Assembly (NCBI GenBank): GCA_973895155.1 | Contig: OZ316899.1 | Coordinates: 1,883,573-1,947,572 of the forward strand | DNA length: 64,000 nucleotides | Direction: 5' to 3' | DNA from: Marsupella aquatica | Taxonomy: Eukaryota > Plantae > Marchantiophyta | Part shown: positions 1 to 64,000 of the stretch, piece by piece | Layout of the letters: every line of letters starts with the position of its first letter | Position numbering within the stretch: the stretch's first letter is position 1 | Notes under the pieces: model-generated | The model's database searches: none | Told to the model about the DNA's origin: nothing | Seen by the model: only the letters and a program-made list of their open reading frames with translations | Made by a program: the position numbers and the translations under genes

Positions 1-2360
1 CACCGCCGGTCGCCCCGCCAGTACAAGTACGCTCCGTCGTCAACGCTGTGGACCTCAGCGACGACAAAGACGATACCTTACCCCTGCTCAGGCGGCCTAG
101 AGGAGCAAGCATCCAGGGAGCTGGCACTACATCACCCCTTCCCCAGGCCCGGACCCGAGTAGCGACTCCAGCGGATAACACGGTAACCGTAGCCTCCCCG
201 GCCCCAATACTAACGGCAGTGGCACTACCCATACTCGATCGGGAGGATGGGGAGGTGTCACCCTCCGCAAGCCATCACGGGAGCCAGTCTTGGGGAAAGA
301 AGAGGAAGGAACCCGCAGCTGTATCCGGGCTACCCATGGCCACGGTAGCCGTGACCAAGGTAACAATGCATCGCATGGGGGAAAATGTGCATAAGAACAT
401 CCTCCACCCCAAACATGCGGTGTACTTGAAGACTCAGGGGTTTGAGCACCTCGCCTCTCTCCCCTGGAACACTTGTAGATACTACGGGGAGGATATGACG
501 GAGTTTGTCAAGAATTATGATGACGTCCGTCAGCATATTCGGTTGTAGGGGAGGAATATGTCCCTCACAGAGGAGCAGCTTAGGATGATCTTTGGGCTAC
601 CCGAGGGTGGTCACCGAGTCGAATCACGGGCTCCCGGGGGCAAGGGAGCCAAGTACCAATCCTCAAGTTTTCCCTCCGAGGGGTCAGTGGACAATGGGTT
701 CATGATGAGGACCTGCCTCATCCCCAAGATAGCTGAGCGGTTGGAGTTCCAGAGGTATGCCCTCCACATGATGGAATCTCGGGCGAGATCTCTGCTGCCC
801 AAGTTATCCAGGTCGAGAAGTATCAACCTAGGAAGTGGGCTTTGTACTTTGCTAAGAAGTTCCATGAAGAGATGGAGCGACAAAGGAAGTCGCTATACAT
901 CGGCAGGAAGGCGTATTTTGCAAGCCACATCGAGATCATTCTTGAGTGGTACGCCCGGTTTGATCAATGAACCCTTCCCCGGGTCAACGTAACTAAGTTG
1001 GTCCCGACTAAGTGGATCTTCCCGGCCTTGGAGAGACGGCCTCAACCCGAGGCCCAAAGTTTGGCGGCAACACAGGCCTCACCCATCCAACCTCCACAGG
1101 TAGCGGTAGCCGTGGCCAAAGAAGTACCAAAAGAGGCAATGATCGCAACCTTAGACGCGATCAACCAGGCCAGGCCTGGTACAGACGTTGGGGCGGTGGA
1201 GGCCTTGCCCGAGCCCGAGGGTCCAAAAGACCCACCAGTGGCTATTCCAGAGGACAGCCCGATGGTGGAGGAGGACACTCCAGCCCCTTCCAACACTACA
1301 TCCACAGGGCTGGATGTCACTACCCCGGCTCCCACGCGAGTTAATGTCTGCCCGTGCCCAACTCCAGACGAGCATAACCTGGACCACCCGGAACTCTTTG
1401 TATAGGGTACATTTCTAAATGGGCTTCTGGGAGATTTCTCCCAACAGATAGCCTGTGTTACCGGGGAGTTCATGGCTTGGAAGGTAGCCTACTTCTTCAA
1501 TCAGGAGTTGGTTACCGCAGTAAAGGCAGGTCGGGCTCAGTCGGAGGCCCTTCAGTGGATAGAGCGGTACCGGGTTGAGTCCATGTACCTAAAGGATGAA
1601 GTTGCGGCTCAAGAGGCTAAGCTTCTACCACTACAACCCAAGGTTGCAGTCGCTGATGAATTGTTAGCAAATGCGCATGCCCTTACCGCCTTAGCCGAAT
1701 AGGCCAAAGCCGGGAAGGAGGCCAAGATTGCACGGCTCCGGACCCAGGTTGACAGTTTGAAGAATCAAATTGTCATCTGGCAGAAAGACCTAGAGGAGGC
1801 CGAAGAGCGGGCCCAACATGACACTACGGAGATTGCCACCCTGCAGGCCAAAGTGGCACGGCTTCAAGCCAAAGCCGAGAAACAGACCCAGGTGGTGGAC
1901 AAGCTGACGAGCAACGCCCAACAACTGGAAGAGGCATGCCAGGAGGCAGTTGAGGAGATGGACGCGGCAAAGTAAGAAAATGAATCTCTGCTGGACTAAG
2001 TCCAGCTCCTCAAGATATGACGACAGACTCCGTAGGCAGCGAGATGGCCACTCCCACTTGGACGGCTCTAGCAAGCGCACCAGACATTAGTGGAGGGTTA
2101 GACTCAGAATAGACTTAGGAGTAGCTAAAACAGGCTGGTAGGACAAGTGCCGGCCAGAAGATAGTGGCACTGACACATTAGCCAGCCTATATAGAATAGG
2201 TTAGACTAATAGGACAAGCAGGCACCAGCTTAGTAAGGATATAAGTTAGCGTAGATTCGGGCACGAGGCCAGGCCGGTCCTCAGCCCTTAGTATTTAGCG
2301 GCCCCCCAGTAGAGGTTAGGGGAGGGGGATTTTAGACTCAGAGGTTGGCCATTCGCAGTA
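1..2360 (+). mobile_element. Partial copy of an LTR-like retroelement family (runs off the left edge) carrying a degenerate ORF: Athila env-like/Transposase_32-like domain, Pro-rich linker and coiled coil
   Basis: High-identity (by eye) inverted match to 7600-9772 and 14435-14600. ORF pieces 48-548, 558-992, 998-1405, 1472-1702 and 1757-1975 are collinear with the minus copy and broken by stops/frameshifts. The motif pattern LPW..EFVKNY..RGRNMSLT...IFGLP resembles plant retrotransposon env-like proteins. Confidence 0.7.
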
Positions 2361-2432
2361 TGCACTCTCTGGGGGGAAAATGTGTTTCTTGAGGAAGCAT
2401 CGGGCCTATGGCTGCTAGTGTCAAGAGAGAAC

Positions 2433-5400
2433 TTAAGTTAAGATCATGATTACTATTCTAGATTGGGTAGCAGACACCACAAGGAATGGTTCTGTGGATG
2501 AAAGCACAACATCATAACCCTTTTCTCCATACCTACGGACTATTGCCTCCTTGGGTCGAGTTACAAAATGAATATCTCCTAACGAGAAAGAAACGGAAGG
2601 TTCATCGGAGGGAGGTTTGTTGAGATCCATCTCAATACAAGATAAAAATTGTGCAAGCCCGGGCATCACCACCGAGACAGGAAACAGGAAAACATAATTC
2701 TTGTTAACGGGAAAACAAGAACCTGTACCATGAATGTTTTGAAGTTTTGAGCCCACATTTTAGCGAAAGGTAACACTTGATCGGGTTCCTTACAACAACT
2801 AAATGCAGTCACTTCTCCACCAAATATACATAAACCATCGAGTGGGTCCCACCATACACTGGCTGCTGATACGAAACACACTCAAAATGTTACTTATCTT
2901 AAAAATATCATCGGAGTCGGAACTGTATTCTATAATATCGCTAGGCACTAACAAAAAACAAACCAAGATTTCTAGCCCATTTAAATAAACTTCTTGCAAA
3001 AATACTTACTAGTGTAAGAGTTTAGATGAGAAGAATTCCATTCCCAGAATGTTAAGAAACGGAAATTTTGGTTGCAAACACAAGTACTTTAAAGCATCCA
3101 TCCGGCCCATGAAATGAAAGAGATTCACTCAGAACGGGACAAACTTATGCTAGCGCCGGGCGCTAGCCATATATATTAACCAAATGTGATCGTTGAAAAG
3201 AAATGAAATGTTGCACATGCGACAAATGAGGTTGGAGCCGTTCAACATTACTAAATCTCTAGTCTATAAGTTTAGAGAATTCTGCCTAGCTAGAATGAGC
3301 CTCACCTCACCTACAGTCAAAATTGGTTGACTAGCCAAAGTTGAATCCACGACATCTAGTTTGAGGACGTTGGTATAAACCCAATATAGATGCTTGCAAG
3401 GCATGAAAGGCCGTCCATGAGAATGGCGACAATAGAAGTCCTCACAAGAATAGCAGGGGAAAATACAAATCTGCACCCAGTAAGTGTTTGCCGTACGAAG
3501 TTTCTCTTGGGTCTGGATCTGAAATTGTTTGCCCCAAGGGTTTCCGATTGAAACATCAAACTGTTGAATCAGTGTCATCGGCTCCTTGTTTGCAGATTCA
3601 ATTCTTTTGTTGTGTCCTTGTGAAAGATTTGAACGTGGGACTGTATTTTTACCATTCCTACTCCAAAGGCGGATATTTGGCTCCAAGAGATTGATTTTCT
3701 CAGGGAAAACATTCACATTGATTCGCAAGTCAAATGGAGATGGAGGAGCCTGACGTCCGGCCTCTGGATTGATTGCAATCCCTTGCTGAGATAGGAATTG
3801 GACCTCAGCTTCCGAAAGATTTGTGCCCTTCAAAACGGGCAGGGTATGAGGAAACGGGGGAAGATTCACCACATTACGACGGGGCCGACTCTTATAGCAT
3901 GCATTATTGGGACAGAACCAAATCATCTCAGGATGTGGTTCTCCCCTGAACATGCGATATCCTTTGACAACAATACCAACTACACCATCCGTTGACGGGT
4001 AACCAACCTTTTTTAGACGATTTTGACAGTCATCTCGATCCGATTTACCACCAAGAGATCCATTACATTGAGGCCCTGCACCATGTTTCATCACTCTTCA
4101 CAGGTGCCAAGCACCTGGTTGCACATCTGTCTCCAACACAGATGAGTCATGGACAACCCTTTGGAGTTCGGAGGTGCACTTTGCGGTGCTACAGAAGACC
4201 TTGTCACCCTCCTCCACGGCGGAGTACTCCAATGACAGCCTTCTCTGATTTCGCTTTCCGACAGATCCACAACGCCAATGTTATCATGAACGGTCCCTCT
4301 GCATTCGGGGAGAATTTGGTCTTGTTTAAGTTTTTCCTCTTCATGCCTCGAGTATTTGGTGGTGTTACAAGAATAGTGTCATGCCGATGGGAGTCTTGTG
4401 CCGAGATGTTCCCAGAGGCCTGACCTTTCCTCTTCATAGACTTTGTTGTAACATCCCCATTGAGTGGACCACTCCTTTCCAGGTCGAATTCAGCCGCACC
4501 GGAAAGAAGCATATTGGAAGCATCTTGGAAAAGTTTTGAAGAACCTGCCTGGTCCGCCAAACGGAATGCCAATTCCCAAATTGTAGGTCCGGTTCCTCGA
4601 TGAAGACCTCTCTTATACGCCGTGTATGCTGCAACTTGTGAGACACCCCTGTTTTGGTCCATCTCACATGCTTCGAATAGGCCAGCCTTTTTCTTAGTTT
4701 GCCAAGCCTTCATTATGGAATGCGCCGCCTCTGAAGTAGTACAGTTAGGAATCATAGCGCTTTCCTCCACGCTTTTGTTCTGCATCCACCATAGGAGCAA
4801 AGTTTAGGAAATATGAATTAGCCACATGTACATAAAATCAATGACACCGCCTGGCGCTAGCAACATTCAAACTAAATTTTTGTAAATTTAAGAAACAAGT
4901 GGTCCATTAATACTAGCGCCGGGCGCTAGTATCAAAAACCAGATAATGATGAACGAAACCTACGAGACCACACTAACTGAAAATAATGGTAGCGCCAAGC
5001 GCTAGTATGAGTTCGAGTGGTTACTGGATGTTGAAACTCACCAAACGAATGAAATTTCCCCATTGACGCCATCGGACCACCCACCACGCCAACCAACCTT
5101 GGAGCATTCAACGCTTCCCTAGAACACAATTCCCAGATCTCCACCATACATTGATATCCCTTGAAATTCTGTACGCTCCAAGAAATGTGGACGCGTTCCT
5201 TAAAGAGTCCCACATCTTCCGATGCTCATCTCGTTTTTCTTCCAATACACCTTCAATCGAGTGACGATGAAACGATTGATAGAAGTGAAACGCATCCGAT
5301 CGCTCCTTTTCTGGGTAGGATGTCCTCCGAAAAACACATTCCAAACAACATTCCATCCAGCTTGGGCATTGTCAGCCATGAATCCATGGATCACAACATT

Positions 5401-7085
5401 ATCCAACCCATTTTCATGGCAAACCTCAATCATCAATTTCCAGGCTTTCTCTAAAGACTCTGAATCTTCTGCTTTCAACTCACATGTGAAAATTGTGCAA
5501 AGAGCACGATAATTGTGATCATAAACAAGTGCGCTAAAAGTTATCCAATCTTTTGTCATCCTCCTCATCACATCAAAATTGACCCATGCCCCTTCCAATG
5601 GACCTCCAGGCTGCATTTGGCGCAACAAATCAACTCCAGATCCATGCCCTTTTACAGTCATTTTGAAAATATGTGGCCTATCCTCTTTATAGCCTTGACC
5701 TGGGAGCATGTAACGTTGTAGAAAGGGAAAGATTATGCATTTATGCATTTCAACAAGAAACTCCAACTCACTTTTGCCTTTTTGGTCTTGCCGAACGCTT
5801 CGAAAAAGAGATGCAAACTTTTGAGGGGTCGAAACTACCATTAACGACTCCCGAATTTCTCTTTCCTCCAATTCACCAATGTCATTGTTGGACACACAAA
5901 GAGCCTTCCTTAAAGATCCAATTATAGCGTTCTTCAGACCTGATGGTGTGGCACACGGCGTAGCTTCATGTTGTTTCTTTATGAAGTTGTGAGCAATCTT
6001 TTCAGCACCACAAGAAAAAACTTTTCGATTGGGATGAGCATGAGTTCCAACATGCACAGCAAGACGGGACATATGCTTACAAGTATCCGCGTCTAGAAGT
6101 AGTTGAGGGTACATATAAAAAAGCATTGCAGGACATGCTTAAGTACAAAAGGGTAATTGTTGGCAATAGTGACAAACTACGCCACCCTCGTCAATCATCT
6201 TTCCTACGGTATGTGGCCCCGCGAGTTTGGGTGTCCCATCCCAAGCTTTACAATTTCTTTGTTTCTTCCGCAAAAGATAATCACACTTCTGATTCTGACA
6301 TTCTAGTGCTCCTGTACACGTCACTTTACCAAATTCCCAGAACTTTTTCGGTTGTACATTCGCAGAGGTTGGAAATATTCGTGTCCAGAAGTAGCAGTCT
6401 TTCGGCCGATCCATGTCACGGAGTCTTGAACCTTTTGAAAGAAGACTTCTGCGGGAGGCAATTCAAATACAACGTTTCCATTGTATTTGCTTGGGAGGCA
6501 ATTCACCTGCTCATGCTTGAAATCACATGTTCGGATGAATCGCGATAGTTCACTATGGCCAGCTGATTTGAGAATAGCATCCATCGCACTTCGACGGTAG
6601 ACAATACCTCCCGCAACACCCCCCGCAACGTGTGTCTCCGCAACACCCCCCACAACGTGTGTCTCGAAAAGAAACTGACCTTCCAACTTGACCGAAGTTC
6701 CCGAATTGGGCGATTTTTGCGAATGAACGGCAACATCCTCCTCATCACTATCGGAAAGGTGAATGACTGGAACCGGATGAATTTCATTCCTAACGGAATT
6801 ATCTCAAAGATTGATATAGTATCTCTTCCGAGCATTCAGTTGCCAAAATCTGACTCCATCGTCAATATCAAACAATGCGTCACCAGCCTCATCTCCAGAA
6901 GCATCAACAGGTTTGATGGAAAGAATGTCATTGATGCCAATGTCAAATCTTCCACAAAGATAGTTCTCACTAACCTGTTTGTACGTGTCAGAAGAACCTA
7001 AAGGAATGCGTACAATCTCTCCAGTTCCAGAACGCAGAAGCACAACTGAATTAGACATTGCGGAACAATAATCCCAAATTGACAA
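2433..7085 (-). pseudogene. Mutator-like (MULE) DDE transposase with GCM/WRKY-like Zn-binding N-terminal domain and C-terminal SWIM finger; multi-exon, frameshifted
   Basis: ORF 5200-6126 has FDVMRR...ELKAEDSESL...FMADNAQAGWNVVWNVF (MULE D..D core). The shifted frame 5108-5356 gives FHFYQSF. About 5050-5100 reads GWLAWWVVRWRQWG. ORF 4204-4800 has TTSEAAHSIMK (catalytic E region). ORF 3264-4094 has CYSCEDF...PCKHLYWV (SWIM-like). 6139-6414 plus the start of 5200-6126 give CTGALECQNQKC...CHYC...CKH...HAHP. Confidence 0.7.
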
Positions 7086-9772
7086 ACAGAGAAAATGAGA
7101 GAATAGGAGAACATAACCCGACTTAAGTTAAGTGAATTCGTAACAAACTCTAGAAGAGTATCGTTTGTGAACGACAAAACGGGTACTAGTCGTAAAATGT
7201 AGAAACATAAATATCGTTTGTCGTTTTGCCAACATCACTACGTACTGGTAACATCAATAATATAGTTTGAGAAACATGATCAGATATTTACTAGCGCCCA
7301 ACGCTACCATAAATAAGTCATGGAATTAAAACCTAAAAACCAAACTTCATATGCTAGTGCCAGGCGCTATCATTAATCCACTTCCATTTAAAGGTGAAAA
7401 ACTCTATTAATTTTATTGGAATAACAAAAATGTCAAAAGACATTGAGTTTGTTTGATATAATTGTTGTTTATAGGAAATATACACGTATCAAATATAGTT
7501 AGCGCCCGACAGCCAGGCTCCGCACTTGCCTGACAAGCTTAGTCGTATACCCTCCCCTTGGCACTCCGGTACTTCACCGAGTTTGGGACTCCCCGCGCGT
7601 ACTGCGAATGGCCAACCTCTGAGTCTAAAATCCCCCTCCCCTAACCTCTATTGGGGGGCCGCTAAATACTAAGGGCTGAGGATCGGTCTGGCCTCGTGCA
7701 CGAATCTACGCTAACTTATATCCTTGCTAAGCTGGTGCCTGCTTGTCCTATTAGTCTAACCTATTCTACACAGGCTGGCTAATGTGTCAGCGCCACTATC
7801 TTCTGGCCGACACTTGTCCTACCAGCCTGTTTTAGCTACTCCTAAGTCTATTCTAAGCTTAACCCTCCGCAAATGTCTGGTGTGCTTGCCAGAGCCGTCC
7901 AAGTGGGAGCAGCCATCCCGCTGCCTATGGAGTCTGTCGTTGTCCGCCTTGAAGAGCTGGACTTGGTCCAACAGAGATTCATTTTCTTGCTTCGCCGCGT
8001 CCCTCTCCTCAGCTACCTCCTGGCATGCCTCTTCCAGTTGCTGGGCGTTGCTCGTCAGCTTGTCCACCACTTGGGTCTGTTTCTCGGCTTCGGCTTGAAG
8101 CCGTGCCACTTCGGCCTCCAGGGTGGCAATCTCCGCCGTGTCACGCTGGGCCCGTTCTTCGGCCTCCTCTAGGTCTTTCTGCCAGATGACAGTTTGGTTC
8201 TTCAAACTGTCAACCTAGGTCTGGAGCCGTGCAATCTCGGCCTCCTTCCCGGCTTTGGCCTGTTCGGCTAAGGCGGCAAGGGCATGCGCATTTGCTAACA
8301 ACTCATCGACGGTTGCAACCTTGGGTTGTAGTTGTAGAAGCTCAGCCTCTTGAGCCGCAACTTCATCCTTTAGGTACACGGACTCAACCCGGTACTGCTC
8401 TATCCACTGAAGGGCCTCTGACTGAGCCCAACCTGCCTTTACTACGGTAACCAACTCCTGATTGAAGAAGTAGGCTACCTTCCAAGCCATGAAATCCCCG
8501 GTATCCCGGGCTATCTGTTGGGAGAAATCTCCCAAAAGCCCATTTAGAAATGTACCCGGTACGAAGAGGTCTGGGTGGTCCAAGTTATGCCTGCCTGGAG
8601 TTGGGCACGGGCAGACGTTAACTTGCGTGGGAGCCGGGGTAGTGACATCCAGCCCTGGGGATGTAGTGTTGGAAGGGGCTGGAGTGTCCTCCTCCACCAT
8701 CGGGCTGTCCTCTGGAATAGCCACTGTTGGGTCTCTGGACCCTCGGGCTCGGGCAAGGCCTCCACCGCCCCGACTTCTGCACCAGGCCCGGCCTGGTTGA
8801 TCGCGTCTAAGGTTGCGATCACTGCCTCTTCCGGTGCTTCTTTGGCCACGGCTACCGCTACCTGTGGAGGTTGGATGGGTGAGGCCTGCGTCGCCGCCAG
8901 ACTTTGGGCCTCGGGTTGAGGCCATCTCTCCAAGGCCGGGAAGATCCACTTAGTCGGGACCAACTTAGTTACGTTGACCCGAGGAAGGGTTCGTCGATCA
9001 AACCGGGCGTACCACTTGAGAATGATCTCGATGTGGCTCGCAAAATACGCCTTCCCGCCGATGTATAGCAACTTCTTTCGCCGCTCCATCTCTTCATGGA
9101 ACTTCTTAGTGAAGTACAAAGCCCACTTCCTAGGTTGATAGTTCTCGACCTGGATAACCTGGGCAGCAGAGATCTCGCCCCGGGGTTCCATCATGTGGAG
9201 GGCGTACCTCTGGAACTCCAGCCGCTCAGCTATCTCGGGGATGAGGCAGGTCCTCATCATGAACCTGTTGTCCATTGACCCCTCGAAGGGAAAACTTGAG
9301 GATTGGTACTTGTCTCCCTTGCCCCCGGGAGCCCGTGATTTGACTCGGTGATCGCCCTTGGGTAGCCCAAAGATCATCCTGAGCCGCTCCTCTGTGATGG
9401 ACATATTCCTCCCCCGCAGCTGAGTATGCTGACGGACGTCATCATAATTCTTGACAAACTCCGTCATGTCCTCCCCGTAGTATCTACAGGTGTTCCAGGG
9501 GAGAGAGGTGAGGTGCTCAAACTCTTGAGTCTTCAAGTACACCGCATGTTTGGGGTGGAGGATGTTCTTATGCACGTTTTCCCCCATGCGGTGCATTGTT
9601 ACCTTGGCCGCGGCTACCGTGGCCATGGGTAGCCCGGATATAGCTACGGGTTCCTTCCTCTTCTTTCCCCAAGATTGGCACCTCCCCATCCTCCCGATCA
9701 GGTATGGGTAGTGTCACCGCCGTTAGTATTGGGGCCGGGGAGGCTACGGTCACCGTGTTATCCATTGGAGCC

Positions 9773-12700
9773 TGTGATGCCTAGACAGGAATCACTCGGC
9801 CGGTTAAGTGGGTAAAGCAGGAAGGCACCCTAGGAACACCTTAGTATAGTGACAAAACAAGGAAAATATAAACAATTAGGGGCAACCATGGAACCCGGGC
9901 AGAGGCCGGAGGTAAGGCTGAGGGTGAAAACCCGATTAGGGTTAGGGCGCGTTAAGCGTCGGCGGCTAGGAAGGATCAACGGGAAGAAGGACCGGCAGAG
10001 GAGAGGGGTAAGGAGCGCTTGCAGGAGATGGTGGCTCATTTGCGAGCACGAACTAGGCAGACGACTACGGGAGGCCAACTACTGTCAGCTGCTTAGGCAA
10101 GCACTCGGGGAGAGAGTAGATACCGACGATCAACCTAAGGAGGGTATGAGCAACATCAATCAAGCGGCACATTTCTGGGGATGCCTGTTCGAACGGGCAA
10201 CTGAGTACATCAAGACTTACGAGGACGAGGAGTCAGAAAGGGCAGCTCGAGAACGGCAGGAGCTCGCTCGATTGTGGGAGCTGCAGAAGACGGCTTTCTT
10301 AGGAGGCGAACTCATCAAGGACGAGTTCCTGTGGACGCCTACTTCCAATCAACTCGACGATCTTCTGTTTTGCAAGGACAGCGTCGTCGGCATCCGAGAG
10401 GCCATCAAGAACTGCAACGACATACATTGGGAATTAAAGGGTAGCACGGAAAGGTGGACCCAGGCAACGGTGCTAGGAGAAACCTCCACGGCAGCAGAGA
10501 TGAAGAGGAAGGGAGCCGTCAACGATGAAGCCACCCCGGCAAAAAGAACGAGGTCGACGGCACCAAAGAAGCCAGTCGAGCAGCAGAGCAGGAGGCAGGG
10601 AGAAGCCGAAGAGGAGGAGGTCGATCCCATCAAGGCCATTCCAACCAGGGATGACACCTGGAAGGGCTGGGCGGCAACCCTACCGGTGGAGGTGCAACTA
10701 CATTTTGCACGGGAGGAGGATGCATGCTTTACGGCCATGCAGACCAAGAAGTACCAAGGCTTCATGGCCGGATCCGGCTTGGAGGCCTTTGTAAGATTAC
10801 CATGGCTGAAGCCGGAGGTACCGGAGTCAGACCTATTAGAATTCGTGGGGTCATGGGAACCCGAGACCAATTGCACGAGGATATATGGGAAGGATTTCTA
10901 TCTTACTCCCAAGGTGATTGCCGAAGTGTTTGGCTTGCCGATGGGCAATAAGACCAAAGTTGATACCAGGAAGACCTTGCCTGACAAGGAGTTCCGGTCG
11001 TTCCCCGGGCCATCAACGAAGAATGGCTTCTTCCGGAACACCTGCACCAACCCGCACATAGGAGAGATGATCGACTTCTTGCGGGTGACCATGCATTGTA
11101 ACTTGCCGAGGGCAGAGATCGGCAAGGCACAGGTCTATCTGGCAGAAAGGCCAGACCCAAGCCGGGACTACAACGGGTACCTCCTCAACCAATTGAAGAA
11201 GATCTTAAAGGAGGAGCAGCAGGTAATCGGCATGGGGAGCGTGTCGCGGCTTGGCTATCACATGCCGCTGTTGTGCCGGTATGCCAGAGGTCAGACTTTT
11301 GCCCCGGTACTTCCCCTGCAGGTAAGGGCACCCGAGGAAGCTCCAACGCCGAGGCCATTGGCTGAGAAGCCTCAACCACCTGTTAGTCCTACGATTGAGC
11401 AGGTGTTTAGGCCCAGGAAGGAAGACTTGCCGATGCAGCAACCAGGCATGCAGAGTCTGCTGAAACTACTGGAGAAAGAAAAGAAATCGGCATCGGCAAC
11501 AACAACGGCAACGGCAACCATGCAGGACACTACTACAGAGGTAGGCCTACACCGGCTCACAAGAGAAAACCCCTTTGCTGGAGACGAGAGAATCAGGCCG
11601 GAATCCAAGCCAGGTGTTCGAATGTACGTGGGAACCTCAAGCTCCGAATCTGAGGCAGAATTGCCTGAAGCTCCTACCGAGGAAGAGGAGAGGGAGAAGC
11701 CGGAAATCCAAGAGGTAGAGGAGGCAGTGGAGGACTGCAGCCATGATAATTCCGGCTATGGGTCGGACCATCACGTTCCAGGAGTAAGGACCTGTGGCCG
11801 GTTTGTCCCCACACTTCCAAGGGTAGTGCGAGGGGACCCCAACCAGCAGAGTAGCCCTGAGTCTCCCCCACCAGATGTTGCTCCCCCGAGCTTCGACGGC
11901 ATAAAACAGACGGTGCAGGAATTTCAGGAGCGAATCAAGCAGGAGGAAGAGGCCGCCCTGGCTAAGGAAAAGGATTTACCAGGAGGAGATTGGCCGGAGG
12001 ACATCAGGCGGCTAGCCGAAAAAGGAAGCAAACCTCTAGCCACGATTGAAGAGATCCGCAGGACGGCTTGGGAGCAGAGGCCACGATGGGCGATGCCGAT
12101 CACTTCTACTTACTCCACCTACGCTAAGAATAGAGCCATGGAGTATGGTGAGATGTGTGGGGAACTTGCGCTCGGCATCTTTGGAGAGGAGTTGGAGGTA
12201 GGACCCTTTTTCCATAGGGAGCAGTTGGAGAAGCACCAATTAGAAGAAGCGGTGGCTTTAGAGAGAAGCAAGAAGGACGAGGTCATTCGGCGGCTTAGGA
12301 GGATGGAAGCCGAGATTGAAGATCTAAGGGCGGCCAAGAAAGCCCAAGATGAACTGCGGATTAAACGACATGAGCTGAACATCATGCGGGGGCAGTTGGA
12401 CGCCGCGCAGGCTGATAATCAGAATATCAAGGATAAACTGACTCAGACGCAGGAAGAGTTGGCCGACACGATCAAAGAAAGGGAAAAGTGGAAGCAAGAG
12501 CTGAAGAATACAGAGGAGGCCCACATAACAGCCAACAGCCGGGCCATGGCGGAGACCCAAAGAAAGGAATGGGCGTTGAAAGGGGAGCTCGAGAAAATCC
12601 GCGGAGCCCTTGAGCAGAAGGAGGTCGAGTTAGGGAAATCCTATCAAGGGATTATGGCGCTGCAGCAGGAGCTTGCGTCCCTGACGGCCAGCTTCAAGGC

Positions 12701-14429
12701 CGACCTAAGGGAGAAGGACGAGATGCTCGAACAGACTTACGCCAAGATGAACCAGATGGAGTCTGTCATCATTGCAGAGCTCGACAAGGAGCTAAGAGCA
12801 ACCCAGGAGGAGAAGGCTACCTTGAAGAAGGAATTGGAGGAAGCCCACAGGGAGCAGGAGGAGGCCAAAAACGAGCTGGAGGGGGCACGTAAGGACCTGG
12901 ATGAAACCCAAGAGGAGTTGGAGGAAATCACGAGGAAGATGGAGAACCTACAGCGGCGGGCCGACAACCAAACAGAGCGGCTGAAGAAACAAGCCGCAGT
13001 ATTTAAATGCTTAGCTGCAGCAGGTCCATCTCCTGTTGGGACAAACCAGTTACCAGGGGTGGTAATTGCCGAAGGACAAGCCGCGCCACCTGCACCAGTG
13101 CCGGAGGTAAGTGGGAAGGGGAAGGGACCAGCTGCCGAGCCACCAACGAAGAAGAAGCGGAAACCTTCAGGGTCAAGGAGTAATACGACTTCACAGGCCG
13201 TGGTGATCAAGGAGGTAGACCCGGCACCGACCCCAGACAGGGTCACAGCTAAGGATCCAACTACCCTAGGGGAAGGGGAGGCCGAAGCCGAGGGAGTGGC
13301 TGAAGCCGAAGCCGTGGGGGTGGCTGAAGCCGAAGCCGTGGGTATTGCCGAGGCCGGTGTCGAGGCTGAAGCCGAAGGTGGACCCAGTCAGGCCGAGGGA
13401 GAGTTGACTCGGTCAAGGGCAGGTAATCTGTCAGTAGGCGGGCCAACGGCAGTGGCTGAGGAGGAAGTGTTGGGGGCGTCCATTGAGGATCCACCACCGG
13501 TGTCGTGACGGTGCAAGGGCGCCGTTCCTTTTAGGGAGGGCGGACGTGGAGGGAGGAGGCGTGAGTGGGCAGGGCGGGCACGGATCTCCACGTTTAGGAT
13601 TAGGATCAGAACCAGGAGCGGCCCTGACACTTAGCTTAGTGGGATTGCGGTCCCACTGGTAGGAGCAACACTTGTGCTCCTGCCTTGCTGTACATAGGTA
13701 GATTCGGGCAAGTAGATTACTGTTAAGTAGATTAGGCTTACGATGCAAAGAATGGCGGATCCACTACCAGGATAAGTACCTGGGCAGCGGGGAGCTCAGG
13801 GCCTCTTCTTTAGCAAGTTTTTAGTTTGCACCAGCCGGGCTGGGATCAAGTAGTACGAGAAGCTCTCGGTTAGTCATACAGTGACCCTTGTGTATATTCA
13901 TGTTTCCTCATGCCTAAGAGCTGAATAGAGTTGGCCTCACGGCTTAGTTCGCAGAACTTGTGTATGAGATGTACTGTTTGTATGGCAAGTGCATGGTATG
14001 ACTCAGTCAGAATGAGTCATTTTGCTATTTGTGTGTCGCATTAACTTGTGTGAAGAGTGCCCACATCAACAGAAAGAAGGAAAGTAAGCAGGGGAGTGAG
14101 AGTTGGATGTGTCGAGCTGAGAGAGGTCTTAGCGGCTTAACCAAGCCTATTGGGGATCATTCCGGCGGCGGAATCCAAACATACCTAACAAGACGGAGGG
14201 GAAGACAGGGGAAGACAGGGGAAGGCCTATATTAGGCCGGCTACGTATCTCATGACCCGATGAAGGATCTGTCCAGTATATGTGTGTAAAATGTTAATAG
14301 TAGTAGTAGAAGGTTAGCAGCGTCCCATGCCGCTAAGCCGCGGAAACGGCCTCGCCAAGCGCGAAACCTGCGGGAATCGGCTTGAGCTGGGGGGTTTCTT
14401 GGGTTTAGGGAGCCATGGGACGCACCACA
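9773..14429 (+). mobile_element. 4657-bp solo-LTR-like insertion
   Basis: Termini TGTGATGC...GCACCACA (inverted TGTGRTGC). Perfect 5-bp TSD GAGCC at 9768-9772 and 14430-14434. The host sequence rejoins collinearly with 150-190 of copy 1. No internal direct repeat, RT or integrase was seen. Confidence 0.85.
9849..13508 (+). CDS. Large LTR-borne protein: env-like/Transposase_32-like domain, acidic/Pro-rich linker, long coiled coil and AEAVGV repeats
   Basis: Uninterrupted 1219-codon ORF (true start probably an internal ATG). Segment GLEAFVRLPW...LLEFVGSW...IYGKDFYLTPKVIAEVFGLP...NGFFRNTC aligns by eye with the ORFs at 48-992 and 49932-50741. About 12200-13000 is E/K/L/Q-rich heptad sequence. 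Confidence 0.75.
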   Translation: MTKQGKYKQLGATMEPGQRPEVRLRVKTRLGLGRVKRRRLGRINGKKDRQRRGVRSACRRWWLICEHELGRRLREANYCQLLRQALGERVDTDDQPKEGMSNINQAAHFWGCLFERATEYIKTYEDEESERAARERQELARLWELQKTAFLGGELIKDEFLWTPTSNQLDDLLFCKDSVVGIREAIKNCNDIHWELKGSTERWTQATVLGETSTAAEMKRKGAVNDEATPAKRTRSTAPKKPVEQQSRRQGEAEEEEVDPIKAIPTRDDTWKGWAATLPVEVQLHFAREEDACFTAMQTKKYQGFMAGSGLEAFVRLPWLKPEVPESDLLEFVGSWEPETNCTRIYGKDFYLTPKVIAEVFGLPMGNKTKVDTRKTLPDKEFRSFPGPSTKNGFFRNTCTNPHIGEMIDFLRVTMHCNLPRAEIGKAQVYLAERPDPSRDYNGYLLNQLKKILKEEQQVIGMGSVSRLGYHMPLLCRYARGQTFAPVLPLQVRAPEEAPTPRPLAEKPQPPVSPTIEQVFRPRKEDLPMQQPGMQSLLKLLEKEKKSASATTTATATMQDTTTEVGLHRLTRENPFAGDERIRPESKPGVRMYVGTSSSESEAELPEAPTEEEEREKPEIQEVEEAVEDCSHDNSGYGSDHHVPGVRTCGRFVPTLPRVVRGDPNQQSSPESPPPDVAPPSFDGIKQTVQEFQERIKQEEEAALAKEKDLPGGDWPEDIRRLAEKGSKPLATIEEIRRTAWEQRPRWAMPITSTYSTYAKNRAMEYGEMCGELALGIFGEELEVGPFFHREQLEKHQLEEAVALERSKKDEVIRRLRRMEAEIEDLRAAKKAQDELRIKRHELNIMRGQLDAAQADNQNIKDKLTQTQEELADTIKEREKWKQELKNTEEAHITANSRAMAETQRKEWALKGELEKIRGALEQKEVELGKSYQGIMALQQELASLTASFKADLREKDEMLEQTYAKMNQMESVIIAELDKELRATQEEKATLKKELEEAHREQEEAKNELEGARKDLDETQEELEEITRKMENLQRRADNQTERLKKQAAVFKCLAAAGPSPVGTNQLPGVVIAEGQAAPPAPVPEVSGKGKGPAAEPPTKKKRKPSGSRSNTTSQAVVIKEVDPAPTPDRVTAKDPTTLGEGEAEAEGVAEAEAVGVAEAEAVGIAEAGVEAEAEGGPSQAEGELTRSRAGNLSVGGPTAVAEEEVLGASIEDPPPVS

Positions 14430-15237
14430 GAGCCGCTACTCGGGTCCGGGCTTGGGGAGGGGGGATGTAGTGCCAGCTCCTTGGGTGCTTTCTCCTCTGG
14501 GCCGCCTGAGCAGGGGTAAGGTATCATCTTCGTCATCGCTGAGGTCCACAGCGTTGATGACGGAGCGTACTTGTACTGGCGAGGCAACCGGCAGTGGGGA
14601 TCGGCTAGGTTGAGGCTAAGACTGAGCCTGAGCCTAGACTGGTGCGAGAACGGGTATGGCTGGGCTAGCACTGGTGGTCAATGGTGTAGTTGCCATGAAA
14701 TTCTGTAGGTGCCGGTAGAGATTTTCTGATGCAAGTGTAGACACCCTTGTAGATCGGGTAGCGTTGGACTCGCTGTTGATGATGTCCCAGACCTGAGTGG
14801 GGATGTGGTCAAAGTGGTGCCGCTGTAAGTCGATTGTGCCCGGGATATTAAAGACCTCGTTTGGGAGCCAAAGCAATGCCTCCCAGAAGCCGATATATTT
14901 GTCCCCGTTGAAGAAGTACCCTGATATTTCTTCGGGTTGGTAAAGCTCGCTCTGGGACGGGTAATCAAAGTTAAGGAGATAGTGATGGCGGCCTGCTAGG
15001 CGGATGGCTCTCTCATACTCGCGTTTGATCTCGTATCGTCACGGGTTGGCGTGTTTCAACAAGTCGGTCAAGTGCCCTCCGATAGATAGGAACTGCGTCC
15101 AGAATCGTATGGCCAAACTGGAAAGGATCGTGTGCGACATTCAGAGGAGATGGAAGGTGACTAAAGATAAGCGAGAGAACTAGGGTCGAAGCTGGCGTGT
15201 GGACTGAAGAACTGGTGCACTACAAAGGATCGGCCCT

Positions 15238-15246
15238 CTTTTTATA
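15238..15246 (-). promoter_or_regulatory. Candidate TATA box upstream of the LTR-like ORF
   Basis: Minus strand reads TATAAAAAG, about 100 bp upstream of ATG 15140. Confidence 0.4.
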
Positions 15247-15612
15247 TCTTGAGAGCTCGTCGATCGCCCGTCGCCTCCTCATCGGTTATAGGCCGAGCCT
15301 TTCATGGTTGCAGTGTACCGGCCACTCCGCCAGTCCGGGTCAGCGCGTGTGAGTGGCCGCCTCCCGAAGTTTGTTATACGGACCCGAGGAGGAAAGGGGA
15401 GGGCCCATTACACGCTTGCAACCCGGGCGTGCGAATGGCGACCCGCCGCCAGCCCAAACACAAACGCCCCTTATTGACTAATGATTTCCTACTCATAATG
15501 GCTACCTAAATACTATCGTTATGCTAATAATTACGGTCTAAGATACCTCCACTGCGCGTGCTAAGCGTGGTTAGGCCAAATCATTTATTAGCCATCGTAC
15601 CGGCAATGTCAC

Positions 15613-16570
15613 AAAAAGCCTGCCAAGCACCAGTAATCCCCTTCGTGGTACTGATCAACCGCCTCATGCAAGTGTATGCCTTCCGCAAATTCTCACCCTC
15701 CATCCTACTGAACATCTGGACGCTCAACAACTTGTCCACCCGGACATCCTCGTAATTCTTCTTCAACACCTTGAAGAACTCCACCATCAGGTTGAACCTG
15801 GGGATGGGCAATGTGGTGCTAGAGCTGCTAGCACCCTCTTCCTCTTCTAGGGACACGTCTTCACTTGTGAGTGAGACATAGTCTGGAGACCACTTGCGTC
15901 TCCAAGACTCAATGTGCTCAACATGCGTCGTCCTTGGGGGGTTAACTAAGTGTATGTTTTGGGGTACCACGTGCGATCCTAGCCTAATATAAATAGACCT
16001 ATTTTATAAAGAAAATATTCCAAGAATATTCTCTATTTTCAATATTAATAACCTATTTTACTTTATAAAGGGTATATATTAAAGAATATTCTATAAATAT
16101 GAGTTTATAATACCTTCTTTTGCCTCTTACGCTTTTTAAAAATTTAGTTAAAATCTGCCAAAAATACCTATTTTGGATCGCACGTGGTTCCTAAGATTTT
16201 TGATAGTCAACCCCCCGAGGTGTCGTCTAGAACTCCTCATAGTCATGCATTGGCGGCCCCTTCAAGTGTTGGAACAACACTCACCACGCCATGAAAGGGG
16301 AGAATGATGTGCTATGCAACTTCTGTTGATCACACCACTGCTCAAACTCCATGATAAAATGGGGCAACTCCATGGTACCAACATCTCCTGAAAATGTCTG
16401 AATTAATCTAGCTATATATTGAATGCTCCATGTCCCAATTGTAGGGACTAATACGAGAATGTAGTGACAACTAGGACAACAATCATGTTGCCTCCTCCAC
16501 TGCAGGGTCTGTGCGCGCCAATGCTGCACCCAGATGGCACAATGTCCTCTTTTGCTTCCTCTAGGCAAAA
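15613..16570 (-). pseudogene. Degenerate gag fragment related to the gag of the DNMT-bearing Gypsy at 55655-58669
   Basis: MELPHFIMEFEQWCDQQKL...FSPFMAW matches IDLDDFIQEFDTWCDMQTL...FTPFMAW. FNLMVEFFKVLKKNYEDVRVDKL...GENLRKAYTCMRRLISTTKGIT matches FNPVVEFFEVLKQNFQGVRTDKL...GESLREAYTRMRRLITVTKGVT. Confidence 0.85.
15932..16220. mobile_element. About 290-bp MITE inserted in the degenerate gag
   Basis: Imperfect terminal inverted repeats CCTYGGGGGGTTRACTA...GGWACCACGTGCGATCC at both ends around an AT-rich core. The flanks CGTCGT and TGTCGT are only an imperfect TSD. Confidence 0.75.
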
Positions 16571-18438
16571 CCTAGCACCACTTTTGGTCACTCTAGTCTC
16601 TAGTGTGTCTCACCAACAAGTTCTAGACTCACCCTTGCTGCAAACCGATCACTTGGCACAATTGTGACCAATCCAAACAACAAGGGTACCATAAAAATGG
16701 CCAAAAATCAACGTTCTCGGATTTACAATTGGAAAAGTGATCTGAATAGCCAACAAGCTACTGCATGTAGTCATGTAGTCAGTGTGTCGAGTTGTGTCCC
16801 AAAAACCAAGATATGGCCACTCAACCGTCGGAAGGGTCACAATGGTGCCAAACAAAGTGCAAAAACAAGCCCTCGGGTTTTTTTGCTATAACTGGCACAG
16901 AGGGAGCTTCCAAGAAGCTTCCCCATAGCAACAATTGTGCAGCAACAACCCAAATTAACAGATACGGTGAAAATATAGTGAAATTATGGTAAATGGTGTA
17001 CGAATACAGATCAATGAGTCAAGACACGGTTAAATACGGCAAAAATGCCACCCGGAAAGCCTTGGGGGTCCTCACACTCAAAAGTAGGGACACTTGGCGG
17101 CCTCCAATTGGCTCTAGGGAGTGGGAGTCTCTTTGCCTCCTTTGTATTGATGGTCGGCCCCTCGCCTCCCCCTGACTTGCTCCTGCCCTCTTGGAGGGCC
17201 TCCTGCCACCTCGGGCTGGGCATTAAATGCTCCCAAGAGGAGGGAGCCTTGAACTCCTCCTTTGCCTCTCCTTAATAGCACCTCATAGGGCTTTGAGCCC
17301 CCCTCCTTTAATGCTTGCCTCGGGCCTCCCCCCTCCTCAATGTGCAAGAAGGGGCCTCCTAGCTCCTTGAGAGACCAACGCCCCTACCTCATAGAATTCC
17401 CTCGGCCCTCCTGCCTCAACTTGCTTGGGTGCCTCGGGGCTCAATGCCCCCTTGGAGGCTTCTAAATTGTGATTTTGGCAATTGCTAAAAGGCCCAAGAA
17501 GACAAAGGGCACGAAGAGCTAACAAGAGCGAGAGGGCATAAAAAGATAAAATTAACACACCTGTTATAACCAATGGTTTAGATTAGCATCTATAGTTTAG
17601 GGAAGAGATAGTTACCATAACTACCACCATATGTATATACCTCTTGGACCTCTAATGGATAGTAGGATTCTTGCCGGTGCATTGGTGTATTATTCCATCT
17701 CAAGGCTTCCTACATTATAACACGTTATCAACACATAGCTCTCCACAAGCAATTTTCTTTGGGAGAAAGGTCAGATTTACATTGAATGCTTATAGATTCT
17801 GACTCGCTTATAATTCTCACCATGATTTTGAATTGAAATGAAAACCACACAATAGGAGATACTTAATTGAAGGATTTGAGAAATTCATTGATAGAACAAT
17901 TGAAGGATTAAAGAAATATGACAGTTAAGGATTTGAGGCATCAAAACTCAGGAGCACTTATTATTTTCTCATTTGGGATGGAATTCATTTGAGGAATTCC
18001 GAATGTGATGTTTTGCATTCTAGGGATCATCTGGACTAGTCGACAAAGACTGTAGGTAATTTGTGATGTTTTGGATAGAACGCTTGGGTTGTCCACATTC
18101 ACTAGAGAGCCGGCTGATCAGAAGTGCAATGACAAAGAAGTAGTTACTTACGCTCATATTTGCAGATCATTGGAGAGAGGAGAAAGAGCATAATTGAATA
18201 GATTTCAAATCAAATCTAGAAGATTTAATATGCTACAAAAGAAATGCAAAGTAGATAGAAGTCAGGGTTTCTTTCGTAGTACTAATGGTGTTCAGGTGGA
18301 GTAGATAGATGTTAGGACAAAATTGCAACTAAGAACTGAAAGGATATCCGATGTGGGGCGGTACCTTAATCTATCCCCAACTGTAAATCAATGAAGCCCA
18401 GAGACTGAAAAGCGTACAGAAGGGGGATCTCTCCGTGA

Positions 18439-18536
18439 CAGCAAACAGCAAACAGCAAACAGTAAACAGCAAACAGCAAACAACAAACAGTAAACAGCAA
18501 ACAACAAATAGTAAACAGCAAACAGCAAACAGCAAA
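18439..18536 (+). repeat. 7-bp tandem repeat (CAGCAAA/CAGTAAA/CAACAAA), about 14 units
   Basis: Directly visible. It produces the low-complexity ORFs 18435-18698 and 18366-18665. Confidence 0.95.
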
Positions 18537-19237
18537 ACTCATACCAGCAAATGTGCACCCAAAAAAGACACCAAAGGGTATGAAAATATTGTCACATATA
18601 TTGGACGTGAAGCGGCCATTGAGTACATTTATACTAGCGCCGGGCACTATAAGGAAAACAACCAAATAAAAACCTCTTTGAACTACCGGCTACAGTAATA
18701 GCGTCGGGCGCTACTCCAATCCGACACGTCACGGCGTTCTTATTGAGTGTCATCGTTCTCCATAAACGGGTAAATAAAACAAGGAAAACTAAAGACCAGA
18801 TCCACAACCACCACTCGACTCTGAGCCCGATTCAGAACCGCTACTTTATGATCTATCAGTGGACTCTGCTTCGTCGTCCACATACTTGGATTTTGCAATA
18901 TCATCTACGAAGTGATTCTGCACAAACTGTCTATCTGAGCCTCTCCTGAGTCTAAGACCCTTACTCTCCCAAGTAAGCGTCCTGACTGAATCTGCCCGTC
19001 GTGCCGCCTTTTCAGCATAAGAGGGGAGAACAAATGGCTTCTCCGGGGTCTGTACAACGTTCCTAGAGACGTTCCTTCGAAGTTGAAAACGCCTCCGAAG
19101 ATTCCACTCTGACCTGAGAATTTTGAACTGGAGTTCTTTAGTCGAAGTCGGGAAATCGGGCAAATTTTCTAGACAAAAGGGAGTAGAGGAGTTTTTTGGA
19201 AAAAAGTATACAATGAGAGAAAGAAAGCTAAAGAAAA

Positions 19238-20334
19238 TTACTCTTCTGACTCTTCACTGTCCTCATCTCCAGATCCAAGGTCCACCACATTCTTCGACAC
19301 CTCATCATCTTTAGATTGCTGAGAAGCATTTCCACCCTCATTCTCGTCTTCCGAATCAAAATTTAGAATAGCACGGAGCCTGTCCTGCTTCTTACTTCCA
19401 GGAATCTTCTTAGGAGGAGTTGGTGCAACCACTTCTTTGTTCTGTAAAAGATCGAGGAAGACCTTACCGGAAGTATCAACAAACTCTGGCCGATTTTCCA
19501 GCCCAACAACAAAGCGACCAGAATAATCTCCAGCCACAAACGTACTACCGGAACCTACTGTCCAGTCCATAACGATATCTCCAGGAAGAGTCACCAATTC
19601 CAAAATAGTTTGCATGAAACCCACAGGCAATCGTGAATTTCCTGCAAATTGGAGCTCAGGAGTCGGGTCATGTCGCGGCAACAAAAACCCAATAATGTTA
19701 GTGACGGAAGGGTCTTCTTCATTCGATAGTGGCCGGAACTTGGGGTCTTTCGGGACCCTTCCCTTTGTCGAAATGCGGCAAAATATATTAAGAGTAAGTG
19801 TGAATATCTGCAACACAGTTTCCCAATGAAGGCAGTATAAGAAAACAGACACATATATTAGCGCTTGGCGCTAGTCAACCATTCATCCTTACAAAAGATA
19901 AGTGAATTGTAGATATTGCGAATGCTGATAGTAGCGTCGGGCGCTAGTATGTGCAAGAGGAATTGTTACCTGAGTATCAGATCGGGGCCTATACATTGGT
20001 GTAGTCATGACCACATGGTGGGTTGAAATACACTGGAAACACTTAGAATCCTGGCAAGCCGCAATCACTTCAGATACCTGATCATAGTCTCCTCTGTGTA
20101 AAATTGCAAGTAGGCCATCGTCTGCAAGGAACGGCTCCATGGCTCGGAAGAAAGAGCTGGGAATAGTGTAATCCTGAAGGTTCCACTTGGGAACCTTCCG
20201 ATCAAGAAGTGTTGGTTTTAATCCAGTGGGAATGTAGATGAAACCAGCATCCACACCAAAGCCCCTCTCTTTTTCGCCACGCATTACTCCCTTCTCTCTG
20301 TCTCCTGACTTTACCAATTCCTTTCCCCAGGCCT
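19238..20334 (-). pseudogene. C-terminal exons of the ParB-MTase fusion: beta-class N4-cytosine/N6-adenine DNA methyltransferase-like domain
   Basis: RLPVGFMQTILELVTLPGDIVMDWTVGSGSTFVAGDYSGRFVVGLENRPEF fits the N6_N4_Mtase motif X-I-II pattern (kP..l...l...t.pGD.VlDpf.GSGt......gR..iG.E). Upstream VDAGFIYIPTGL...FLADDGLLAIL sits where motifs IV and VI are expected. Intron 19969-19808 (GT..AG, phase 0) joins the exons in frame. Confidence 0.75.
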
Positions 20335-23300
20335 CACTAGTAGAAACCGGGGTAATTTAGACCATACCTTATAGGACTAAGCCCACTAAGTCCTTCTTCC
20401 ATACTTTAAATGACTCGCACCCATTGCCAAGGTTTTGTTAAAGACTATAAAAGACTTTGAGTGTTTTCCGGTTTAGTTAAAGACTATGAAAAGTAACCTT
20501 GCTACTTTGTGAAGGGTGAACACTCTAGGACATCATGGGTTTTGTTCTTGGAATCACTCTAAAGGTCCACACAAAGACTAGTATAATACAAAGTCTTACA
20601 AGGGTTCATGATAAGAGTATACTTAAGAAGGACCGGGCGACATCCTACTTTTGGGCCTAAGTGCTTAAGGACATGCCTTGTATATATGACCAACCTTAAC
20701 TAACATTGCACCGTAAATATCCATGTAACGGGTACTTTTCATAACTTAGGGTACAACTGTACTGGAGGGCTTAGGGTGGTTTCTAACCGGAACCGGAACT
20801 AATGCATCACTATAACCCTAGCTAGGTACAACTCCCACACCATGATATATTCCGCATTGCCAACTAGTGTCGTTTTAACAAGGTCATGGGCACTAATTGG
20901 CACAATGAACAGTCTAGCCCGTGATTGATTTGAGTCTAAATGATGGTGCCTTTTGATCCAAGATTAATTCCACAAGGGGGGGGGGGGAGGGTTAGGGTGG
21001 GGCCCACAACTAATTAAGTGGCCATGACTTTGTCACCAAAGGGATTTATTTAAAGTTATCCTTAACCCTCTAACTTTAGTTTTGTGTGTTGCCTAACACT
21101 CTGGCGCAAACGTACTTATTATGCTCAACGGGTCACCTCAACGGAAACGAGCTTACATGACTGCTTGCACTAAGTCTTGGGTTAGGGTGAGTGTGCTTTG
21201 GTCATCAGGTGATTATTGGGTTTTTGTGAAGGGAACTATTGAGTACCTGCGCCCATGTGTTCGGGCCCCATTGTGCGACAGAACGTTGTGCTTTGCTTCT
21301 GTGAGTGGAGCATACGAGCAAGGTTTAGGGTTAACATTTTGCGAGGGAAGCTGGGAGGCGATTGTAGTCAATTGTTGCCGTCCACTCCTGCGAGCGCTTT
21401 TGACAGTTCTACCTGCCCCTTACAATTGTTTGGACAAAGGAGTTCAGCAAGTGGTTTGCGCTGGTTTGGGACCTTGACAGTCGTGAGGTGGTAAGGACAT
21501 TGAGGCATCCCTGAGAAGCGCTTGATGGTAAGGACATTGAGGCGTTGCAGACATTGAGGCGTTGCGGACATTGCAGAGAGGCTCATGAGGCCAGTGACAG
21601 CTTTTGGCACGAAGGCAAGCGGAGATTTGTCTCCTGCCTGAGAGCTGACAGCTTTGGATTGAGACAACGTGGGCGCACCAAGATTCACAGAAGACTGACT
21701 AGTTGGGACCGACCGGTCTTGGGATGTTGCAGCCGTGGAGGGACCGGGAGCGCTAAGGTACATTGCAGCTACGAGCAGCAATGCACCTGCCATAGTGACA
21801 TTGAACTGCCCTGAATCACCCTGGTTAGTCCAAACTTCCATTTGCAGGTTAGTTTTGGTAGTGGCTTTGGTTTTCTAGGCGGAATGAGCTCCGATGCCAT
21901 GCATTAAGAATGTGGGAAATGCTATTTTGTAGCTTGCTACCTCATAGTGCTAATTTCAACTTCAGGTTTGTGTGGTTTTGGGCGATAAGCTTGTGGCTCA
22001 TTCGGACTGAGTGACCTTCCTGTGGGCCCTGCCCTAAGTGTTCACACTTCTCGCTGTCCCAAACTGCGAAAGGCTTCTCCCCGTTCTGTATCCCTGCTTC
22101 AGTAATTGTATTGAGGTCTTTCAATCAGTCTCATAGGGGAGGTCATTGTCTTCTCTGTAAGTTGTTGCTCCTATCGTACTACCAAGCTTGTTGAAGGGAG
22201 CTACCATCGCGAGCTGCTACCATTGCGAGCTACTACCATCGCGAGTTGTTGAGGAGAGGGCCAGTTGTTTGCGAAAGGATTTCCAGATTGTGTCGGAGGT
22301 CCAGATTTCTTGCCTGTGGGTCCCCATGTTTGCAGTTTTTTTCCCGGCTTCTTGCGCAGTGCTCCGACGTAGTACCCATGATGCTAGTCTGAACGGATTC
22401 ATGAGCTGTGACTGATTTGCTGTTCAAACGGTGTCTTCAGCTGGAGCTACAATTAGTGTCTGCGGAGCTGCCAACCAGGTGCAGGTGTGATTGAGGTCAG
22501 TTCAACTGTTGGGTTCCCGAATGTTCTGTTGCCATCATTTGTAACCACGAGCAATGGACTTCAGAGGCGGGATTTTCTAGGGATTTCTGCTAAACCCTTT
22601 GCTGGCTTTCTACTTTGAGGTCAACTTGCTGCTACCACAAGGTGGGGACTAGGGGCTGGACGCGGGAGCGAGTTCACAAGTGCAACATTGGCCTTCCACT
22701 TTCAGCCATATTTTTTGTAACAGAGCAGGCGGCGATTGCACCAAACCGTGTAGCTGGAGGTGCCCCTATCCAGCTGAAGGAGCGTCAAGCACTGTAAGGC
22801 AAGAGTTTCTCCTGCACTTGAACCGAAAACTTTCCCATGTCACCTTCAATCAGTTTTCCTCTGCACCTTGGCTTGATCAGCTGAAAAAACGTGTCACATT
22901 GAGCATGGAATCTATCGCCTTTCAGCCTTTGTGCTTTTCCGGACATCCTCATAGCAAGTTGGTCGCGCTACTAGAAGTACTACCACTTTTACTATACCTC
23001 CAATCTTAGTGCCTTTTACGGAATGCTTTCTCATTCTTCTACTTGACATGGCATCATCCTGATTGCTCGTCGTGCTATGACCAGCAATGGAAAGCGTAGA
23101 TGAGTCGCATTCAGATTCAGATTCTAATCCATACATTTTGTCTAAGGCTCTCACCACACCACGCCTGCCTGCCTAATTCTCCAGCCGATTGCATAGGGAG
23201 TAATCGCGAGTACAGCTCTCCAACAATTGCTCTTCTTTGTTGCTACTCTGGCTTTGCTGCTACATTGGTTGTTGATCTTCACCCACCCACTTGCCTACTC

Positions 23301-25768
23301 AATGCACAATGCACAGAGTACAGCTTTGTCTCTGCATCTGTTACTGCTCTCTTTGTCCCTCCCCTTGAAATTGTGGGCCTTAAAAGGTCAGTTGGCTTAT
23401 GTAGTTTTTATGTCCCTCCGCTATGTCAATGTGTGTTTCATTGCATGAGGGCATCAGTCGCCGTTTGCCTATAACCGGACTGTTCATTCTCTGTCCACTC
23501 ATTTGATGTAATTCTTCCCATTGCCGCCCAATGCTGTGATTTTGTGCTTTGTCTGGAATGCTATGGCGCCCATGCTACAATTTGTGGTTTTTGTCTAAGC
23601 ACAAATCCTCTTTGTGCCTGGTCTCTGTGTCCCATCATTTGGATTGATTGTGTAGACGTTTCCTCTTCTCCCAGTCCTTGTCATCCACCAGCCAAAGCAC
23701 ATTGGATTGTTTTCAAAGGAGGGATGTGTAGTTTGGAGGGTTTGATCTATGCAGCGGATTTGAGCAGATTGGCGGTTGTTAGTTTCTTCTTGTAAAACCT
23801 GTCTGTCTTTTCTGCTTTTGGCCATGCTCCTTCACTTCTTGCTGCAAGCTCAATGTGCTTCAGCTATGGCAATATTCACTTACCCTATCCCAACGGCATT
23901 GCCGTGAGCTGTAGGATAGCCAACAGAAGCAGATTGTATCGATTGCATGTAAGTCAGGGTATTTTATGTATTGCGGAACAACTGTCCAAGTATGCTACAA
24001 TGGTCGGTCTTGTGCAGCTGAATGAGCCAATTTCATTTTCCCTGTGCACTTCTATTTCTCAGAGAATTCCCTGGTCATGCTCATTTCCCCCAGAGTTACA
24101 AAACAAAGAAGAAGAGCTGACTAATTGTAATTCCAATCCATATCCTGATCGGTCAAGGATTGTTCACTACATTGGCCTTGTCATTGGCCGAGGTCACCAA
24201 ATTTTGCTTGGTTTCATTCCTGTGGAGCACTGCTGTGATGGATTTGTCGTAGCATTCTGCAAACTCTCACGGTTTGCTTATGGCCATTATTTGCAATTTG
24301 CTGCTACTAATATGTCTTCTTCTGAGCAGCATACACCAGAAGTAAGCAATAGTGGAGGTTTAACTGCACATCAACACATCTAGTGAACTACCTCTCTGCT
24401 GCTCACTGGAGGGTGAGACTTTCACTCTTTCTGGATATTGTAGTTTGTAAGCAAGTTGATTAGGAGTGTTTCATGCTATGTTTACACTGTGACCCCTAGC
24501 TGGAACCAATGGAATGACACAGTGAGTGGGAACTGATAATTTAAGGTTGGTTGCTGTTGGTGAGGCAAGTACAGCTCCTGCTCACCTTGCTGATCGAATG
24601 TGCTTATCAGAGGACGTGAACACACGACATCTCCACAAAAGCAACACTTATGGTGAGGACCCGCAACGCTGAACATGTGCGGCTTGCACGCAAGGCAGAG
24701 ATGTTGCGCCTTGAGTATGTCAGACTTGGGATCCTTCCAGCCCAGTCTGCATGGTACTTTGAGTACCCAGTTGTTGCCAGGAACAACTACAGCCGGCCTG
24801 TACCTGCTTCTCCACCCTTCCCAACATCCTTGGTATTTCTGTCTCTCGTACATGACCCGCCACAAATTAGGGCCCAAGGGTGTGTGCACAGTTGCCAATA
24901 TGACTGTCCTGCCTGTAGGGCTTCTGGCCTAGAGTTGGATGACCGTTCTCTTGGATGTCGGTTTTTTCACAGAGCACAATGTATCATCTGGAACCACTCG
25001 CCATCCTGCAGTGTGCCTGGCGATGTCACTTGTCCTGCCCTCCCAGACCCCACCACCGGTCACTTTGGTGTCTACACATGTTTGGATCACACGCTCTAGA
25101 GGACCACTTGTCACACCGCATGCACAAACCAGAGACCATTGACCTATAACTTAACACTTTGACTTGAACAGAGAGGATATTTACTTAAGATTTTGAATTA
25201 TGACCAATTTTGGGTCCAGGGTTTAGGGTCAACAGTACATAACTTATCCTATTATGGCTGCACTAAGTACAATATCCTAATTTAAGAGGCTAGCAAGCTC
25301 ACTTAAAAGTCTCCTTTCAAAGACTGGAATTAATGGGCCATGTGATAACCTGGAAAAAGTGATTTATGCCTAACTTATTTGTCTCATTCACTATCATAGC
25401 CTATTTAGGATGTATAAATTACAACCCTGATCACACTGCTTGATACCAATCCTGTTCAAAAAATGCCTGTTTTACATGTCACGACTGTTATATGTGATTC
25501 AAATGCATTAAATCTTGTTGCAGATCTCCTTTGGTGAATCATAGCCACAAAATTGAGGTGTAGGTGGAGCTATTGTACGAGGGGATCAGTTTTTAGTGTG
25601 GGCTCAACAAACCAAAAAGTATGTCTACTCTGCACATGTGTGTGAACATTTCATTGCAGTAGCAATTGCCACTCTAGTCTATATGCTACACTGTACTTTT
25701 TGTACACTGCACTAAATTGTATTGTCTGTGCACTCTGCTAAATTGTACTATCTGTCTCATGCGTAGGC

Positions 25769-26449
25769 ATGGCACGCCCTAAAATCCGAGCCAAGAAGCG
25801 GGGGACAGAGGTGAGCAACACAGGTGTAGTTGGGCCAGATGGTAGTAACTTCTCCGCAAGTCAGATTTTCCAGAAGGCAGCTCATTGTTGTGCCATTTGT
25901 GATGATGGTGGTGGCTTAGCCATATGTGAGGGCCCTTGCATGAGGCATTTCCACCTCAACCCGGAGTCTGACCTTACTGCAGAAAACAACTGTCCAGGGG
26001 TGGGCCTCCCGTCAGCACACCAGGGAGGCTGGATGTGCACTGATTGTTTGGAGAAGCAGGCTAAGTGTGCACAGTGTGGGAAGTTGGGGTCTTATGAGGG
26101 CTCTGTTGATGCTCCACCACTTGTTAGGAAATGCCCTGACAGATATTGTGTGAGGTTCTTTTGTTTTTCATGTTTGCCCGATCTTGCCACAGCTTGCCCA
26201 CTTCATAAGTGCAAGGCATGTGGTCAGCACGATGAAGATTTCTGGGTGGACATAGTCCACTGTGTTAGGTGTCCCACCATGTGGCACTTTCATTGTTTGA
26301 AGGAGTGTCAAGCAGAAGGCTATGCTTGTGACAGACACATCTATGATCACTCTGCACATGGTGTTGATCGATGGATCTTCTATTGTCATCGCCATGCCAT
26401 AGATCCTACTTTGCACACTCCCATGAGAGATCACATTTCTTGGCTTTGA
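25769..26449 (+). CDS. EDM2/NSD-type composite PHD finger protein (CACTA cargo)
   Basis: CAICDDGGGLAICEGPCMRHFH...CTDC, CAQCGKLGS...CPDRYC...CPLHKCKAC...HCVRCPTMWHFHC...FYCHRHAIDPTLHTPMRDHI. The Cys/His spacing and the C-terminal TP.RDH motif resemble the PHD region of plant EDM2. Confidence 0.75.
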   Translation: MARPKIRAKKRGTEVSNTGVVGPDGSNFSASQIFQKAAHCCAICDDGGGLAICEGPCMRHFHLNPESDLTAENNCPGVGLPSAHQGGWMCTDCLEKQAKCAQCGKLGSYEGSVDAPPLVRKCPDRYCVRFFCFSCLPDLATACPLHKCKACGQHDEDFWVDIVHCVRCPTMWHFHCLKECQAEGYACDRHIYDHSAHGVDRWIFYCHRHAIDPTLHTPMRDHISWL

Positions 26450-27032
26450 ACCTGAATAATGTACATGCATAGTGCACCTGATGTGGATACCTTGGAGATT
26501 GCAGACATTCCAATTTTGAGAAGAAGGACCTCTGTAGGAGAGGATGCTTAGGCAACAAGTACCCTAAGTTCATTACTTGTTCCTGGGTACATGCCTTCAA
26601 AAACTCCCCTTAAGCCTTCTAGGAACTTTTTAAACTCTGCAATCATTTTGATCACGACTTACATGACACTGCTTAAATTAAATCAGGACTTCTCATTATG
26701 AGCATATAAGTTACAAGGCTATTTAATTTGCGAGAATTCCCTTAAAGTGTACCAACATTTTGTATTCTCATTGAATGTCTGCCCATTTACAACATCTGTA
26801 TGTGGCATCACAAAACAATTGCACTTGTCACCTTCAATATTGTGAAGGCACATATTCAAACTATGAGGTGCATGCTTGCAGGTGTCTAGTACGTTTGTCC
26901 CAATATTTCTCCCGTTTGGAATCGGAGCAGAGACTCACCAGACGACTGGACTGGACCAAGTTATAAACGCAGCATTTTAAGGGCCCTCCGATTATCAGGT
27001 GAACGCATTATCTTCCGGTCTGCAGTGATTAG

Positions 27033-27896
27033 GTGGCCCGTGTGTACATGGCATCTAGGAAACGTACAAAGGTTGACCACCCGCCTCTGTTGGCTGGAAT
27101 CAAAGCCATTTTGATTCCTGGCCACTATGGGTTCACCCAAGTGAGTTGGCCAATCGTACAAAAACGATTCTCAGAGTTCCATGGGACTGAAGTCAAGGAC
27201 ATCACTCCACAGACTACACATGTTGTTGCGGGGACATGGCTGGATGTGATGAACAAGTGGTCATGGTCCTTCATTGATTCTGCCATTACCAACCAAGGTC
27301 TAAAAGTAGTTGAAGTCTCTTGGCTGACCGATTCTGTTAAACATAGGTGTGTACAGAGTACTGAGCAATATGAGTTGTGGGAGAGTGAGGAGGCCACTGC
27401 AGAGGCTTTGGCTGAAAAGGAAGCCTATGAAGCAGCGGCAGAGAAACCCAACTTTGCTTCTGTCCAATATGGACCTGTTGTCAACATAGGACACCATCCT
27501 ATGCGTGCAGATGCTATATTGAATGAGCATGGCAAGGAGAGAAATACCATTATGAAGGGGTTCAGTGTGGTATTTGCAGAAGAAGGAATTGGGGAGACTA
27601 AGTGCAGACTGTACAAGTCCATAGTTGTTGAGCTAGGTGGGACAGTGGAGGAGAGTCTAACAGAAACCTCCACTCATGTTGTAGGTCTGTCATACATGAA
27701 AATATGCAGAAAATTCTTTAAGACAATAGTGCGTGATTTTGTCATGAACAACAATCTTTGGGTGCTTTCCCCTAATTGGCTTCTGGAATCAGCAGCTAGA
27801 GGGAAGCGACAGAATGCTTGGGACTTTGATATTTTTGAGGCCTGGCCCTCCAAGATTCAGCGGAGATGTATGCTTAGCAAAGGTGGGAGAGAGTGA
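27033..27896 (+). CDS. Tandem BRCT domain protein (CACTA cargo)
   Basis: Two units with BRCT hallmarks: LLAGIKAIL...TTHVVA...VVEVSWLTDSV and MKGFSVVF...ELGGTV...STHVVG...VLSPNWLLESA. Confidence 0.8.
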   Translation: MARVYMASRKRTKVDHPPLLAGIKAILIPGHYGFTQVSWPIVQKRFSEFHGTEVKDITPQTTHVVAGTWLDVMNKWSWSFIDSAITNQGLKVVEVSWLTDSVKHRCVQSTEQYELWESEEATAEALAEKEAYEAAAEKPNFASVQYGPVVNIGHHPMRADAILNEHGKERNTIMKGFSVVFAEEGIGETKCRLYKSIVVELGGTVEESLTETSTHVVGLSYMKICRKFFKTIVRDFVMNNNLWVLSPNWLLESAARGKRQNAWDFDIFEAWPSKIQRRCMLSKGGRE

Positions 27897-28036
27897 GGAG
27901 TAGGAGTCCCTCATATTTTTGTATAAATCACAATTTTGTAATAAATGTGATCCTTGAACTAACTCATCTTGTCATGGTTGGTCGCAGTTGAAGTGATTGT
28001 TGTTTCCTGCTGCGTGGGGTGTGACTGTGAATCTAC

Positions 28037-28606
28037 TTGCTGGGCTCTGTTTGGCTGAAGACTTTGGTGGGTATGCTGCCTCTTCCAGACCGTCAGGCCC
28101 TATGTAGGGTCCTCCTACAGGTTGCATCGTGCATGGCTACTGCTTGGGCTTACTTGTGTGGATTGGTAACCAGACAGAGTGTAGCTCCATCCGAGATAAT
28201 GCCTGCAGACCTTGGATGTGTTGTGAATGCTGTGGTGAATGAGGATGCACAGTCGGAAGAGGACATTTACTTTTCAGCAGATGAGTTAGACAAGCACGAT
28301 GCTGTAGGTGGTTCCTTGTTGCCTGATTTGGCAGATGATATAGTTCTTACACATGTTTGGCCGAGGGTTCTTGTGGTGTCTGGCGCACAAGATATCTGCA
28401 AATATAGACTAATTAGTACCCAGTGGAGGGACTTGGTAGCAACATGTGCACCATGGAGGGCACTGTTGCCACTGCTTGTAGGCACGGATCGAAGACCACC
28501 ATGGCATGAGCAGGGTTTAGACCTTGATGACTTAATGTACATGCCTGAGTACCTCAGGGCTGAGTGGCATCGACAACAGGATTGGTATCCGTATTTGATG
28601 TGGTAG
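28037..28606 (+). CDS. F-box-like protein (CACTA cargo)
   Basis: LLPDLADDIVLTHVWPRV...YRLISTQWRDLV fits the F-box pattern. The real start is probably downstream of the called TTG start. Confidence 0.55.
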   Translation: MLGSVWLKTLVGMLPLPDRQALCRVLLQVASCMATAWAYLCGLVTRQSVAPSEIMPADLGCVVNAVVNEDAQSEEDIYFSADELDKHDAVGGSLLPDLADDIVLTHVWPRVLVVSGAQDICKYRLISTQWRDLVATCAPWRALLPLLVGTDRRPPWHEQGLDLDDLMYMPEYLRAEWHRQQDWYPYLMW

Positions 28607-28932
28607 TAAGATGAGGACATCTCACACCGGTCTCGCACCTGGCACCTGTGTCTATGACTATACATGATTGGACTCTGATATGGTCATGGATGTACGTGCA
28701 GAGGCAGTACATGTGAGGACAGCGGAGGAGTTGACACCCTCAAACATTTAGGAATTTTGTCTCATTCACTTGAGAATAGGTACATGACTCAGGCACCTAT
28801 ATTTTTTGTTTTTTTGTTTTTTTGGAACGTTACGTATTTTGGCAAGTACAGTCGGGGGTGAAATCCTTAACAGGAAGTGTATTTTTCACTTGCATAATAA
28901 AATGATAGGGTGCTGAGTGCGTGTGTATAGTG

Positions 28933-31900
28933 ATGGCTCCAAGGTTGCCTCTTCACAACCCATTTAGGATTAGGCATCATGATTCTAAATTGTGGATGCG
29001 TGAACAAGCCCGGGCCGCCCAAGGTAGGAGTAGGAGGATGAGATGCCCATGCACACAGTGCCAAGGATTCAAGTCGTTGAGTTTGAACACTGTGCACCTT
29101 CACCTGCTGCGGCATGAAAGGCACCCTCGGTGGAGGGTTTGGAATGTACCAGCAGAAGAAGACTCCTCTGATGAAGAGTGGAGAGCTGACTTTGTGGATT
29201 CTAATACAGCTAGGCGTAGAGACTATGTAGAGCAGGACATAGACTGTGCAGAGGATGGTCCTGGGGTCCAACATGAGAACGTGGATGACCAAGATGGAGA
29301 TGCAGAGGCAGTCACTGAGGACGGTGGGATGGATGTCCCAAGAATGGTTCAAGAGATTTTTGAAGACCTTGATGCTTTTTACGACACAGTGGAATCAGAA
29401 GAGGACAATGAACCGCAGCCACACATTGGCGACGGCCAAGCTGAACCTGACTTTGACATTGGGGAAGGTGCAGCAGAGAGGGAGTGGGTGTTTGGGGGCC
29501 CAAAACACATCAAAGAAGCTTGCATTCCTATCTACGAGGGGTCGAACTGCTCCAAGCTGGGTTTTGTCGTGTTGTTGTTGAACATCTGTGGCAATCACAA
29601 TGTTCCCAATATATTTGTGACAGAGTTGTTGACCTTCCTGTGCCGAAATGTGTTACCAGATGGTAATTCAATTCCAAAAAATATGTACGAGGCTAGGAAA
29701 TTGATGTCTAACCTTGGGCTGAACTATGTGTCTATTGACGCATGCCCTGATGGGTGTGTTCTCTTTCGCAAAGAGCATGCAGATAAATTGACATGCCCTC
29801 ATTGTGGTAAGCACAGGTACAAGAATGTAGGGAAATGTACACACCCTGCCAAGGTTCTTCGTCATTTTCCTCTCATTCCTAGACTACAACGTCTGTTTAG
29901 ATGCCCTGCCATTTCCAAGCTGATGACATGGACTCCTGATAACAAGAGCAGTGATGGCCTGCAGTGTCACATTGGAGATTCCAACCATTGGAAATTTGTT
30001 GATGAGAGGTGGCCACAGTTTGCTGCAGAGAAGCGGAACTTTCGATTTGGTCTATCACTGGATGGAGTAAACCCATTTGGAGACAAAAACAACCGTTATT
30101 CATGTTGGCCGGTTACGCTGCTAAATTACAACCTTCCCCCATGGATGACTACAAAGAGGTTTTTTGTCATGATGGTGCTGTTAATCCCTGGACCAGCTTC
30201 TGTGACCGAGCAATTCATAGATATCATGTTGGCTCCAGCAGTGGAAGAGTGGAAGACTTTGTGGATAGAAGGGGTGTTAACCCATGATGTTCTGAAGGGG
30301 CTTCTTCGACCCAGCCCCTTTAGACTGCATGCAATTTGTTTGCTGGATATAGCAGATTACCCAGACCATGGCATCATATCTGGACGAGTGACAAAGGGCT
30401 ATGTGGGGTGCACACCATGTGGGAAAAATGTGACAAGTGAGTGGTCGCATGCCCTGCACAGTATGAAATTTCAGGGGCATAGAAGGTATCTGCCTGTTGA
30501 TCATCCTTACAGGCACACATGGTCTCAAATTGCACACTTCAACAACAAAACAGAGCTTCGTGGCCCACCACAGAGGGTCACCAGAGAGCAAGTCCTGAGG
30601 TGGGCAGCCAGGAAGGCTGATTGGGACAAGAGAAGTGCCACTGATCGAGAACCTGAGGATCCAGTGGTGAAACATGGTGTGAAAAGACAGACCTTGATGG
30701 ACTTGGAGTTGGAGTACTGGAGGGTAATGTACTTAGCCTCCAGCCCCTGTATGATTGCAATTTTAGATTGGAGCAATGGTGGATTGATGTTGGTTACAAT
30801 CCTCCTCTGTGGTTAATTAGTGTTTCTGTTGTTGAATTCTTTGCTTTGTGGAGTGCAGGAATTTGAGCCCAGCAAACACAATGTGGACGTCATGCACATT
30901 GAGAAAAATATTTGTGAGAGCTTGCTGAAGTTCTTGTCGGGTGAGAAAGATACAGGAGCAGTTCGAGCTGATATGCAACAGAAGGGGATTCGCCCTCACC
31001 TTTGGTTGAAGCCCCATGCAAGCAATCCCAATGTACTTCTCAAGTTCCAAGCTCCCTATGTGTGCACACAGGATGAATGGAAGACATTCTTGTATAGATT
31101 GAGCTGTCTGAAAGTGCCCTCTAGCTATGCTGGTGCCTTCAAGAAGCATATTACAAAGAATAAACTTGGCAGTATGAAAACACATGACCATGTGCCGACG
31201 CAGCACATTCTGCCCCTATGCCTCAGAGGTCTCATGCAGAAACCAGTCCGTAATGTCATTCTTCGATTGTGCAATGTATTTCGCCGTATATGTGTGAAAG
31301 TGTGGGATCCCCAAGGATTGGAGCAGTTGAAGCAGGATGCTGCTTATGTCCTCTGTGACTTGGAGATATACTTCCCCCCTGCTTTCTTTGATGTTATGAC
31401 TCATCTCCTAATCCATGTGGTAGAAGAGCTAGGGCAGTATGGGCCAGTCAGTACCAGATGGATGTACCCTATGGAGCGATACATGAAGTTGTTGAAAGGT
31501 CATGTGAGAACATACTACAGGCCAGAGGCTTCCATGGCATTGGGGTACATTAAGGATGAGACGTTGGGATTCCTAACAGAGTACATGGCTGGGTCTAGTG
31601 AAGCTATGACAAGAGTTTGGAAATCTGGTGAAGATGATGGAGTGAGTGGCGAGGTTGTTGAAGGTGTGGGACGTGCTGTTCAGCTGCCTGTTGCGATTCG
31701 AGACAAGGCTCATTCATATGTGCTGGCAAACACAGAGCCTATGCAACCATGGTGGAGGTGAGTGATTGAATTGACTTGCCTTTGTTGTGATGCTTCTTGT
31801 CTGTTCCAAGGGTGATCTTAGGTTGTCATGTGTTGTTTAGACCTAACTATGCCTGTACCTCATATTGCAGGGAATATGATATGCAAAAAGCTGCACACTC

Positions 31901-32630
31901 TGGGCAGCAGGATCCCTTCCCACAGTTCGAGCAGTGGATTCGGGTGACAATTCGAGAGCATAGTAGACATCACCCAGATATGGAGAAGGATTTGTATCTT
32001 CTATCTGTGCCACCACGATTGTCTATTCTGACCTACAAACGGATGAGAGCTTATGGAAATCATTATCGAGTGAGGGATGAGCAGGGTGACCATTGTGTAT
32101 CATATGATTGTGGTTTGATTTCTGTGTTTGAGCAGAGAACCTCTGAAGAACAGAGGGGGTGGATGAAGATGGGTTACGTGGGGGAGTTGACCGACATTTG
32201 GGTGTTGAATTATGGTAACACAAGTGTCCCAGTGATATTGATGAAGGGATCATGGGTGAAATCAGAGTGGCAGAGACCAAGGGTCACCATGAAGCGTGAT
32301 CATGATGGGTTCTTGTTGGCCAATTTTAGGTCCAGAGTACCAGAATGGTCTGAGCCTTTTGTTTTCCCTAGCCAAGTTGAACAGGCTTTCTTTGCAGATG
32401 TGGAGGAGTCACATGGCTGGAGGGTGGTATGCCATAGCCAAGCACGGAACAGGCGGATGGATGGAAGTAAAGTAGAGTTCAGTTTGGATGACCATGCTGC
32501 ATTCGAGCATCCTAGTCATGAGACTGTACTTCCAACTCGGGCAGGGACTGACTACATCCCCTTAACATTGAGAGAGACATATGAAGAACCTGGGCAAATG
32601 GAATATGATGAGGTTGATGATTTGCAATAG
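28933..32630 (+). CDS. CACTA transposase (TnpD-like: transposase-associated domain, Transposase_21, DUF4218, DUF4216)
   Basis: Motifs CPCTQC, IDACPDGCVLF, RHFPLIPRLQRLF, FGLSLDGVNPF, YNLPPW, HNVDVMHIEKN, FFDVMTHLLIH, RWMYPMERYMK and EPFVFPSQVEQAFF. In-frame GT-AG introns at 30724-30858 and 31758-31870. Confidence 0.95.
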
Positions 32631-32807
32631 GCAACAGCTGGCGATTGGCAAGTATGAGGTTGAGAATGACTACCTGCACAGAGTCACAGAACGGGAATTG
32701 TTGCCTGGAATGATGTTTAGGATAGTTGGATATGCATGAAATTGATTGATACTTTGAATTTAGTGTGCTGATTCTCCCTGTTTGGTTGTGGGTGCTGTGC
32801 AGAAGCT

Positions 32808-35800
32808 ATGGGGGAAGAGGGTGATGACATGGAGACAGACATGGGGCTTGGAGAGTGGGGTGAAGAGGAAAGATTGGATATGGATGGAGACCCAGATGCA
32901 GGGGGCTCACAGAAAAATGCACCTGTGCAAGATGCACAGGGCCCTCATCAAGTCCCAGGTAGGTGGGCAGCTAGAGAGAAATCACATAATCCATACCCTA
33001 GAAGGAGCCAGAGTTATTGGCAAGGGACGCCTGATAATTATGATGATGACTATGATGGAGCAGAAGATGGATGGGATGAATATGAACACCCAGAGCGTGG
33101 TAGAGACGGGTACAGAGGGCAATGGAAAGGTGAGGAGGATGATTGGACAAGTAAGTGCCTTGTGCTAGTGATTTTGTGATGGTAGTAGAGATTTAGCTCA
33201 ATATGCACTTATCTGATGTGTAGCTAGGGCAAAGAGTTTATCTTACAGGTCCATGAGTGTGGCATGTACCTGTTGGTATGCAGACTCTGATTGGGACAAT
33301 CACGAAAACAACAAAGGCCATCCACGTTCAGATAGGAGGCAATCATTCACAGGCGGGAGAAACGGCCCTAATTCATCAAGACAAAGCAATAGGACAGGTG
33401 GTCCAGAACCATCTATGCGCCAAGGGAGAGGTAACTTGGTCATTGCAGAATTGCTCTGAAGTCCACTGTATATTTGGCAGCAGGATTTATGATTCATACT
33501 TACCTAAGGATCCTGTAAATGTGCAGGGACTCCAGGGAGGTTTGGACAATGCAATCCAGGCCGTGGGGGGAGATCAGGCCGTGGAGGGACCCCAGGCCGT
33601 GGGGGGACACCAGGCCGTGGAGGGACACCTAGTAGCGCTTCAGGGAGTACCAAGGCAGGAGACAGTAACAAATTTGGTAAAGTAGAAGTGAATTCCGATG
33701 GTTGGATAACTCCCACATGTGATGGTAAGAACCGTTGGCATTCTGACCTAAGAGGAGAAGTATTGCGTTGGTTAGATTTGAGCATTACAGAGTTTAGGAG
33801 TCAGAACAAAGCTGATTGGGCTGCTATCTGCAAGGACATTCTTGAACGGTGGGACTATGTTGGTAATGATGGTAAGGGCCCAGTTGAAGATTGCATATCA
33901 GATTATGCAATGAGGATTTTGAAACAAGAGAGGCATAGGTTGAAAAGGATGTGGATAGACAATGGTTCTAACAGGAGAATGCCACCACCCCCATCATTGG
34001 AATTGGATCAATGGACACGGTTAATCAAAGGGTTCATGTCAGAGGCTGGACAGAGCAAAAGTGAACTGATGTCAAATGCTCGAGGCAAAGTGAAACACCT
34101 GTCACAGGCTGGGAGAGGAAGTTATGCTCCAGTGAAAGAACAATTGGTAAGGCAGTGACATGCCTGATAGTAAGCCTCAAACTTATCATCTTGCTACCAT
34201 TATTACATTTTCATTGACAATCAACACTTGGTTTCATTCATATGTATGTTGATGTGGACTGTAGAAGAAATTGACAGGTGAAGAACCATCAGCACAAGAA
34301 GTGAGAGAGGAGTTCATGAAACAAAGGAGTGAGGTGACAAGTGTGACTTCCAAACAGGTGATTATGTTGTAATTCTGTATGTTCTGTGACTATTTGCCCT
34401 TGAGCATCAGAAAGAATTGTAGTCGTAAGTAAGCAACCAGTTCTTGGGGACAATTATCTGAGATATGTAAGCTGTGTTATGACAGGGAACTGTTACAACT
34501 CTCACAGAGATGTGTGAACGGTTGAAGTCATTAGAGTGTGGACTCCCTCGAGTGGAAAGTAAATTGGCTGATCGTTTGGATATTGTGGAGGCATCTGTAG
34601 CGAACCTTCTTGCATCAGTGGAATCTAATTTCAAGCTTGTGATTGAAAAATTGGGTGGTTCCCAACCAAACAATGAGGGCAACATTGTACAAAGTGTGCC
34701 CTTGTTAACAAAAAAGGGAATTGGCAAATCTGACACAGGTATGGAAATGACACCGGCCCATTGTTCATTGTGTCCTATGTTCAAATGTTAGAAGTAAGTT
34801 TTCATGAATTGAGTGAATGGTTTTAATGCAGGAAGAGTGGAGGCAGAGAAGGACCCTGTAATCAGTAAGTGAATGGTTTGAATGCAGGAAGAGTGGAGGC
34901 AGAGAAGGACCCTGTAATCAGTAAGCAGAATGGCAAAAAGGTTGCTGAGACAGGTAACCTGCTATGATCCAGTACATTACATTTGAAAAGTGCATGGAGT
35001 TTTGTGAAGCTTAAGCCGGTTGGAGGTAATCTTTTCTGTAAGAACTGGTTGGATCAACTGGGATCTGAAGTGACATCATGATTGATGTATCAGGTGATTC
35101 AAAGAGCAATGAAAAAGATGTGCCCAGTGCCTCAATGACCATAGCCAAGGAGGTATCAGGTAAGCTGATGCTTTAAATTCCTCTCCTACCATTGTTGAGA
35201 AACAATTCAGTGGTTAATAGATTGAACCTGAATATTGTGGTGTGTTTATTGATCAGCAGAAGCAGACATGGAGGATATGGCAATGGTAAAGAAGGGGAAG
35301 AAGGCTGTTCATAATGGTAAGGAGATAGTGACAACTTTGTGGTTGGTGACATGTACATGGCGCACATGTGATGAGTGATTCACTTATGTTGGACAATGCA
35401 CTGAATTGTAGTTGATGCAGAGTTGACAGACTCTCAACCAAGTGGGAGCAGGGTGAAGCGACGTCGAAACTTGGGAGCAACATTGGATGCAAGTAAGATT
35501 GTAGATGCTTCAATTGAAGCAAGTACAATGTTGGCAGATACTGAGATGATGTCGCAGGGAAATCCTGCTATACAATTGGAAGTGTCAAATATGGATGCAG
35601 ATTCTTTGAAGAAGAGTGTAGCCAATTCTCGATCACCAGCACAAAACACTCGTGCCAAAGTCATGACTCGCAACCAAGGTATGAATAATGTCATGTATAA
35701 GCCACCCAGGAAAGCCAAGAAAAGCAGCCAGGGTAAGGTGGAGGTGATAGCCACAGCAGAGCCAGTCCATAATCTTCTATCATGGGAGGATGACTCGCAG

Positions 35801-36016
35801 GTATGTGTGGGTACAGGCATTTTGCGACCGGATCATGCTAAATTCCATGGCAAAGTGGTCCCGGATGACCATGTAGTAGTGTTGTTGACTACAGTGATTG
35901 TATCTGATTGTAATTTGCCATTTCCGAATAGAGACGATGATCCACCTCAGGAAATAATGGCAGATGCAGTAGGATCTCTTGTGCTCTGGCCATCAGAGTG
36001 TGTTAGTCTGCAGTGA
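32808..36016 (+). CDS. Multi-exon CACTA ORF2 (TnpA-like; Transposase_24-like and TNP1/Transposase_23-like segments)
   Basis: 33688-34158 has W...FMSEAGQSKSELMSNARGKVKHLSQAGRGSYA. 35423-36016 has VGTGILRP..KFHGKVVPDDHVVV...LPFP...AVGSLVLWP. GT-AG flanked exons and RGG-type 18-bp repeats near 33555-33630. The exon structure is not fully resolved. Confidence 0.7.
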
Positions 36017-36637
36017 CTGAATGCAAGTGTAGATAGAATCATGTGACATATGTTACATTTTGACATTGCCTTGGGAAGATCCAAGAAATATCTGTACCAA
36101 TTTTTCCATTTGGTAAAGAGGATGAAGGAGCCGTTGTGTGTGACATTGATATTTCTGAATTCTGTATATATGAAACAAGTGATTGATGTCAAACTATGGC
36201 TCTATGGTGATTGTCTATGATACTTGAATCTGTTTTGTATCATTTCAGTATTAGTGTGTATGGTATAGACGAATGCTTTGTGACCTTCTTTGTAGTCTAT
36301 GATGTTTGAATCTGTGAATTCATATTAGTGTACATGGTATAGAAGATGGCTTTCTGAAAATTTGTGTGAGGTTCTAATGTTAACATGGTGAATGGTGACC
36401 TTATAGAGTGAGTTCATTCCAAGTACACAATAAAACATGAATGGAATGTGTTATTTGTGCACAAGAGTGAGTTCATTCCAAGTAGTATAGTGGGGTCTTC
36501 ATCACTCATTTCCAGTTGACATGAAAGACTTGTACATACCCCACAAAGTGTCTACTTTAGTCGTTTTATAAACTCACAAAGTATACTTAAAGACTACCCT
36601 CCATAACCTTTTGAGTCGTTCCCAACGACTCACCATC

Positions 36638-36836
36638 GCAGTCCATAAAAGACTGAAAAAGACTCACCAAACCTACCCACACAAAGACTACAATAGACTG
36701 AAAATCCAGTCTATAAAACGACTTATAAACCAGTTCTATAAAGGACTCAGTTGATTATAGTAACAAAACATACGACTCATAGTCCTATAAAGGACTGGAG
36801 TCCTTCCCAATCGTTTCCAAGTCCTATACGGTACTG
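36638..36836. repeat. CACTA subterminal repeats (AGTCyTATAAArGACT-like, quasi-palindromic)
   Basis: Copies near 36640, 36708, 36731, 36780 and 36820. Related AAAGACTAT motifs at 20440-20490 near the left TIR. Confidence 0.7.
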
Positions 36837-36882
36837 AATAGTTGTTTTATGGGGTCTAAATACCCCCCGGTTTCTACTAGTG

Positions 36883-39263
36883 CCTCAACTTTAGTAACCC
36901 ACATGGGCTTCATCCCCTTGTTAAATACCGAATCGTAAAATTCGTTTAAATTGGACTCCACAAAATAGTGTCTAGAACACCTTCGCTTAAAATTCCCGAC
37001 ATCTCTCTGGAGTCCACAGGAAATAACGTCTCGAGTAGATGATGCTGCTCTGTCCTCACCGGCGCCTCTCTTTTTCTTTTTCTTCGTGCTAGTTGCGTCG
37101 AGAGGGACAATGGATTTGCCAGCACCATCCGGGGTCCCTTGATCCTGGGTTTCTTGAGCTCCAGTGTTTGCCTCCGATGCTTGAGGAGTTGCATCATTCT
37201 TCCCTTCGGCAGCCGGGACCTCCGTGTCGGACTTTTGACCTCCTGTTAGGCACAGAAACTTGAATGAGTCCAACCTTTCAGACTAGCGCCAGGCGCTATT
37301 AATCAAAGGAATTTCCAAATGAAACTCCTGCATAAGCAGCGCCAACAAGTAACCAAAAAGCGCTTAGACTACTCACTTTTCTTGAAGGACCTTGTGGAGT
37401 CACTTGGTGCAGCCGACTCATTCTTCGCCTTTGCTCTTGGCTTACGGCTTCGGTCAACGTGCATGACAAGAGACTCACAATTCTTCTGTAACTCAGATGC
37501 AGATTCGTCAACATCAGACTGGAGACCTTGCTTCATTGCAGACACATAGTTGGCAGGGATCTGGGACTTCTGCAACTTCATGAAGGCATCCTTCTCAGCT
37601 TCGTCGAACGGTAAATCCCATTTGTCTGTGTCGAGGTACCACGGACAGTGAAGTCTCTCCCACTCCGACAATGAACGTGGTGGAAACTTTCCCTCCGCTG
37701 GGTACATCGAATAAAGGTCGGCAAGAGCGTTTCCCTCTTTGATAGACACCCATTTCTGAAATGCAGCCGGGTATGCCCACAGAGTGTCAGGAGATCTAAG
37801 CTCCATCCACATGTAAAACCGGTATAGATATCGTTTGGCTCTCTTCCGGTTCCGCTCTATGTAATCTTCCTTGTCCGCATATTTGGAAGGCCACAAGTTG
37901 TTGAAGAATTTTGCCTTGACAAGATCCCCAAAGTTTCTGAATTCATCAAGAATGATCTTAAGCATGGCCTCCATTGACTCACACCCAGACTTTGTGAGAC
38001 GGTCAGCCGGCATCCGGTCAGAAATCTGTTTGAAAGAAGTGTGAAGCATTCCAGTTGCAATTCCCTCCACAGAATTCCAAGTATGCCATGTATGGCACCA
38101 CTGCTTCACAGGCTCATCGTTGACACTTGCAGGATGGAAAAACTGTTTCCGAATCTCGGGAGTGCAGTGGGCTACTAGAAGGGTGCACCTCAATTTTGGA
38201 TCCAGGTATGAAACAGCAGTAAACAACCTGGCTCGATCCATTGTGCATACAACTGTGTCTGGCTTCTTCTCCTGTTTGTTCTTCTCAGTTACGGGATACA
38301 TCTCAGCACAGGTTCCCAAATAATCTCCAAAATCCGGATGAAGTAAAGGGGTGATCTTCGTCACTTTGATCGACCAATCTTTGGTCGCCTCCTTCATCAT
38401 TGCCTCATGCCTCTTTGTGGTCTCCTCTTCTGACCAAGAAGCCCCTTGAGCTTTGGCTAAAGCCATATCAGACTTAAATTGATTTGAGTAAGACTTGATT
38501 TTGTCCACACACAAAATGTAGATGAGAGCATCCTGTGGCATTTTATGTGTAAACCAAGACCCCTTTCTCGTCTTCTTTCGGATCGCCTCAAACTTTGCCA
38601 TGTTCGCGCTGTCGATGAGTGACTTATAGTGATCAAGATCACGCGACAGAATTCGGGAAATTTTGTCCGCGTCAAGAATCTAGGAAGGCTCGACGACTGC
38701 TTGTCCAAGCCTGGATGCAATGAAAAGGAATTAGTAGCGCCGGGCGCTAGCAAAAATTGGGGAATGAACACTTTCGCAAAGCATGTTTGGTCCAAAATGA
38801 ATGACAGGGGTAACAACAGTTAACGAATAGAACTTACTGGTTCATGGTGTGCATTGCCGCCTCGAGCTCAACTAGCAAACCTCTATCACCATTGAAAATG
38901 ACGCAAATCACACGAGGATGATACTTCAAGTTGTCCGGATTCTCCCTCGTGACGATTGACCACGAGTACAATCGATGATTTCCGTCAAACACACAAAACA
39001 TTTTATCTTTTAGAATATGGAATGTTGGGTCCGCATCACACTCTTCCTCAAACTTGTCGTTCTCTGCGACCCAGATTGGATCCCAAGAGTCCCGGATCTC
39101 GCTGGTGCATATCTGAGAAACGCCATCGGCATTCGCAGGCTGAACGTAGAAAGGCATCCCAATGCGCGAGTTGTACCCGGTGACACGGAATGATTCTTTC
39201 AACTTCTCGATCGATGCACTTTCTTTGTGTAAGGTTTGAACAACCTCCATGGGGAGCAATCTA
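36883..39263 (-). pseudogene. Middle exons of the ParB-MTase fusion gene, including the ParB/Sulfiredoxin-like domain
   Basis: 38838-39263 has LLPMEVVQTL...IEKLKESFRVTGY...FYV...MFCVFDGNHRLYSW (DGNHR at 38972-38986). Introns 38837-38711 (phase 2) and 37376-37243 (phase 1) splice in frame. There is one in-frame TAG near 38680. Confidence 0.75.
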
Positions 39264-41361
39264 TGTAAGTCGTGGGTATTTCCAAAATCATGAAGAAACT
39301 GAAAATTTTTAAATTTTTTAGGGGGTTTAACCTCTAATTGTTGATAACAGAACGGAGATAGCATTCTGTCTACAAGTTACAATCCCCAAGTTTAAAGTAA
39401 GTTTACGAGTAAACTCCAGTTACGAGTTACGAGTTAGTAGTTACGAGTTACGGGGTTGCGACAGTATACTAGTTATGAGTATACTAGTTACGACTTACTA
39501 GTTAGGGCTTTACGAGTTGTGCCTTACGAGTTGGTGACCGATGATCGCGACGTCTTACGGCTACTTCCAACGGGACTTAGCAACGGGATGGCGAACGCGA
39601 ATTGAAGAAAAGGCAAATTAGACTTCGGGTGCTCACTCCTAACTTAATTCCTGCCACCTCTGTTGATTCTACCAGCTTCCCCACTCCTTAGTGCACTCAA
39701 CATAATGGATGAGAGCTATGGCAAACCTCGGCATTGATGAACAGTACCGAGTTGACACTCTGGCAATTCCTAAGAGCATAGTCGCCCGAATTCCACCAGC
39801 GCCCGATAGCTATGCAAATTTACGGACTTCCTTACAGCAGCTAGGTTTGCAGCATCTACTTGTCGTTCCTTGGGAAGTAGAGCTCGACACATATTTGCAG
39901 GATTTTGTAAAGGGGTCAGTGCTTGCTCCTGAATTTCGACGGACTATTCGAGCTCGACCCAGCTTATGGACTGTGGAACAAATTGCTTATGCCTTCCGCT
40001 GCCCTTCAGAAGGAGAAGGATTGTATTCGAAGAAGAAAGATTTATCTACACCTTACTTCTCTGGGACTCGCAATCTCACCAATGGCTGGAATTTAACACA
40101 GTGTATTTATCCAGATTTGAGAGTGCTTCTGGAATTTCTAGTACCCATTTTACACCCGAAGAAGTTAGTTTTTAGAGTAGTGCATCTTATCTGATTTTTA
40201 GAAATGCATTCTAGAGCTTTGGAAGTTGTCATACTTCTTTAGTGTATAGTCTGTACCTAGGAAAACCACCCGACAAAATCTCAGAGTTTTCTGACTTATA
40301 GTTAGGAAGTTAAAAATAGTTGAATTCATCAAGTCTTTACTTTACCGCGATTACGAGTTACGACTTAGCTTTTACTAGTTACTAGTTTCCGATTACGAGT
40401 TCCGATAGACAGCCGATTACGAGTTAATAGTTACTAGTTACGAGTTCATACTTAGCCATTTTTCCGGCTTTTCACTTACTGAATCGCCATTTTAAAATTT
40501 TGAGGGGTATGAAGAGGCATGTCTCTTCGACCCTGTGACCTCTTACTCTGTAGATTTTTACTATAAGACCCCTCCACCACTAGTGTAGATTATGGTAAAG
40601 TTAAGCAATTTTTGCCTTTCCTTGGTGTTCTGCCAGTTGATCATGAATGTTAAGAGTTCGAGATCAAGCTTGACACCAGGAGAAGACTTTCCTCCTTCTT
40701 GTGGTTTAATCCTTTGAATAAATCATGGGAAGTAAAATTCCAGTTGTGTAAATCTTATGAGATCTGATGACAGATTCCTCTTTGGTGACTCATTACAATC
40801 TCCTGGGTTCTTCGAGTTAACTCACTGAGTTTAAGTCTTATTTGAAATTGATGGATTTTCTTTCATGTTACTTAGTACCATCTAAATGTTGAAGTAGCTA
40901 CCTTTTAGATCTTATCTGAGTACCACTTAGAAAGAAAGGATAAGACATGTTGACGGCATTTTAAAAGGTACTCTAGTAAGCAATTTAGATCTGAAAAGCA
41001 ATATGGATTTGTATCCTTAAGTCTTTTCATTTTGACTTATGTCTAAGGAGTAACCTTGGTCTATTCCAGACTCCCTTAGCATACTTTGAGGTATTTTCCT
41101 TGTGTTTTGTTAATCATTCCCTTTTCATTAATTTATTGTTACATGATGCTGAGTTGTCATTAAAAACCACTCACCGCTGTGGAGCGATCTTCAAAATACC
41201 TTAGTAAAGTAATCAATCCTGATTACTATGTGTTAAAGAGAGTTCTTAAACTCTCATTTGTGTTTTTATGTATCAAATCAACCCCATCTTGTTCTTTACG
41301 GGAACGAATACCGAGTTTGAAGACCTATAAATGTGTTTTTAGTTCTTCATAGCAAACTACA
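39264..41361 (+). repeat. 5' LTR (2098 bp; lacks 1980 bp present in the 3' LTR)
   Basis: Matches 49487-50387 and 61964-63160 with about ten substitutions seen by eye, all transitions. The junction is at 40164/40165. TTACGAG/TTACTAG short repeats at 39410-39530 and 40350-40445. Confidence 0.95.
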
Positions 41362-41370
41362 TGAGATTTT

Positions 41371-41388
41371 TGGCGCCGCTGCCGGGGA
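41371..41388 (+). promoter_or_regulatory. Primer-binding site, tRNA-Asp type
   Basis: TGGCGCCGCTGCCGGGGA, 9 nt after the LTR end. One mismatch from the TGGCGCCGTTGCCGGGGA PBS typical of Athila. Confidence 0.85.
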
Positions 41389-41453
41389 ACAAATCAAGGT
41401 TGATATGAAGTACAGGCAGGGAATGCCAAATGAAGGATTGAATTTGTAAGGTT

Positions 41454-42551
41454 TTGGAACAAAACACATTGATAATTGTTATCATGGACCCCACTGGAGA
41501 ATGGGCCATTCCAAGGCTAGAGATTCGACCTTACACGGTGGAAAATGCACCAGTTGTATTTAGGGAAAGAGTTGAAGAAGAAAACCTCTCCATAATCCTG
41601 GAAAGAAGGAAGAAGGCTAAGGCCAAGAGAGAAAGATTAAGTGGTGCTTAGAAGAGGAAGAGGGGGTATTCTCAAGTTATGGTAAGGAAAAGCCGACCTC
41701 AAAAGAAAGAAAGAGCTCAGATTAAATTGAGGGAAAGACAAACTTATGTTGTCAAAAGTACTTGTCAAGGAGGAAGAGCAAAAATTTTAAAGAGGACAGA
41801 GGGAAGTTATTATTGGAGTTTAGGCCTGTTTGAGGTAAACTCATTTGATACAAATGTATTCCTTAATAGCCTCCTGATTTTTAAGAGTTGTGAAAATGGG
41901 AAATTACATCTGGAGGAAGGAACCTGGGATGAATATTTTGACCAAGTTACCATTCCAGAAATATTAAGTCACACCTGTATAGAGGAGGAAGTTTTGGAGG
42001 GTAAAATTGAGCAAGAATTGGATAAGGCACTGGAGATTTTGAAGAACAATCCTAGATGGAGGGAAAATCTAGACCAAGCTCTTAATGAGTTTTATCAAAA
42101 TTCAAATGTCTTATTGGATTTGGAGAAACCGGTAATGACCCCTAATAGAAGAGCATTAATAGGGTCACTAAAGTGGCTTAATAAAGAAGGATGGATCCTT
42201 GTTAAAAGAAGGCACAGTTCATTTAGAGAATCTTCATTTAAATGGATTAAGGATCTACCCTCCTCCTGCAAAGTGGTGAATTTGGTGGTGTTGAAGAGAA
42301 AAGGTTTGGAAGGATTCAAGCTCCAACCTATACCGGAGGAATTTGACCTTGATTTTCTGTTAAGGAAGCATAAGCAAGAATATTTATTTTTGACCAAGGA
42401 AGAGGAAGGGGGAATTGAAAATAAATTAAATATGTTACAACTACTTGAATTCCCTTGGACTGATCATATTGACAGCATTGAGAATGCAGTGAATAATTAT
42501 GAACCAATGGTTCAATTAAGGATGATAGAGGAATATTTGATAGATTTTTAA
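41454..42551 (+). pseudogene. Extra ORF upstream of gag, unknown function
   Basis: ORFs 41454-41651 and 41679-42551 are in the same frame, separated by one TAG. They lie between the PBS and gag. No recognised motif. Confidence 0.55.
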
Positions 42552-43296
42552 CACTAAGTAATTATAGATGAAGTAACTCCAAATGCCACCTATCAGATCA
42601 TTAGGGTCCCTTAGAGTGAGAAATTTACATAATAGGTATGTACAAACTTGGGTGTTATCTCTAAGAGGGAGAAGAGGGATGCATTGGCTATCTATTACTT
42701 GGTGGGAAGGAGTAAATCTACATTTGGTTATTTTAAGGCTAAATGGAAGAATTACCAGGGAGGAATATGTAGTGATTTCTATACAAGACTTAGCTAGAAC
42801 ATTGATGCAAAGACAAAATAGGGGACTCAGATAAAGTAAGGTTAGCCAAGCATTGAGAAATCAAAAGTGGACGGGGTACTTTGCTATTAAGGAATCACCG
42901 AGATACAAGGGGATAAGGCATTGCGGGTTAACCCTTACGAGTTACGAGTAAGCGTCGTGACGATTACTACTTTACGAGTTACAGTCGACTCTACGAGTTT
43001 ACGAGTATAGGAGTTCATGCGCTTACGGGTATATGTGTTGACGAGTATACGGGACACAAAGAAGAGTCGCACCCCGTCAACAATTCTATGAAACAACGCG
43101 ACCATTGCGGACGCCGGATGCAGAGAGGTGTCAACCGAAGGGGCATACGGGCCATGGATCGAGCAAACCTGGAAGGGCATGGAGTAGAGACACGACAAAA
43201 TGATGTGAACATTGAAGTTGTCTCTTGAGAAGGAGGACCTTCAAGCAATCACACCCGCCAACTCTCTTCCAAAGAGAATGCCTTTCAGAATGAGGA

Positions 43297-46200
43297 ATGA
43301 CTGACAAAGGGAAGCGCAATTGGAAGTCACGACGCGAAGAAAAATCAGCATCAGAATCATCGCAAGAGTTGCTTAAGCCTCAAGAATTACTCCAAGATTT
43401 CCAATCACCCGATTTTCCATCACCTGGGAGTGTAGCGGAAAGAGTTACGCTCATCCAACAAAGTGCATCAGAAGGAACTGTGAATAAACCTGCAACCAGT
43501 CGACCAGTGGTGTATAAATTACGTTCGAGAGATGTGCAATATGTACCGGTAAAAGCAAAGAAGAAGGGAGAAGATATTGTCAAATCATTGAGTAGATCAA
43601 GAAGTCTGGGTGAATATGAAGGCACACCCTCATTTCAAACCATTGGTATTAATGATTCCGGAACTTCACGACATGGAAGTGTAATCAAAGGGGAAACCCA
43701 ACGAACTAACTCTCTGACTTTGGATTATGATTCCCTTACTCCTTTGCAGACTAACTCTGGTGAAGCATTCGGATTAGAAGAACTACCCCCTCTCACAACC
43801 AAACTTTATTCCAAGCTGATTGGGTTAGGAAATTTCAGTGGCAATACCAGTGCTGCAAGTTCAACCAGCACTACTATTTCACTAATTTCTCATTTACCTC
43901 TGACATCCCAAGGGTCAATTCTGAGCACAGGATCCCAACAGACTGGTGGATCGGCCAGGGTTAACCCAGTACCTACTCCAATAAGAAGAATTCAAATGGC
44001 CAGGAATAATATTCGCTATGACACCTTCAAAGGGACATCTAAAGAAGATGGTGAGACATTTTTAAAGGAATTTGAAGCTGCGGCTACCTCCAATGGACAA
44101 ACTGAAGACGCTGAGAAGGCCACCATTTTTGGAGGATTATTAAAGAAAAATGCCCAGAAATGGTATGACAGATTTCCAGATAAAAATGATTGGGGGAAAA
44201 CTAAAACAGCCTTTCTAGACAAATATAAAGAGGATGGAGTTGAAGCAAGGGCCTTTGCAAGGATTTCTCACCTAACTATGAAGAAACATGGTTCAGTGAG
44301 GAAATATGCAGACAAGTTACTTGATCTGGTGGATAAGTATAATCCTAACACGGCAAAATCTACCACACGAGATTGGTTTATCAATGGATTACCATCCCGT
44401 ATTGCAAGGTACGTAAGAAGGGAAGGTGGTACCACTTTTGAGGAGGCACAAGAAGCCGCCCAAAAATATGTAGACTCAGAGGTTTCAGAGAAGAAACGAG
44501 TAAAGAAGGATCTAAAGAAAAATAAAAGGAAAGATAAAAAGAAAAAGAAAAAGAAGTCTAAGTCCTCCTCAAGCTCTGAAACTGATGGAAGTGACACCAC
44601 CAGTACTGAAGAAACGAGTAGTGACTCGAGTTCTAGTAGCAGTACCAGTTCTGATTCAAGTTCTGAGGAGGTGGATGCTGCTAAGAAGAAAAGAATGCAT
44701 AAAAGTACAGTCCCTCAAAAAGCTAAAAATCTGGATAAAATGATGGATTCCTTAACTAGTAAATTAACTAAGCTCTCTGTTAATGCTGCTGTGCTTAAAC
44801 CACCTCGGAAAATTCCTCCCACTATTCGAAATAATGTTTGGTGTACCCGTTGTAATAACCAAGGGCATTATCATCATGAGTGCCCCACTTTACAGCGTGC
44901 TGTAAATTTTGGAGAGGAAGCAGAAATCATGGATTATGGAGATATATATGCAGTTCAAGCACCATTTGCGGGACAATATTTTCCACCCCCTACAGCTCCT
45001 ACCACTTGGGCTCAACCAAAAGCACCCAGACCGTCTTCTTTTAATCGGCCAACACCACGACCACCAATGGGACCACCCGGAGGATATCCGCCCAGAGGGG
45101 TACCAAGAGAACGAGGTACTTGCTACAATTGTGGCCAATTAGGACATTACTCACCAGACTGTCCGTATCCAAAGAGAGAAGTGGGATATACTCCCATTTG
45201 CGGAAATTGTGGAAAGGAAGGTCACCTCCCTGTGGAATGCCCGAACCCACCTAAGCCTAAGATGATGGTGAGATTTGCTAAGGAACCTGTGAAGGAAGCT
45301 CCCCGACCAGAGGAAGTCAGGATGATATACAGTCAAGAAGATACCGACCAGTGTGGACGTGTAACTATTGAAACAAGTGCAGAGGAAGAAACAGAAGTGC
45401 ATAATATCTACACCCAACCATTGTCAGGAACCATTGTAGATATCGACTTAGAACACTTGGTGCAAGAAAATGTCATTGGGATGCCTAATAAACGAATTCA
45501 GGAAAGAGACCAAATTCTGGAAACTTATGCTACCACAAGGTCTAAGTCTCATCAAGGGAAGAAGCATAAGGATGAGGACCCCAAGAGTAAGAAATCATCC
45601 AAGAGGAAGGGCAAGTCAAGAATTCCAGCGGAAGAAGGTATTCCTAAGGAGGATGACCCAGCTTACGACAGGTATGATCCAAAATATTTTCAACCAGACA
45701 TATCAGAAGAAATTAAGGCTCAGTTACACGAGTTAATTGAGGAAATACCCGTTGCAGTGGAAAAGGAAGCTAATCTTAAAGAAGGAAAGAACTCTGACCA
45801 AACAGTTAATGCACCAATAACCACTAAGCCAGAAGGTTACAATATTGTAGAAGTAGTGAAGAATCAACCGGCAAATATTACAGTTGGGGAATTACTGCAA
45901 GACAACCCTACCTATAAAAAGCAATTAAGAACCTTGCTCACCGGCAAAAGGAGGAAAAGAAAGTTACCTTCAGTCGAGGCTATGCGAATTGAATGGGATG
46001 ATAAGGGACCACCAGAGATAGAAGTTCAAATCCTGGGTTGTGTATTATCAGACGTACCAGTTGACGGTGGATCAAGTGTAAATATTATGACAGAAAAGAC
46101 CGCTTTCAATCTTGGATTGACTACATTTGAAAAGACCTTACAAATCCTAAGAATGGCTGACCAGGCAAGAGTTGTACTAGTAGGGAAACTTATTGGTGTT

Positions 46201-46551
46201 GCTACTGTTATTGGAGGTCTAACATTTCTTTTAGATTTTGTGGTCCTTCGACCGGAAGTATCTTCTACTTTTCCTTTACTCTTAGGAAGACCCTGGTTGT
46301 ATAAAGCCAAAGTCAAGGTTGATTGGGAACATCGTCGGATGTCCTTTGGAAAACCAAGAGTCACTATAAGTTGGACAGATGAACCTCATTTGGGAGAAAC
46401 TCAATCTGACGATGGCTATACTTCTGATTTTTCAGACTCTACTTTTATTATTAGAGCTCGTGATTTTAATTCCTTAGAAGTAGGTTATTTGGATATTTTT
46501 GAGACAGAAGAGGACCCAGTCAAAGAGGAAGATACTAATAACACTTCCTGA
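43297..46551 (+). CDS. gag: Gag-protease of the Athila-like element
   Basis: Retrotrans_gag-like core, three CCHC knuckles (CTRCNNQGHYHHEC, CYNCGQLGHYSPDC, CGNCGKEGHLPVEC) and protease motif VPVDGGSSVNIM. Confidence 0.9.
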   Translation: MTDKGKRNWKSRREEKSASESSQELLKPQELLQDFQSPDFPSPGSVAERVTLIQQSASEGTVNKPATSRPVVYKLRSRDVQYVPVKAKKKGEDIVKSLSRSRSLGEYEGTPSFQTIGINDSGTSRHGSVIKGETQRTNSLTLDYDSLTPLQTNSGEAFGLEELPPLTTKLYSKLIGLGNFSGNTSAASSTSTTISLISHLPLTSQGSILSTGSQQTGGSARVNPVPTPIRRIQMARNNIRYDTFKGTSKEDGETFLKEFEAAATSNGQTEDAEKATIFGGLLKKNAQKWYDRFPDKNDWGKTKTAFLDKYKEDGVEARAFARISHLTMKKHGSVRKYADKLLDLVDKYNPNTAKSTTRDWFINGLPSRIARYVRREGGTTFEEAQEAAQKYVDSEVSEKKRVKKDLKKNKRKDKKKKKKKSKSSSSSETDGSDTTSTEETSSDSSSSSSTSSDSSSEEVDAAKKKRMHKSTVPQKAKNLDKMMDSLTSKLTKLSVNAAVLKPPRKIPPTIRNNVWCTRCNNQGHYHHECPTLQRAVNFGEEAEIMDYGDIYAVQAPFAGQYFPPPTAPTTWAQPKAPRPSSFNRPTPRPPMGPPGGYPPRGVPRERGTCYNCGQLGHYSPDCPYPKREVGYTPICGNCGKEGHLPVECPNPPKPKMMVRFAKEPVKEAPRPEEVRMIYSQEDTDQCGRVTIETSAEEETEVHNIYTQPLSGTIVDIDLEHLVQENVIGMPNKRIQERDQILETYATTRSKSHQGKKHKDEDPKSKKSSKRKGKSRIPAEEGIPKEDDPAYDRYDPKYFQPDISEEIKAQLHELIEEIPVAVEKEANLKEGKNSDQTVNAPITTKPEGYNIVEVVKNQPANITVGELLQDNPTYKKQLRTLLTGKRRKRKLPSVEAMRIEWDDKGPPEIEVQILGCVLSDVPVDGGSSVNIMTEKTAFNLGLTTFEKTLQILRMADQARVVLVGKLIGVATVIGGLTFLLDFVVLRPEVSSTFPLLLGRPWLYKAKVKVDWEHRRMSFGKPRVTISWTDEPHLGETQSDDGYTSDFSDSTFIIRARDFNSLEVGYLDIFETEEDPVKEEDTNNTS

Positions 46552-49457
46552 CGCGAGGCCATTGAAGGGGAATCTATCAGAGAAGATGACCCTGAAAATG
46601 ACAAATAGCCACCCAGGGAGGCTGAATTTTCAGACAACACCGACGGTATTGTAGATCCTCGAAAATGTCAAAAGATTGAAATAGAGCTAGGGAAGTTTCT
46701 AAACATTAGTAACCATATTACAGGTGAGTTAAGAGAGAAGTATGTTGACCTGTTGACTCAATACAAGGATGTTTTTGCGTGGAGTCACAAGGATCTTAAA
46801 GGAATACCACCCCATCTGGGTGAACACCGAATTGACTTGATAGAAGGAGCTGTACCAGTAAGACAGAGGCAATACCGCCTAAATCCTAAATACTCTATGT
46901 TGGTTAAAGAAGAGCTGGACAAATTAACAGAAGCGGGATTTATTTATCCTGTGCTTAGTAGTGATTGGGTCTCACCTATCGTCATTGTTCCTAAGAAACC
47001 TGGACCGGATGGGAAGCCTAAGATAAGGGTGTGTCAAGATTTTTGGAAACTTAATGCAGCCACCAGAAAAGATCATTACCCTCTACCTTTTATAGATTTA
47101 GTCCTTGATTTAGTTGCTTCTCATGAATTATATAGTTTCTTGGATGGATACTCTGGCTATAACCAGGTGTCAATCAGAGAGGAAGATCGTGACAAGACTA
47201 CCTTTACCACGGATTGGGGTACCTATGCTTTTCGTGTTATGCCCTTTGGTCTGTGCAATGCCCCTGGTACATTTCAACAAATCATGATGATCATCTTTCA
47301 GGATTTCCTCAGAATTTTTTTAGAGATTTTCATTGATGACTTTTGTGTATATGGAGCGGCCTTGAGACACCTTAACCATTTGCAACTGACGTTTCAAAGA
47401 TGCCGGGAGTCGCAATTATGCTTACATCCTGAGAAATGTTTCATCGGTATGAAGGAAGGTATTCTGCTAGGACATGTTATCTCACAAAGAGGAATCGAAG
47501 TGGATGCGGAGAAAGTTCGGATTATTCTGGCATTACACCCCCCTGGAAATTTGAAGGAGTTGCGAGGCTTCCTAGGCTATGTGGGGTATTATAGACGATT
47601 TATCCGGAAGTATGCTGACCTTGCCATGCCCTTAACTCAGCTCCTCAAGAAGGACACGGAATATGTGTGGACTGCAAACAGGCAAACAGCCTTTGAGGTT
47701 TTAAAAAACAAACTAACTGTTGCGCCCATTCTACAACCGCCGGATTGGCAGAAACCTTTTCATGTATATATTGATGCTTCAGCTTTTTGTGTGGGAGCTG
47801 CCTTAAGTCAACTGGATGATGAGAAGAAAGATCACCCTATATATTACGCCAGTAGGCAAATGAATAATGCTGAAAAAAATTATACGGTCACAGAGAGGGA
47901 GGCCTTAGCAGTCATTTTCTCTTGTAAAAAGTTCCGGCACTATCTTTTGGGTTATAAAACCATTTTCCACACGGATCATTCTTCTTTGAAATACCTAGTG
48001 AATCAGGCAGATTTAAGTGGGCGCATTGCTAGGTGGGTCCTTCTTTTACAAGAATATGATTATGAGGTACAGGTTCGAGCCGAGAAACACCATGAGAATG
48101 CAGACTTCCTATCCCGACTTCCTGGAGATCCTAGTGTTGAACCTTTGTCTGATCAATTTCCGGACGAGCAGCTATGGCATTTGGAGGGAGAAGACTCAAG
48201 GTACTTTGACATTGTTCAGATGCTCACTCATGGACTTTATCCACCAGGCTTGAATGCAGAAGAAAAAGCTGTTTTCCTATACAAAGTCGGACCGTATACT
48301 ATTGTGAGGGGTGTTTTATTTAAATTATTGCCAAATCAGAGACTTCACCGTTGCTTGGAAGCTCAAGAAGTTCCAAAGGTCATCTCAGCCTTACACACTG
48401 AAGCTTCCGGTGGACACTATGCCGTTAATACAACGGTTAAGAAAATTAAGGATGCTGGATTTTGGTGGCCAAGGACACTTATAACTACATTCAAAGCTGT
48501 GACCCTTGTCAACGAATAGGGAAGCCTACTGCAACATCAAAATGGCCTCTAACTCCCATTTTGCCTCTATCTCCGTTTGAAAAATGGGGAATAGACTTTA
48601 TTGGCCCCATTTCCCCTGCTGCTAGACGAAGTAGAAGCAGATATATCATTCTTGCTACAGACTACCTCACCAAATGGGTGGAGGCTAAGCATACTAGGAA
48701 GAATGACGCTGCCACAGCCGCCAATTTCTTATTTGAAAACATTATTACCAGGTATGGCTGCCCCTTGGAATTGGTAAGTGATCGAGGCCTGCACTTCCTT
48801 AATGAGACAATTGAGTTCATTACGGAGAAATATTTGATTAAGCATCGAAAGACCACCCCTTATAACCCCCGAGCTAACGGATTGACTGAAAGAGCTAATG
48901 GGTTAATGGGAAAAATATTGAATAAAATGGTGGAAGCACATAAAACGGATTGGGACATCAAACTCCACTCTGCTTTATGGGCTTACAGAACCGCAGAAAA
49001 GATTACTACCTTGTGAACCCCGTTCTACTTAACTTTTGGTATGCATAGTGTTACCCCCATTGAATTTGAACTACCTACTGAACGGATTCTGATCTCTGAG
49101 AGGGTTCCTGAACTTGATAGTTTCCACACTAGGTTGGAAATTCTGGATGAATTAGAAGAACATAGACTTCTAGCTTTACAGCATACCATTCAACAGCAGG
49201 ATAAACGGAAGATGTCCTATGATAAGAAGTTAAAAATACCGACACTACAGCCAGGAGATTTGGCTCTTGTGTATGACTCTAGGTATATGTTTTTCCCTGG
49301 GAAGCTGCACACTCATTGGATCGGCCCTTACAAAGTTGTTACTATATGGCCAAATGGATCCTTATCTTTGGAAACCTTGGATGGAGAACCCCTAGCAACA
49401 CGCATTAATGGTTCCAGGGTGAAGAAATATTATTTACCGCATTCTGAAGGCTTGTGA
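46552..49457 (+). pseudogene. pol: Pol (RT, RNase H, integrase) of the Athila-like element, disrupted
   Basis: RT (KDHYPLPFID, FLDGYSGYNQ, MPFGLCNAP, FIDDF), RNase H (IDASAF, EREALAV, TDHSSL) and integrase (WGIDFIGP, VSDRGLHF, NGLTERAN, HWIGPY). In frame with gag across two stops, with a frameshift near 48470-48500 and a TGA at 49014-49016. Confidence 0.93.
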
Positions 49458-49473
49458 GGGCACGGCGCCGTTT

Positions 49474-49484
49474 GAGGAGAGGGC
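49474..49484 (+). promoter_or_regulatory. Polypurine tract
   Basis: GAGGAGAGGGC immediately 5' of the 3' LTR start (49487). Confidence 0.8.
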
Positions 49485-50773
49485 TATGTAAGTCGTGGGT
49501 ATTTCCAAAATCATGAAGAAACTGAAAATTTTTAAATTTTTTAGGGGGTTTAACCTCTAATTGTTGATAACAGAACGGAGATAGCATTCTGTCTACAAGT
49601 TACGGTCCCCAAGTTTAAAGTAAGTTTACGAGTAAACTCCAGTTACGAGTTACGAGTTAGTAGTTACGAGTTACGGGGTTGCGACAGTATACTAGTTACG
49701 AGTATACTAGTTACGACTTACTAGTTAGGGCTTTACGAGTTGTGCCTTACGAGTTGGCGACCGATGATCGCGACGTCTTACGGCTACTTCCAACGGGACT
49801 TAGCAACGGGATGGCGAACGCGAATTGAAGAAAAGGCAAATTAGACTTCGGGCGCTCACTCCTAACTTAATTCCTGCCACCTCTGTTGATTCTACCAGCT
49901 TCCCCACTCCTTAGTGCACTCAACATAACGGATGAGAGCTATGGCAAACCTCGGCATTGATGAACAGTACCGAGTTGACACTCTGGCAATTCCTAAGAGC
50001 ATAGTCGCCCGAATTCCACCAGCGCCCGATAGCTATGCAAATTTACGGACTTCCTTACAGCAGCTAGGTTTGCAGCATCTACTTGTCGTTCCTTGGGAAG
50101 TAGAGCTCGACACATATTTGCAGGATTTTGTAAAGGGGTCAGTGCTTGCTCCTGAATTTCGACGGACTATTCGAGCTCGACCCAGCTTATGGACTGTGGA
50201 ACAAATTGCTTATGCCTTCCGCTGCCCTTCAGAAGGAGAAGGATTGTATTCAAAGAAGAAAGATTTATCTACACCTTACTTCTCTGGGACTCGCAATCTC
50301 ACCAATGGCTGGAATTTAACACAATGTATTTATCCAGATTTGAGAGTGCTTCTGGAATTTCTAGTACCCATTTTACACCCGAAGAAGCCAACCATCTGTC
50401 TAGTGGCTTTGGTGAATACAATTGTAGCCGCACACAGTGGATCTGTCCAGGTGAATTGGGCCCTACTAATTTTCAATGTGATGAAGGATCAGGTGAGGAC
50501 CATGAAGGCAGGTAGACCCACTCGTCTGCAGATTTATTTGTCTCAACTCTATCATGCTTATGATTGTTTATATCCAGAGGAGAAAACGGAAAGAGGGCTG
50601 CTCCTGATTGAGTTAGGCATTGAAGAAGACCTAAGTATGGAAGAACCAGTGGATGCTGTTCCCCTGGATTCTCATGATCAGAATGTGGATGCTGAGATGG
50701 AATTAGATAGGACACCTGCTCATAACTTAGAGCTGGTTTGACACCCTCTGCATAACGTGGTGTATTCGCCAAG

Positions 50774-51380
50774 TGTCGTGCGCATACATATCGCTACACA
50801 ACATACATCGCTTGTCACATACATCCAGACATAGTCACACTGCCACATCACAAATACAAGAGAATGGAATACAAGTGGAACTCATGTCCACACATGTCCA
50901 AAACCCACAATAATCTTCATACAATCGGCACAACGATCTCGGTCAACAATACCCCATCGATCCCGCACCGATCCGATCACACACGTATGTCAAGCCAACG
51001 CACCTTGCACTACTCAAGGAATCCACGTTACACAAGCGGAGCTCACAGCCACCATAGCCACACTCAAGCTCCTCTCTCTCCAAGGCTCAACATTGAAAGA
51101 TGACCTTTCAATGCCTCACAAGTGAGAAGTACCCTCTCACACAAACCTGACAGAACCTTATCGGCTCCAATAGCACTCATACCAAACGTACATACTCTAA
51201 TAGCACGATATACTACTACACTACTCAGAATGGTGTGACAGCTGTCGTGCGCATACATATCGCTACACAACATACATCGCTTGTCACATACATCCAGACA
51301 TAGTCACACTGCCACATCACAAATACAAGAGAATGGAATACAAGTGGAACTCATGTCCACACATGTCCAAAACCCACAAT
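50774..51380. repeat. Terminal repeat block X-Y-gc-X: X = 138 bp (50774-50911 and 51243-51380), Y = 329 bp (50912-51240, second copy 60037-60365)
   Basis: The X copies look identical and the Y copies differ at two positions seen. The Y/X junction is the palindrome GACAGCTGTC. A PPT-like AGGGGGGCG (minus strand) lies at 51381-51389. Confidence 0.9.
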
Positions 51381-51553
51381 CGCCCCCCTAGCTGGGAGTA
51401 AGGTCCCCTAACTCTAGCTAGCCATGAGTTCTACAAGGTTGATATACACCTTTTTAGGTGTGAAGATCAGGAGGCCGGGTGCAAGTGAGCCCCATCGATC
51501 ACCTACCTGCAATCCATATCTGCCAAGAGAACACAAATGATAACTAGTCGGCT

Positions 51554-54500
51554 TCACCGACACTGAGGACACAACCATGATCCACTAGGAATCACCTGCA
51601 ATGGTGGTGTCAAACATGACATGTGCCATCCTCTAGAACACTTATCACAAATCAACATAGTAGCTGCTCCCTGAGCAGATCCACACAACATACATTTCAA
51701 GCCAGCACGAACATGTGCCAAGCTTGGATCTACTGTACCATCAATGTTGGGAAGGTGACATGGTGCACAGTTGCGCACATGATCCTTCCAAACCATACCA
51801 TCGCGTCCCTCCAACATCAGGACACCAGAAGGCAACACTTCACGCACACGTAAGATTGTCCGGCCTGCGGTCACATCAAGTGTCGTGGGTGCTGTCTGCT
51901 GCAAATAAACATAATCACCAGGATGAAATCGTCGAATGCTTGCACAGTAACCTCCTCCACGAATAGTGGCATACCTCAAAGTATCACGATGTTGGGCAAT
52001 GGCAAGGTTGTCAAAAGCCATGGGCATCACTCTCTGAAATACCCGTGCTCTCTCTGAACACACCTTGACCCAAACATCAGGATCATCCAAGTTCACAACT
52101 GGTGCAGCATGACGACGAATAGCTGCTGGCAAATCTGGCTCTCTACCATAGAGCAAAAAGTAGGGTGAGAAGGATGCAAGTGATGCTTGCCGACTGAAAC
52201 GGTAGCCCATAGCTAACCAAGGTAGCTGGAGATCCCAATCTCCCAGATGACCAACCTGCAAGCCATACTTACGCAATCCTCTCTTCATAGTTTGCACAAC
52301 TCTCTCAGCTAATCCATCTGCCTCAGGATGATCACGAGAGGTAGTGCGATGATCAATCAGAGCTTGTTCACACAAACTCTCAAACTCTCCACGGAACTCA
52401 GTTCCTTGATCAGTCAACACCTCAGCTGGTGCTCCAAAATGACTGAGTACACGATCCAAAAATGTAGCAGCAACTCCTCCACTGGCTTTATCTAGCAACG
52501 CCACTAGCTCAATCCACTTGGAGAAGTGCTCCACCATGACCAAAACATACCGATTATGACGTTGGGTAAGAGGTAATGGACCAGCAAAATCCAAACTCCA
52601 ACGATATCCCAAACCCATGATCGGTAACGGGTGCAACTGGGAAGTGGGAGCATTAAATGATGCTCTCACTCTGTCACATACCACACACTTAGCTATCAAC
52701 TGCTGGACATGAGTGTGCATACCACGCCACCAATACTGCGTCTGCAACAAGCTGTAAGTGTGCTTCACACCAAAGTGACCCAACTCCTCGTGCGCATGTC
52801 GCACCAAATGTACTCGTTGTGATGGTTTTGGTACCACCAACATCCTACCATCATGCAGTACTCTCAAAAGATGGTTTCCCTCCCATCGAAACCTCTTGGC
52901 TCTCTGTAGAACCCTGTCACGTTCCTTGGCATCAACACTGCCAACAATAGAACTATTGCGCAGATATTCCAACACTCTCACATCATTGTGAATATCTTGT
53001 TGTCCAGAAGTTACCTCACCAACATCCACATCTGAAGACTCATCACCCACTCCATCCAATGAAGTAGAGTCCACAGATCCACTGTATGTTGGCACCCAAC
53101 AAAGAAAGGCAGATGCATGCCATCCTGGCACCATCTCCTTATCTGACTCATCATGCCATCTGGCTCCAGTCTCATCCTGCTGACTGGTACATGGATTGCG
53201 GCTTAATCCATCTGCATCCAAGTTCACTTTTCCAGGCCTATGCACCACCTGGAAATCATACTCCTGTAACAACAATGCCCATCGTGCAAGCTTCCCTGTA
53301 AGCTTATCAGACTCCATTAACCACTTAAGAGGCTGATGATCAGTGATCAAGGTGAAGGGGTTACCAAACAAGTAGCAACGAAAGTGTGCAACAGCCCACA
53401 CTGCTGCCAAACACTCTCCCTCATAAGAGCTATACTTAGCCTCTGCTGAATTGTTTGATCTACTGGCATAAGCCACAACAAACTCATTCCCCTCATCATC
53501 CTTCTGAGTCAGCACTGCTCCAAGTCCTACTCCACTCCAATCAGTGTGTAGCTGAAATGGTCTGCCTGAAATGGGTCTTCTCAAAATAGGGGATGATGCC
53601 AACCTTTGCTTCAACTCCTGAAAGGCATGCTCCTGGTCATCACCCCAAATCCATTCCTGACCCAACTTAGTGAGTATGGTCAAAGGTTTAGCAAGCTGGC
53701 TAAATCCTTTAACATACCTCCTGTAGTAGCTCGCCAATCCCAAGAATGCACGAACTCTACTCACATCAGTAGGACAAGGAATCTGTGTAATGGCCTCCAC
53801 TTTAGTCTGCTGTACACCCAATCCCCCTGGGTATATGGTGTGGCCCAAATACTCAATCTGGTCTTGGAAGAACTTACACTTGCTAGGATGGAGCTTCAAC
53901 CCATGTGCTCTCAATCTCTCCAACACAGTCTGCAAGTGCTGCTGATGTTCTTCCACAGTAGAAGAATAGACCAAAATATCATCAATATAACATCTGACAA
54001 AATCCAAACCTGCAAGGATTCGATCCATGACTCTCTGGAACTCAGCTGGTGCATTCTTCAACCCAAATGGTAAGAATAACCATTGATACAAACGATCTTT
54101 GCCATAAGAATCAATCCCCCAGAATGCTGTCTTGGACCTGTCAGCATGCCTAATTGGAAGCTGATGGTATCCTGCCCTCAGATCCAATGAACTGAAAACC
54201 TTTGCATGCCCCACAGCATCAAAGATCTCCTCAGGTGTGGGCATGGCATATCGATCAGATTTTGTCTGGCGATTAATAGGTCTGTAATCACCACACATGC
54301 GCCTATCTGTGTAATTGCCATGCACATCCTTCTTGGCTGGCATCACTGTGGCAGATGCATACTCCCCATATGAAATCTCCACCAATCCAGCCTCCAACAA
54401 ATCTTGAGTTCTACTTTGAATCAGAGCTCTCTCCATGTCACTATAACGGTATGGCCTACGAAAGATTGGCGCATCACTAGCCAATTCAATCTGAATACCA

Positions 54501-57500
54501 GGGCCCTTCAATGTCCCCAAATCCTTCATGCTGAATGCAAAACAATTCCAATAACTCTTCAGGAATCGATGCATGCGACGTCTCTCCTCCCCTGTTAACT
54601 TAGGGCCAAGCTGTGGTTCCCAATTCTCCACCAAATCCCTAATATCTCTTTGTAGGGTAGAAGAGATAGCCGATGATTGCTATTTAGCAGTAGATTGAGC
54701 AGTCCCTTCCTGCTCAACAATCTGTCCAGCCGCCAATCCTGTCATAGGTCCATGGACTGTCTGCTCGCCCCCAGCTGTGGTCAATACTGTCTTAGTGGAC
54801 CGCAAGCTCACCAAGGGACAATCAGTAATTCCGGCAGAGCGCATCCGCAACTGTTCAGCTACTCCCAAGCTGATAATCCAAGTCAAACAATTCAAATCCA
54901 TTGCTTGACCAAGAACCTGGCGCCGCAAACCCTCTGACACAGAGGCAACTGCAGTGGTGCCAGTAAAAAATCCCATAGCACGCTCTCTCTCATCAGCAGT
55001 AGGCTCCACTAACTGCTGGAGAGCTGTGTCCCATACAAGTCCAGGGCCACCTGCTCTGAATGCATATGAAGTAGAGTGGCTTACAAGAGTGGGTAATGCA
55101 CAACGTGGGCACCCAACTGCATTGACCATTGCCAATGGAGGTCTATCAGGTTGGGTCACACCCTGTGCACGACGCCCTGGATCCAAAATATCATCCACCA
55201 CTAAGGCTGGTGAGCGTGGAATGCTGTCAAATGCGCGCTTCAGCACCTCACATGGGATCAAATTAGTCTACCATAAGCGTGGACGATGTGCACGAGAACC
55301 CACATGTGCAGCATCCAATAACACAGCAGGTCCAATCCAAGACCTCACCTGGTGAACACTGGCAACAATCCGACTACGATCATCACCTAACAATGGCACA
55401 TTCTCCAAAATGTATGCTGGAGACTGTGTCTGATGTAGCTGGAGGTGACGCAGCACCCGTAACATCTCCCAAAACAATGCAGAGCGTGGATCATGAAGTC
55501 CATGCCCAATGCCAGCTCTAGATTGGCCCTGACATGGCCAACCAGCAATCACCAAATCAATGGGGCCAACACGATGTAGATGATCCGCCCCCAACAATGA
55601 AATATCAGCAGGTAGTGCATGCTGATAACCACGAACAGCATCCACTGGCAGCAACTATGGATATCTATCCACCAACATAGCCACATGTCGCAATGAGACC
55701 CTCCGTGTTGTCTCATCTGTCTCCACATACAAATAACGACGCACAGGAATTCCTGCCTGAAGAACAGCAGCCAATCCAGTGCTAATCCCACCAAAAAGAT
55801 CCAACAAACAAATACCCTCCGGTGGATACTGCCAAGCAATAGGAGTGGTATCCAATGGTGAAAGAGTCACAGGTCCATCTGCAAGAGACTGCTCTGCTCC
55901 TGACTGTGGTGTAAAAGCATGACGCCATGCATCATGTACCAATCGTGCTGCTGCCTGTGGCAAGGCTTGTGCAGTGCCCCACACTGGTGGCACAACACTG
56001 CCAACAGGTAATCCTCGCATGATGTGCTCCTCATGAGACTCCTCCAATGGTGGAACATCGGCTGCATGCGCATTACCCTCAATCAAATCATCAGGTCCAG
56101 CAATTACACCACTGAATGCTGCCAAAGACAATGGTGTGGATTTAGGGCCTCCCATAGGTCCACTAAATCTCACTGGCAATTTGCTCAATCGAGCATCTCC
56201 TGACTGCCAATCAGGTCTATATGACACTGATTCCTCCCAAAAATCAAGAATAAATCCCATGGGGTAGAGCACTGTACATCCCACCAACACATCATATGAC
56301 TCTGCCTTAGTCAGAATAGCCCGCGCCTGTATCTGTGAGCTATCTGTGGTATGACCTTCCTGAATCCTCAAATCAAGTGGTCTCCTGGTGATATGCTGTG
56401 TAGGTGTAGGTCCCCCCAATGAAGTCTGAATGGGAAAGGGACAATCCTCCAAATCCTCTGGACGCAATCCCAATCCACGTATGGCAGACTTCCCCAACAT
56501 CAAGGGCTGAGCACCAGTATCCAGTAACACTCTCTCTGGCTGGTATACTGCTCCAGAAGGCCCAAATAATCGGAAGATACCACTCCGATTATCCAATGAC
56601 ACAACACTAGGTTTAAACCTAGTCCTCTCAAATGCAGGGCGTGCTGGTAAATCCACCAACCTCACTGCTGCTGCATGCCATGTCTCACTAGTAGCAGTAG
56701 GTGGCATGGTCTTCACTACATCAACACTGCAAGTTGCTTCTGCATGGGAAGCAACCACTGGAGTGTCCTCACAGAGTGTAGCTGCCAATCTGAACACTTC
56801 TGCAGGACCAACTCCCAAGTTCAGCATGTCTGTCACTGAAAATAATGGGGTGCGTACTATGGCAATAGCCGCCCCCAGCAAGGTACCTGTCATCCCTGCT
56901 GCATCACTACCTAATTTTGCCAACTTACCCACATCAGGGTTTGTCCGAACCGGGTTCATAGAGGCAGTCTGAATTGTCTCTGACAATGTAAAAGACTGAG
57001 GAAGCTTTGTCTGCCGACGTGCATCCCCCCTTTGTGGATCTAACTCCACTACTGCTCCTCGGGGCTCAAGAGCTTTGGCTGCCCCACGTATCAAAGCTGC
57101 TGATGCATCAATATGTGCAGTGCCACACATGAATCCCATGGTGGCAAGGTCTCCATCAGCTCCATAAGATGTGGAAGGACCATGGGATGTGGAAGGTCCA
57201 TAGGATGTAGATGCCCCATCACCAGAATTAGGTCTCACCTGGGAACTAGCCATGGCAGCTAGTTGTTGCTCCAATTGAGCAATCTTAGCATCCTTTGGAT
57301 CTATGGTTACAGCAGGGGCAGCGTCACCTCCCTGTCTCCTTGCATGTGGCATGCCACGACCACGTCCACCACCTCTACCTCCTCCTCCTCTTCCCTGATC
57401 ATGTGTACGGGATCCTCCTCTTCGTAACTCAGGGTGGAGTGAGAAACACCTATCCTTGGTGTGTCCAGGAGCTCCACAGTGATCACACTGTCGCTGATCA

Positions 57501-58669
57501 GGCGCTGATGCTCCCCCTGATCCTCTATGATCTGGACAATATCTCTGTGCATGATCCCCACCACAGGTCCAACATCCTGACTGCTGTCCAGCATAAGAGG
57601 GCACAGGTCTCTGGCTGGTAGACTCTCGTGCAGTAGGCTTCTCCCTCTGGCTCTTCCGTGCAGTAGGCTGTGGTGTGGATGTAGATGCAGCCTTTGGTGC
57701 TTCCTTGGCAAATCCGAAAGTCACCACCTTCTCATTCACCATATTGAGCTCAATGCGCTCAGAAAGGGTGAAAACAACTGCTAATGTGGGATCTGCATCC
57801 CTAAGCAGAGTGACATCTCTCACTCTGCGTCGCAATTCTCTGTCCAGAATTGCATACCAAAACTGGACTGCCTGAGCCTCTGTCACTCCCTTGGTGACAG
57901 TGATCAATCTGCGCATACGTGTGTATGCCTCACGTAGGCTCTCTCCAGTCTTGCGTTGGAACTCCTGAAGACCCTTCAACTTATCAGTTCTCACACCCTG
58001 AAAGTTCTGCTTCAGTACCTCAAAGAATTCCACCACAGGATTAAATGCTGGCGCAACTCCAGTTCCTGTCACAATCACACCGGCAGGAGTAGTGGTGGAT
58101 GCTGCTGGAGTGCTGCTGGTGGATGGTGTGCCACTCTGGCTAGTGCTGCTAGAAGAAGCAGCAGCTGTGGCAATTGGTTGGGCAGCCGCACTAGTGCCAT
58201 AGGTGATGGACACATAATTAGGCGACCAATGCTGCCTCCATGCCTCAATCTCAACCAAATGAGCCTTCCGAAACTCATGGTAGTCATCCATGGGTGGCCC
58301 CTCCAAATGCTGGAATAATCCCTTCCATGCCATGAAAGGGGTAAACAACGTGACATTACGCAATGTCTGCATATCACACCACGTATCAAACTCCTGGATG
58401 AAGTCATCCAGATCAATTGTGCCAACTGCACCAGAGTATCGTCGTGGGCCCTTTGTAGCCCCGTACATCTCGTCCATATCCCACAACAAAGGTGCAACCA
58501 CCTGATGATGAGGAGAACTGGTCACTGAGTCCTCATCAGAATCACTGTCTGAAGCTGCACTGCTGATTGCTACCAATGCCGCTGGCCGAAACTGTGCCCC
58601 ACTCCGAGTGAAACCGGTCCGTCGTCCATCGGGTAATCCAGCAGCACCAGAAGAATCCGTGGTGACCAA
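51554..58669 (-). pseudogene. Gag-PR-DNMT-RT-RNaseH-integrase-PHD polyprotein (2371 codons, three in-frame TAG stops)
   Basis: ORFs 55655-58669, 55268-55654, 54680-55261 and 51554-54634 are all in the same frame. Knuckles CWTCGGDHAQRYC and CDHCGAPGHTKDRC, protease LLDTGAQ, RT YIDDIL, RH HTDWSG/EGECLA/TDHQPL, integrase HAHEELGH..CVVC/SLDFAG/LTDQG/AERVVQ, GPY/F FHPGDYV, and PHD CMLC...CDKCSRGWHMSC...WLCPQC. Confidence 0.93.
54860..55825 (-). other. C5-cytosine DNA methyltransferase domain within the polyprotein
   Basis: Motif I LDLFGGISTG, II YVETD, IV GWPCQGQSRAG (catalytic PC), VI ILENV, VIII AHRPRLW, IX ERERAMGF and X VLGQAMD, in canonical order. Confidence 0.93.
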
Positions 58670-59204
58670 CCCTAACCTAATCTATGTGCTAACCCTAAGG
58701 GCAATCTATCCCTGTCAGCACCACAAGCACTCACCATGGTGTGTTGGGCATCACTCCAACATCACCAAGAGAGAAATACACAACACACTAGAGTGTCCAG
58801 TTGCAAACCCGGATCACTCCTATGGAATCAAGCACCCACACGAAACTAACATGGCGCATAAACAGGAAACATGTGTGAAGAGGATCTAGAAACAAGAATG
58901 GATACCATTCAACTCTCCACACAAAAGCAAATGCAAATCAATATGACAATGTGCATAAGGTTCAAGGAAGAGCCTTCATAATAGGCTTCACAATGGCACT
59001 CCAATATTGTAGATGAGAACCAAGGCAAAATTGGTTCAATCTGTGAGTCTAGATGGACTCATAAGTATCAAAAACCCTCTAACAGCCTCTGATTTGGCCT
59101 AGAATAGGCCTCTAAACAAACCGGGAAGTGTATAAAGCCCCCTGGCGCTTGAATCTAAACAACAAGTTGTCAAAGCTTGTGTGTACACAAGGTGGGATGA
59201 GAAC

Positions 59205-59440
59205 TTGCCAGTTAAGCGCTCGCGGTTGGGAATAGCCCCAGGATGGGTGACCTCCTCGCGCTCGACCTTGTGCCTCCCCTCGCGCTCACGGCCCGGAATA
59301 GCCCCGGGATGGGTGACCTCGACCTCGCGCCTGCCTGCGCTCGTGATGGGTGACTTCGCGCTCGCGGTTGGGAGCACTTTCGGGATGGGTGACCTCACGC
59401 GTTGCCTCGCGCGAGCACTTTCGGGATGGGTGACCTCGTG
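59205..59440. repeat. CG-rich degenerate repeats with core GATGGGTGACYTC (5 copies) in the 5' leader of the DNMT-Gypsy
   Basis: Cores near 59242, 59308, 59344, 59385 and 59425, embedded in CGCGCTCGCG-rich sequence. Confidence 0.8.
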
Positions 59441-59671
59441 CACCTCACACCTGACCCCAAAAATGACTACTTCCTTCACGAAAAGCTCCCGAAAACTGTC
59501 GATTTCCTTCATGAAAAATGCAGCCCTTCCACAGAACTGGCAGCAGCTTGATTCAACACCTTTGACCCTCGTTTCTTTCACTGAAACGATGATACCGTCG
59601 CACGGGGCATTGGCAGCTCCGTTCCTTCAGGAAAAGAGCCGTCGCTTCACCTGTGCCTTGCCAACATCGTC

Positions 59672-59763
59672 CAACAATAGCCGGCAATCAGATCTGAAGC
59701 CCCACAGTAGCCGACAATCAGATCTGAAGCCTCACAGTAGCCGGCAATCGGATCTGAAGTCTC
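59672..59763. repeat. 30-bp tandem repeat, three copies
   Basis: CACAGTAGCCGRCAATCRGATCTGAAGYCY repeated three times. Confidence 0.9.
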
Positions 59764-62700
59764 ACGGATTGACTTCCACTGTCCAACATCTACTCAACAT
59801 TCGCTTTCCTCCACAAATCATCAATCGACCTCCAACTCAAAACCTGTCACCAATCACAGATCTGTACATCGATCGGGAAGCAGGCCGATCGGACAACAAC
59901 GATACAGGTCAAGATACCAATGATCTGTTCGATAACAACACACGATCCGAGCTACCACGAACCATCGACAACTCAATCAATCGAACTTCTGTCCGCACAG
60001 TCCGTACAACAGATTTCGAATGTGATCTTTCAATGTAATCTCCATACAATCGGCACAACGATCTCGGTCAACAATACCCCATCGATCCCGCACCGATCCG
60101 ATCACACACGTATGTCAAGCCAACGCACCTTGCACTACTCAAGGAATCCACGTTACACAAGCGGAGCTCACAGCCACCATAGCCACACTCAAGCTCCTCT
60201 CTCTCCAAGGCTCAACATTGAAAGATGACCTTTCAATGCCTCACAAGTGAGAAGTACCCTCTCACACAAACCTGATAGAACCTTATCGGCTCCAATAGCA
60301 CTCATACCAAACGTACATACTCTAATAGCACGATATACTACTACACTACTCAGAATGGTGTGACACAAGAGTTAATATGAGAGATCAACCTGGAGCTGGA
60401 AAAGACAGAGATTCTCCTGAGCAATCAGCCGACGTTGCTGAACTGGCTCTTGCAACTGTCAACCTAAGGACCAACTCCTCCACTCCTTCGAAGGCAGAGT
60501 CGAATCAGCAGCTTATTGATAAGTTGACATCTCTCCTCAGTTGCAGTAATGATGGACTATATGACGCTGTTAATAATTTGAGAATGGAGGCTGTTAGTTT
60601 GAGATCACCATTTCATGATCAGCTAAGTCCTGTCAGAATGACCTCTCCCCCAAGAGAACCAGCACCAATGGAGTTTGTGATCTGTACTCCTGTCACTGTA
60701 CACCCCCTCCCCTAGAAACAAGTGAGCCTATTCCAGTAACAGATAGTATCAGCTGTGTGGCCATTGTGGATGACTTGTTAGAACTACTACAGTGTGAACC
60801 TCGACAGATAGCATCTGTGGTCCGCAACTTGATCCAACAATGTCCAACTGCTAGTCCTACTCCTAGCCCAGGTTCGCAACCTTACAGCCCTGATTCCAAC
60901 TACAAACCCACAGAAGGACCCACCTACAATCGGTCACAATATGAGCACCCTTTTGACAGAAAAGATCTACCTGAAGACTCTGATCCACCCTCAGATGGTG
61001 AAACTTATAGATCTTATGATAATTCTCTTGAGTCATCCCCAAGGCAGGGATTTGAAGATGTTGATACTGCCTTAAGATCCAATCCAGACTTAGTAGCAGT
61101 TGTCACTTCATCTACTCAAACACCTCGGAATGCTACTATCGAAAGCAGGTACCCTAGACGTCCTGAGTCAGAAGTACACAGGTATGCCACCACTTGCAAA
61201 ATAATGCAGGCCAACAGACCACCGGTTGGAGAGTTCTGGAGATACTACTATCTAAAGAAGACTGAGGCAAGCTACATCTTTGATCTTAGGTGTCTTGGTA
61301 CTTCTAGAGTGGAAATGGCACAATTTGATGAGTTCTGGATTGACTCAATATACTTTCGGCCTATTCTTGCTATGATGCTACTCCAAGGTGATGTAGAGGT
61401 AGAGGATTCAGACTTAGTTCTGGCATACTTTGGAAACTTTGCAGCCTATGCCTTGGATTTTGTGGTTTCCTTCCTGATGCAGAGCAAGAAGTCTACTACT
61501 CTACAACACGATTACATACCACAAGGACCTAAGGTTACCCTTGTTTCAACCAGTACATTGGCTGAGAAACAGAGGATCTGGAATAATGTCACTTCTCAGA
61601 CTCTAGCTGAATTCAACCGATATTTCAGAGATGTCAGATGGAGACTTCGACCCTTCTATTCCAGGATGATGAGTAGTGATGAGTTCCTGTACCATTATTC
61701 CCAAGTATATGCTGCTACCTGCAACAACTATGATGTGATCAGGATGTACAGAGAAGCCCTTCGTATTGATTCATGTTATTTGATGAAGAGGATGCCTTTG
61801 ATGTATCCTGAGAGACAACTGAGATGCCTACCATACTCCAGAGGATCCCCACGCCAAGCTGAACTGATGGAGGTTACTCAGAACCGAGTTGTTACCCTTG
61901 TGGAGTTGCTGGAACCAGACGACATCCGACAGCAAGCTTGAAGAAGTCTTTAAGTGTTTTTAGTTAGTTTTTAGAGTAGTGCATCTTATCTGATTTTTAG
62001 AAATGCATTCTAGAGCTTTGGAAGCTGTCATACTTCTTTAGTGTATAGTCTGTACCTAGGAAAACCACCCGGCAAAATCTCAGAGTTTTCTGACTTATAG
62101 TTAGGAAGTTAAAAATAGTTGAATTCATCAAGTCTTTACTTTACCGCGATTACGAGTTACGACTTAGCTTTTACTAGTTACTAGTTTCCGATTACGAGTT
62201 CCGATAGACAGCCGATTACGAGTTAATAGTTACTAGTTACGAGTTCATACTTAGCCATTTTTCCGGCTTTTCACTTACTGAATCGCCATTTTAAAATTTT
62301 GAGGGGTATGAAGAGGCATGTCTCTTCGACCCTGTGACCTCTTACTCTGTAGATTTTTACTATAAGACCCCTCCACCACTAGTGTAGATTATGGTAAAGT
62401 TAAGCAATTTTTGCCTTTCCTTGGTGTTCTGCCAGTTGATCATGAATGTTAAGAGTTCGAGATCAAGCTTGACACCAGGAGAAGACTTTCCTCCTTCTTG
62501 TGGTTTAATCCTTTGAATAAATCATGGGAAGTAAAATTCCAGTTGTGTAAATCTTATGAGATCTGATGACAGATTCCTCTTTGGTGACTCATTACAATCT
62601 CCTGGGTTCTTCGAGTTAACTCACTGAGTTTAAGTCTTATTTGAAATTGATGGATTTTCTTTCATGTTATTTAGTACCATCTAAATGTTGAAGTAGCTAC

Positions 62701-63160
62701 CTTTTAGATCTTATCTGAGTACCACTTAGAAAGAAAGGATAAGACATGTTGACGGCATTTTAAAAGGTACTCTAGTAAGCAATTTAGATCTGAAAAGCAA
62801 TATGGATTTGTATCCTTAAGTCTTTTCATTTTGACTTATGTCTAAGGAGTAACCTTGGTCTATTCCAGACTCCCTTAGCATACTTTGAGGTATTTTCCTT
62901 GTGTTTTGTTAATCATTCCCTTTTCATTAATTTATTGTTACATGATGCTGAGTTGTCATTAAAAACCACTCACCGCTGTGGAGCGATCTTCAAAATACCT
63001 TAGTAAAGTAATCAATCCTGATTACTATGTGTTAAAGAGAGTTCTTAAACTCTCATTTGTGTTTTTATGTATCAAATCAACCCCATCTTGTTCTTTACGG
63101 GAACGAATACCGAGTTTGAAGACCTATAAATGTGTTTTTAGTTCTTCATAGCAAACTACA

Positions 63161-63452
63161 ATCTACAAAGAGGAATTCGAGGTGGCTCCTTATCGAATCC
63201 TCAAAAATCCTTCCCGAACGACAATGCGTGCTTTGATATTACCTCGTCTATCGATAAGCCTATGTCACTGACTTCACCCATGGAGACGTCCTTAGGGTCC
63301 ATTCTCCCTCTCCTCGACCTCGGGAAGGGCTGTGCAGATTCAGCTTCGGAAGTCGATAGGGACGCAATCGATCGAGTGACGTGACGGGTGTATACTGAAC
63401 CAGCAAACAAAGATTGAGAGGACTCAGAATGACCACCATCAGCCTCCCCCAT
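63161..63452 (-). pseudogene. N-terminal part of the ParB-like exon, separated from 39263 by the Gypsy insertion
   Basis: Joining across TSD ATCTA gives ...SFGKDF*GFDKEPPRIPLCR|LLPMEVVQTL in frame. The single TGA is compatible with CGA>TGA. Confidence 0.75.
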
Positions 63453-64000
63453 TCTCGTATCACCCAGCCAAAAGTTGCCGTGGAGAGCGACTCGACCAAA
63501 GGCACTGCCGGACGTGCCGTGCAGTTCTTGTCATGATCACGTCTCAAAATGTACGGGACCAATAAAGGACGCACATACGCACTTGACAAACCCATACAGT
63601 CCGAGGTCTGAGCGCGTAGACGGACTAAATTATCCCAAATGAGCGATCTCCACCTCGTATTAAGACACCGATACATTGGAACCAGCCATTCGATTACAAC
63701 GGTCCCAAGTACAGATGGCATTCTCCGATTGGACTTTCATCCCAGACAAAAGCAAAAAGGGTTCCGTGAACCTCAATCTACTATAATATTACCGTTGGAA
63801 AGTGACCGTTGGAACCACATCAGTGTCGGTAGTTATGGATAGCGGACAGTACTATCAACACAAGTGTCTATAAATTTTCCAATTTTGTGCAGGAGTCGAC
63901 AAGCCAACTTTAGTAGCGCTCGGCGCTAGTATCCAAATAAATGATGAAATTGGAGTCCAATGACAACAAACATGACCACATGAACCCATTCATTCAATGA

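Follow-up and report, generated by a model that had tools for sequence, protein, structure and literature searches.

A methyltransferase-derived gene beside a Mutator-like transposase in liverwort-type genomes, and the palindromes that accompany it

Fusions of ParB to beta-class N6/N4 methyltransferases, as well as ParB-linked methylases, are described from bacteria, plasmids, and phages (Iyer et al., PMC4738411), including among polyvalent proteins (PMC5512222). The gene family described here, a member of which lies in a window of 64,000 nucleotides (the whole stretch of DNA analysed), resembles these fusions in having a probable ParB-like part at its N terminus and a PF01555-type methylase domain at its C terminus with the beta-class order of motifs, and in being carried by a mobile element. 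It differs from them in its spliceosomal introns, in a conserved insert of ∼450 aa between the two domains, in the absence of a catalytic DPPY loop, and in its carrier, which is a eukaryotic Mutator-like transposon. The family is also reminiscent of ParB-parS systems in that many lineage-specific dyad-symmetric sites of ∼16 bp are present on the DNA encoding the probable ParB-like protein, but the CTP-binding GERRxR box is not detected, no helix-turn-helix is demonstrated, no ParA partner is seen, the host is eukaryotic, and the candidate sites are in transposon introns and flanks.

Three eukaryotic systems are also related in part. Marchantia codes for MpDN4MT1a/b, host genes that are sperm-expressed, retain a TSPPY motif, and are catalytically active (bioRxiv 10.1101/2021.02.12.428880); like these and other recruited eukaryotic N4-cytosine methyltransferases, the family here has an amino-methyltransferase domain of the beta class that derives from prokaryotes, and it shares the liverwort lineage with MpDN4MT1a/b, but it is multi-copy and transposon-borne and has neither SPPY nor DPPY. 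DIRS1 retrotransposon polyproteins contain an inactive methyltransferase domain with substituted catalytic residues that is proposed to bind rather than catalyse (Iyer et al., PMC4738411), and are similar in being transposon-encoded amino-methyltransferase domains with altered catalytic residues, although DIRS1 is a retroelement with a PCIF1-like methylase, no ParB-like partner, and no set of palindromes. Lastly, MuDR (with its transposase gene mudrA and second gene mudrB) and other two-gene MULEs similarly pair a Mutator-superfamily transposase with an element-specific accessory gene, but the gene in the window comes from a DNA methylase and has no relation to mudrB, and its neighbouring transposase is too diverged for Pfam. 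No published description of the gene family was found in the literature on ParB, methyltransferases, Mutator, Marchantia, or eukaryotic transposons.

Structure of the interrupted gene

The gene is organized in four exons on the minus strand and is split by two large transposons, as follows:

63166-63452, minus strand: exon 1 part a, N-terminal region, with ATG at 63452 and a premature TGA at 63201-63203; ends within a conserved PPRIPLCRL
38838-39263, minus strand: exon 1 part b, the DGNHR domain (probable ParB/Srx-like), with DGNHR at 38972-38986
38711-38837, minus strand: intron 1, GT-AG, with a palindrome at 38735-38749; position conserved in L009 and Riccia models
37377-38710, minus strand: exon 2, coding for the conserved ∼450-aa middle region, which has no known domain; holds the premature TAG (38680-38682)
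37243-37376, minus strand: intron 2, GT-AG, with a palindrome at 37284-37298
36886-37242, minus strand: exon 3 part a, a low-complexity linker, interrupted by the CACTA element
19970-20334, minus strand: exon 3 part b, coding for the methyltransferase-derived domain (N-terminal half), with IPTG (20222-20233) where catalytic DPPY would stand
19808-19969, minus strand: intron 3, GT-AG, with palindromes at 19859-19873 and 19932-19946; position conserved in L008, L009, and Riccia models
19238-19807, minus strand: exon 4, coding for the rest of that domain (C-terminal half) with motifs X, I, and II; GDIVMDWTVGSGS at 19544-19582; acidic tail; TAA at 19238-19240
20335-36882, plus strand: CACTA transposon with 18-nt terminal inverted repeats (TIRs) and target-site duplication (TSD) CCT; tnp2 transposase and a BRCT-containing ORF
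39264-63160, plus strand: Ty3/Gypsy element with TSD ATCTA at 39259-39263 and 63161-63165

When the CACTA element, the nested Gypsy, and the three introns are removed and the minus-strand segments 63452-63166, 39263-38838, 38710-37377, 37242-36886, 20334-19970, and 19807-19238 are joined, a single 3339-nt frame of 1112 codons plus TAA is obtained. The insertions, the TSDs, the three GT-AG introns, the single frame, and the two premature stops that had been proposed in an earlier note on this DNA are thus all borne out by excision and in-silico splicing, and the two motifs it quoted are located at 38986-38972 (DGNHR) and 19582-19544 (GDIVMDWTVGSGS). The remaining two frames of the spliced sequence contain 31 and 75 stops, and these frame statistics together with the homologues rule out a chance ORF. 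Codon 84 is a premature TGA (63203-63201) and codon 248 a premature TAG (38682-38680), and at the site of the latter, other copies read from public runs have a Trp codon. The encoded protein has a low-complexity stretch at its N terminus, and the N-terminal length is that of the first-exon ORF in metagenome contig L009.

Both insertions are well delimited. The TIRs of the CACTA element are perfect (CACTAGTAGAAACCGGGG, 18 nt), with the TSD at 20332-20334 and 36883-36885, and its ORFs match the tnp2 transposase family (PF02992, 9e-58). The Gypsy element has a 5' LTR at 39264-41361 and a 3' LTR in two parts (49484-50387 and 61962-63160). Between these parts lies a nested insertion of 11.6 kb (50388-61961), within which is a second Gypsy, on the minus strand; LTR identity of the outer element is 99.1 to 99.75%. 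It is inserted inside the PPRIPLCRL motif, which is intact in relatives. The window copy is nonfunctional: it has two premature stops, its coding sequence is interrupted by a 16.5-kb CACTA element, and its first exon by a 23.9-kb nested Gypsy.

Relatives of the gene confirm that the DGNHR and methylase parts belong to one gene in the proposed order. The domains are colinear in Calypogeia fissa (locus L008) and in contig L009, where introns 1 and 3, common to both, coincide exactly with breaks in the tblastn matches (aa 238 and 923), and the parts are joined in single Riccia gene models (P0028, P0086, P0109, P0111, and P0117), with Riccia models splicing at the intron 1 and intron 3 positions too. 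These shared introns agree with the description of the gene as eukaryotised. Hundreds of variant contigs with 90 to 100% identity cover the gene in public runs of two organisms; none contains an intron joint, and none of the runs listed is recorded as RNA. One 132-nt deletion variant is present among them.

Carrier element and palindromes

Downstream of the gene is a Mutator-like transposase gene, whose element is the carrier, an identification that the earlier note missed; this gene and the palindromes complete the feature list:

2433-7369, minus strand: Mutator-like transposase gene, in ORF pieces 2433-2756, 3264-4094, 4204-4800, 5200-6126, and 6139-7085
2936, 3151, 4845, 4914, 4990, 7292, and 7355: seven palindromes in the transposase gaps and upstream flank
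18635-18649 and 18699-18713, no strand: two palindromes in the 3' flank of the gene
63914-63928, no strand: one palindrome in the 5' flank of the gene

The transposase (∼2433-7085) has no Pfam match across its ORFs, even at E 10, but its protein-language-model features cluster with PF10551 MULE at 0.93, all ten best matches being PF10551, and ORF 3264-4094 has a SWIM-like CxC...CxH zinc motif. Transposase homologues adjoin the gene in five other loci (L001, L002, L006, L007, and L008, from Riccia sorocarpa and Calypogeia fissa), and indeed in every locus with enough flanking DNA, with the two genes in tandem in the window and divergent in Riccia and Calypogeia. This linkage and the hundreds of variant copies bear out the proposal that the gene is transposon-borne. 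Searches for TIRs or a 9- to 11-bp TSD of the carrier element returned only palindromes in the window, L001, L002, and L007; the ends of the element seem to lie outside the window and these loci or beneath other insertions.

The palindrome TAGCGCCNGGCGCTA, also missed previously, occurs 14 times in the window compared to 0.5 expected, and only in the introns, inter-ORF gaps, and flanks of the element's two genes; every intron of the gene holds it, and the CACTA and Gypsy insertions, 40 kb in all, are free of it. A scan restricted to exact palindromes of even length and at least 10 nt returned nothing, and the signal emerged only when a central spacer was allowed. Each element lineage has its own 14- to 16-bp CpG-containing palindrome in introns, intergenic DNA, and flanks, with 29 in L002 (0.02 expected), 10 and 12 in L001 (0.02 to 0.03 expected), and 20 in each of L008 and L009 (0 expected); the palindromes have CpG and GCGC-like cores. 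Riccia L007 has two palindrome types, one clustered at both element ends and the other in the intergenic region at the centre.

Domains of the encoded protein

The C-terminal domain is a genuine beta-class methyltransferase domain by Pfam, profile, and hhalign matches, as had been claimed. PF01555 matches the window copy (19238-19852) with 33.3 bits against a cut-off of 26.7, and matches 11 of 17 family members. A family profile aligns with CcrM (6pbd) over 185 columns (E 2.3e-5), followed by DpnA, RsrI, N4-cytosine methyltransferases, and PvuII, and hhalign against a plasmid beta-class methylase gives a probability of 96% over motifs X, I, and II. The alignment to CcrM residues 57-259 begins right after the DPPY place, and together with manual alignment puts the motif IV region ahead of motif I in the protein, which is the beta-class order. 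These comparisons show that the domain descends from a beta-class N6/N4 DNA methyltransferase. A tblastn search with the domain against phages and plasmids returned standalone small beta-class methylases over motif I and no ParB fusions, and an AlphaFold2 model from a 17-row alignment has a mean pLDDT of 39.

The SAM-binding motif I region (FxGxG loop) is retained: the window copy has GDIVMDWTVGSGS and Riccia has GDIVIDFAGGWG. The DPPY place, in contrast, is taken by IPTG in the window copy and by L[PS][ST]G in Riccia, while L008 has LPNS there and L009 has FPHN; no [DNST]PP[YFWH] is present anywhere in the 125 family proteins checked, nor the SPPY of the DN4MT1 or N4CMT type in any member checked. 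The domain is more likely a pseudo-enzyme than a 4mC/6mA writer, although it may use a non-canonical catalytic mechanism. Between Riccia copies, dN/dS is 0.15 to 0.25 in all four coding segments and ∼0.2 in the methylase-derived domain, which shows that in Riccia purifying selection acts on every part of the gene, this domain not excepted. The ∼450-aa middle region has no match in Pfam, PDB, or the ESM Atlas.

The DGNHR domain is probably ParB/Srx-like, as suggested by weak, convergent hints. DGNHR itself is the same in all 9 aligned members and resembles the ParB or DndB motif, to which it may be equivalent. Matches to TIGR03187 DGQHR (E 0.076) and to PHROG ParB-like families (E 0.059 and 0.19) are below significance, and of the 10 rows returned for an ESM Atlas low-confidence model of P0056 residues 95-300, 8 are ParB_N clusters, with TM scores of 0.51 to 0.57. 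There is no Pfam (PF02195) or NCBIfam match to ParB and none in PADLOC, a PDB-sequence profile search gave nothing relevant, tblastn against phages gave only noise at E 0.6, and hhalign of the DGNHR profile with a plasmid ParB gives a probability of 0.14%; the AlphaFold2 model (9-row alignment) has a mean pLDDT of 39. Of the ParB-methyltransferase fusion proposed earlier, the methyltransferase half stands, and the ParB label is plausible without a significant HMM or profile match.

Possible roles of the protein

The explanation that we lean toward, with some reserve, is that the window holds a dead copy of the second, accessory gene carried by a Mutator-like transposon family in liverwort-type genomes, and that the protein of this gene is a non-catalytic reader of the element's palindromes. 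The protein would be a DNA-reading module taken from a bacterial or phage ParB-methyltransferase fusion, a dimer of which could recognise the palindromes by analogy with ParB and parS, allowing the element to identify and organise its own DNA, perhaps for assembly of a transposition complex or protection of element chromatin. A broader and more tentative proposal, which is rather unlikely as it stands, is that the Mutator-like transposons of liverworts recognise themselves through a system resembling ParB-parS, with a lineage-specific palindrome and a co-evolving reader made of a ParB-like domain and a dead SAM-binding methyltransferase, and that they are a possible source pool of liverwort N4-cytosine methyltransferases.

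The transposase is an alternative candidate binder of the palindromes. That they are Mutator-like transposase binding sites is a doubtful but real possibility, in which case the DGNHR/pseudo-methylase protein would do something else, such as CpG occupancy, titration of host methylation factors (anti-silencing), SAM sensing, or chromatin tethering. DNA transposons usually have subterminal repeats to which the transposase binds, the two palindrome types of L007, at the ends and in the centre, fit two different binders, and the transposase has its SWIM-like zinc motif; however, the sites are found throughout every intron rather than being restricted to the ends, and many-copy dyad-symmetric sites of 14 to 16 bp are a hallmark of ParB-parS-type systems. 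An ordinary single-copy host gene, hit by transposons by chance and unrelated to the adjacent transposase, would account for the introns and eukaryotic structure, but the hundreds of variant contigs in public runs, the homologous transposase beside it in five other loci from two liverwort classes, and the palindrome common to both genes make this exceedingly improbable, and copy number and transposase linkage rule it out.

An active transposon-borne writer of 4mC or 6mA that marks element DNA, for example at the palindromes, is very unlikely. The well-preserved motif I region in the window and in Riccia and the purifying selection on the methylase-derived domain are in its favour, as are the CpG and GCGC-like cores, which are possible targets, and the functional eukaryotic N4-cytosine methyltransferase of a liverwort, MpDN4MT1, with its TSPPY (bioRxiv 10.1101/2021.02.12.428880). 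However, all family members are without the catalytic tetrapeptide, and the motif IV place differs by lineage (IPTG, LPSG, LPNS, and FPHN), as expected of a loop freed from catalytic constraint. In amino-methyltransferases an aromatic residue stacks on the flipped base, and here this residue is missing everywhere. The "writer or DNA-binding derivative" of the earlier note is therefore not upheld in its first part, since motif IV is absent from the window copy and every relative examined, and the second part, a DNA-binding derivative, fits better.

DNA-modification genes are rare in transposons and informative where they occur; C5-methylases are known from retroelements and TET/JBP from fungal DNA transposons. 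In the present case a cut-and-paste element has retained, under purifying selection, what is more likely a pseudo-enzyme of methylase origin, and every intron holds the element's own palindrome, a pairing that points to a possible route by which the element recognises its own DNA; the ParB-parS-like reading, if true, would make this the first system of its kind among eukaryotic transposons. The locus also illustrates for annotation that conserved genes can hide beneath tens of kilobases of nested insertions, and it is relevant to the way in which amino-methyltransferases of prokaryotes came into the genomes of liverworts, in which 4mC has a function.

Reconstruction of the interrupted gene

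The window reads like plant-like, transposon-dense DNA, and the gene encoding the DGNHR motif is organized in it as six coding segments on the minus strand, spanning 63452 to 19238 and interrupted by three short introns and two large insertions.

Coding segments and insertions at the locus
63452-63166, 39263-38838, 38710-37377, 37242-36886, 20334-19970 and 19807-19238, minus strand: joined coding segments, each target duplication kept once
20335-36882: inserted CACTA element, with perfect 18-nt terminal inverted repeats and a CCT target-site duplication
39264-63160: inserted Ty3/Gypsy element, bordered by ATCTA on both sides
39264-41361: 5' LTR of the Gypsy element
49484-50387 and 61962-63160: 3' LTR of the Gypsy element, in two pieces parted by a further 11.6-kb insertion

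The earlier note had proposed that excision of the Gypsy and CACTA elements, followed by splicing of three GT-AG introns, restores one reading frame. This reconstruction is exact, as all three introns have GT-AG ends, the spliced product of 3,339 nt stays in a single frame, and the remaining two frames contain 31 and 75 stops. The two premature stops that the earlier note counted in this wrecked copy are also present, a TGA at 63203-63201 (aa 84) and a TAG at 38682-38680 (aa 248). The CACTA ORFs match the tnp2 transposase family (PF02992, 9e-58), DUF4218, and DUF4216, and an ORF at 27033-27896 codes for a BRCT domain (PF00533, 5.6e-13) alongside the tnp2 transposase. A second, minus-strand Gypsy element (ORFs 51554-54634 and 55655-58669) lies inside the 11.6-kb insertion; its pol ORF terminates in a PHD finger behind the integrase (PF00628, 1e-10), and for the adjoining 1,004-aa ORF a Pfam search at E 0.001 was negative.

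When the full library was searched by HMMER for the 410-aa middle exon, 104 proteins were identified, mostly fragments of exon size; the named matches are from the liverworts Riccia sorocarpa (assembly GCA_046195345.1; PMC11923412) and Calypogeia fissa, and the rest are from metagenome and Logan assemblies. The PPRIPLCRL motif, within which the Gypsy element falls in the window, is unbroken in relatives. When the reconstructed protein, with X at the stops, was compared by tblastn with a Calypogeia locus (L008) and a metagenome contig (L009), all parts were matched in colinear order, with breaks at aa 238 and aa 923, exactly at window introns 1 and 3. The Riccia gene models are spliced at the same places, supporting the proposal of a eukaryotised, intron-containing gene. 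In five Riccia models (P0028, P0086, P0109, P0111, and P0117) the middle region is connected with the methylase-like domain, and an acidic C-terminal tail is also common to the relatives. Relatives have Trp at aa 248, and in the public runs of two organisms every other copy that was read has a Trp codon there. Intron joints were looked for in the contigs of these runs, and none appeared. A single contig of run X2 lacks 132 nt (window positions 38544-38677, AT..AG ends); this gap is a deletion variant among family copies and was rejected as a splice.

The carrier transposon and its palindromes

Pieces of a transposase ORF occupy about 2433-7085, downstream of the gene and on its strand, and include a DDE-like core and a SWIM-like CxC...CxH motif. 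Pfam does not recognise these ORFs, and their language-model features uniformly suggest PF10551 MULE (0.93). Homologues of this putative Mutator-like transposase adjoin the DGNHR gene at four Riccia loci (L001, L002, L006, and L007) and at the Calypogeia locus, where they are upstream on the opposite strand, the arrangement in the window being tandem. Hundreds of short variant contigs with 90 to 100% identity to the gene are present in public runs of two organisms, as is typical of a multi-copy repeat family. On sequence grounds, the gene is thus conserved, spliced, multi-copy, and transposase-linked, in agreement with its proposed transposon-borne nature and not with that of a single-copy host gene unlinked to a transposase.

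A search for the element's terminal repeats and target duplication did not define them, and its ends in the window seem to lie outside or beneath other insertions. Inverted blocks of about 2.3 kb that are 91 to 93% alike (1-2363 versus 7597-9770 plus 14430-14596) border the transposase region, the right one being split by a 4.66-kb insertion (9773-14429) with an open 1,219-codon ORF (9849-13508), part of which is 27% identical to a 381-aa ORF encoded by the blocks. Because none of the element's palindromes, described below, are within them, these blocks look like separate LTR-type insertions. Just past the element at two unrelated loci (L009, 6035-6946; L007, 18219-19414) are genes with DUF659 and a faint zf-BED, as is usual for hAT-like transposases; their position may reflect coincidence or an insertion preference.

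Palindromes were scanned with a central spacer allowed, accepting either two or fewer mismatches or a decay-tolerant pattern. The window palindrome, TAGCGCCNGGCGCTA, has 14 matches with up to two mismatches (0.5 expected) and 13 with the decay-tolerant pattern (0.2 expected), all in non-coding parts of the element's two genes. The transposase gene accounts for seven, located in its gaps and upstream flank, and those of the DGNHR gene are in the 3' flank (two), intron 3 (two), intron 2 (one), intron 1 (one), and the 5' flank (one); the CACTA and Gypsy insertions, 40 kb in all, contain none. This distribution indicates that the two genes belong to one element and is independent evidence that the three introns are non-coding. 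Just past the 3' flank palindromes, at 18435-18530, there is a short array of AAACAGC-type 7-nt repeats. Each relative has its own palindrome in the same placement.

Palindromes of related elements (matches found versus expected)
Riccia L002: CAGCGA-N3-TCGCTG, 29 versus 0.02
Riccia L001, L006, and L007: CGGCGA-N3-TCGCCG in the central intergenic region, CAGCGG-N3-CCGCTG towards the ends
Calypogeia L008: TAGCGAGCTCGCTA, 20 versus 0
Contig L009: CTAACGA-N2-TCGTTAG, 20 versus 0

Dyad-symmetric, lineage-specific sites are distributed throughout the element's non-coding DNA, with half-sites that are alike across lineages (YARCGN) and differ in sequence and spacing. At L007, palindromes lie at 206-764, 5501-6530, and 14749-15567, with CCAGCGG-N3-CCGCTGG clustered near both element ends and CCGGCGA-N3-TCGCCGG between the two genes. 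Contig L009 (ENA ERZ22866046; 7,196 bp) contains a well-preserved copy of the gene, stop-free in the N-terminal and methylase-like matches, which were the parts inspected, and has 19 perfect palindromes; judged from these features, the element may be young or active.

Domains of the encoded protein

The DGNHR motif, assigned in the earlier note to a ParB-like domain, is unchanged in all nine aligned members. Searches of Pfam, NCBIfam, PADLOC, and PDB profiles with this domain gave no significant match, the best being DndB-type DGQHR (E 0.076), hhalign against one plasmid ParB found no match, and PHROG ParB-like partition families match weakly (E 0.059 and 0.19 only). An AlphaFold2 model of the domain is of low confidence (pLDDT 39), and a low-confidence ESM Atlas model of residues 95-300 of family protein P0056 has TM scores of 0.51 to 0.57 to ParB_N and HTH_ParB clusters. 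The ParB and DGQHR hints are weak and mutually consistent, and we regard a ParB/Srx-like domain as fairly probable. Language-model features of the same P0056 residues rank fungal DUF3723 first (0.95) with ParB_N below, and DUF3723 is not listed in Pfam scans of the DGNHR-domain pieces even at E 10. Fungal Starship elements carry DUF3723 genes as cargo, and the model's ranking offers a lead to a possible wider class of transposon accessory genes. No relative of the approximately 450-aa middle region was detected beyond the family.

The C-terminal assignment to beta-class amino-methyltransferases is borne out. The last exon scores 33.3 bits against PF01555, above the gathering score of 26.7, which 11 of 17 family members also exceed. 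The family profile aligns with CcrM (6pbd; E 2.3e-5) along 185 columns that begin right behind motif IV and run to the domain end, and the next matches are DpnA, RsrI, N4-cytosine methyltransferases, MboIIA, and PvuII, all beta-class enzymes. Motifs X, I, and II align with one plasmid beta-class methylase at 96% probability (hhalign), and the glycine-rich SAM loop is retained. An active 4mC/6mA methylase, the writer role suggested in the earlier note, is nonetheless unlikely, as the catalytic loop is absent: the DPPY position, after a hydrophobic strand, is IPTG in the window (20233-20222), L[PS][ST]G in Riccia, LPNS in Calypogeia, and FPHN in L009, and [DNST]PP[YFWH] is found nowhere in 125 family proteins (0/125). 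TSPPY is present in MpDN4MT1, the active Marchantia 4mC enzyme (bioRxiv 10.1101/2021.02.12.428880). The domain is not decaying across the family but is under purifying selection, with dN/dS between Riccia copies of 0.15 to 0.24 in the two methylase-like exons and 0.21 to 0.25 in the DGNHR and middle exons. Because the SAM loop is retained and the catalytic loop is gone, yet dN/dS is low, the domain is best read, from its sequence, as a conserved pseudo-enzyme.

A possible reader of the element's palindromes

We infer that the protein, as a dimer, would read the palindromes of its own element in a way comparable to ParB on parS, and that this reading could bring together or mark the element's DNA for transposition, or shield it from silencing. 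The main rival is that the transposase binds the palindromes and the accessory protein has some other chromatin or anti-silencing role; one Riccia lineage has palindromes of two types, which hints at two specificities of DNA binding and is compatible with two binders. Our literature searches found no account of a gene like this on DNA transposons of eukaryotes; its closest published parallels are phage and plasmid methylases linked to ParB, the inactive DIRS1 methylase domain (PMC4738411), and MpDN4MT1. The family opens a clear hypothesis to testing.

Follow-up and report, generated by a model that had tools for sequence, protein, structure and literature searches.

A recently inserted, now defective retrotransposon, very probably of the Gypsy-DNMT3 family, in a liverwort-type genome

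Retrotransposons that carry a DNA methyltransferase (DNMT) present a puzzle, as this enzyme is normally used for silencing them. The locus described here lies in a stretch of 64,000 nucleotides, which is called the window below. It raises the question of what kind of element has taken up such an enzyme, whether the enzyme has been kept, and in what form it might be made. The sequence-only reading of the locus had described a Ty3/Gypsy polyprotein with a C5 DNMT between the protease and the reverse transcriptase (RT) and a PHD finger at its C-terminus. This description largely stands: all of these parts are found in a single frame and have Pfam matches, that of the protease below the cut-off. 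The element is very probably a copy of the Gypsy-DNMT3 family, first described in Klebsormidium nitens, that entered a liverwort-type genome recently and has since become defective.

The Ty3/Gypsy retrotransposon occupies the minus strand from 60365 to 50774 and is 9592 bp long, its repeats and termini having been read directly. Its ends and repeats are as follows.

50774-60365, minus strand: whole retrotransposon, ends 5'-TGTC...GACA-3', from repeats and termini
60366-60369, minus strand: target-site duplication, 5' copy, CTTG on the element strand, four bases identical at both ends
50770-50773, minus strand: target-site duplication, 3' copy, CTTG, four bases identical at both ends
60036-60365, minus strand: repeat X1, 5' terminal, 330 bp, 328/330 identical to X2
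50911-51240, minus strand: repeat X2, 328/330 identical to X1
51243-51380, minus strand: repeat Y1, 138 bp, 138/138 (100%) identical to Y2
50774-50911, minus strand: repeat Y2, 3' terminal, 138/138 identical to Y1
51237-51246, minus strand: palindrome GACA-GC-TGTC at the internal junction, where Y1 runs into X2; the same sequence in three liverwort species
51383-51389, minus strand: polypurine-tract-like AGGGGGG directly 5' of Y1

The terminal repeats had been taken for simple LTRs. They are instead split direct repeats in the order X-internal-Y-X-Y with TG..CA termini, an arrangement shared by the window, Calypogeia and Marchantia copies. The junction palindrome consists of both element termini placed head to tail. 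The polypurine tract is conserved as TAGGGGGGCG in the same three copies. Four-base target duplications flank the copies in the other species as well (GTCA in Calypogeia, GGTT in Marchantia). The near-identity of the repeats had been read as a mark of recent activity, in agreement with the present analysis. The insertion is recent and the copy number is high, as judged from the repeat identities and from the thousands of contigs in the best sequencing runs that hold copies of the element, some 30% of which are alike at 99% or more. The sequencing runs on record that contain the element include no RNA run. No TGG-starting match of a tRNA primer-binding site was seen adjoining X1. Joining the two flanks to restore the empty site gives no long frame, and neither flanking ORF (49932-50741 or 60757-61941) matches a Pfam family.

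The repeat layout matches that of PAT-like DIRS elements (A1-internal-B1-A2-B2), which would make this an element that moves by a tyrosine recombinase. However, the integrase found by Pfam is of the DDE type and has an H2C2 zinc domain, a tyrosine recombinase is lacking, the TG..CA ends and 4-bp target duplications recur in three species, and both the order of RT, RNase H and integrase and their homologues are those of Ty3/Gypsy. A DIRS/PAT-like identity is contradicted by the DDE integrase and the 4-bp duplications, and is very unlikely. The Klebsormidium element is likewise described in a figure legend as having DIRS-like repeats together with Gypsy domains (PMC5890265).

The coding region is a single minus-strand frame of 2372 codons, from 58669 to 51554, that spans gag through the PHD finger. 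The frame opens at 58669, has its first ATG at 58475-58477 and closes with a TGA at 51554-51556. Read along the minus strand, the whole element is laid out as X, leader, gag, protease, DNMT, the stop context TAG CAA TCA, RT, RNase H, integrase, PHD finger, polypurine tract, Y, X and Y. The order of RT, RNase H and DDE integrase is that of Ty3/Gypsy pol (Pfam RVT_1, RT_RNaseH, Integrase_H2C2 and rve). Three in-frame codons interrupt the frame, all of them TAG (55655-55657, 55268-55270 and 54680-54682), the first two within the DNMT domain.

57446-57574, minus strand: gag, two CCHC zinc knuckles, from the translation
56393-56539, minus strand: aspartic protease, LLDTGAQ at 56507-56527; PF13650, E = 0.009, weak and below the Pfam cut-off, plus the DTG motif
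54800-55819, minus strand: DNMT3-like C5 cytosine methyltransferase domain; PF00145, E = 3.8e-12 (middle piece), family profile and alignment
55775-55801, minus strand: DNMT motif I, by motif reading
55655-55657, minus strand: in-frame TAG between motifs I and IV, non-leaky context, a sense codon in all aligned relatives
55526-55546, minus strand: DNMT motif IV with the PC, reads GWPCQ, by motif reading
55394-55411, minus strand: DNMT motif VI, ENV, by motif reading
55271-55300, minus strand: DNMT motif VIII, by motif reading
55268-55270, minus strand: private in-frame TAG at the end of motif VIII, non-leaky context, read contigs differ
54968-54994, minus strand: DNMT motif IX, by motif reading
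54890-54913, minus strand: DNMT motif X, by motif reading
54674-54682, minus strand: conserved stop at the DNMT/RT border, TAG CAA TCA, UAG-CAR-YYA leaky-stop context
53834-54310, minus strand: reverse transcriptase, YIDD at 53978-53989; PF00078 (RVT_1), E = 1e-34
53258-53647, minus strand: RNase H; PF17917/PF17919, E = 7e-37
52325-52825, minus strand: integrase, H2C2 zinc domain and DDE core; PF17921, E = 4e-15; PF00665 (rve), E = 1e-12
51560-51694, minus strand: PHD finger, C4HC3, at the integrase C-terminus; PF00628, E = 1.1e-10

The DNMT motifs I to X are in the normal, non-rearranged order and in frame. The claim that they are ordered, include the catalytic PC and lie in frame with gag-pol is thus borne out by the coordinates read for I, IV, VI, VIII, IX and X. 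When the family profile is compared with solved structures, DNMT3A (1e-25) is followed at a distance by DRM (4e-15) and M.HhaI (7e-9), with DNMT3B also above the latter two. DNMT3A/B lead DRM by 10 orders of magnitude, the probable DNMT3 class being read from this profile-to-PDB ranking. The animal DNMT3A/3B catalytic domains are therefore the best solved relatives (E 1e-25 to 1e-21) and share the motif order I-X, with I, IV, VI, VIII, IX and X conserved. In contrast to them, the domain described here is embedded in a retrotransposon polyprotein and has no adjoining PWWP or ADD domain, neither being found by Pfam in the 1004-residue piece upstream.

The DNMT had also been called complete, which this copy is not, since two TAG codons break the domain. 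The TAG at 55268-55270 is private to this copy; position 55269 carries a different letter in every contig of four sequencing runs. Translation would terminate within the DNMT, and this copy is therefore presumably unable to make its own RT.

From a single copy one could not, in principle, tell a DNMT of the family from a segment captured once, a chimera of the assembly or a host DNMT3 gene that happens to lie beside a retrotransposon. The comparison was made with 10 related loci, taken from Marchantia (3), Calypogeia, two other NCBI assemblies, and ENA and Logan contigs. In the window and in all 10 loci alike, the DNMT follows the protease and precedes RT in the same frame, and about 60 database proteins likewise carry it; its absence from other family copies had been named as a refuting result. 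The related loci thus refute a one-off origin, for which no support was found and which is extremely unlikely.

The DNMT is 48-70% identical between family loci, against 9-44% in the flanking linkers. Within the family DNMT, pN is 0.21-0.40 versus a pS of about 0.7-0.85, and dN/dS is 0.1-0.22 where computable, these values being rough because synonymous sites are saturated and the dS correction fails for many pairs. Among the 54 full-length DNMT domains, the motif IV cysteine is kept in 47, the EN in 50 and AHRxR in 49, while 13 relatives have EC in place of PC in motif IV (GWECQ). The sequence-only reading had named a lack of activity and of purifying selection in the DNMT as a result that would refute its proposal. 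A family-level dN/dS of about 0.1-0.2 and the retention of the catalytic motifs indicate that the DNMT is under such selection across the family, this copy with its stops being an exception.

The third TAG, at the border between DNMT and RT, is of a different kind. It is present at the same position in 10 of 10 related loci, and its TAG-CAR-YYA context is found in 8 of the 10, those of Marchantia and Calypogeia included; the variants are TAG-CAA-CAA in one locus and TGA-CGT-TTA in another. The forms TAG-CAA-TCA, TAG-CAA-CCA and TAG-CAG-TTA occur amid wholly different neighbouring codons, and the residue encoded after the stop varies (Ser, Pro, Leu), yet the six bases stay CAR-YYA. This is the context of the type I leaky stop of tobamoviruses, in which UAG is followed by the same six-base CAR-YYA in a plant host; the CARYYA consensus and the tobacco mosaic virus (TMV) context TAGCAATTA are given in PMC5397192. 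Unlike the tobamovirus stop, which serves a viral replicase, and unlike a stop at a gag/pol border, this one stands in a retrotransposon between DNMT and RT. The border stop is likely to be a programmed leaky stop, with gag-protease-DNMT probably the main, abundant product and RT-RNase H-integrase-PHD a minor product of readthrough.

All three TAG codons might instead be plain decay, the border stop being an inherited defect and pol being expressed otherwise or never. It fits this explanation that every one of the three stops is TAG, that TAGCARYYA is not rare but at chance frequency in the window (4 observed, 4.07 expected), and that in relatives further removed DNMT and RT form one fusion with no stop, so that the stop is not required by the family as a whole. 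On the other hand, the border stop is shared by all clade loci although these lineages are only 48-70% identical in the DNMT, and its CAR-YYA context has outlasted the divergence of the codons around it. In five loci it is the sole stop in open frames of about 2320-2500 codons, and many database ORFs begin or terminate precisely at it. Both DNMT-internal stops, by comparison, are in non-leaky contexts, and one of them occurs in no other copy that was read. Plain decay of all three is quite improbable. As to the stop-free copies that had been asked for, five loci have the border stop only, and Marchantia polymorpha has uninterrupted copies with near-identical repeats.

If the border stop is leaky, the DNMT would belong to the abundant, Gag-side product. 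The chance appears about even that the family DNMT is an active de novo methyltransferase whose target would be the newly made DNA of the element or what surrounds it. The Klebsormidium DNMT domain has been assayed once in print, in yeast; no methylation was detected, and the authors considered the result inconclusive because human DNMT3B failed there too (PMC5890265). The DNMT might otherwise be kept for a role other than DNA methylation, as a DNA- or RNA-binding module of the particle, a decoy for silencing factors of the host or an RNA methyltransferase. The yeast result, inconclusive as it is, agrees with such a role, as do the EC in place of PC in the 13 relatives and the predicted abundance of the Gag-side product, which would suit a stoichiometric function. 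However, the catalytic cysteine, the motif VI glutamate, the motif VIII arginines and the SAM-binding motif I are kept in most members, which would be unusual for a purely structural domain. A role of this sort is considered rather unlikely.

The PHD finger sits at the very C-terminus of the integrase, where it had been said to take the place of a chromodomain; this is confirmed, as Pfam finds no chromodomain. Sixty-seven sequences keep its pattern, namely 62 relatives, the window and four loci, and its best solved relatives are CHD4 PHD2, DPF3, ATXR5, KDM5, PHF21A, UHRF1 and AIRE. The PHD fingers of the liverwort clade lack the first-loop acidic residues found in distant relatives. Like chromoviruses, the element has a chromatin-reader module on the C-terminus of a Gypsy integrase, a PHD finger here in place of the chromodomain, and the likely role by analogy would be to tether integration to a histone state. 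Whether the PHD finger in particular tethers the integrase to the state of the histone H3 tail, and so biases the landing sites as a chromovirus chromodomain does, seems evenly balanced. PHD fingers are also encoded by CR1-like LINEs (Kapitonov & Jurka 2003) and by Chlamydomonas REM1 (Perez-Alegre 2005), as cited in PMC6673714, which are elements of different classes or families. The suggested pairing of a methylation writer with a histone reader holds at the level of the element, and fails for one mature protein, as about 1000 residues and the conserved stop lie between the two.

The window proteins are absent from the protein collection searched, in which the best match is 69-78% identical. 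At the DNA level there is homology to the Marchantia and Calypogeia copies, of 68-69% through the DNMT segment and 72-73% in pol. Related proteins occur in Marchantia polymorpha, Calypogeia fissa and Riccia sorocarpa, and remnants in Sphagnum, showing that the family is present in land plants, as the suggested extension into embryophytes had it. PF00145, RT and PHD occur together in Marchantia, Closterium and many environmental contigs, and RT-integrase relatives are found in Calypogeia, Riccia and Klebsormidium. The K. nitens protein P0062 matches with E = 4e-237 and 41% identity over 98% of RT-integrase-PHD, and carries PF00628, with a PHD finger at the integrase C-terminus as in the window. 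In the K. nitens locus L011, DNMT profile matches lie directly upstream of RT (i-E 2e-60 and 3e-18). Together these bear out the proposed kinship with the DNMT-bearing retrotransposons of Klebsormidium. The RT-integrase tree places the window outside a pair formed by Calypogeia and Marchantia, with all rows in one ingroup; its deep forks, including the position of K. nitens, lack resolution.

The closest described system is KnitGypsy-Dnmt3 of K. nitens (de Mendoza et al. 2018, PMC5890265), which has the same Gypsy domains, split direct repeats of the DIRS-like kind and, upstream of RT, a DNMT3-like domain that is non-rearranged and under purifying selection. It differs in its host, which here is a liverwort-type land plant, and in having the DNMT within the Pol polyprotein ORF (PMC5890265), whereas the liverwort clade has a TAG-CAR-YYA stop before RT. 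The text of PMC5890265 makes no mention of a PHD finger, a target duplication or a junction palindrome. The literature search found this paper and one line in the preprint 10.64898/2026.05.21.726589, in which KnitGypsy-Dnmt3 is named "streptophyte Gypsy-DNMT3"; it found no paper on the family in land plants, on the PHD finger or on the stop codon. The alga Klebsormidium is the sole streptophyte example in the papers searched.

A joint reading of these observations, tentative and on balance unlikely as a whole, is that the liverwort branch has moved its DNMT to the Gag side of a leaky stop and may pack it into particles, and that the element replicates through an end-joined intermediate. The DNMT, left of the programmed stop, would be made in Gag-like amounts. 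It could enter the particles and mark the new DNA, or chromatin in its neighbourhood, no later than at integration. Copying would pass through a form of the element whose two ends are joined (compare the palindrome GACA-GC-TGTC), and the integrase would open this junction to give the X-internal-Y-X-Y form and the 4-bp duplication.

The copy in this window is defective and one among many. Split repeats with integrase-type ends confront the standard model of LTR replication with a concrete difficulty, and from the conserved, probably leaky stop one can predict the proteins made and their ratio. The family is alive in liverworts, among them Marchantia polymorpha, a model amenable to genetics for which maps of the methylome and of chromatin exist, and there the puzzle of retrotransposons that carry the enzyme used against them is more open to experiment. 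If the joint reading is true, Marchantia would offer for study a Gypsy element whose replication cycle and epigenetic tool kit depart from the textbook LTR scheme.

The DNMT element extends from 60365 to 50774 on the minus strand, has the termini TGTC...GACA and is flanked by CTTG on both sides. It carries a single frame from 58669 to 51554, which is 2372 codons long, internal stops included, and has no frameshifts. Pfam and the translation agree on the in-frame order gag-protease-DNMT-RT-integrase with a C-terminal PHD finger, as proposed in the sequence-only reading. The methyltransferase motifs I, IV (AGWPCQG), VI (ENV), VIII, IX and X are in the normal order, and no chromodomain was found by Pfam in the frame. 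The description of the DNMT as "complete" must nevertheless be withdrawn for this copy: the frame is not open. It contains three internal stops, each a TAG, two of them inside the DNMT, and the true terminator is a TGA.

Features of the element, 5' to 3' along the minus strand
60365-60036 (-), repeat X1
between X1 and the coding frame (-), leader of about 1.4 kb
57446-57574 (-), two CCHC knuckles (frame translation)
56507-56527 (-), protease, LLDTGAQ
54800-55819 (-), C5 cytosine methyltransferase domain (Pfam PF00145, E 3.8e-12)
55655-57 (-), TAG TTG CTG, between motifs I and IV
55268-70 (-), TAG ACT AAT, end of motif VIII
54680-82 (-), TAG at the DNMT/RT border ("border stop")
3' of the DNMT in frame (-), RT with YIDD (Pfam RVT_1, E 1e-34)
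between RT and integrase (-), RNase H (Pfam RT_RNaseH, E 7e-37)
after RNase H (-), H2C2-DDE integrase (Pfam rve, E 1e-12)
51560-51694 (-), C4HC3 PHD finger, final 45 residues (Pfam PHD, E 1.1e-10)
3' of the frame, ahead of Y1 (-), polypurine-like run TAGGGGGGCG
51380-51243 (-), repeat Y1
between Y1 and X2 (-), two bases, GC
51240-50911 (-), repeat X2
50911-50774 (-), repeat Y2

The RT-INT-PHD piece of the window copy found 2259 relatives at E < 1e-20. A second search, with the DNMT part of an ORF1 free of interruptions, gave about 12 annotated Marchantia proteins and a Sphagnum fallax protein (P0155), whose DNMT is fragmentary and lacks motif IV.

Relatives and their identity to the RT-INT-PHD piece of the window copy
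Calypogeia fissa P0006, 78%
Marchantia polymorpha Mp_2g26090, with PF00145, 77%
Marchantia polymorpha MARPO_0091s0058, with PF00145, 65%
Riccia sorocarpa P0033, 74%
Closterium, several, some with PF00145, about 38-49%
Klebsormidium nitens P0062, with PHD, 41%
Tetraselmis striata P0083, P0084 and P0096, about 38%

At the K. nitens P0062 locus the DNMT profile matches immediately upstream of the RT (i-E 2e-60 and 3e-18), and downstream of pol there is a Y..Y repeat pair; the window element therefore belongs to the published Gypsy-DNMT3 family. The feature is real and of a known kind. The RT-INT tree places the copy in the window next to a Calypogeia and Marchantia pair, as its sister (100/100), which marks the host as liverwort-type. 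The family occurs in land plants, and the suggested extension of DNMT-carrying retrotransposons into embryophytes is borne out by the Marchantia, Calypogeia and Riccia relatives. No report of Gypsy-DNMT3 in liverworts was found in the searchable literature; a 2026 preprint mentions only "streptophytes (Gypsy-DNMT3)" (10.64898/2026.05.21.726589). The DNMT profile also matches the three chlorophyte Gypsy proteins of Tetraselmis (hmm 112-334), and with the moss match this indicates that the family may have an older origin or a broader distribution than streptophyte algae and liverworts alone would imply. Element matches occur in air and biocrust metagenomes as well.

The border stop falls in a linker of low conservation, about 20 codons ahead of the first conserved motif on the RT side. 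The corresponding site was read in ten fetched related loci (L001-L010) and in the window.

Stop and following two codons at the DNMT/RT border
L001, Marchantia polymorpha: TAG CAA CCA
L008, Marchantia polymorpha chromosome 4: TAG CAA CAA
L002, Calypogeia fissa: TAG CAA CCA
L003 and L004, two other NCBI assemblies: TAG CAA CCA
L005, ENA contig: TAG CAA CCA
L010, Logan contig: TAG CAA CCA
L006, Logan contig: TAG CAG TTA
L007, ENA contig: TAG CAG TTA
L009, ENA contig: TGA CGT TTA (in frame; C after the stop retained)
Window copy: TAG CAA TCA

Although the flanking residues differ wholly between loci and the codon following Gln specifies Ser, Pro or Leu, the bases at the stop stay, except in L008 and L009, within UAG-CAR-YYA, the leaky-stop consensus known from plants and tobamoviruses (TMV, TAGCAATTA; PMC5397192). 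The case for leakiness rests on the conserved position, as the 9-nt motif by itself turns up about as often as chance predicts (4 times in the window against 4.07 expected). Five loci (L003, L004, L007, L008 and L010) are uninterrupted across about 2320-2500 codons but for the border stop. Many database ORFs terminate or start precisely there: PF00145 is found in ORF1-type proteins of 1228-1451 residues, and the RT through to the PHD in ORF2-type proteins of about 1030-1045 residues. None of the well-supported variants listed for contigs of four public runs falls at 54674-54682. In more distant relatives, Closterium and many environmental sequences among them, the DNMT is fused to the RT with no intervening stop. 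In the RT-INT tree every stop-bearing row falls in one well-supported clade (100/99), together with three sister-subclade rows that include one known fusion. On this comparison the border stop is read as a programmed leaky stop, which would yield mainly Gag-PR-DNMT and, by readthrough, Gag-PR-DNMT-RT-RNH-INT-PHD.

Among solved structures the family DNMT profile matches DNMT3A best (E 1e-25), followed by DNMT3C and DNMT3B (E 4e-23 to 4e-21), plant DRM over the part permitted by its rearranged order (E 4e-15) and M.HhaI (E 7e-9). In five copies identity to the window copy is 48-70% in the DNMT, 9-44% in the linkers on either side and 69-85% in RT, RNase H and integrase. Cys is retained in motif IV by 47 of 54 full-length domains (PC in 34, EC in 13), EN in motif VI by 50 and AHRxR in motif VIII by 49. 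The Glu-Cys form, GWECQ, occurs in 13 of the 54 relatives, while the liverwort clade has Pro-Cys. Values of pN in the DNMT are 0.21-0.40, far below a saturated pS of about 0.7-0.85, and dN/dS is 0.1-0.22 where computable, which agrees with the Ka/Ks of less than 0.2 reported for the Klebsormidium DNMT (PMC5890265). With the catalytic motifs kept, these values point to purifying selection at the family level, and by its sequence the domain looks like an enzyme retained for catalysis. In the only published assay, the Klebsormidium domain gave no methylation in yeast, which its authors judged inconclusive as human DNMT3B also failed there; the same authors proposed self-methylation of new element DNA for dinoflagellate DIRS elements (PMC5890265). 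The CpG observed/expected ratio is 0.35 in the coding frame (51554-58669) versus 0.56 in the rest of the window, which fits long-term CG methylation of the family without proving it. Most copy-to-copy differences in the sequencing runs are transitions.

The two stops inside the DNMT are of another kind. Their contexts are not leaky, and both sites are sense codons in all aligned relatives. Position 55269, the middle of the second TAG, has another letter in every contig from the four mapped public runs, so this stop is private to the window copy. Either stop halts translation ahead of the RT, and the copy is therefore unable to supply its own pol. Between X1 and X2 there are 2 mismatches in 330 positions, and between Y1 and Y2 there are none; of the 4947 contigs aligned to the stretch from the best run, 1445 are at least 99% alike. 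The near-identical repeats (99.4-100%), the absence of frameshifts and the many near-identical contigs point to recent activity of the family, in agreement with the earlier reading. An expected change of about 0.3% per copy corresponds to roughly one nonsense change per 7.1 kb. The two stops could have arisen by decay once the copy had inserted, or the copy could stem from an RNA that was already defective and was helped by other copies. The Calypogeia copy L002 is likewise decaying: its motif VI reads KNV against the family ENV, and its integrase region contains a further in-frame TAG. L008 (the Mp_4g09160 locus) has split repeats 99-100% identical, a 4-bp duplication and a frame broken by the border stop only, which suggests recent activity of the family in Marchantia polymorpha, the model liverwort.

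The X-internal-Y-X-Y plan is common to the window, Calypogeia (duplication GTCA) and Marchantia chromosome 4 (GGTT) copies, as are the polypurine run and the GACA-GC-TGTC internal junction. The same split-repeat layout is found in KnitGypsy-Dnmt3 of Klebsormidium, described as a "DIRS-like repeat structure with Gypsy domains" (PMC5890265, Fig. 4c legend). From the 4-bp duplications and TG..CA ends it follows that the copies were inserted by a DDE integrase and not by a tyrosine recombinase. The Y1/X2 junction (51237-51246) is a perfect 10-bp palindrome, GACAGCTGTC, identical in three liverwort species (window, L002 and L008). It consists of the element termini (..GACA, TGTC..) placed head to tail with a 2-base spacer, and resembles a circle or end-to-end junction copied into the element. 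The standard LTR scheme does not account for how reverse transcription yields this form; we speculate that an intermediate with joined ends might be opened at the palindrome by the integrase. In the leader a unit containing GAGGTCACCCATCCCG is loosely repeated in tandem (59240-59480, minus strand), and the L003 and L008 leaders also have short tandem arrays. An integrase core fragment of another Gypsy element (48462-49016, plus strand; PF00665, E 1.7e-9) is separated by 1.8 kb from the 3' terminus of the DNMT element and has the opposite orientation. Neither of the flanking ORFs, 49932-50741 and 60757-61941, matched a Pfam family.

The best solved relatives of the PHD finger are CHD4 PHD2, DPF3, ATXR5, KDM5A/B PHD1, PHF21A, UHRF1 and AIRE (E 5e-16 to 1e-9), mostly readers of the unmodified or non-K4-methylated H3 tail. 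The finger lacks the Trp that K4me3-cage readers have two residues ahead of the His ligand. Its C4HC3 pattern and ...PPL...P.G.W.CP.C tail are conserved in 62 relatives, the window and four loci. The first loop is acidic in distant relatives and has Gly, Ala or Gln in the liverwort clade, so that the ligand is not callable from the sequence. Fusion to the integrase C-terminus, where chromoviruses carry a chromodomain as tethering reader, argues by analogy for a role in integration tethering. The suggested pairing of a methylation writer with a histone reader holds for the element but not for one mature protein, as about 1000 residues and one stop codon separate the two domains.

Three things are added here. 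The DNMT of the window copy is broken. The split repeats combine integrase-type target duplications with a junction palindrome in three species. Finally, a conserved, putatively leaky stop would place the DNMT on the Gag side.
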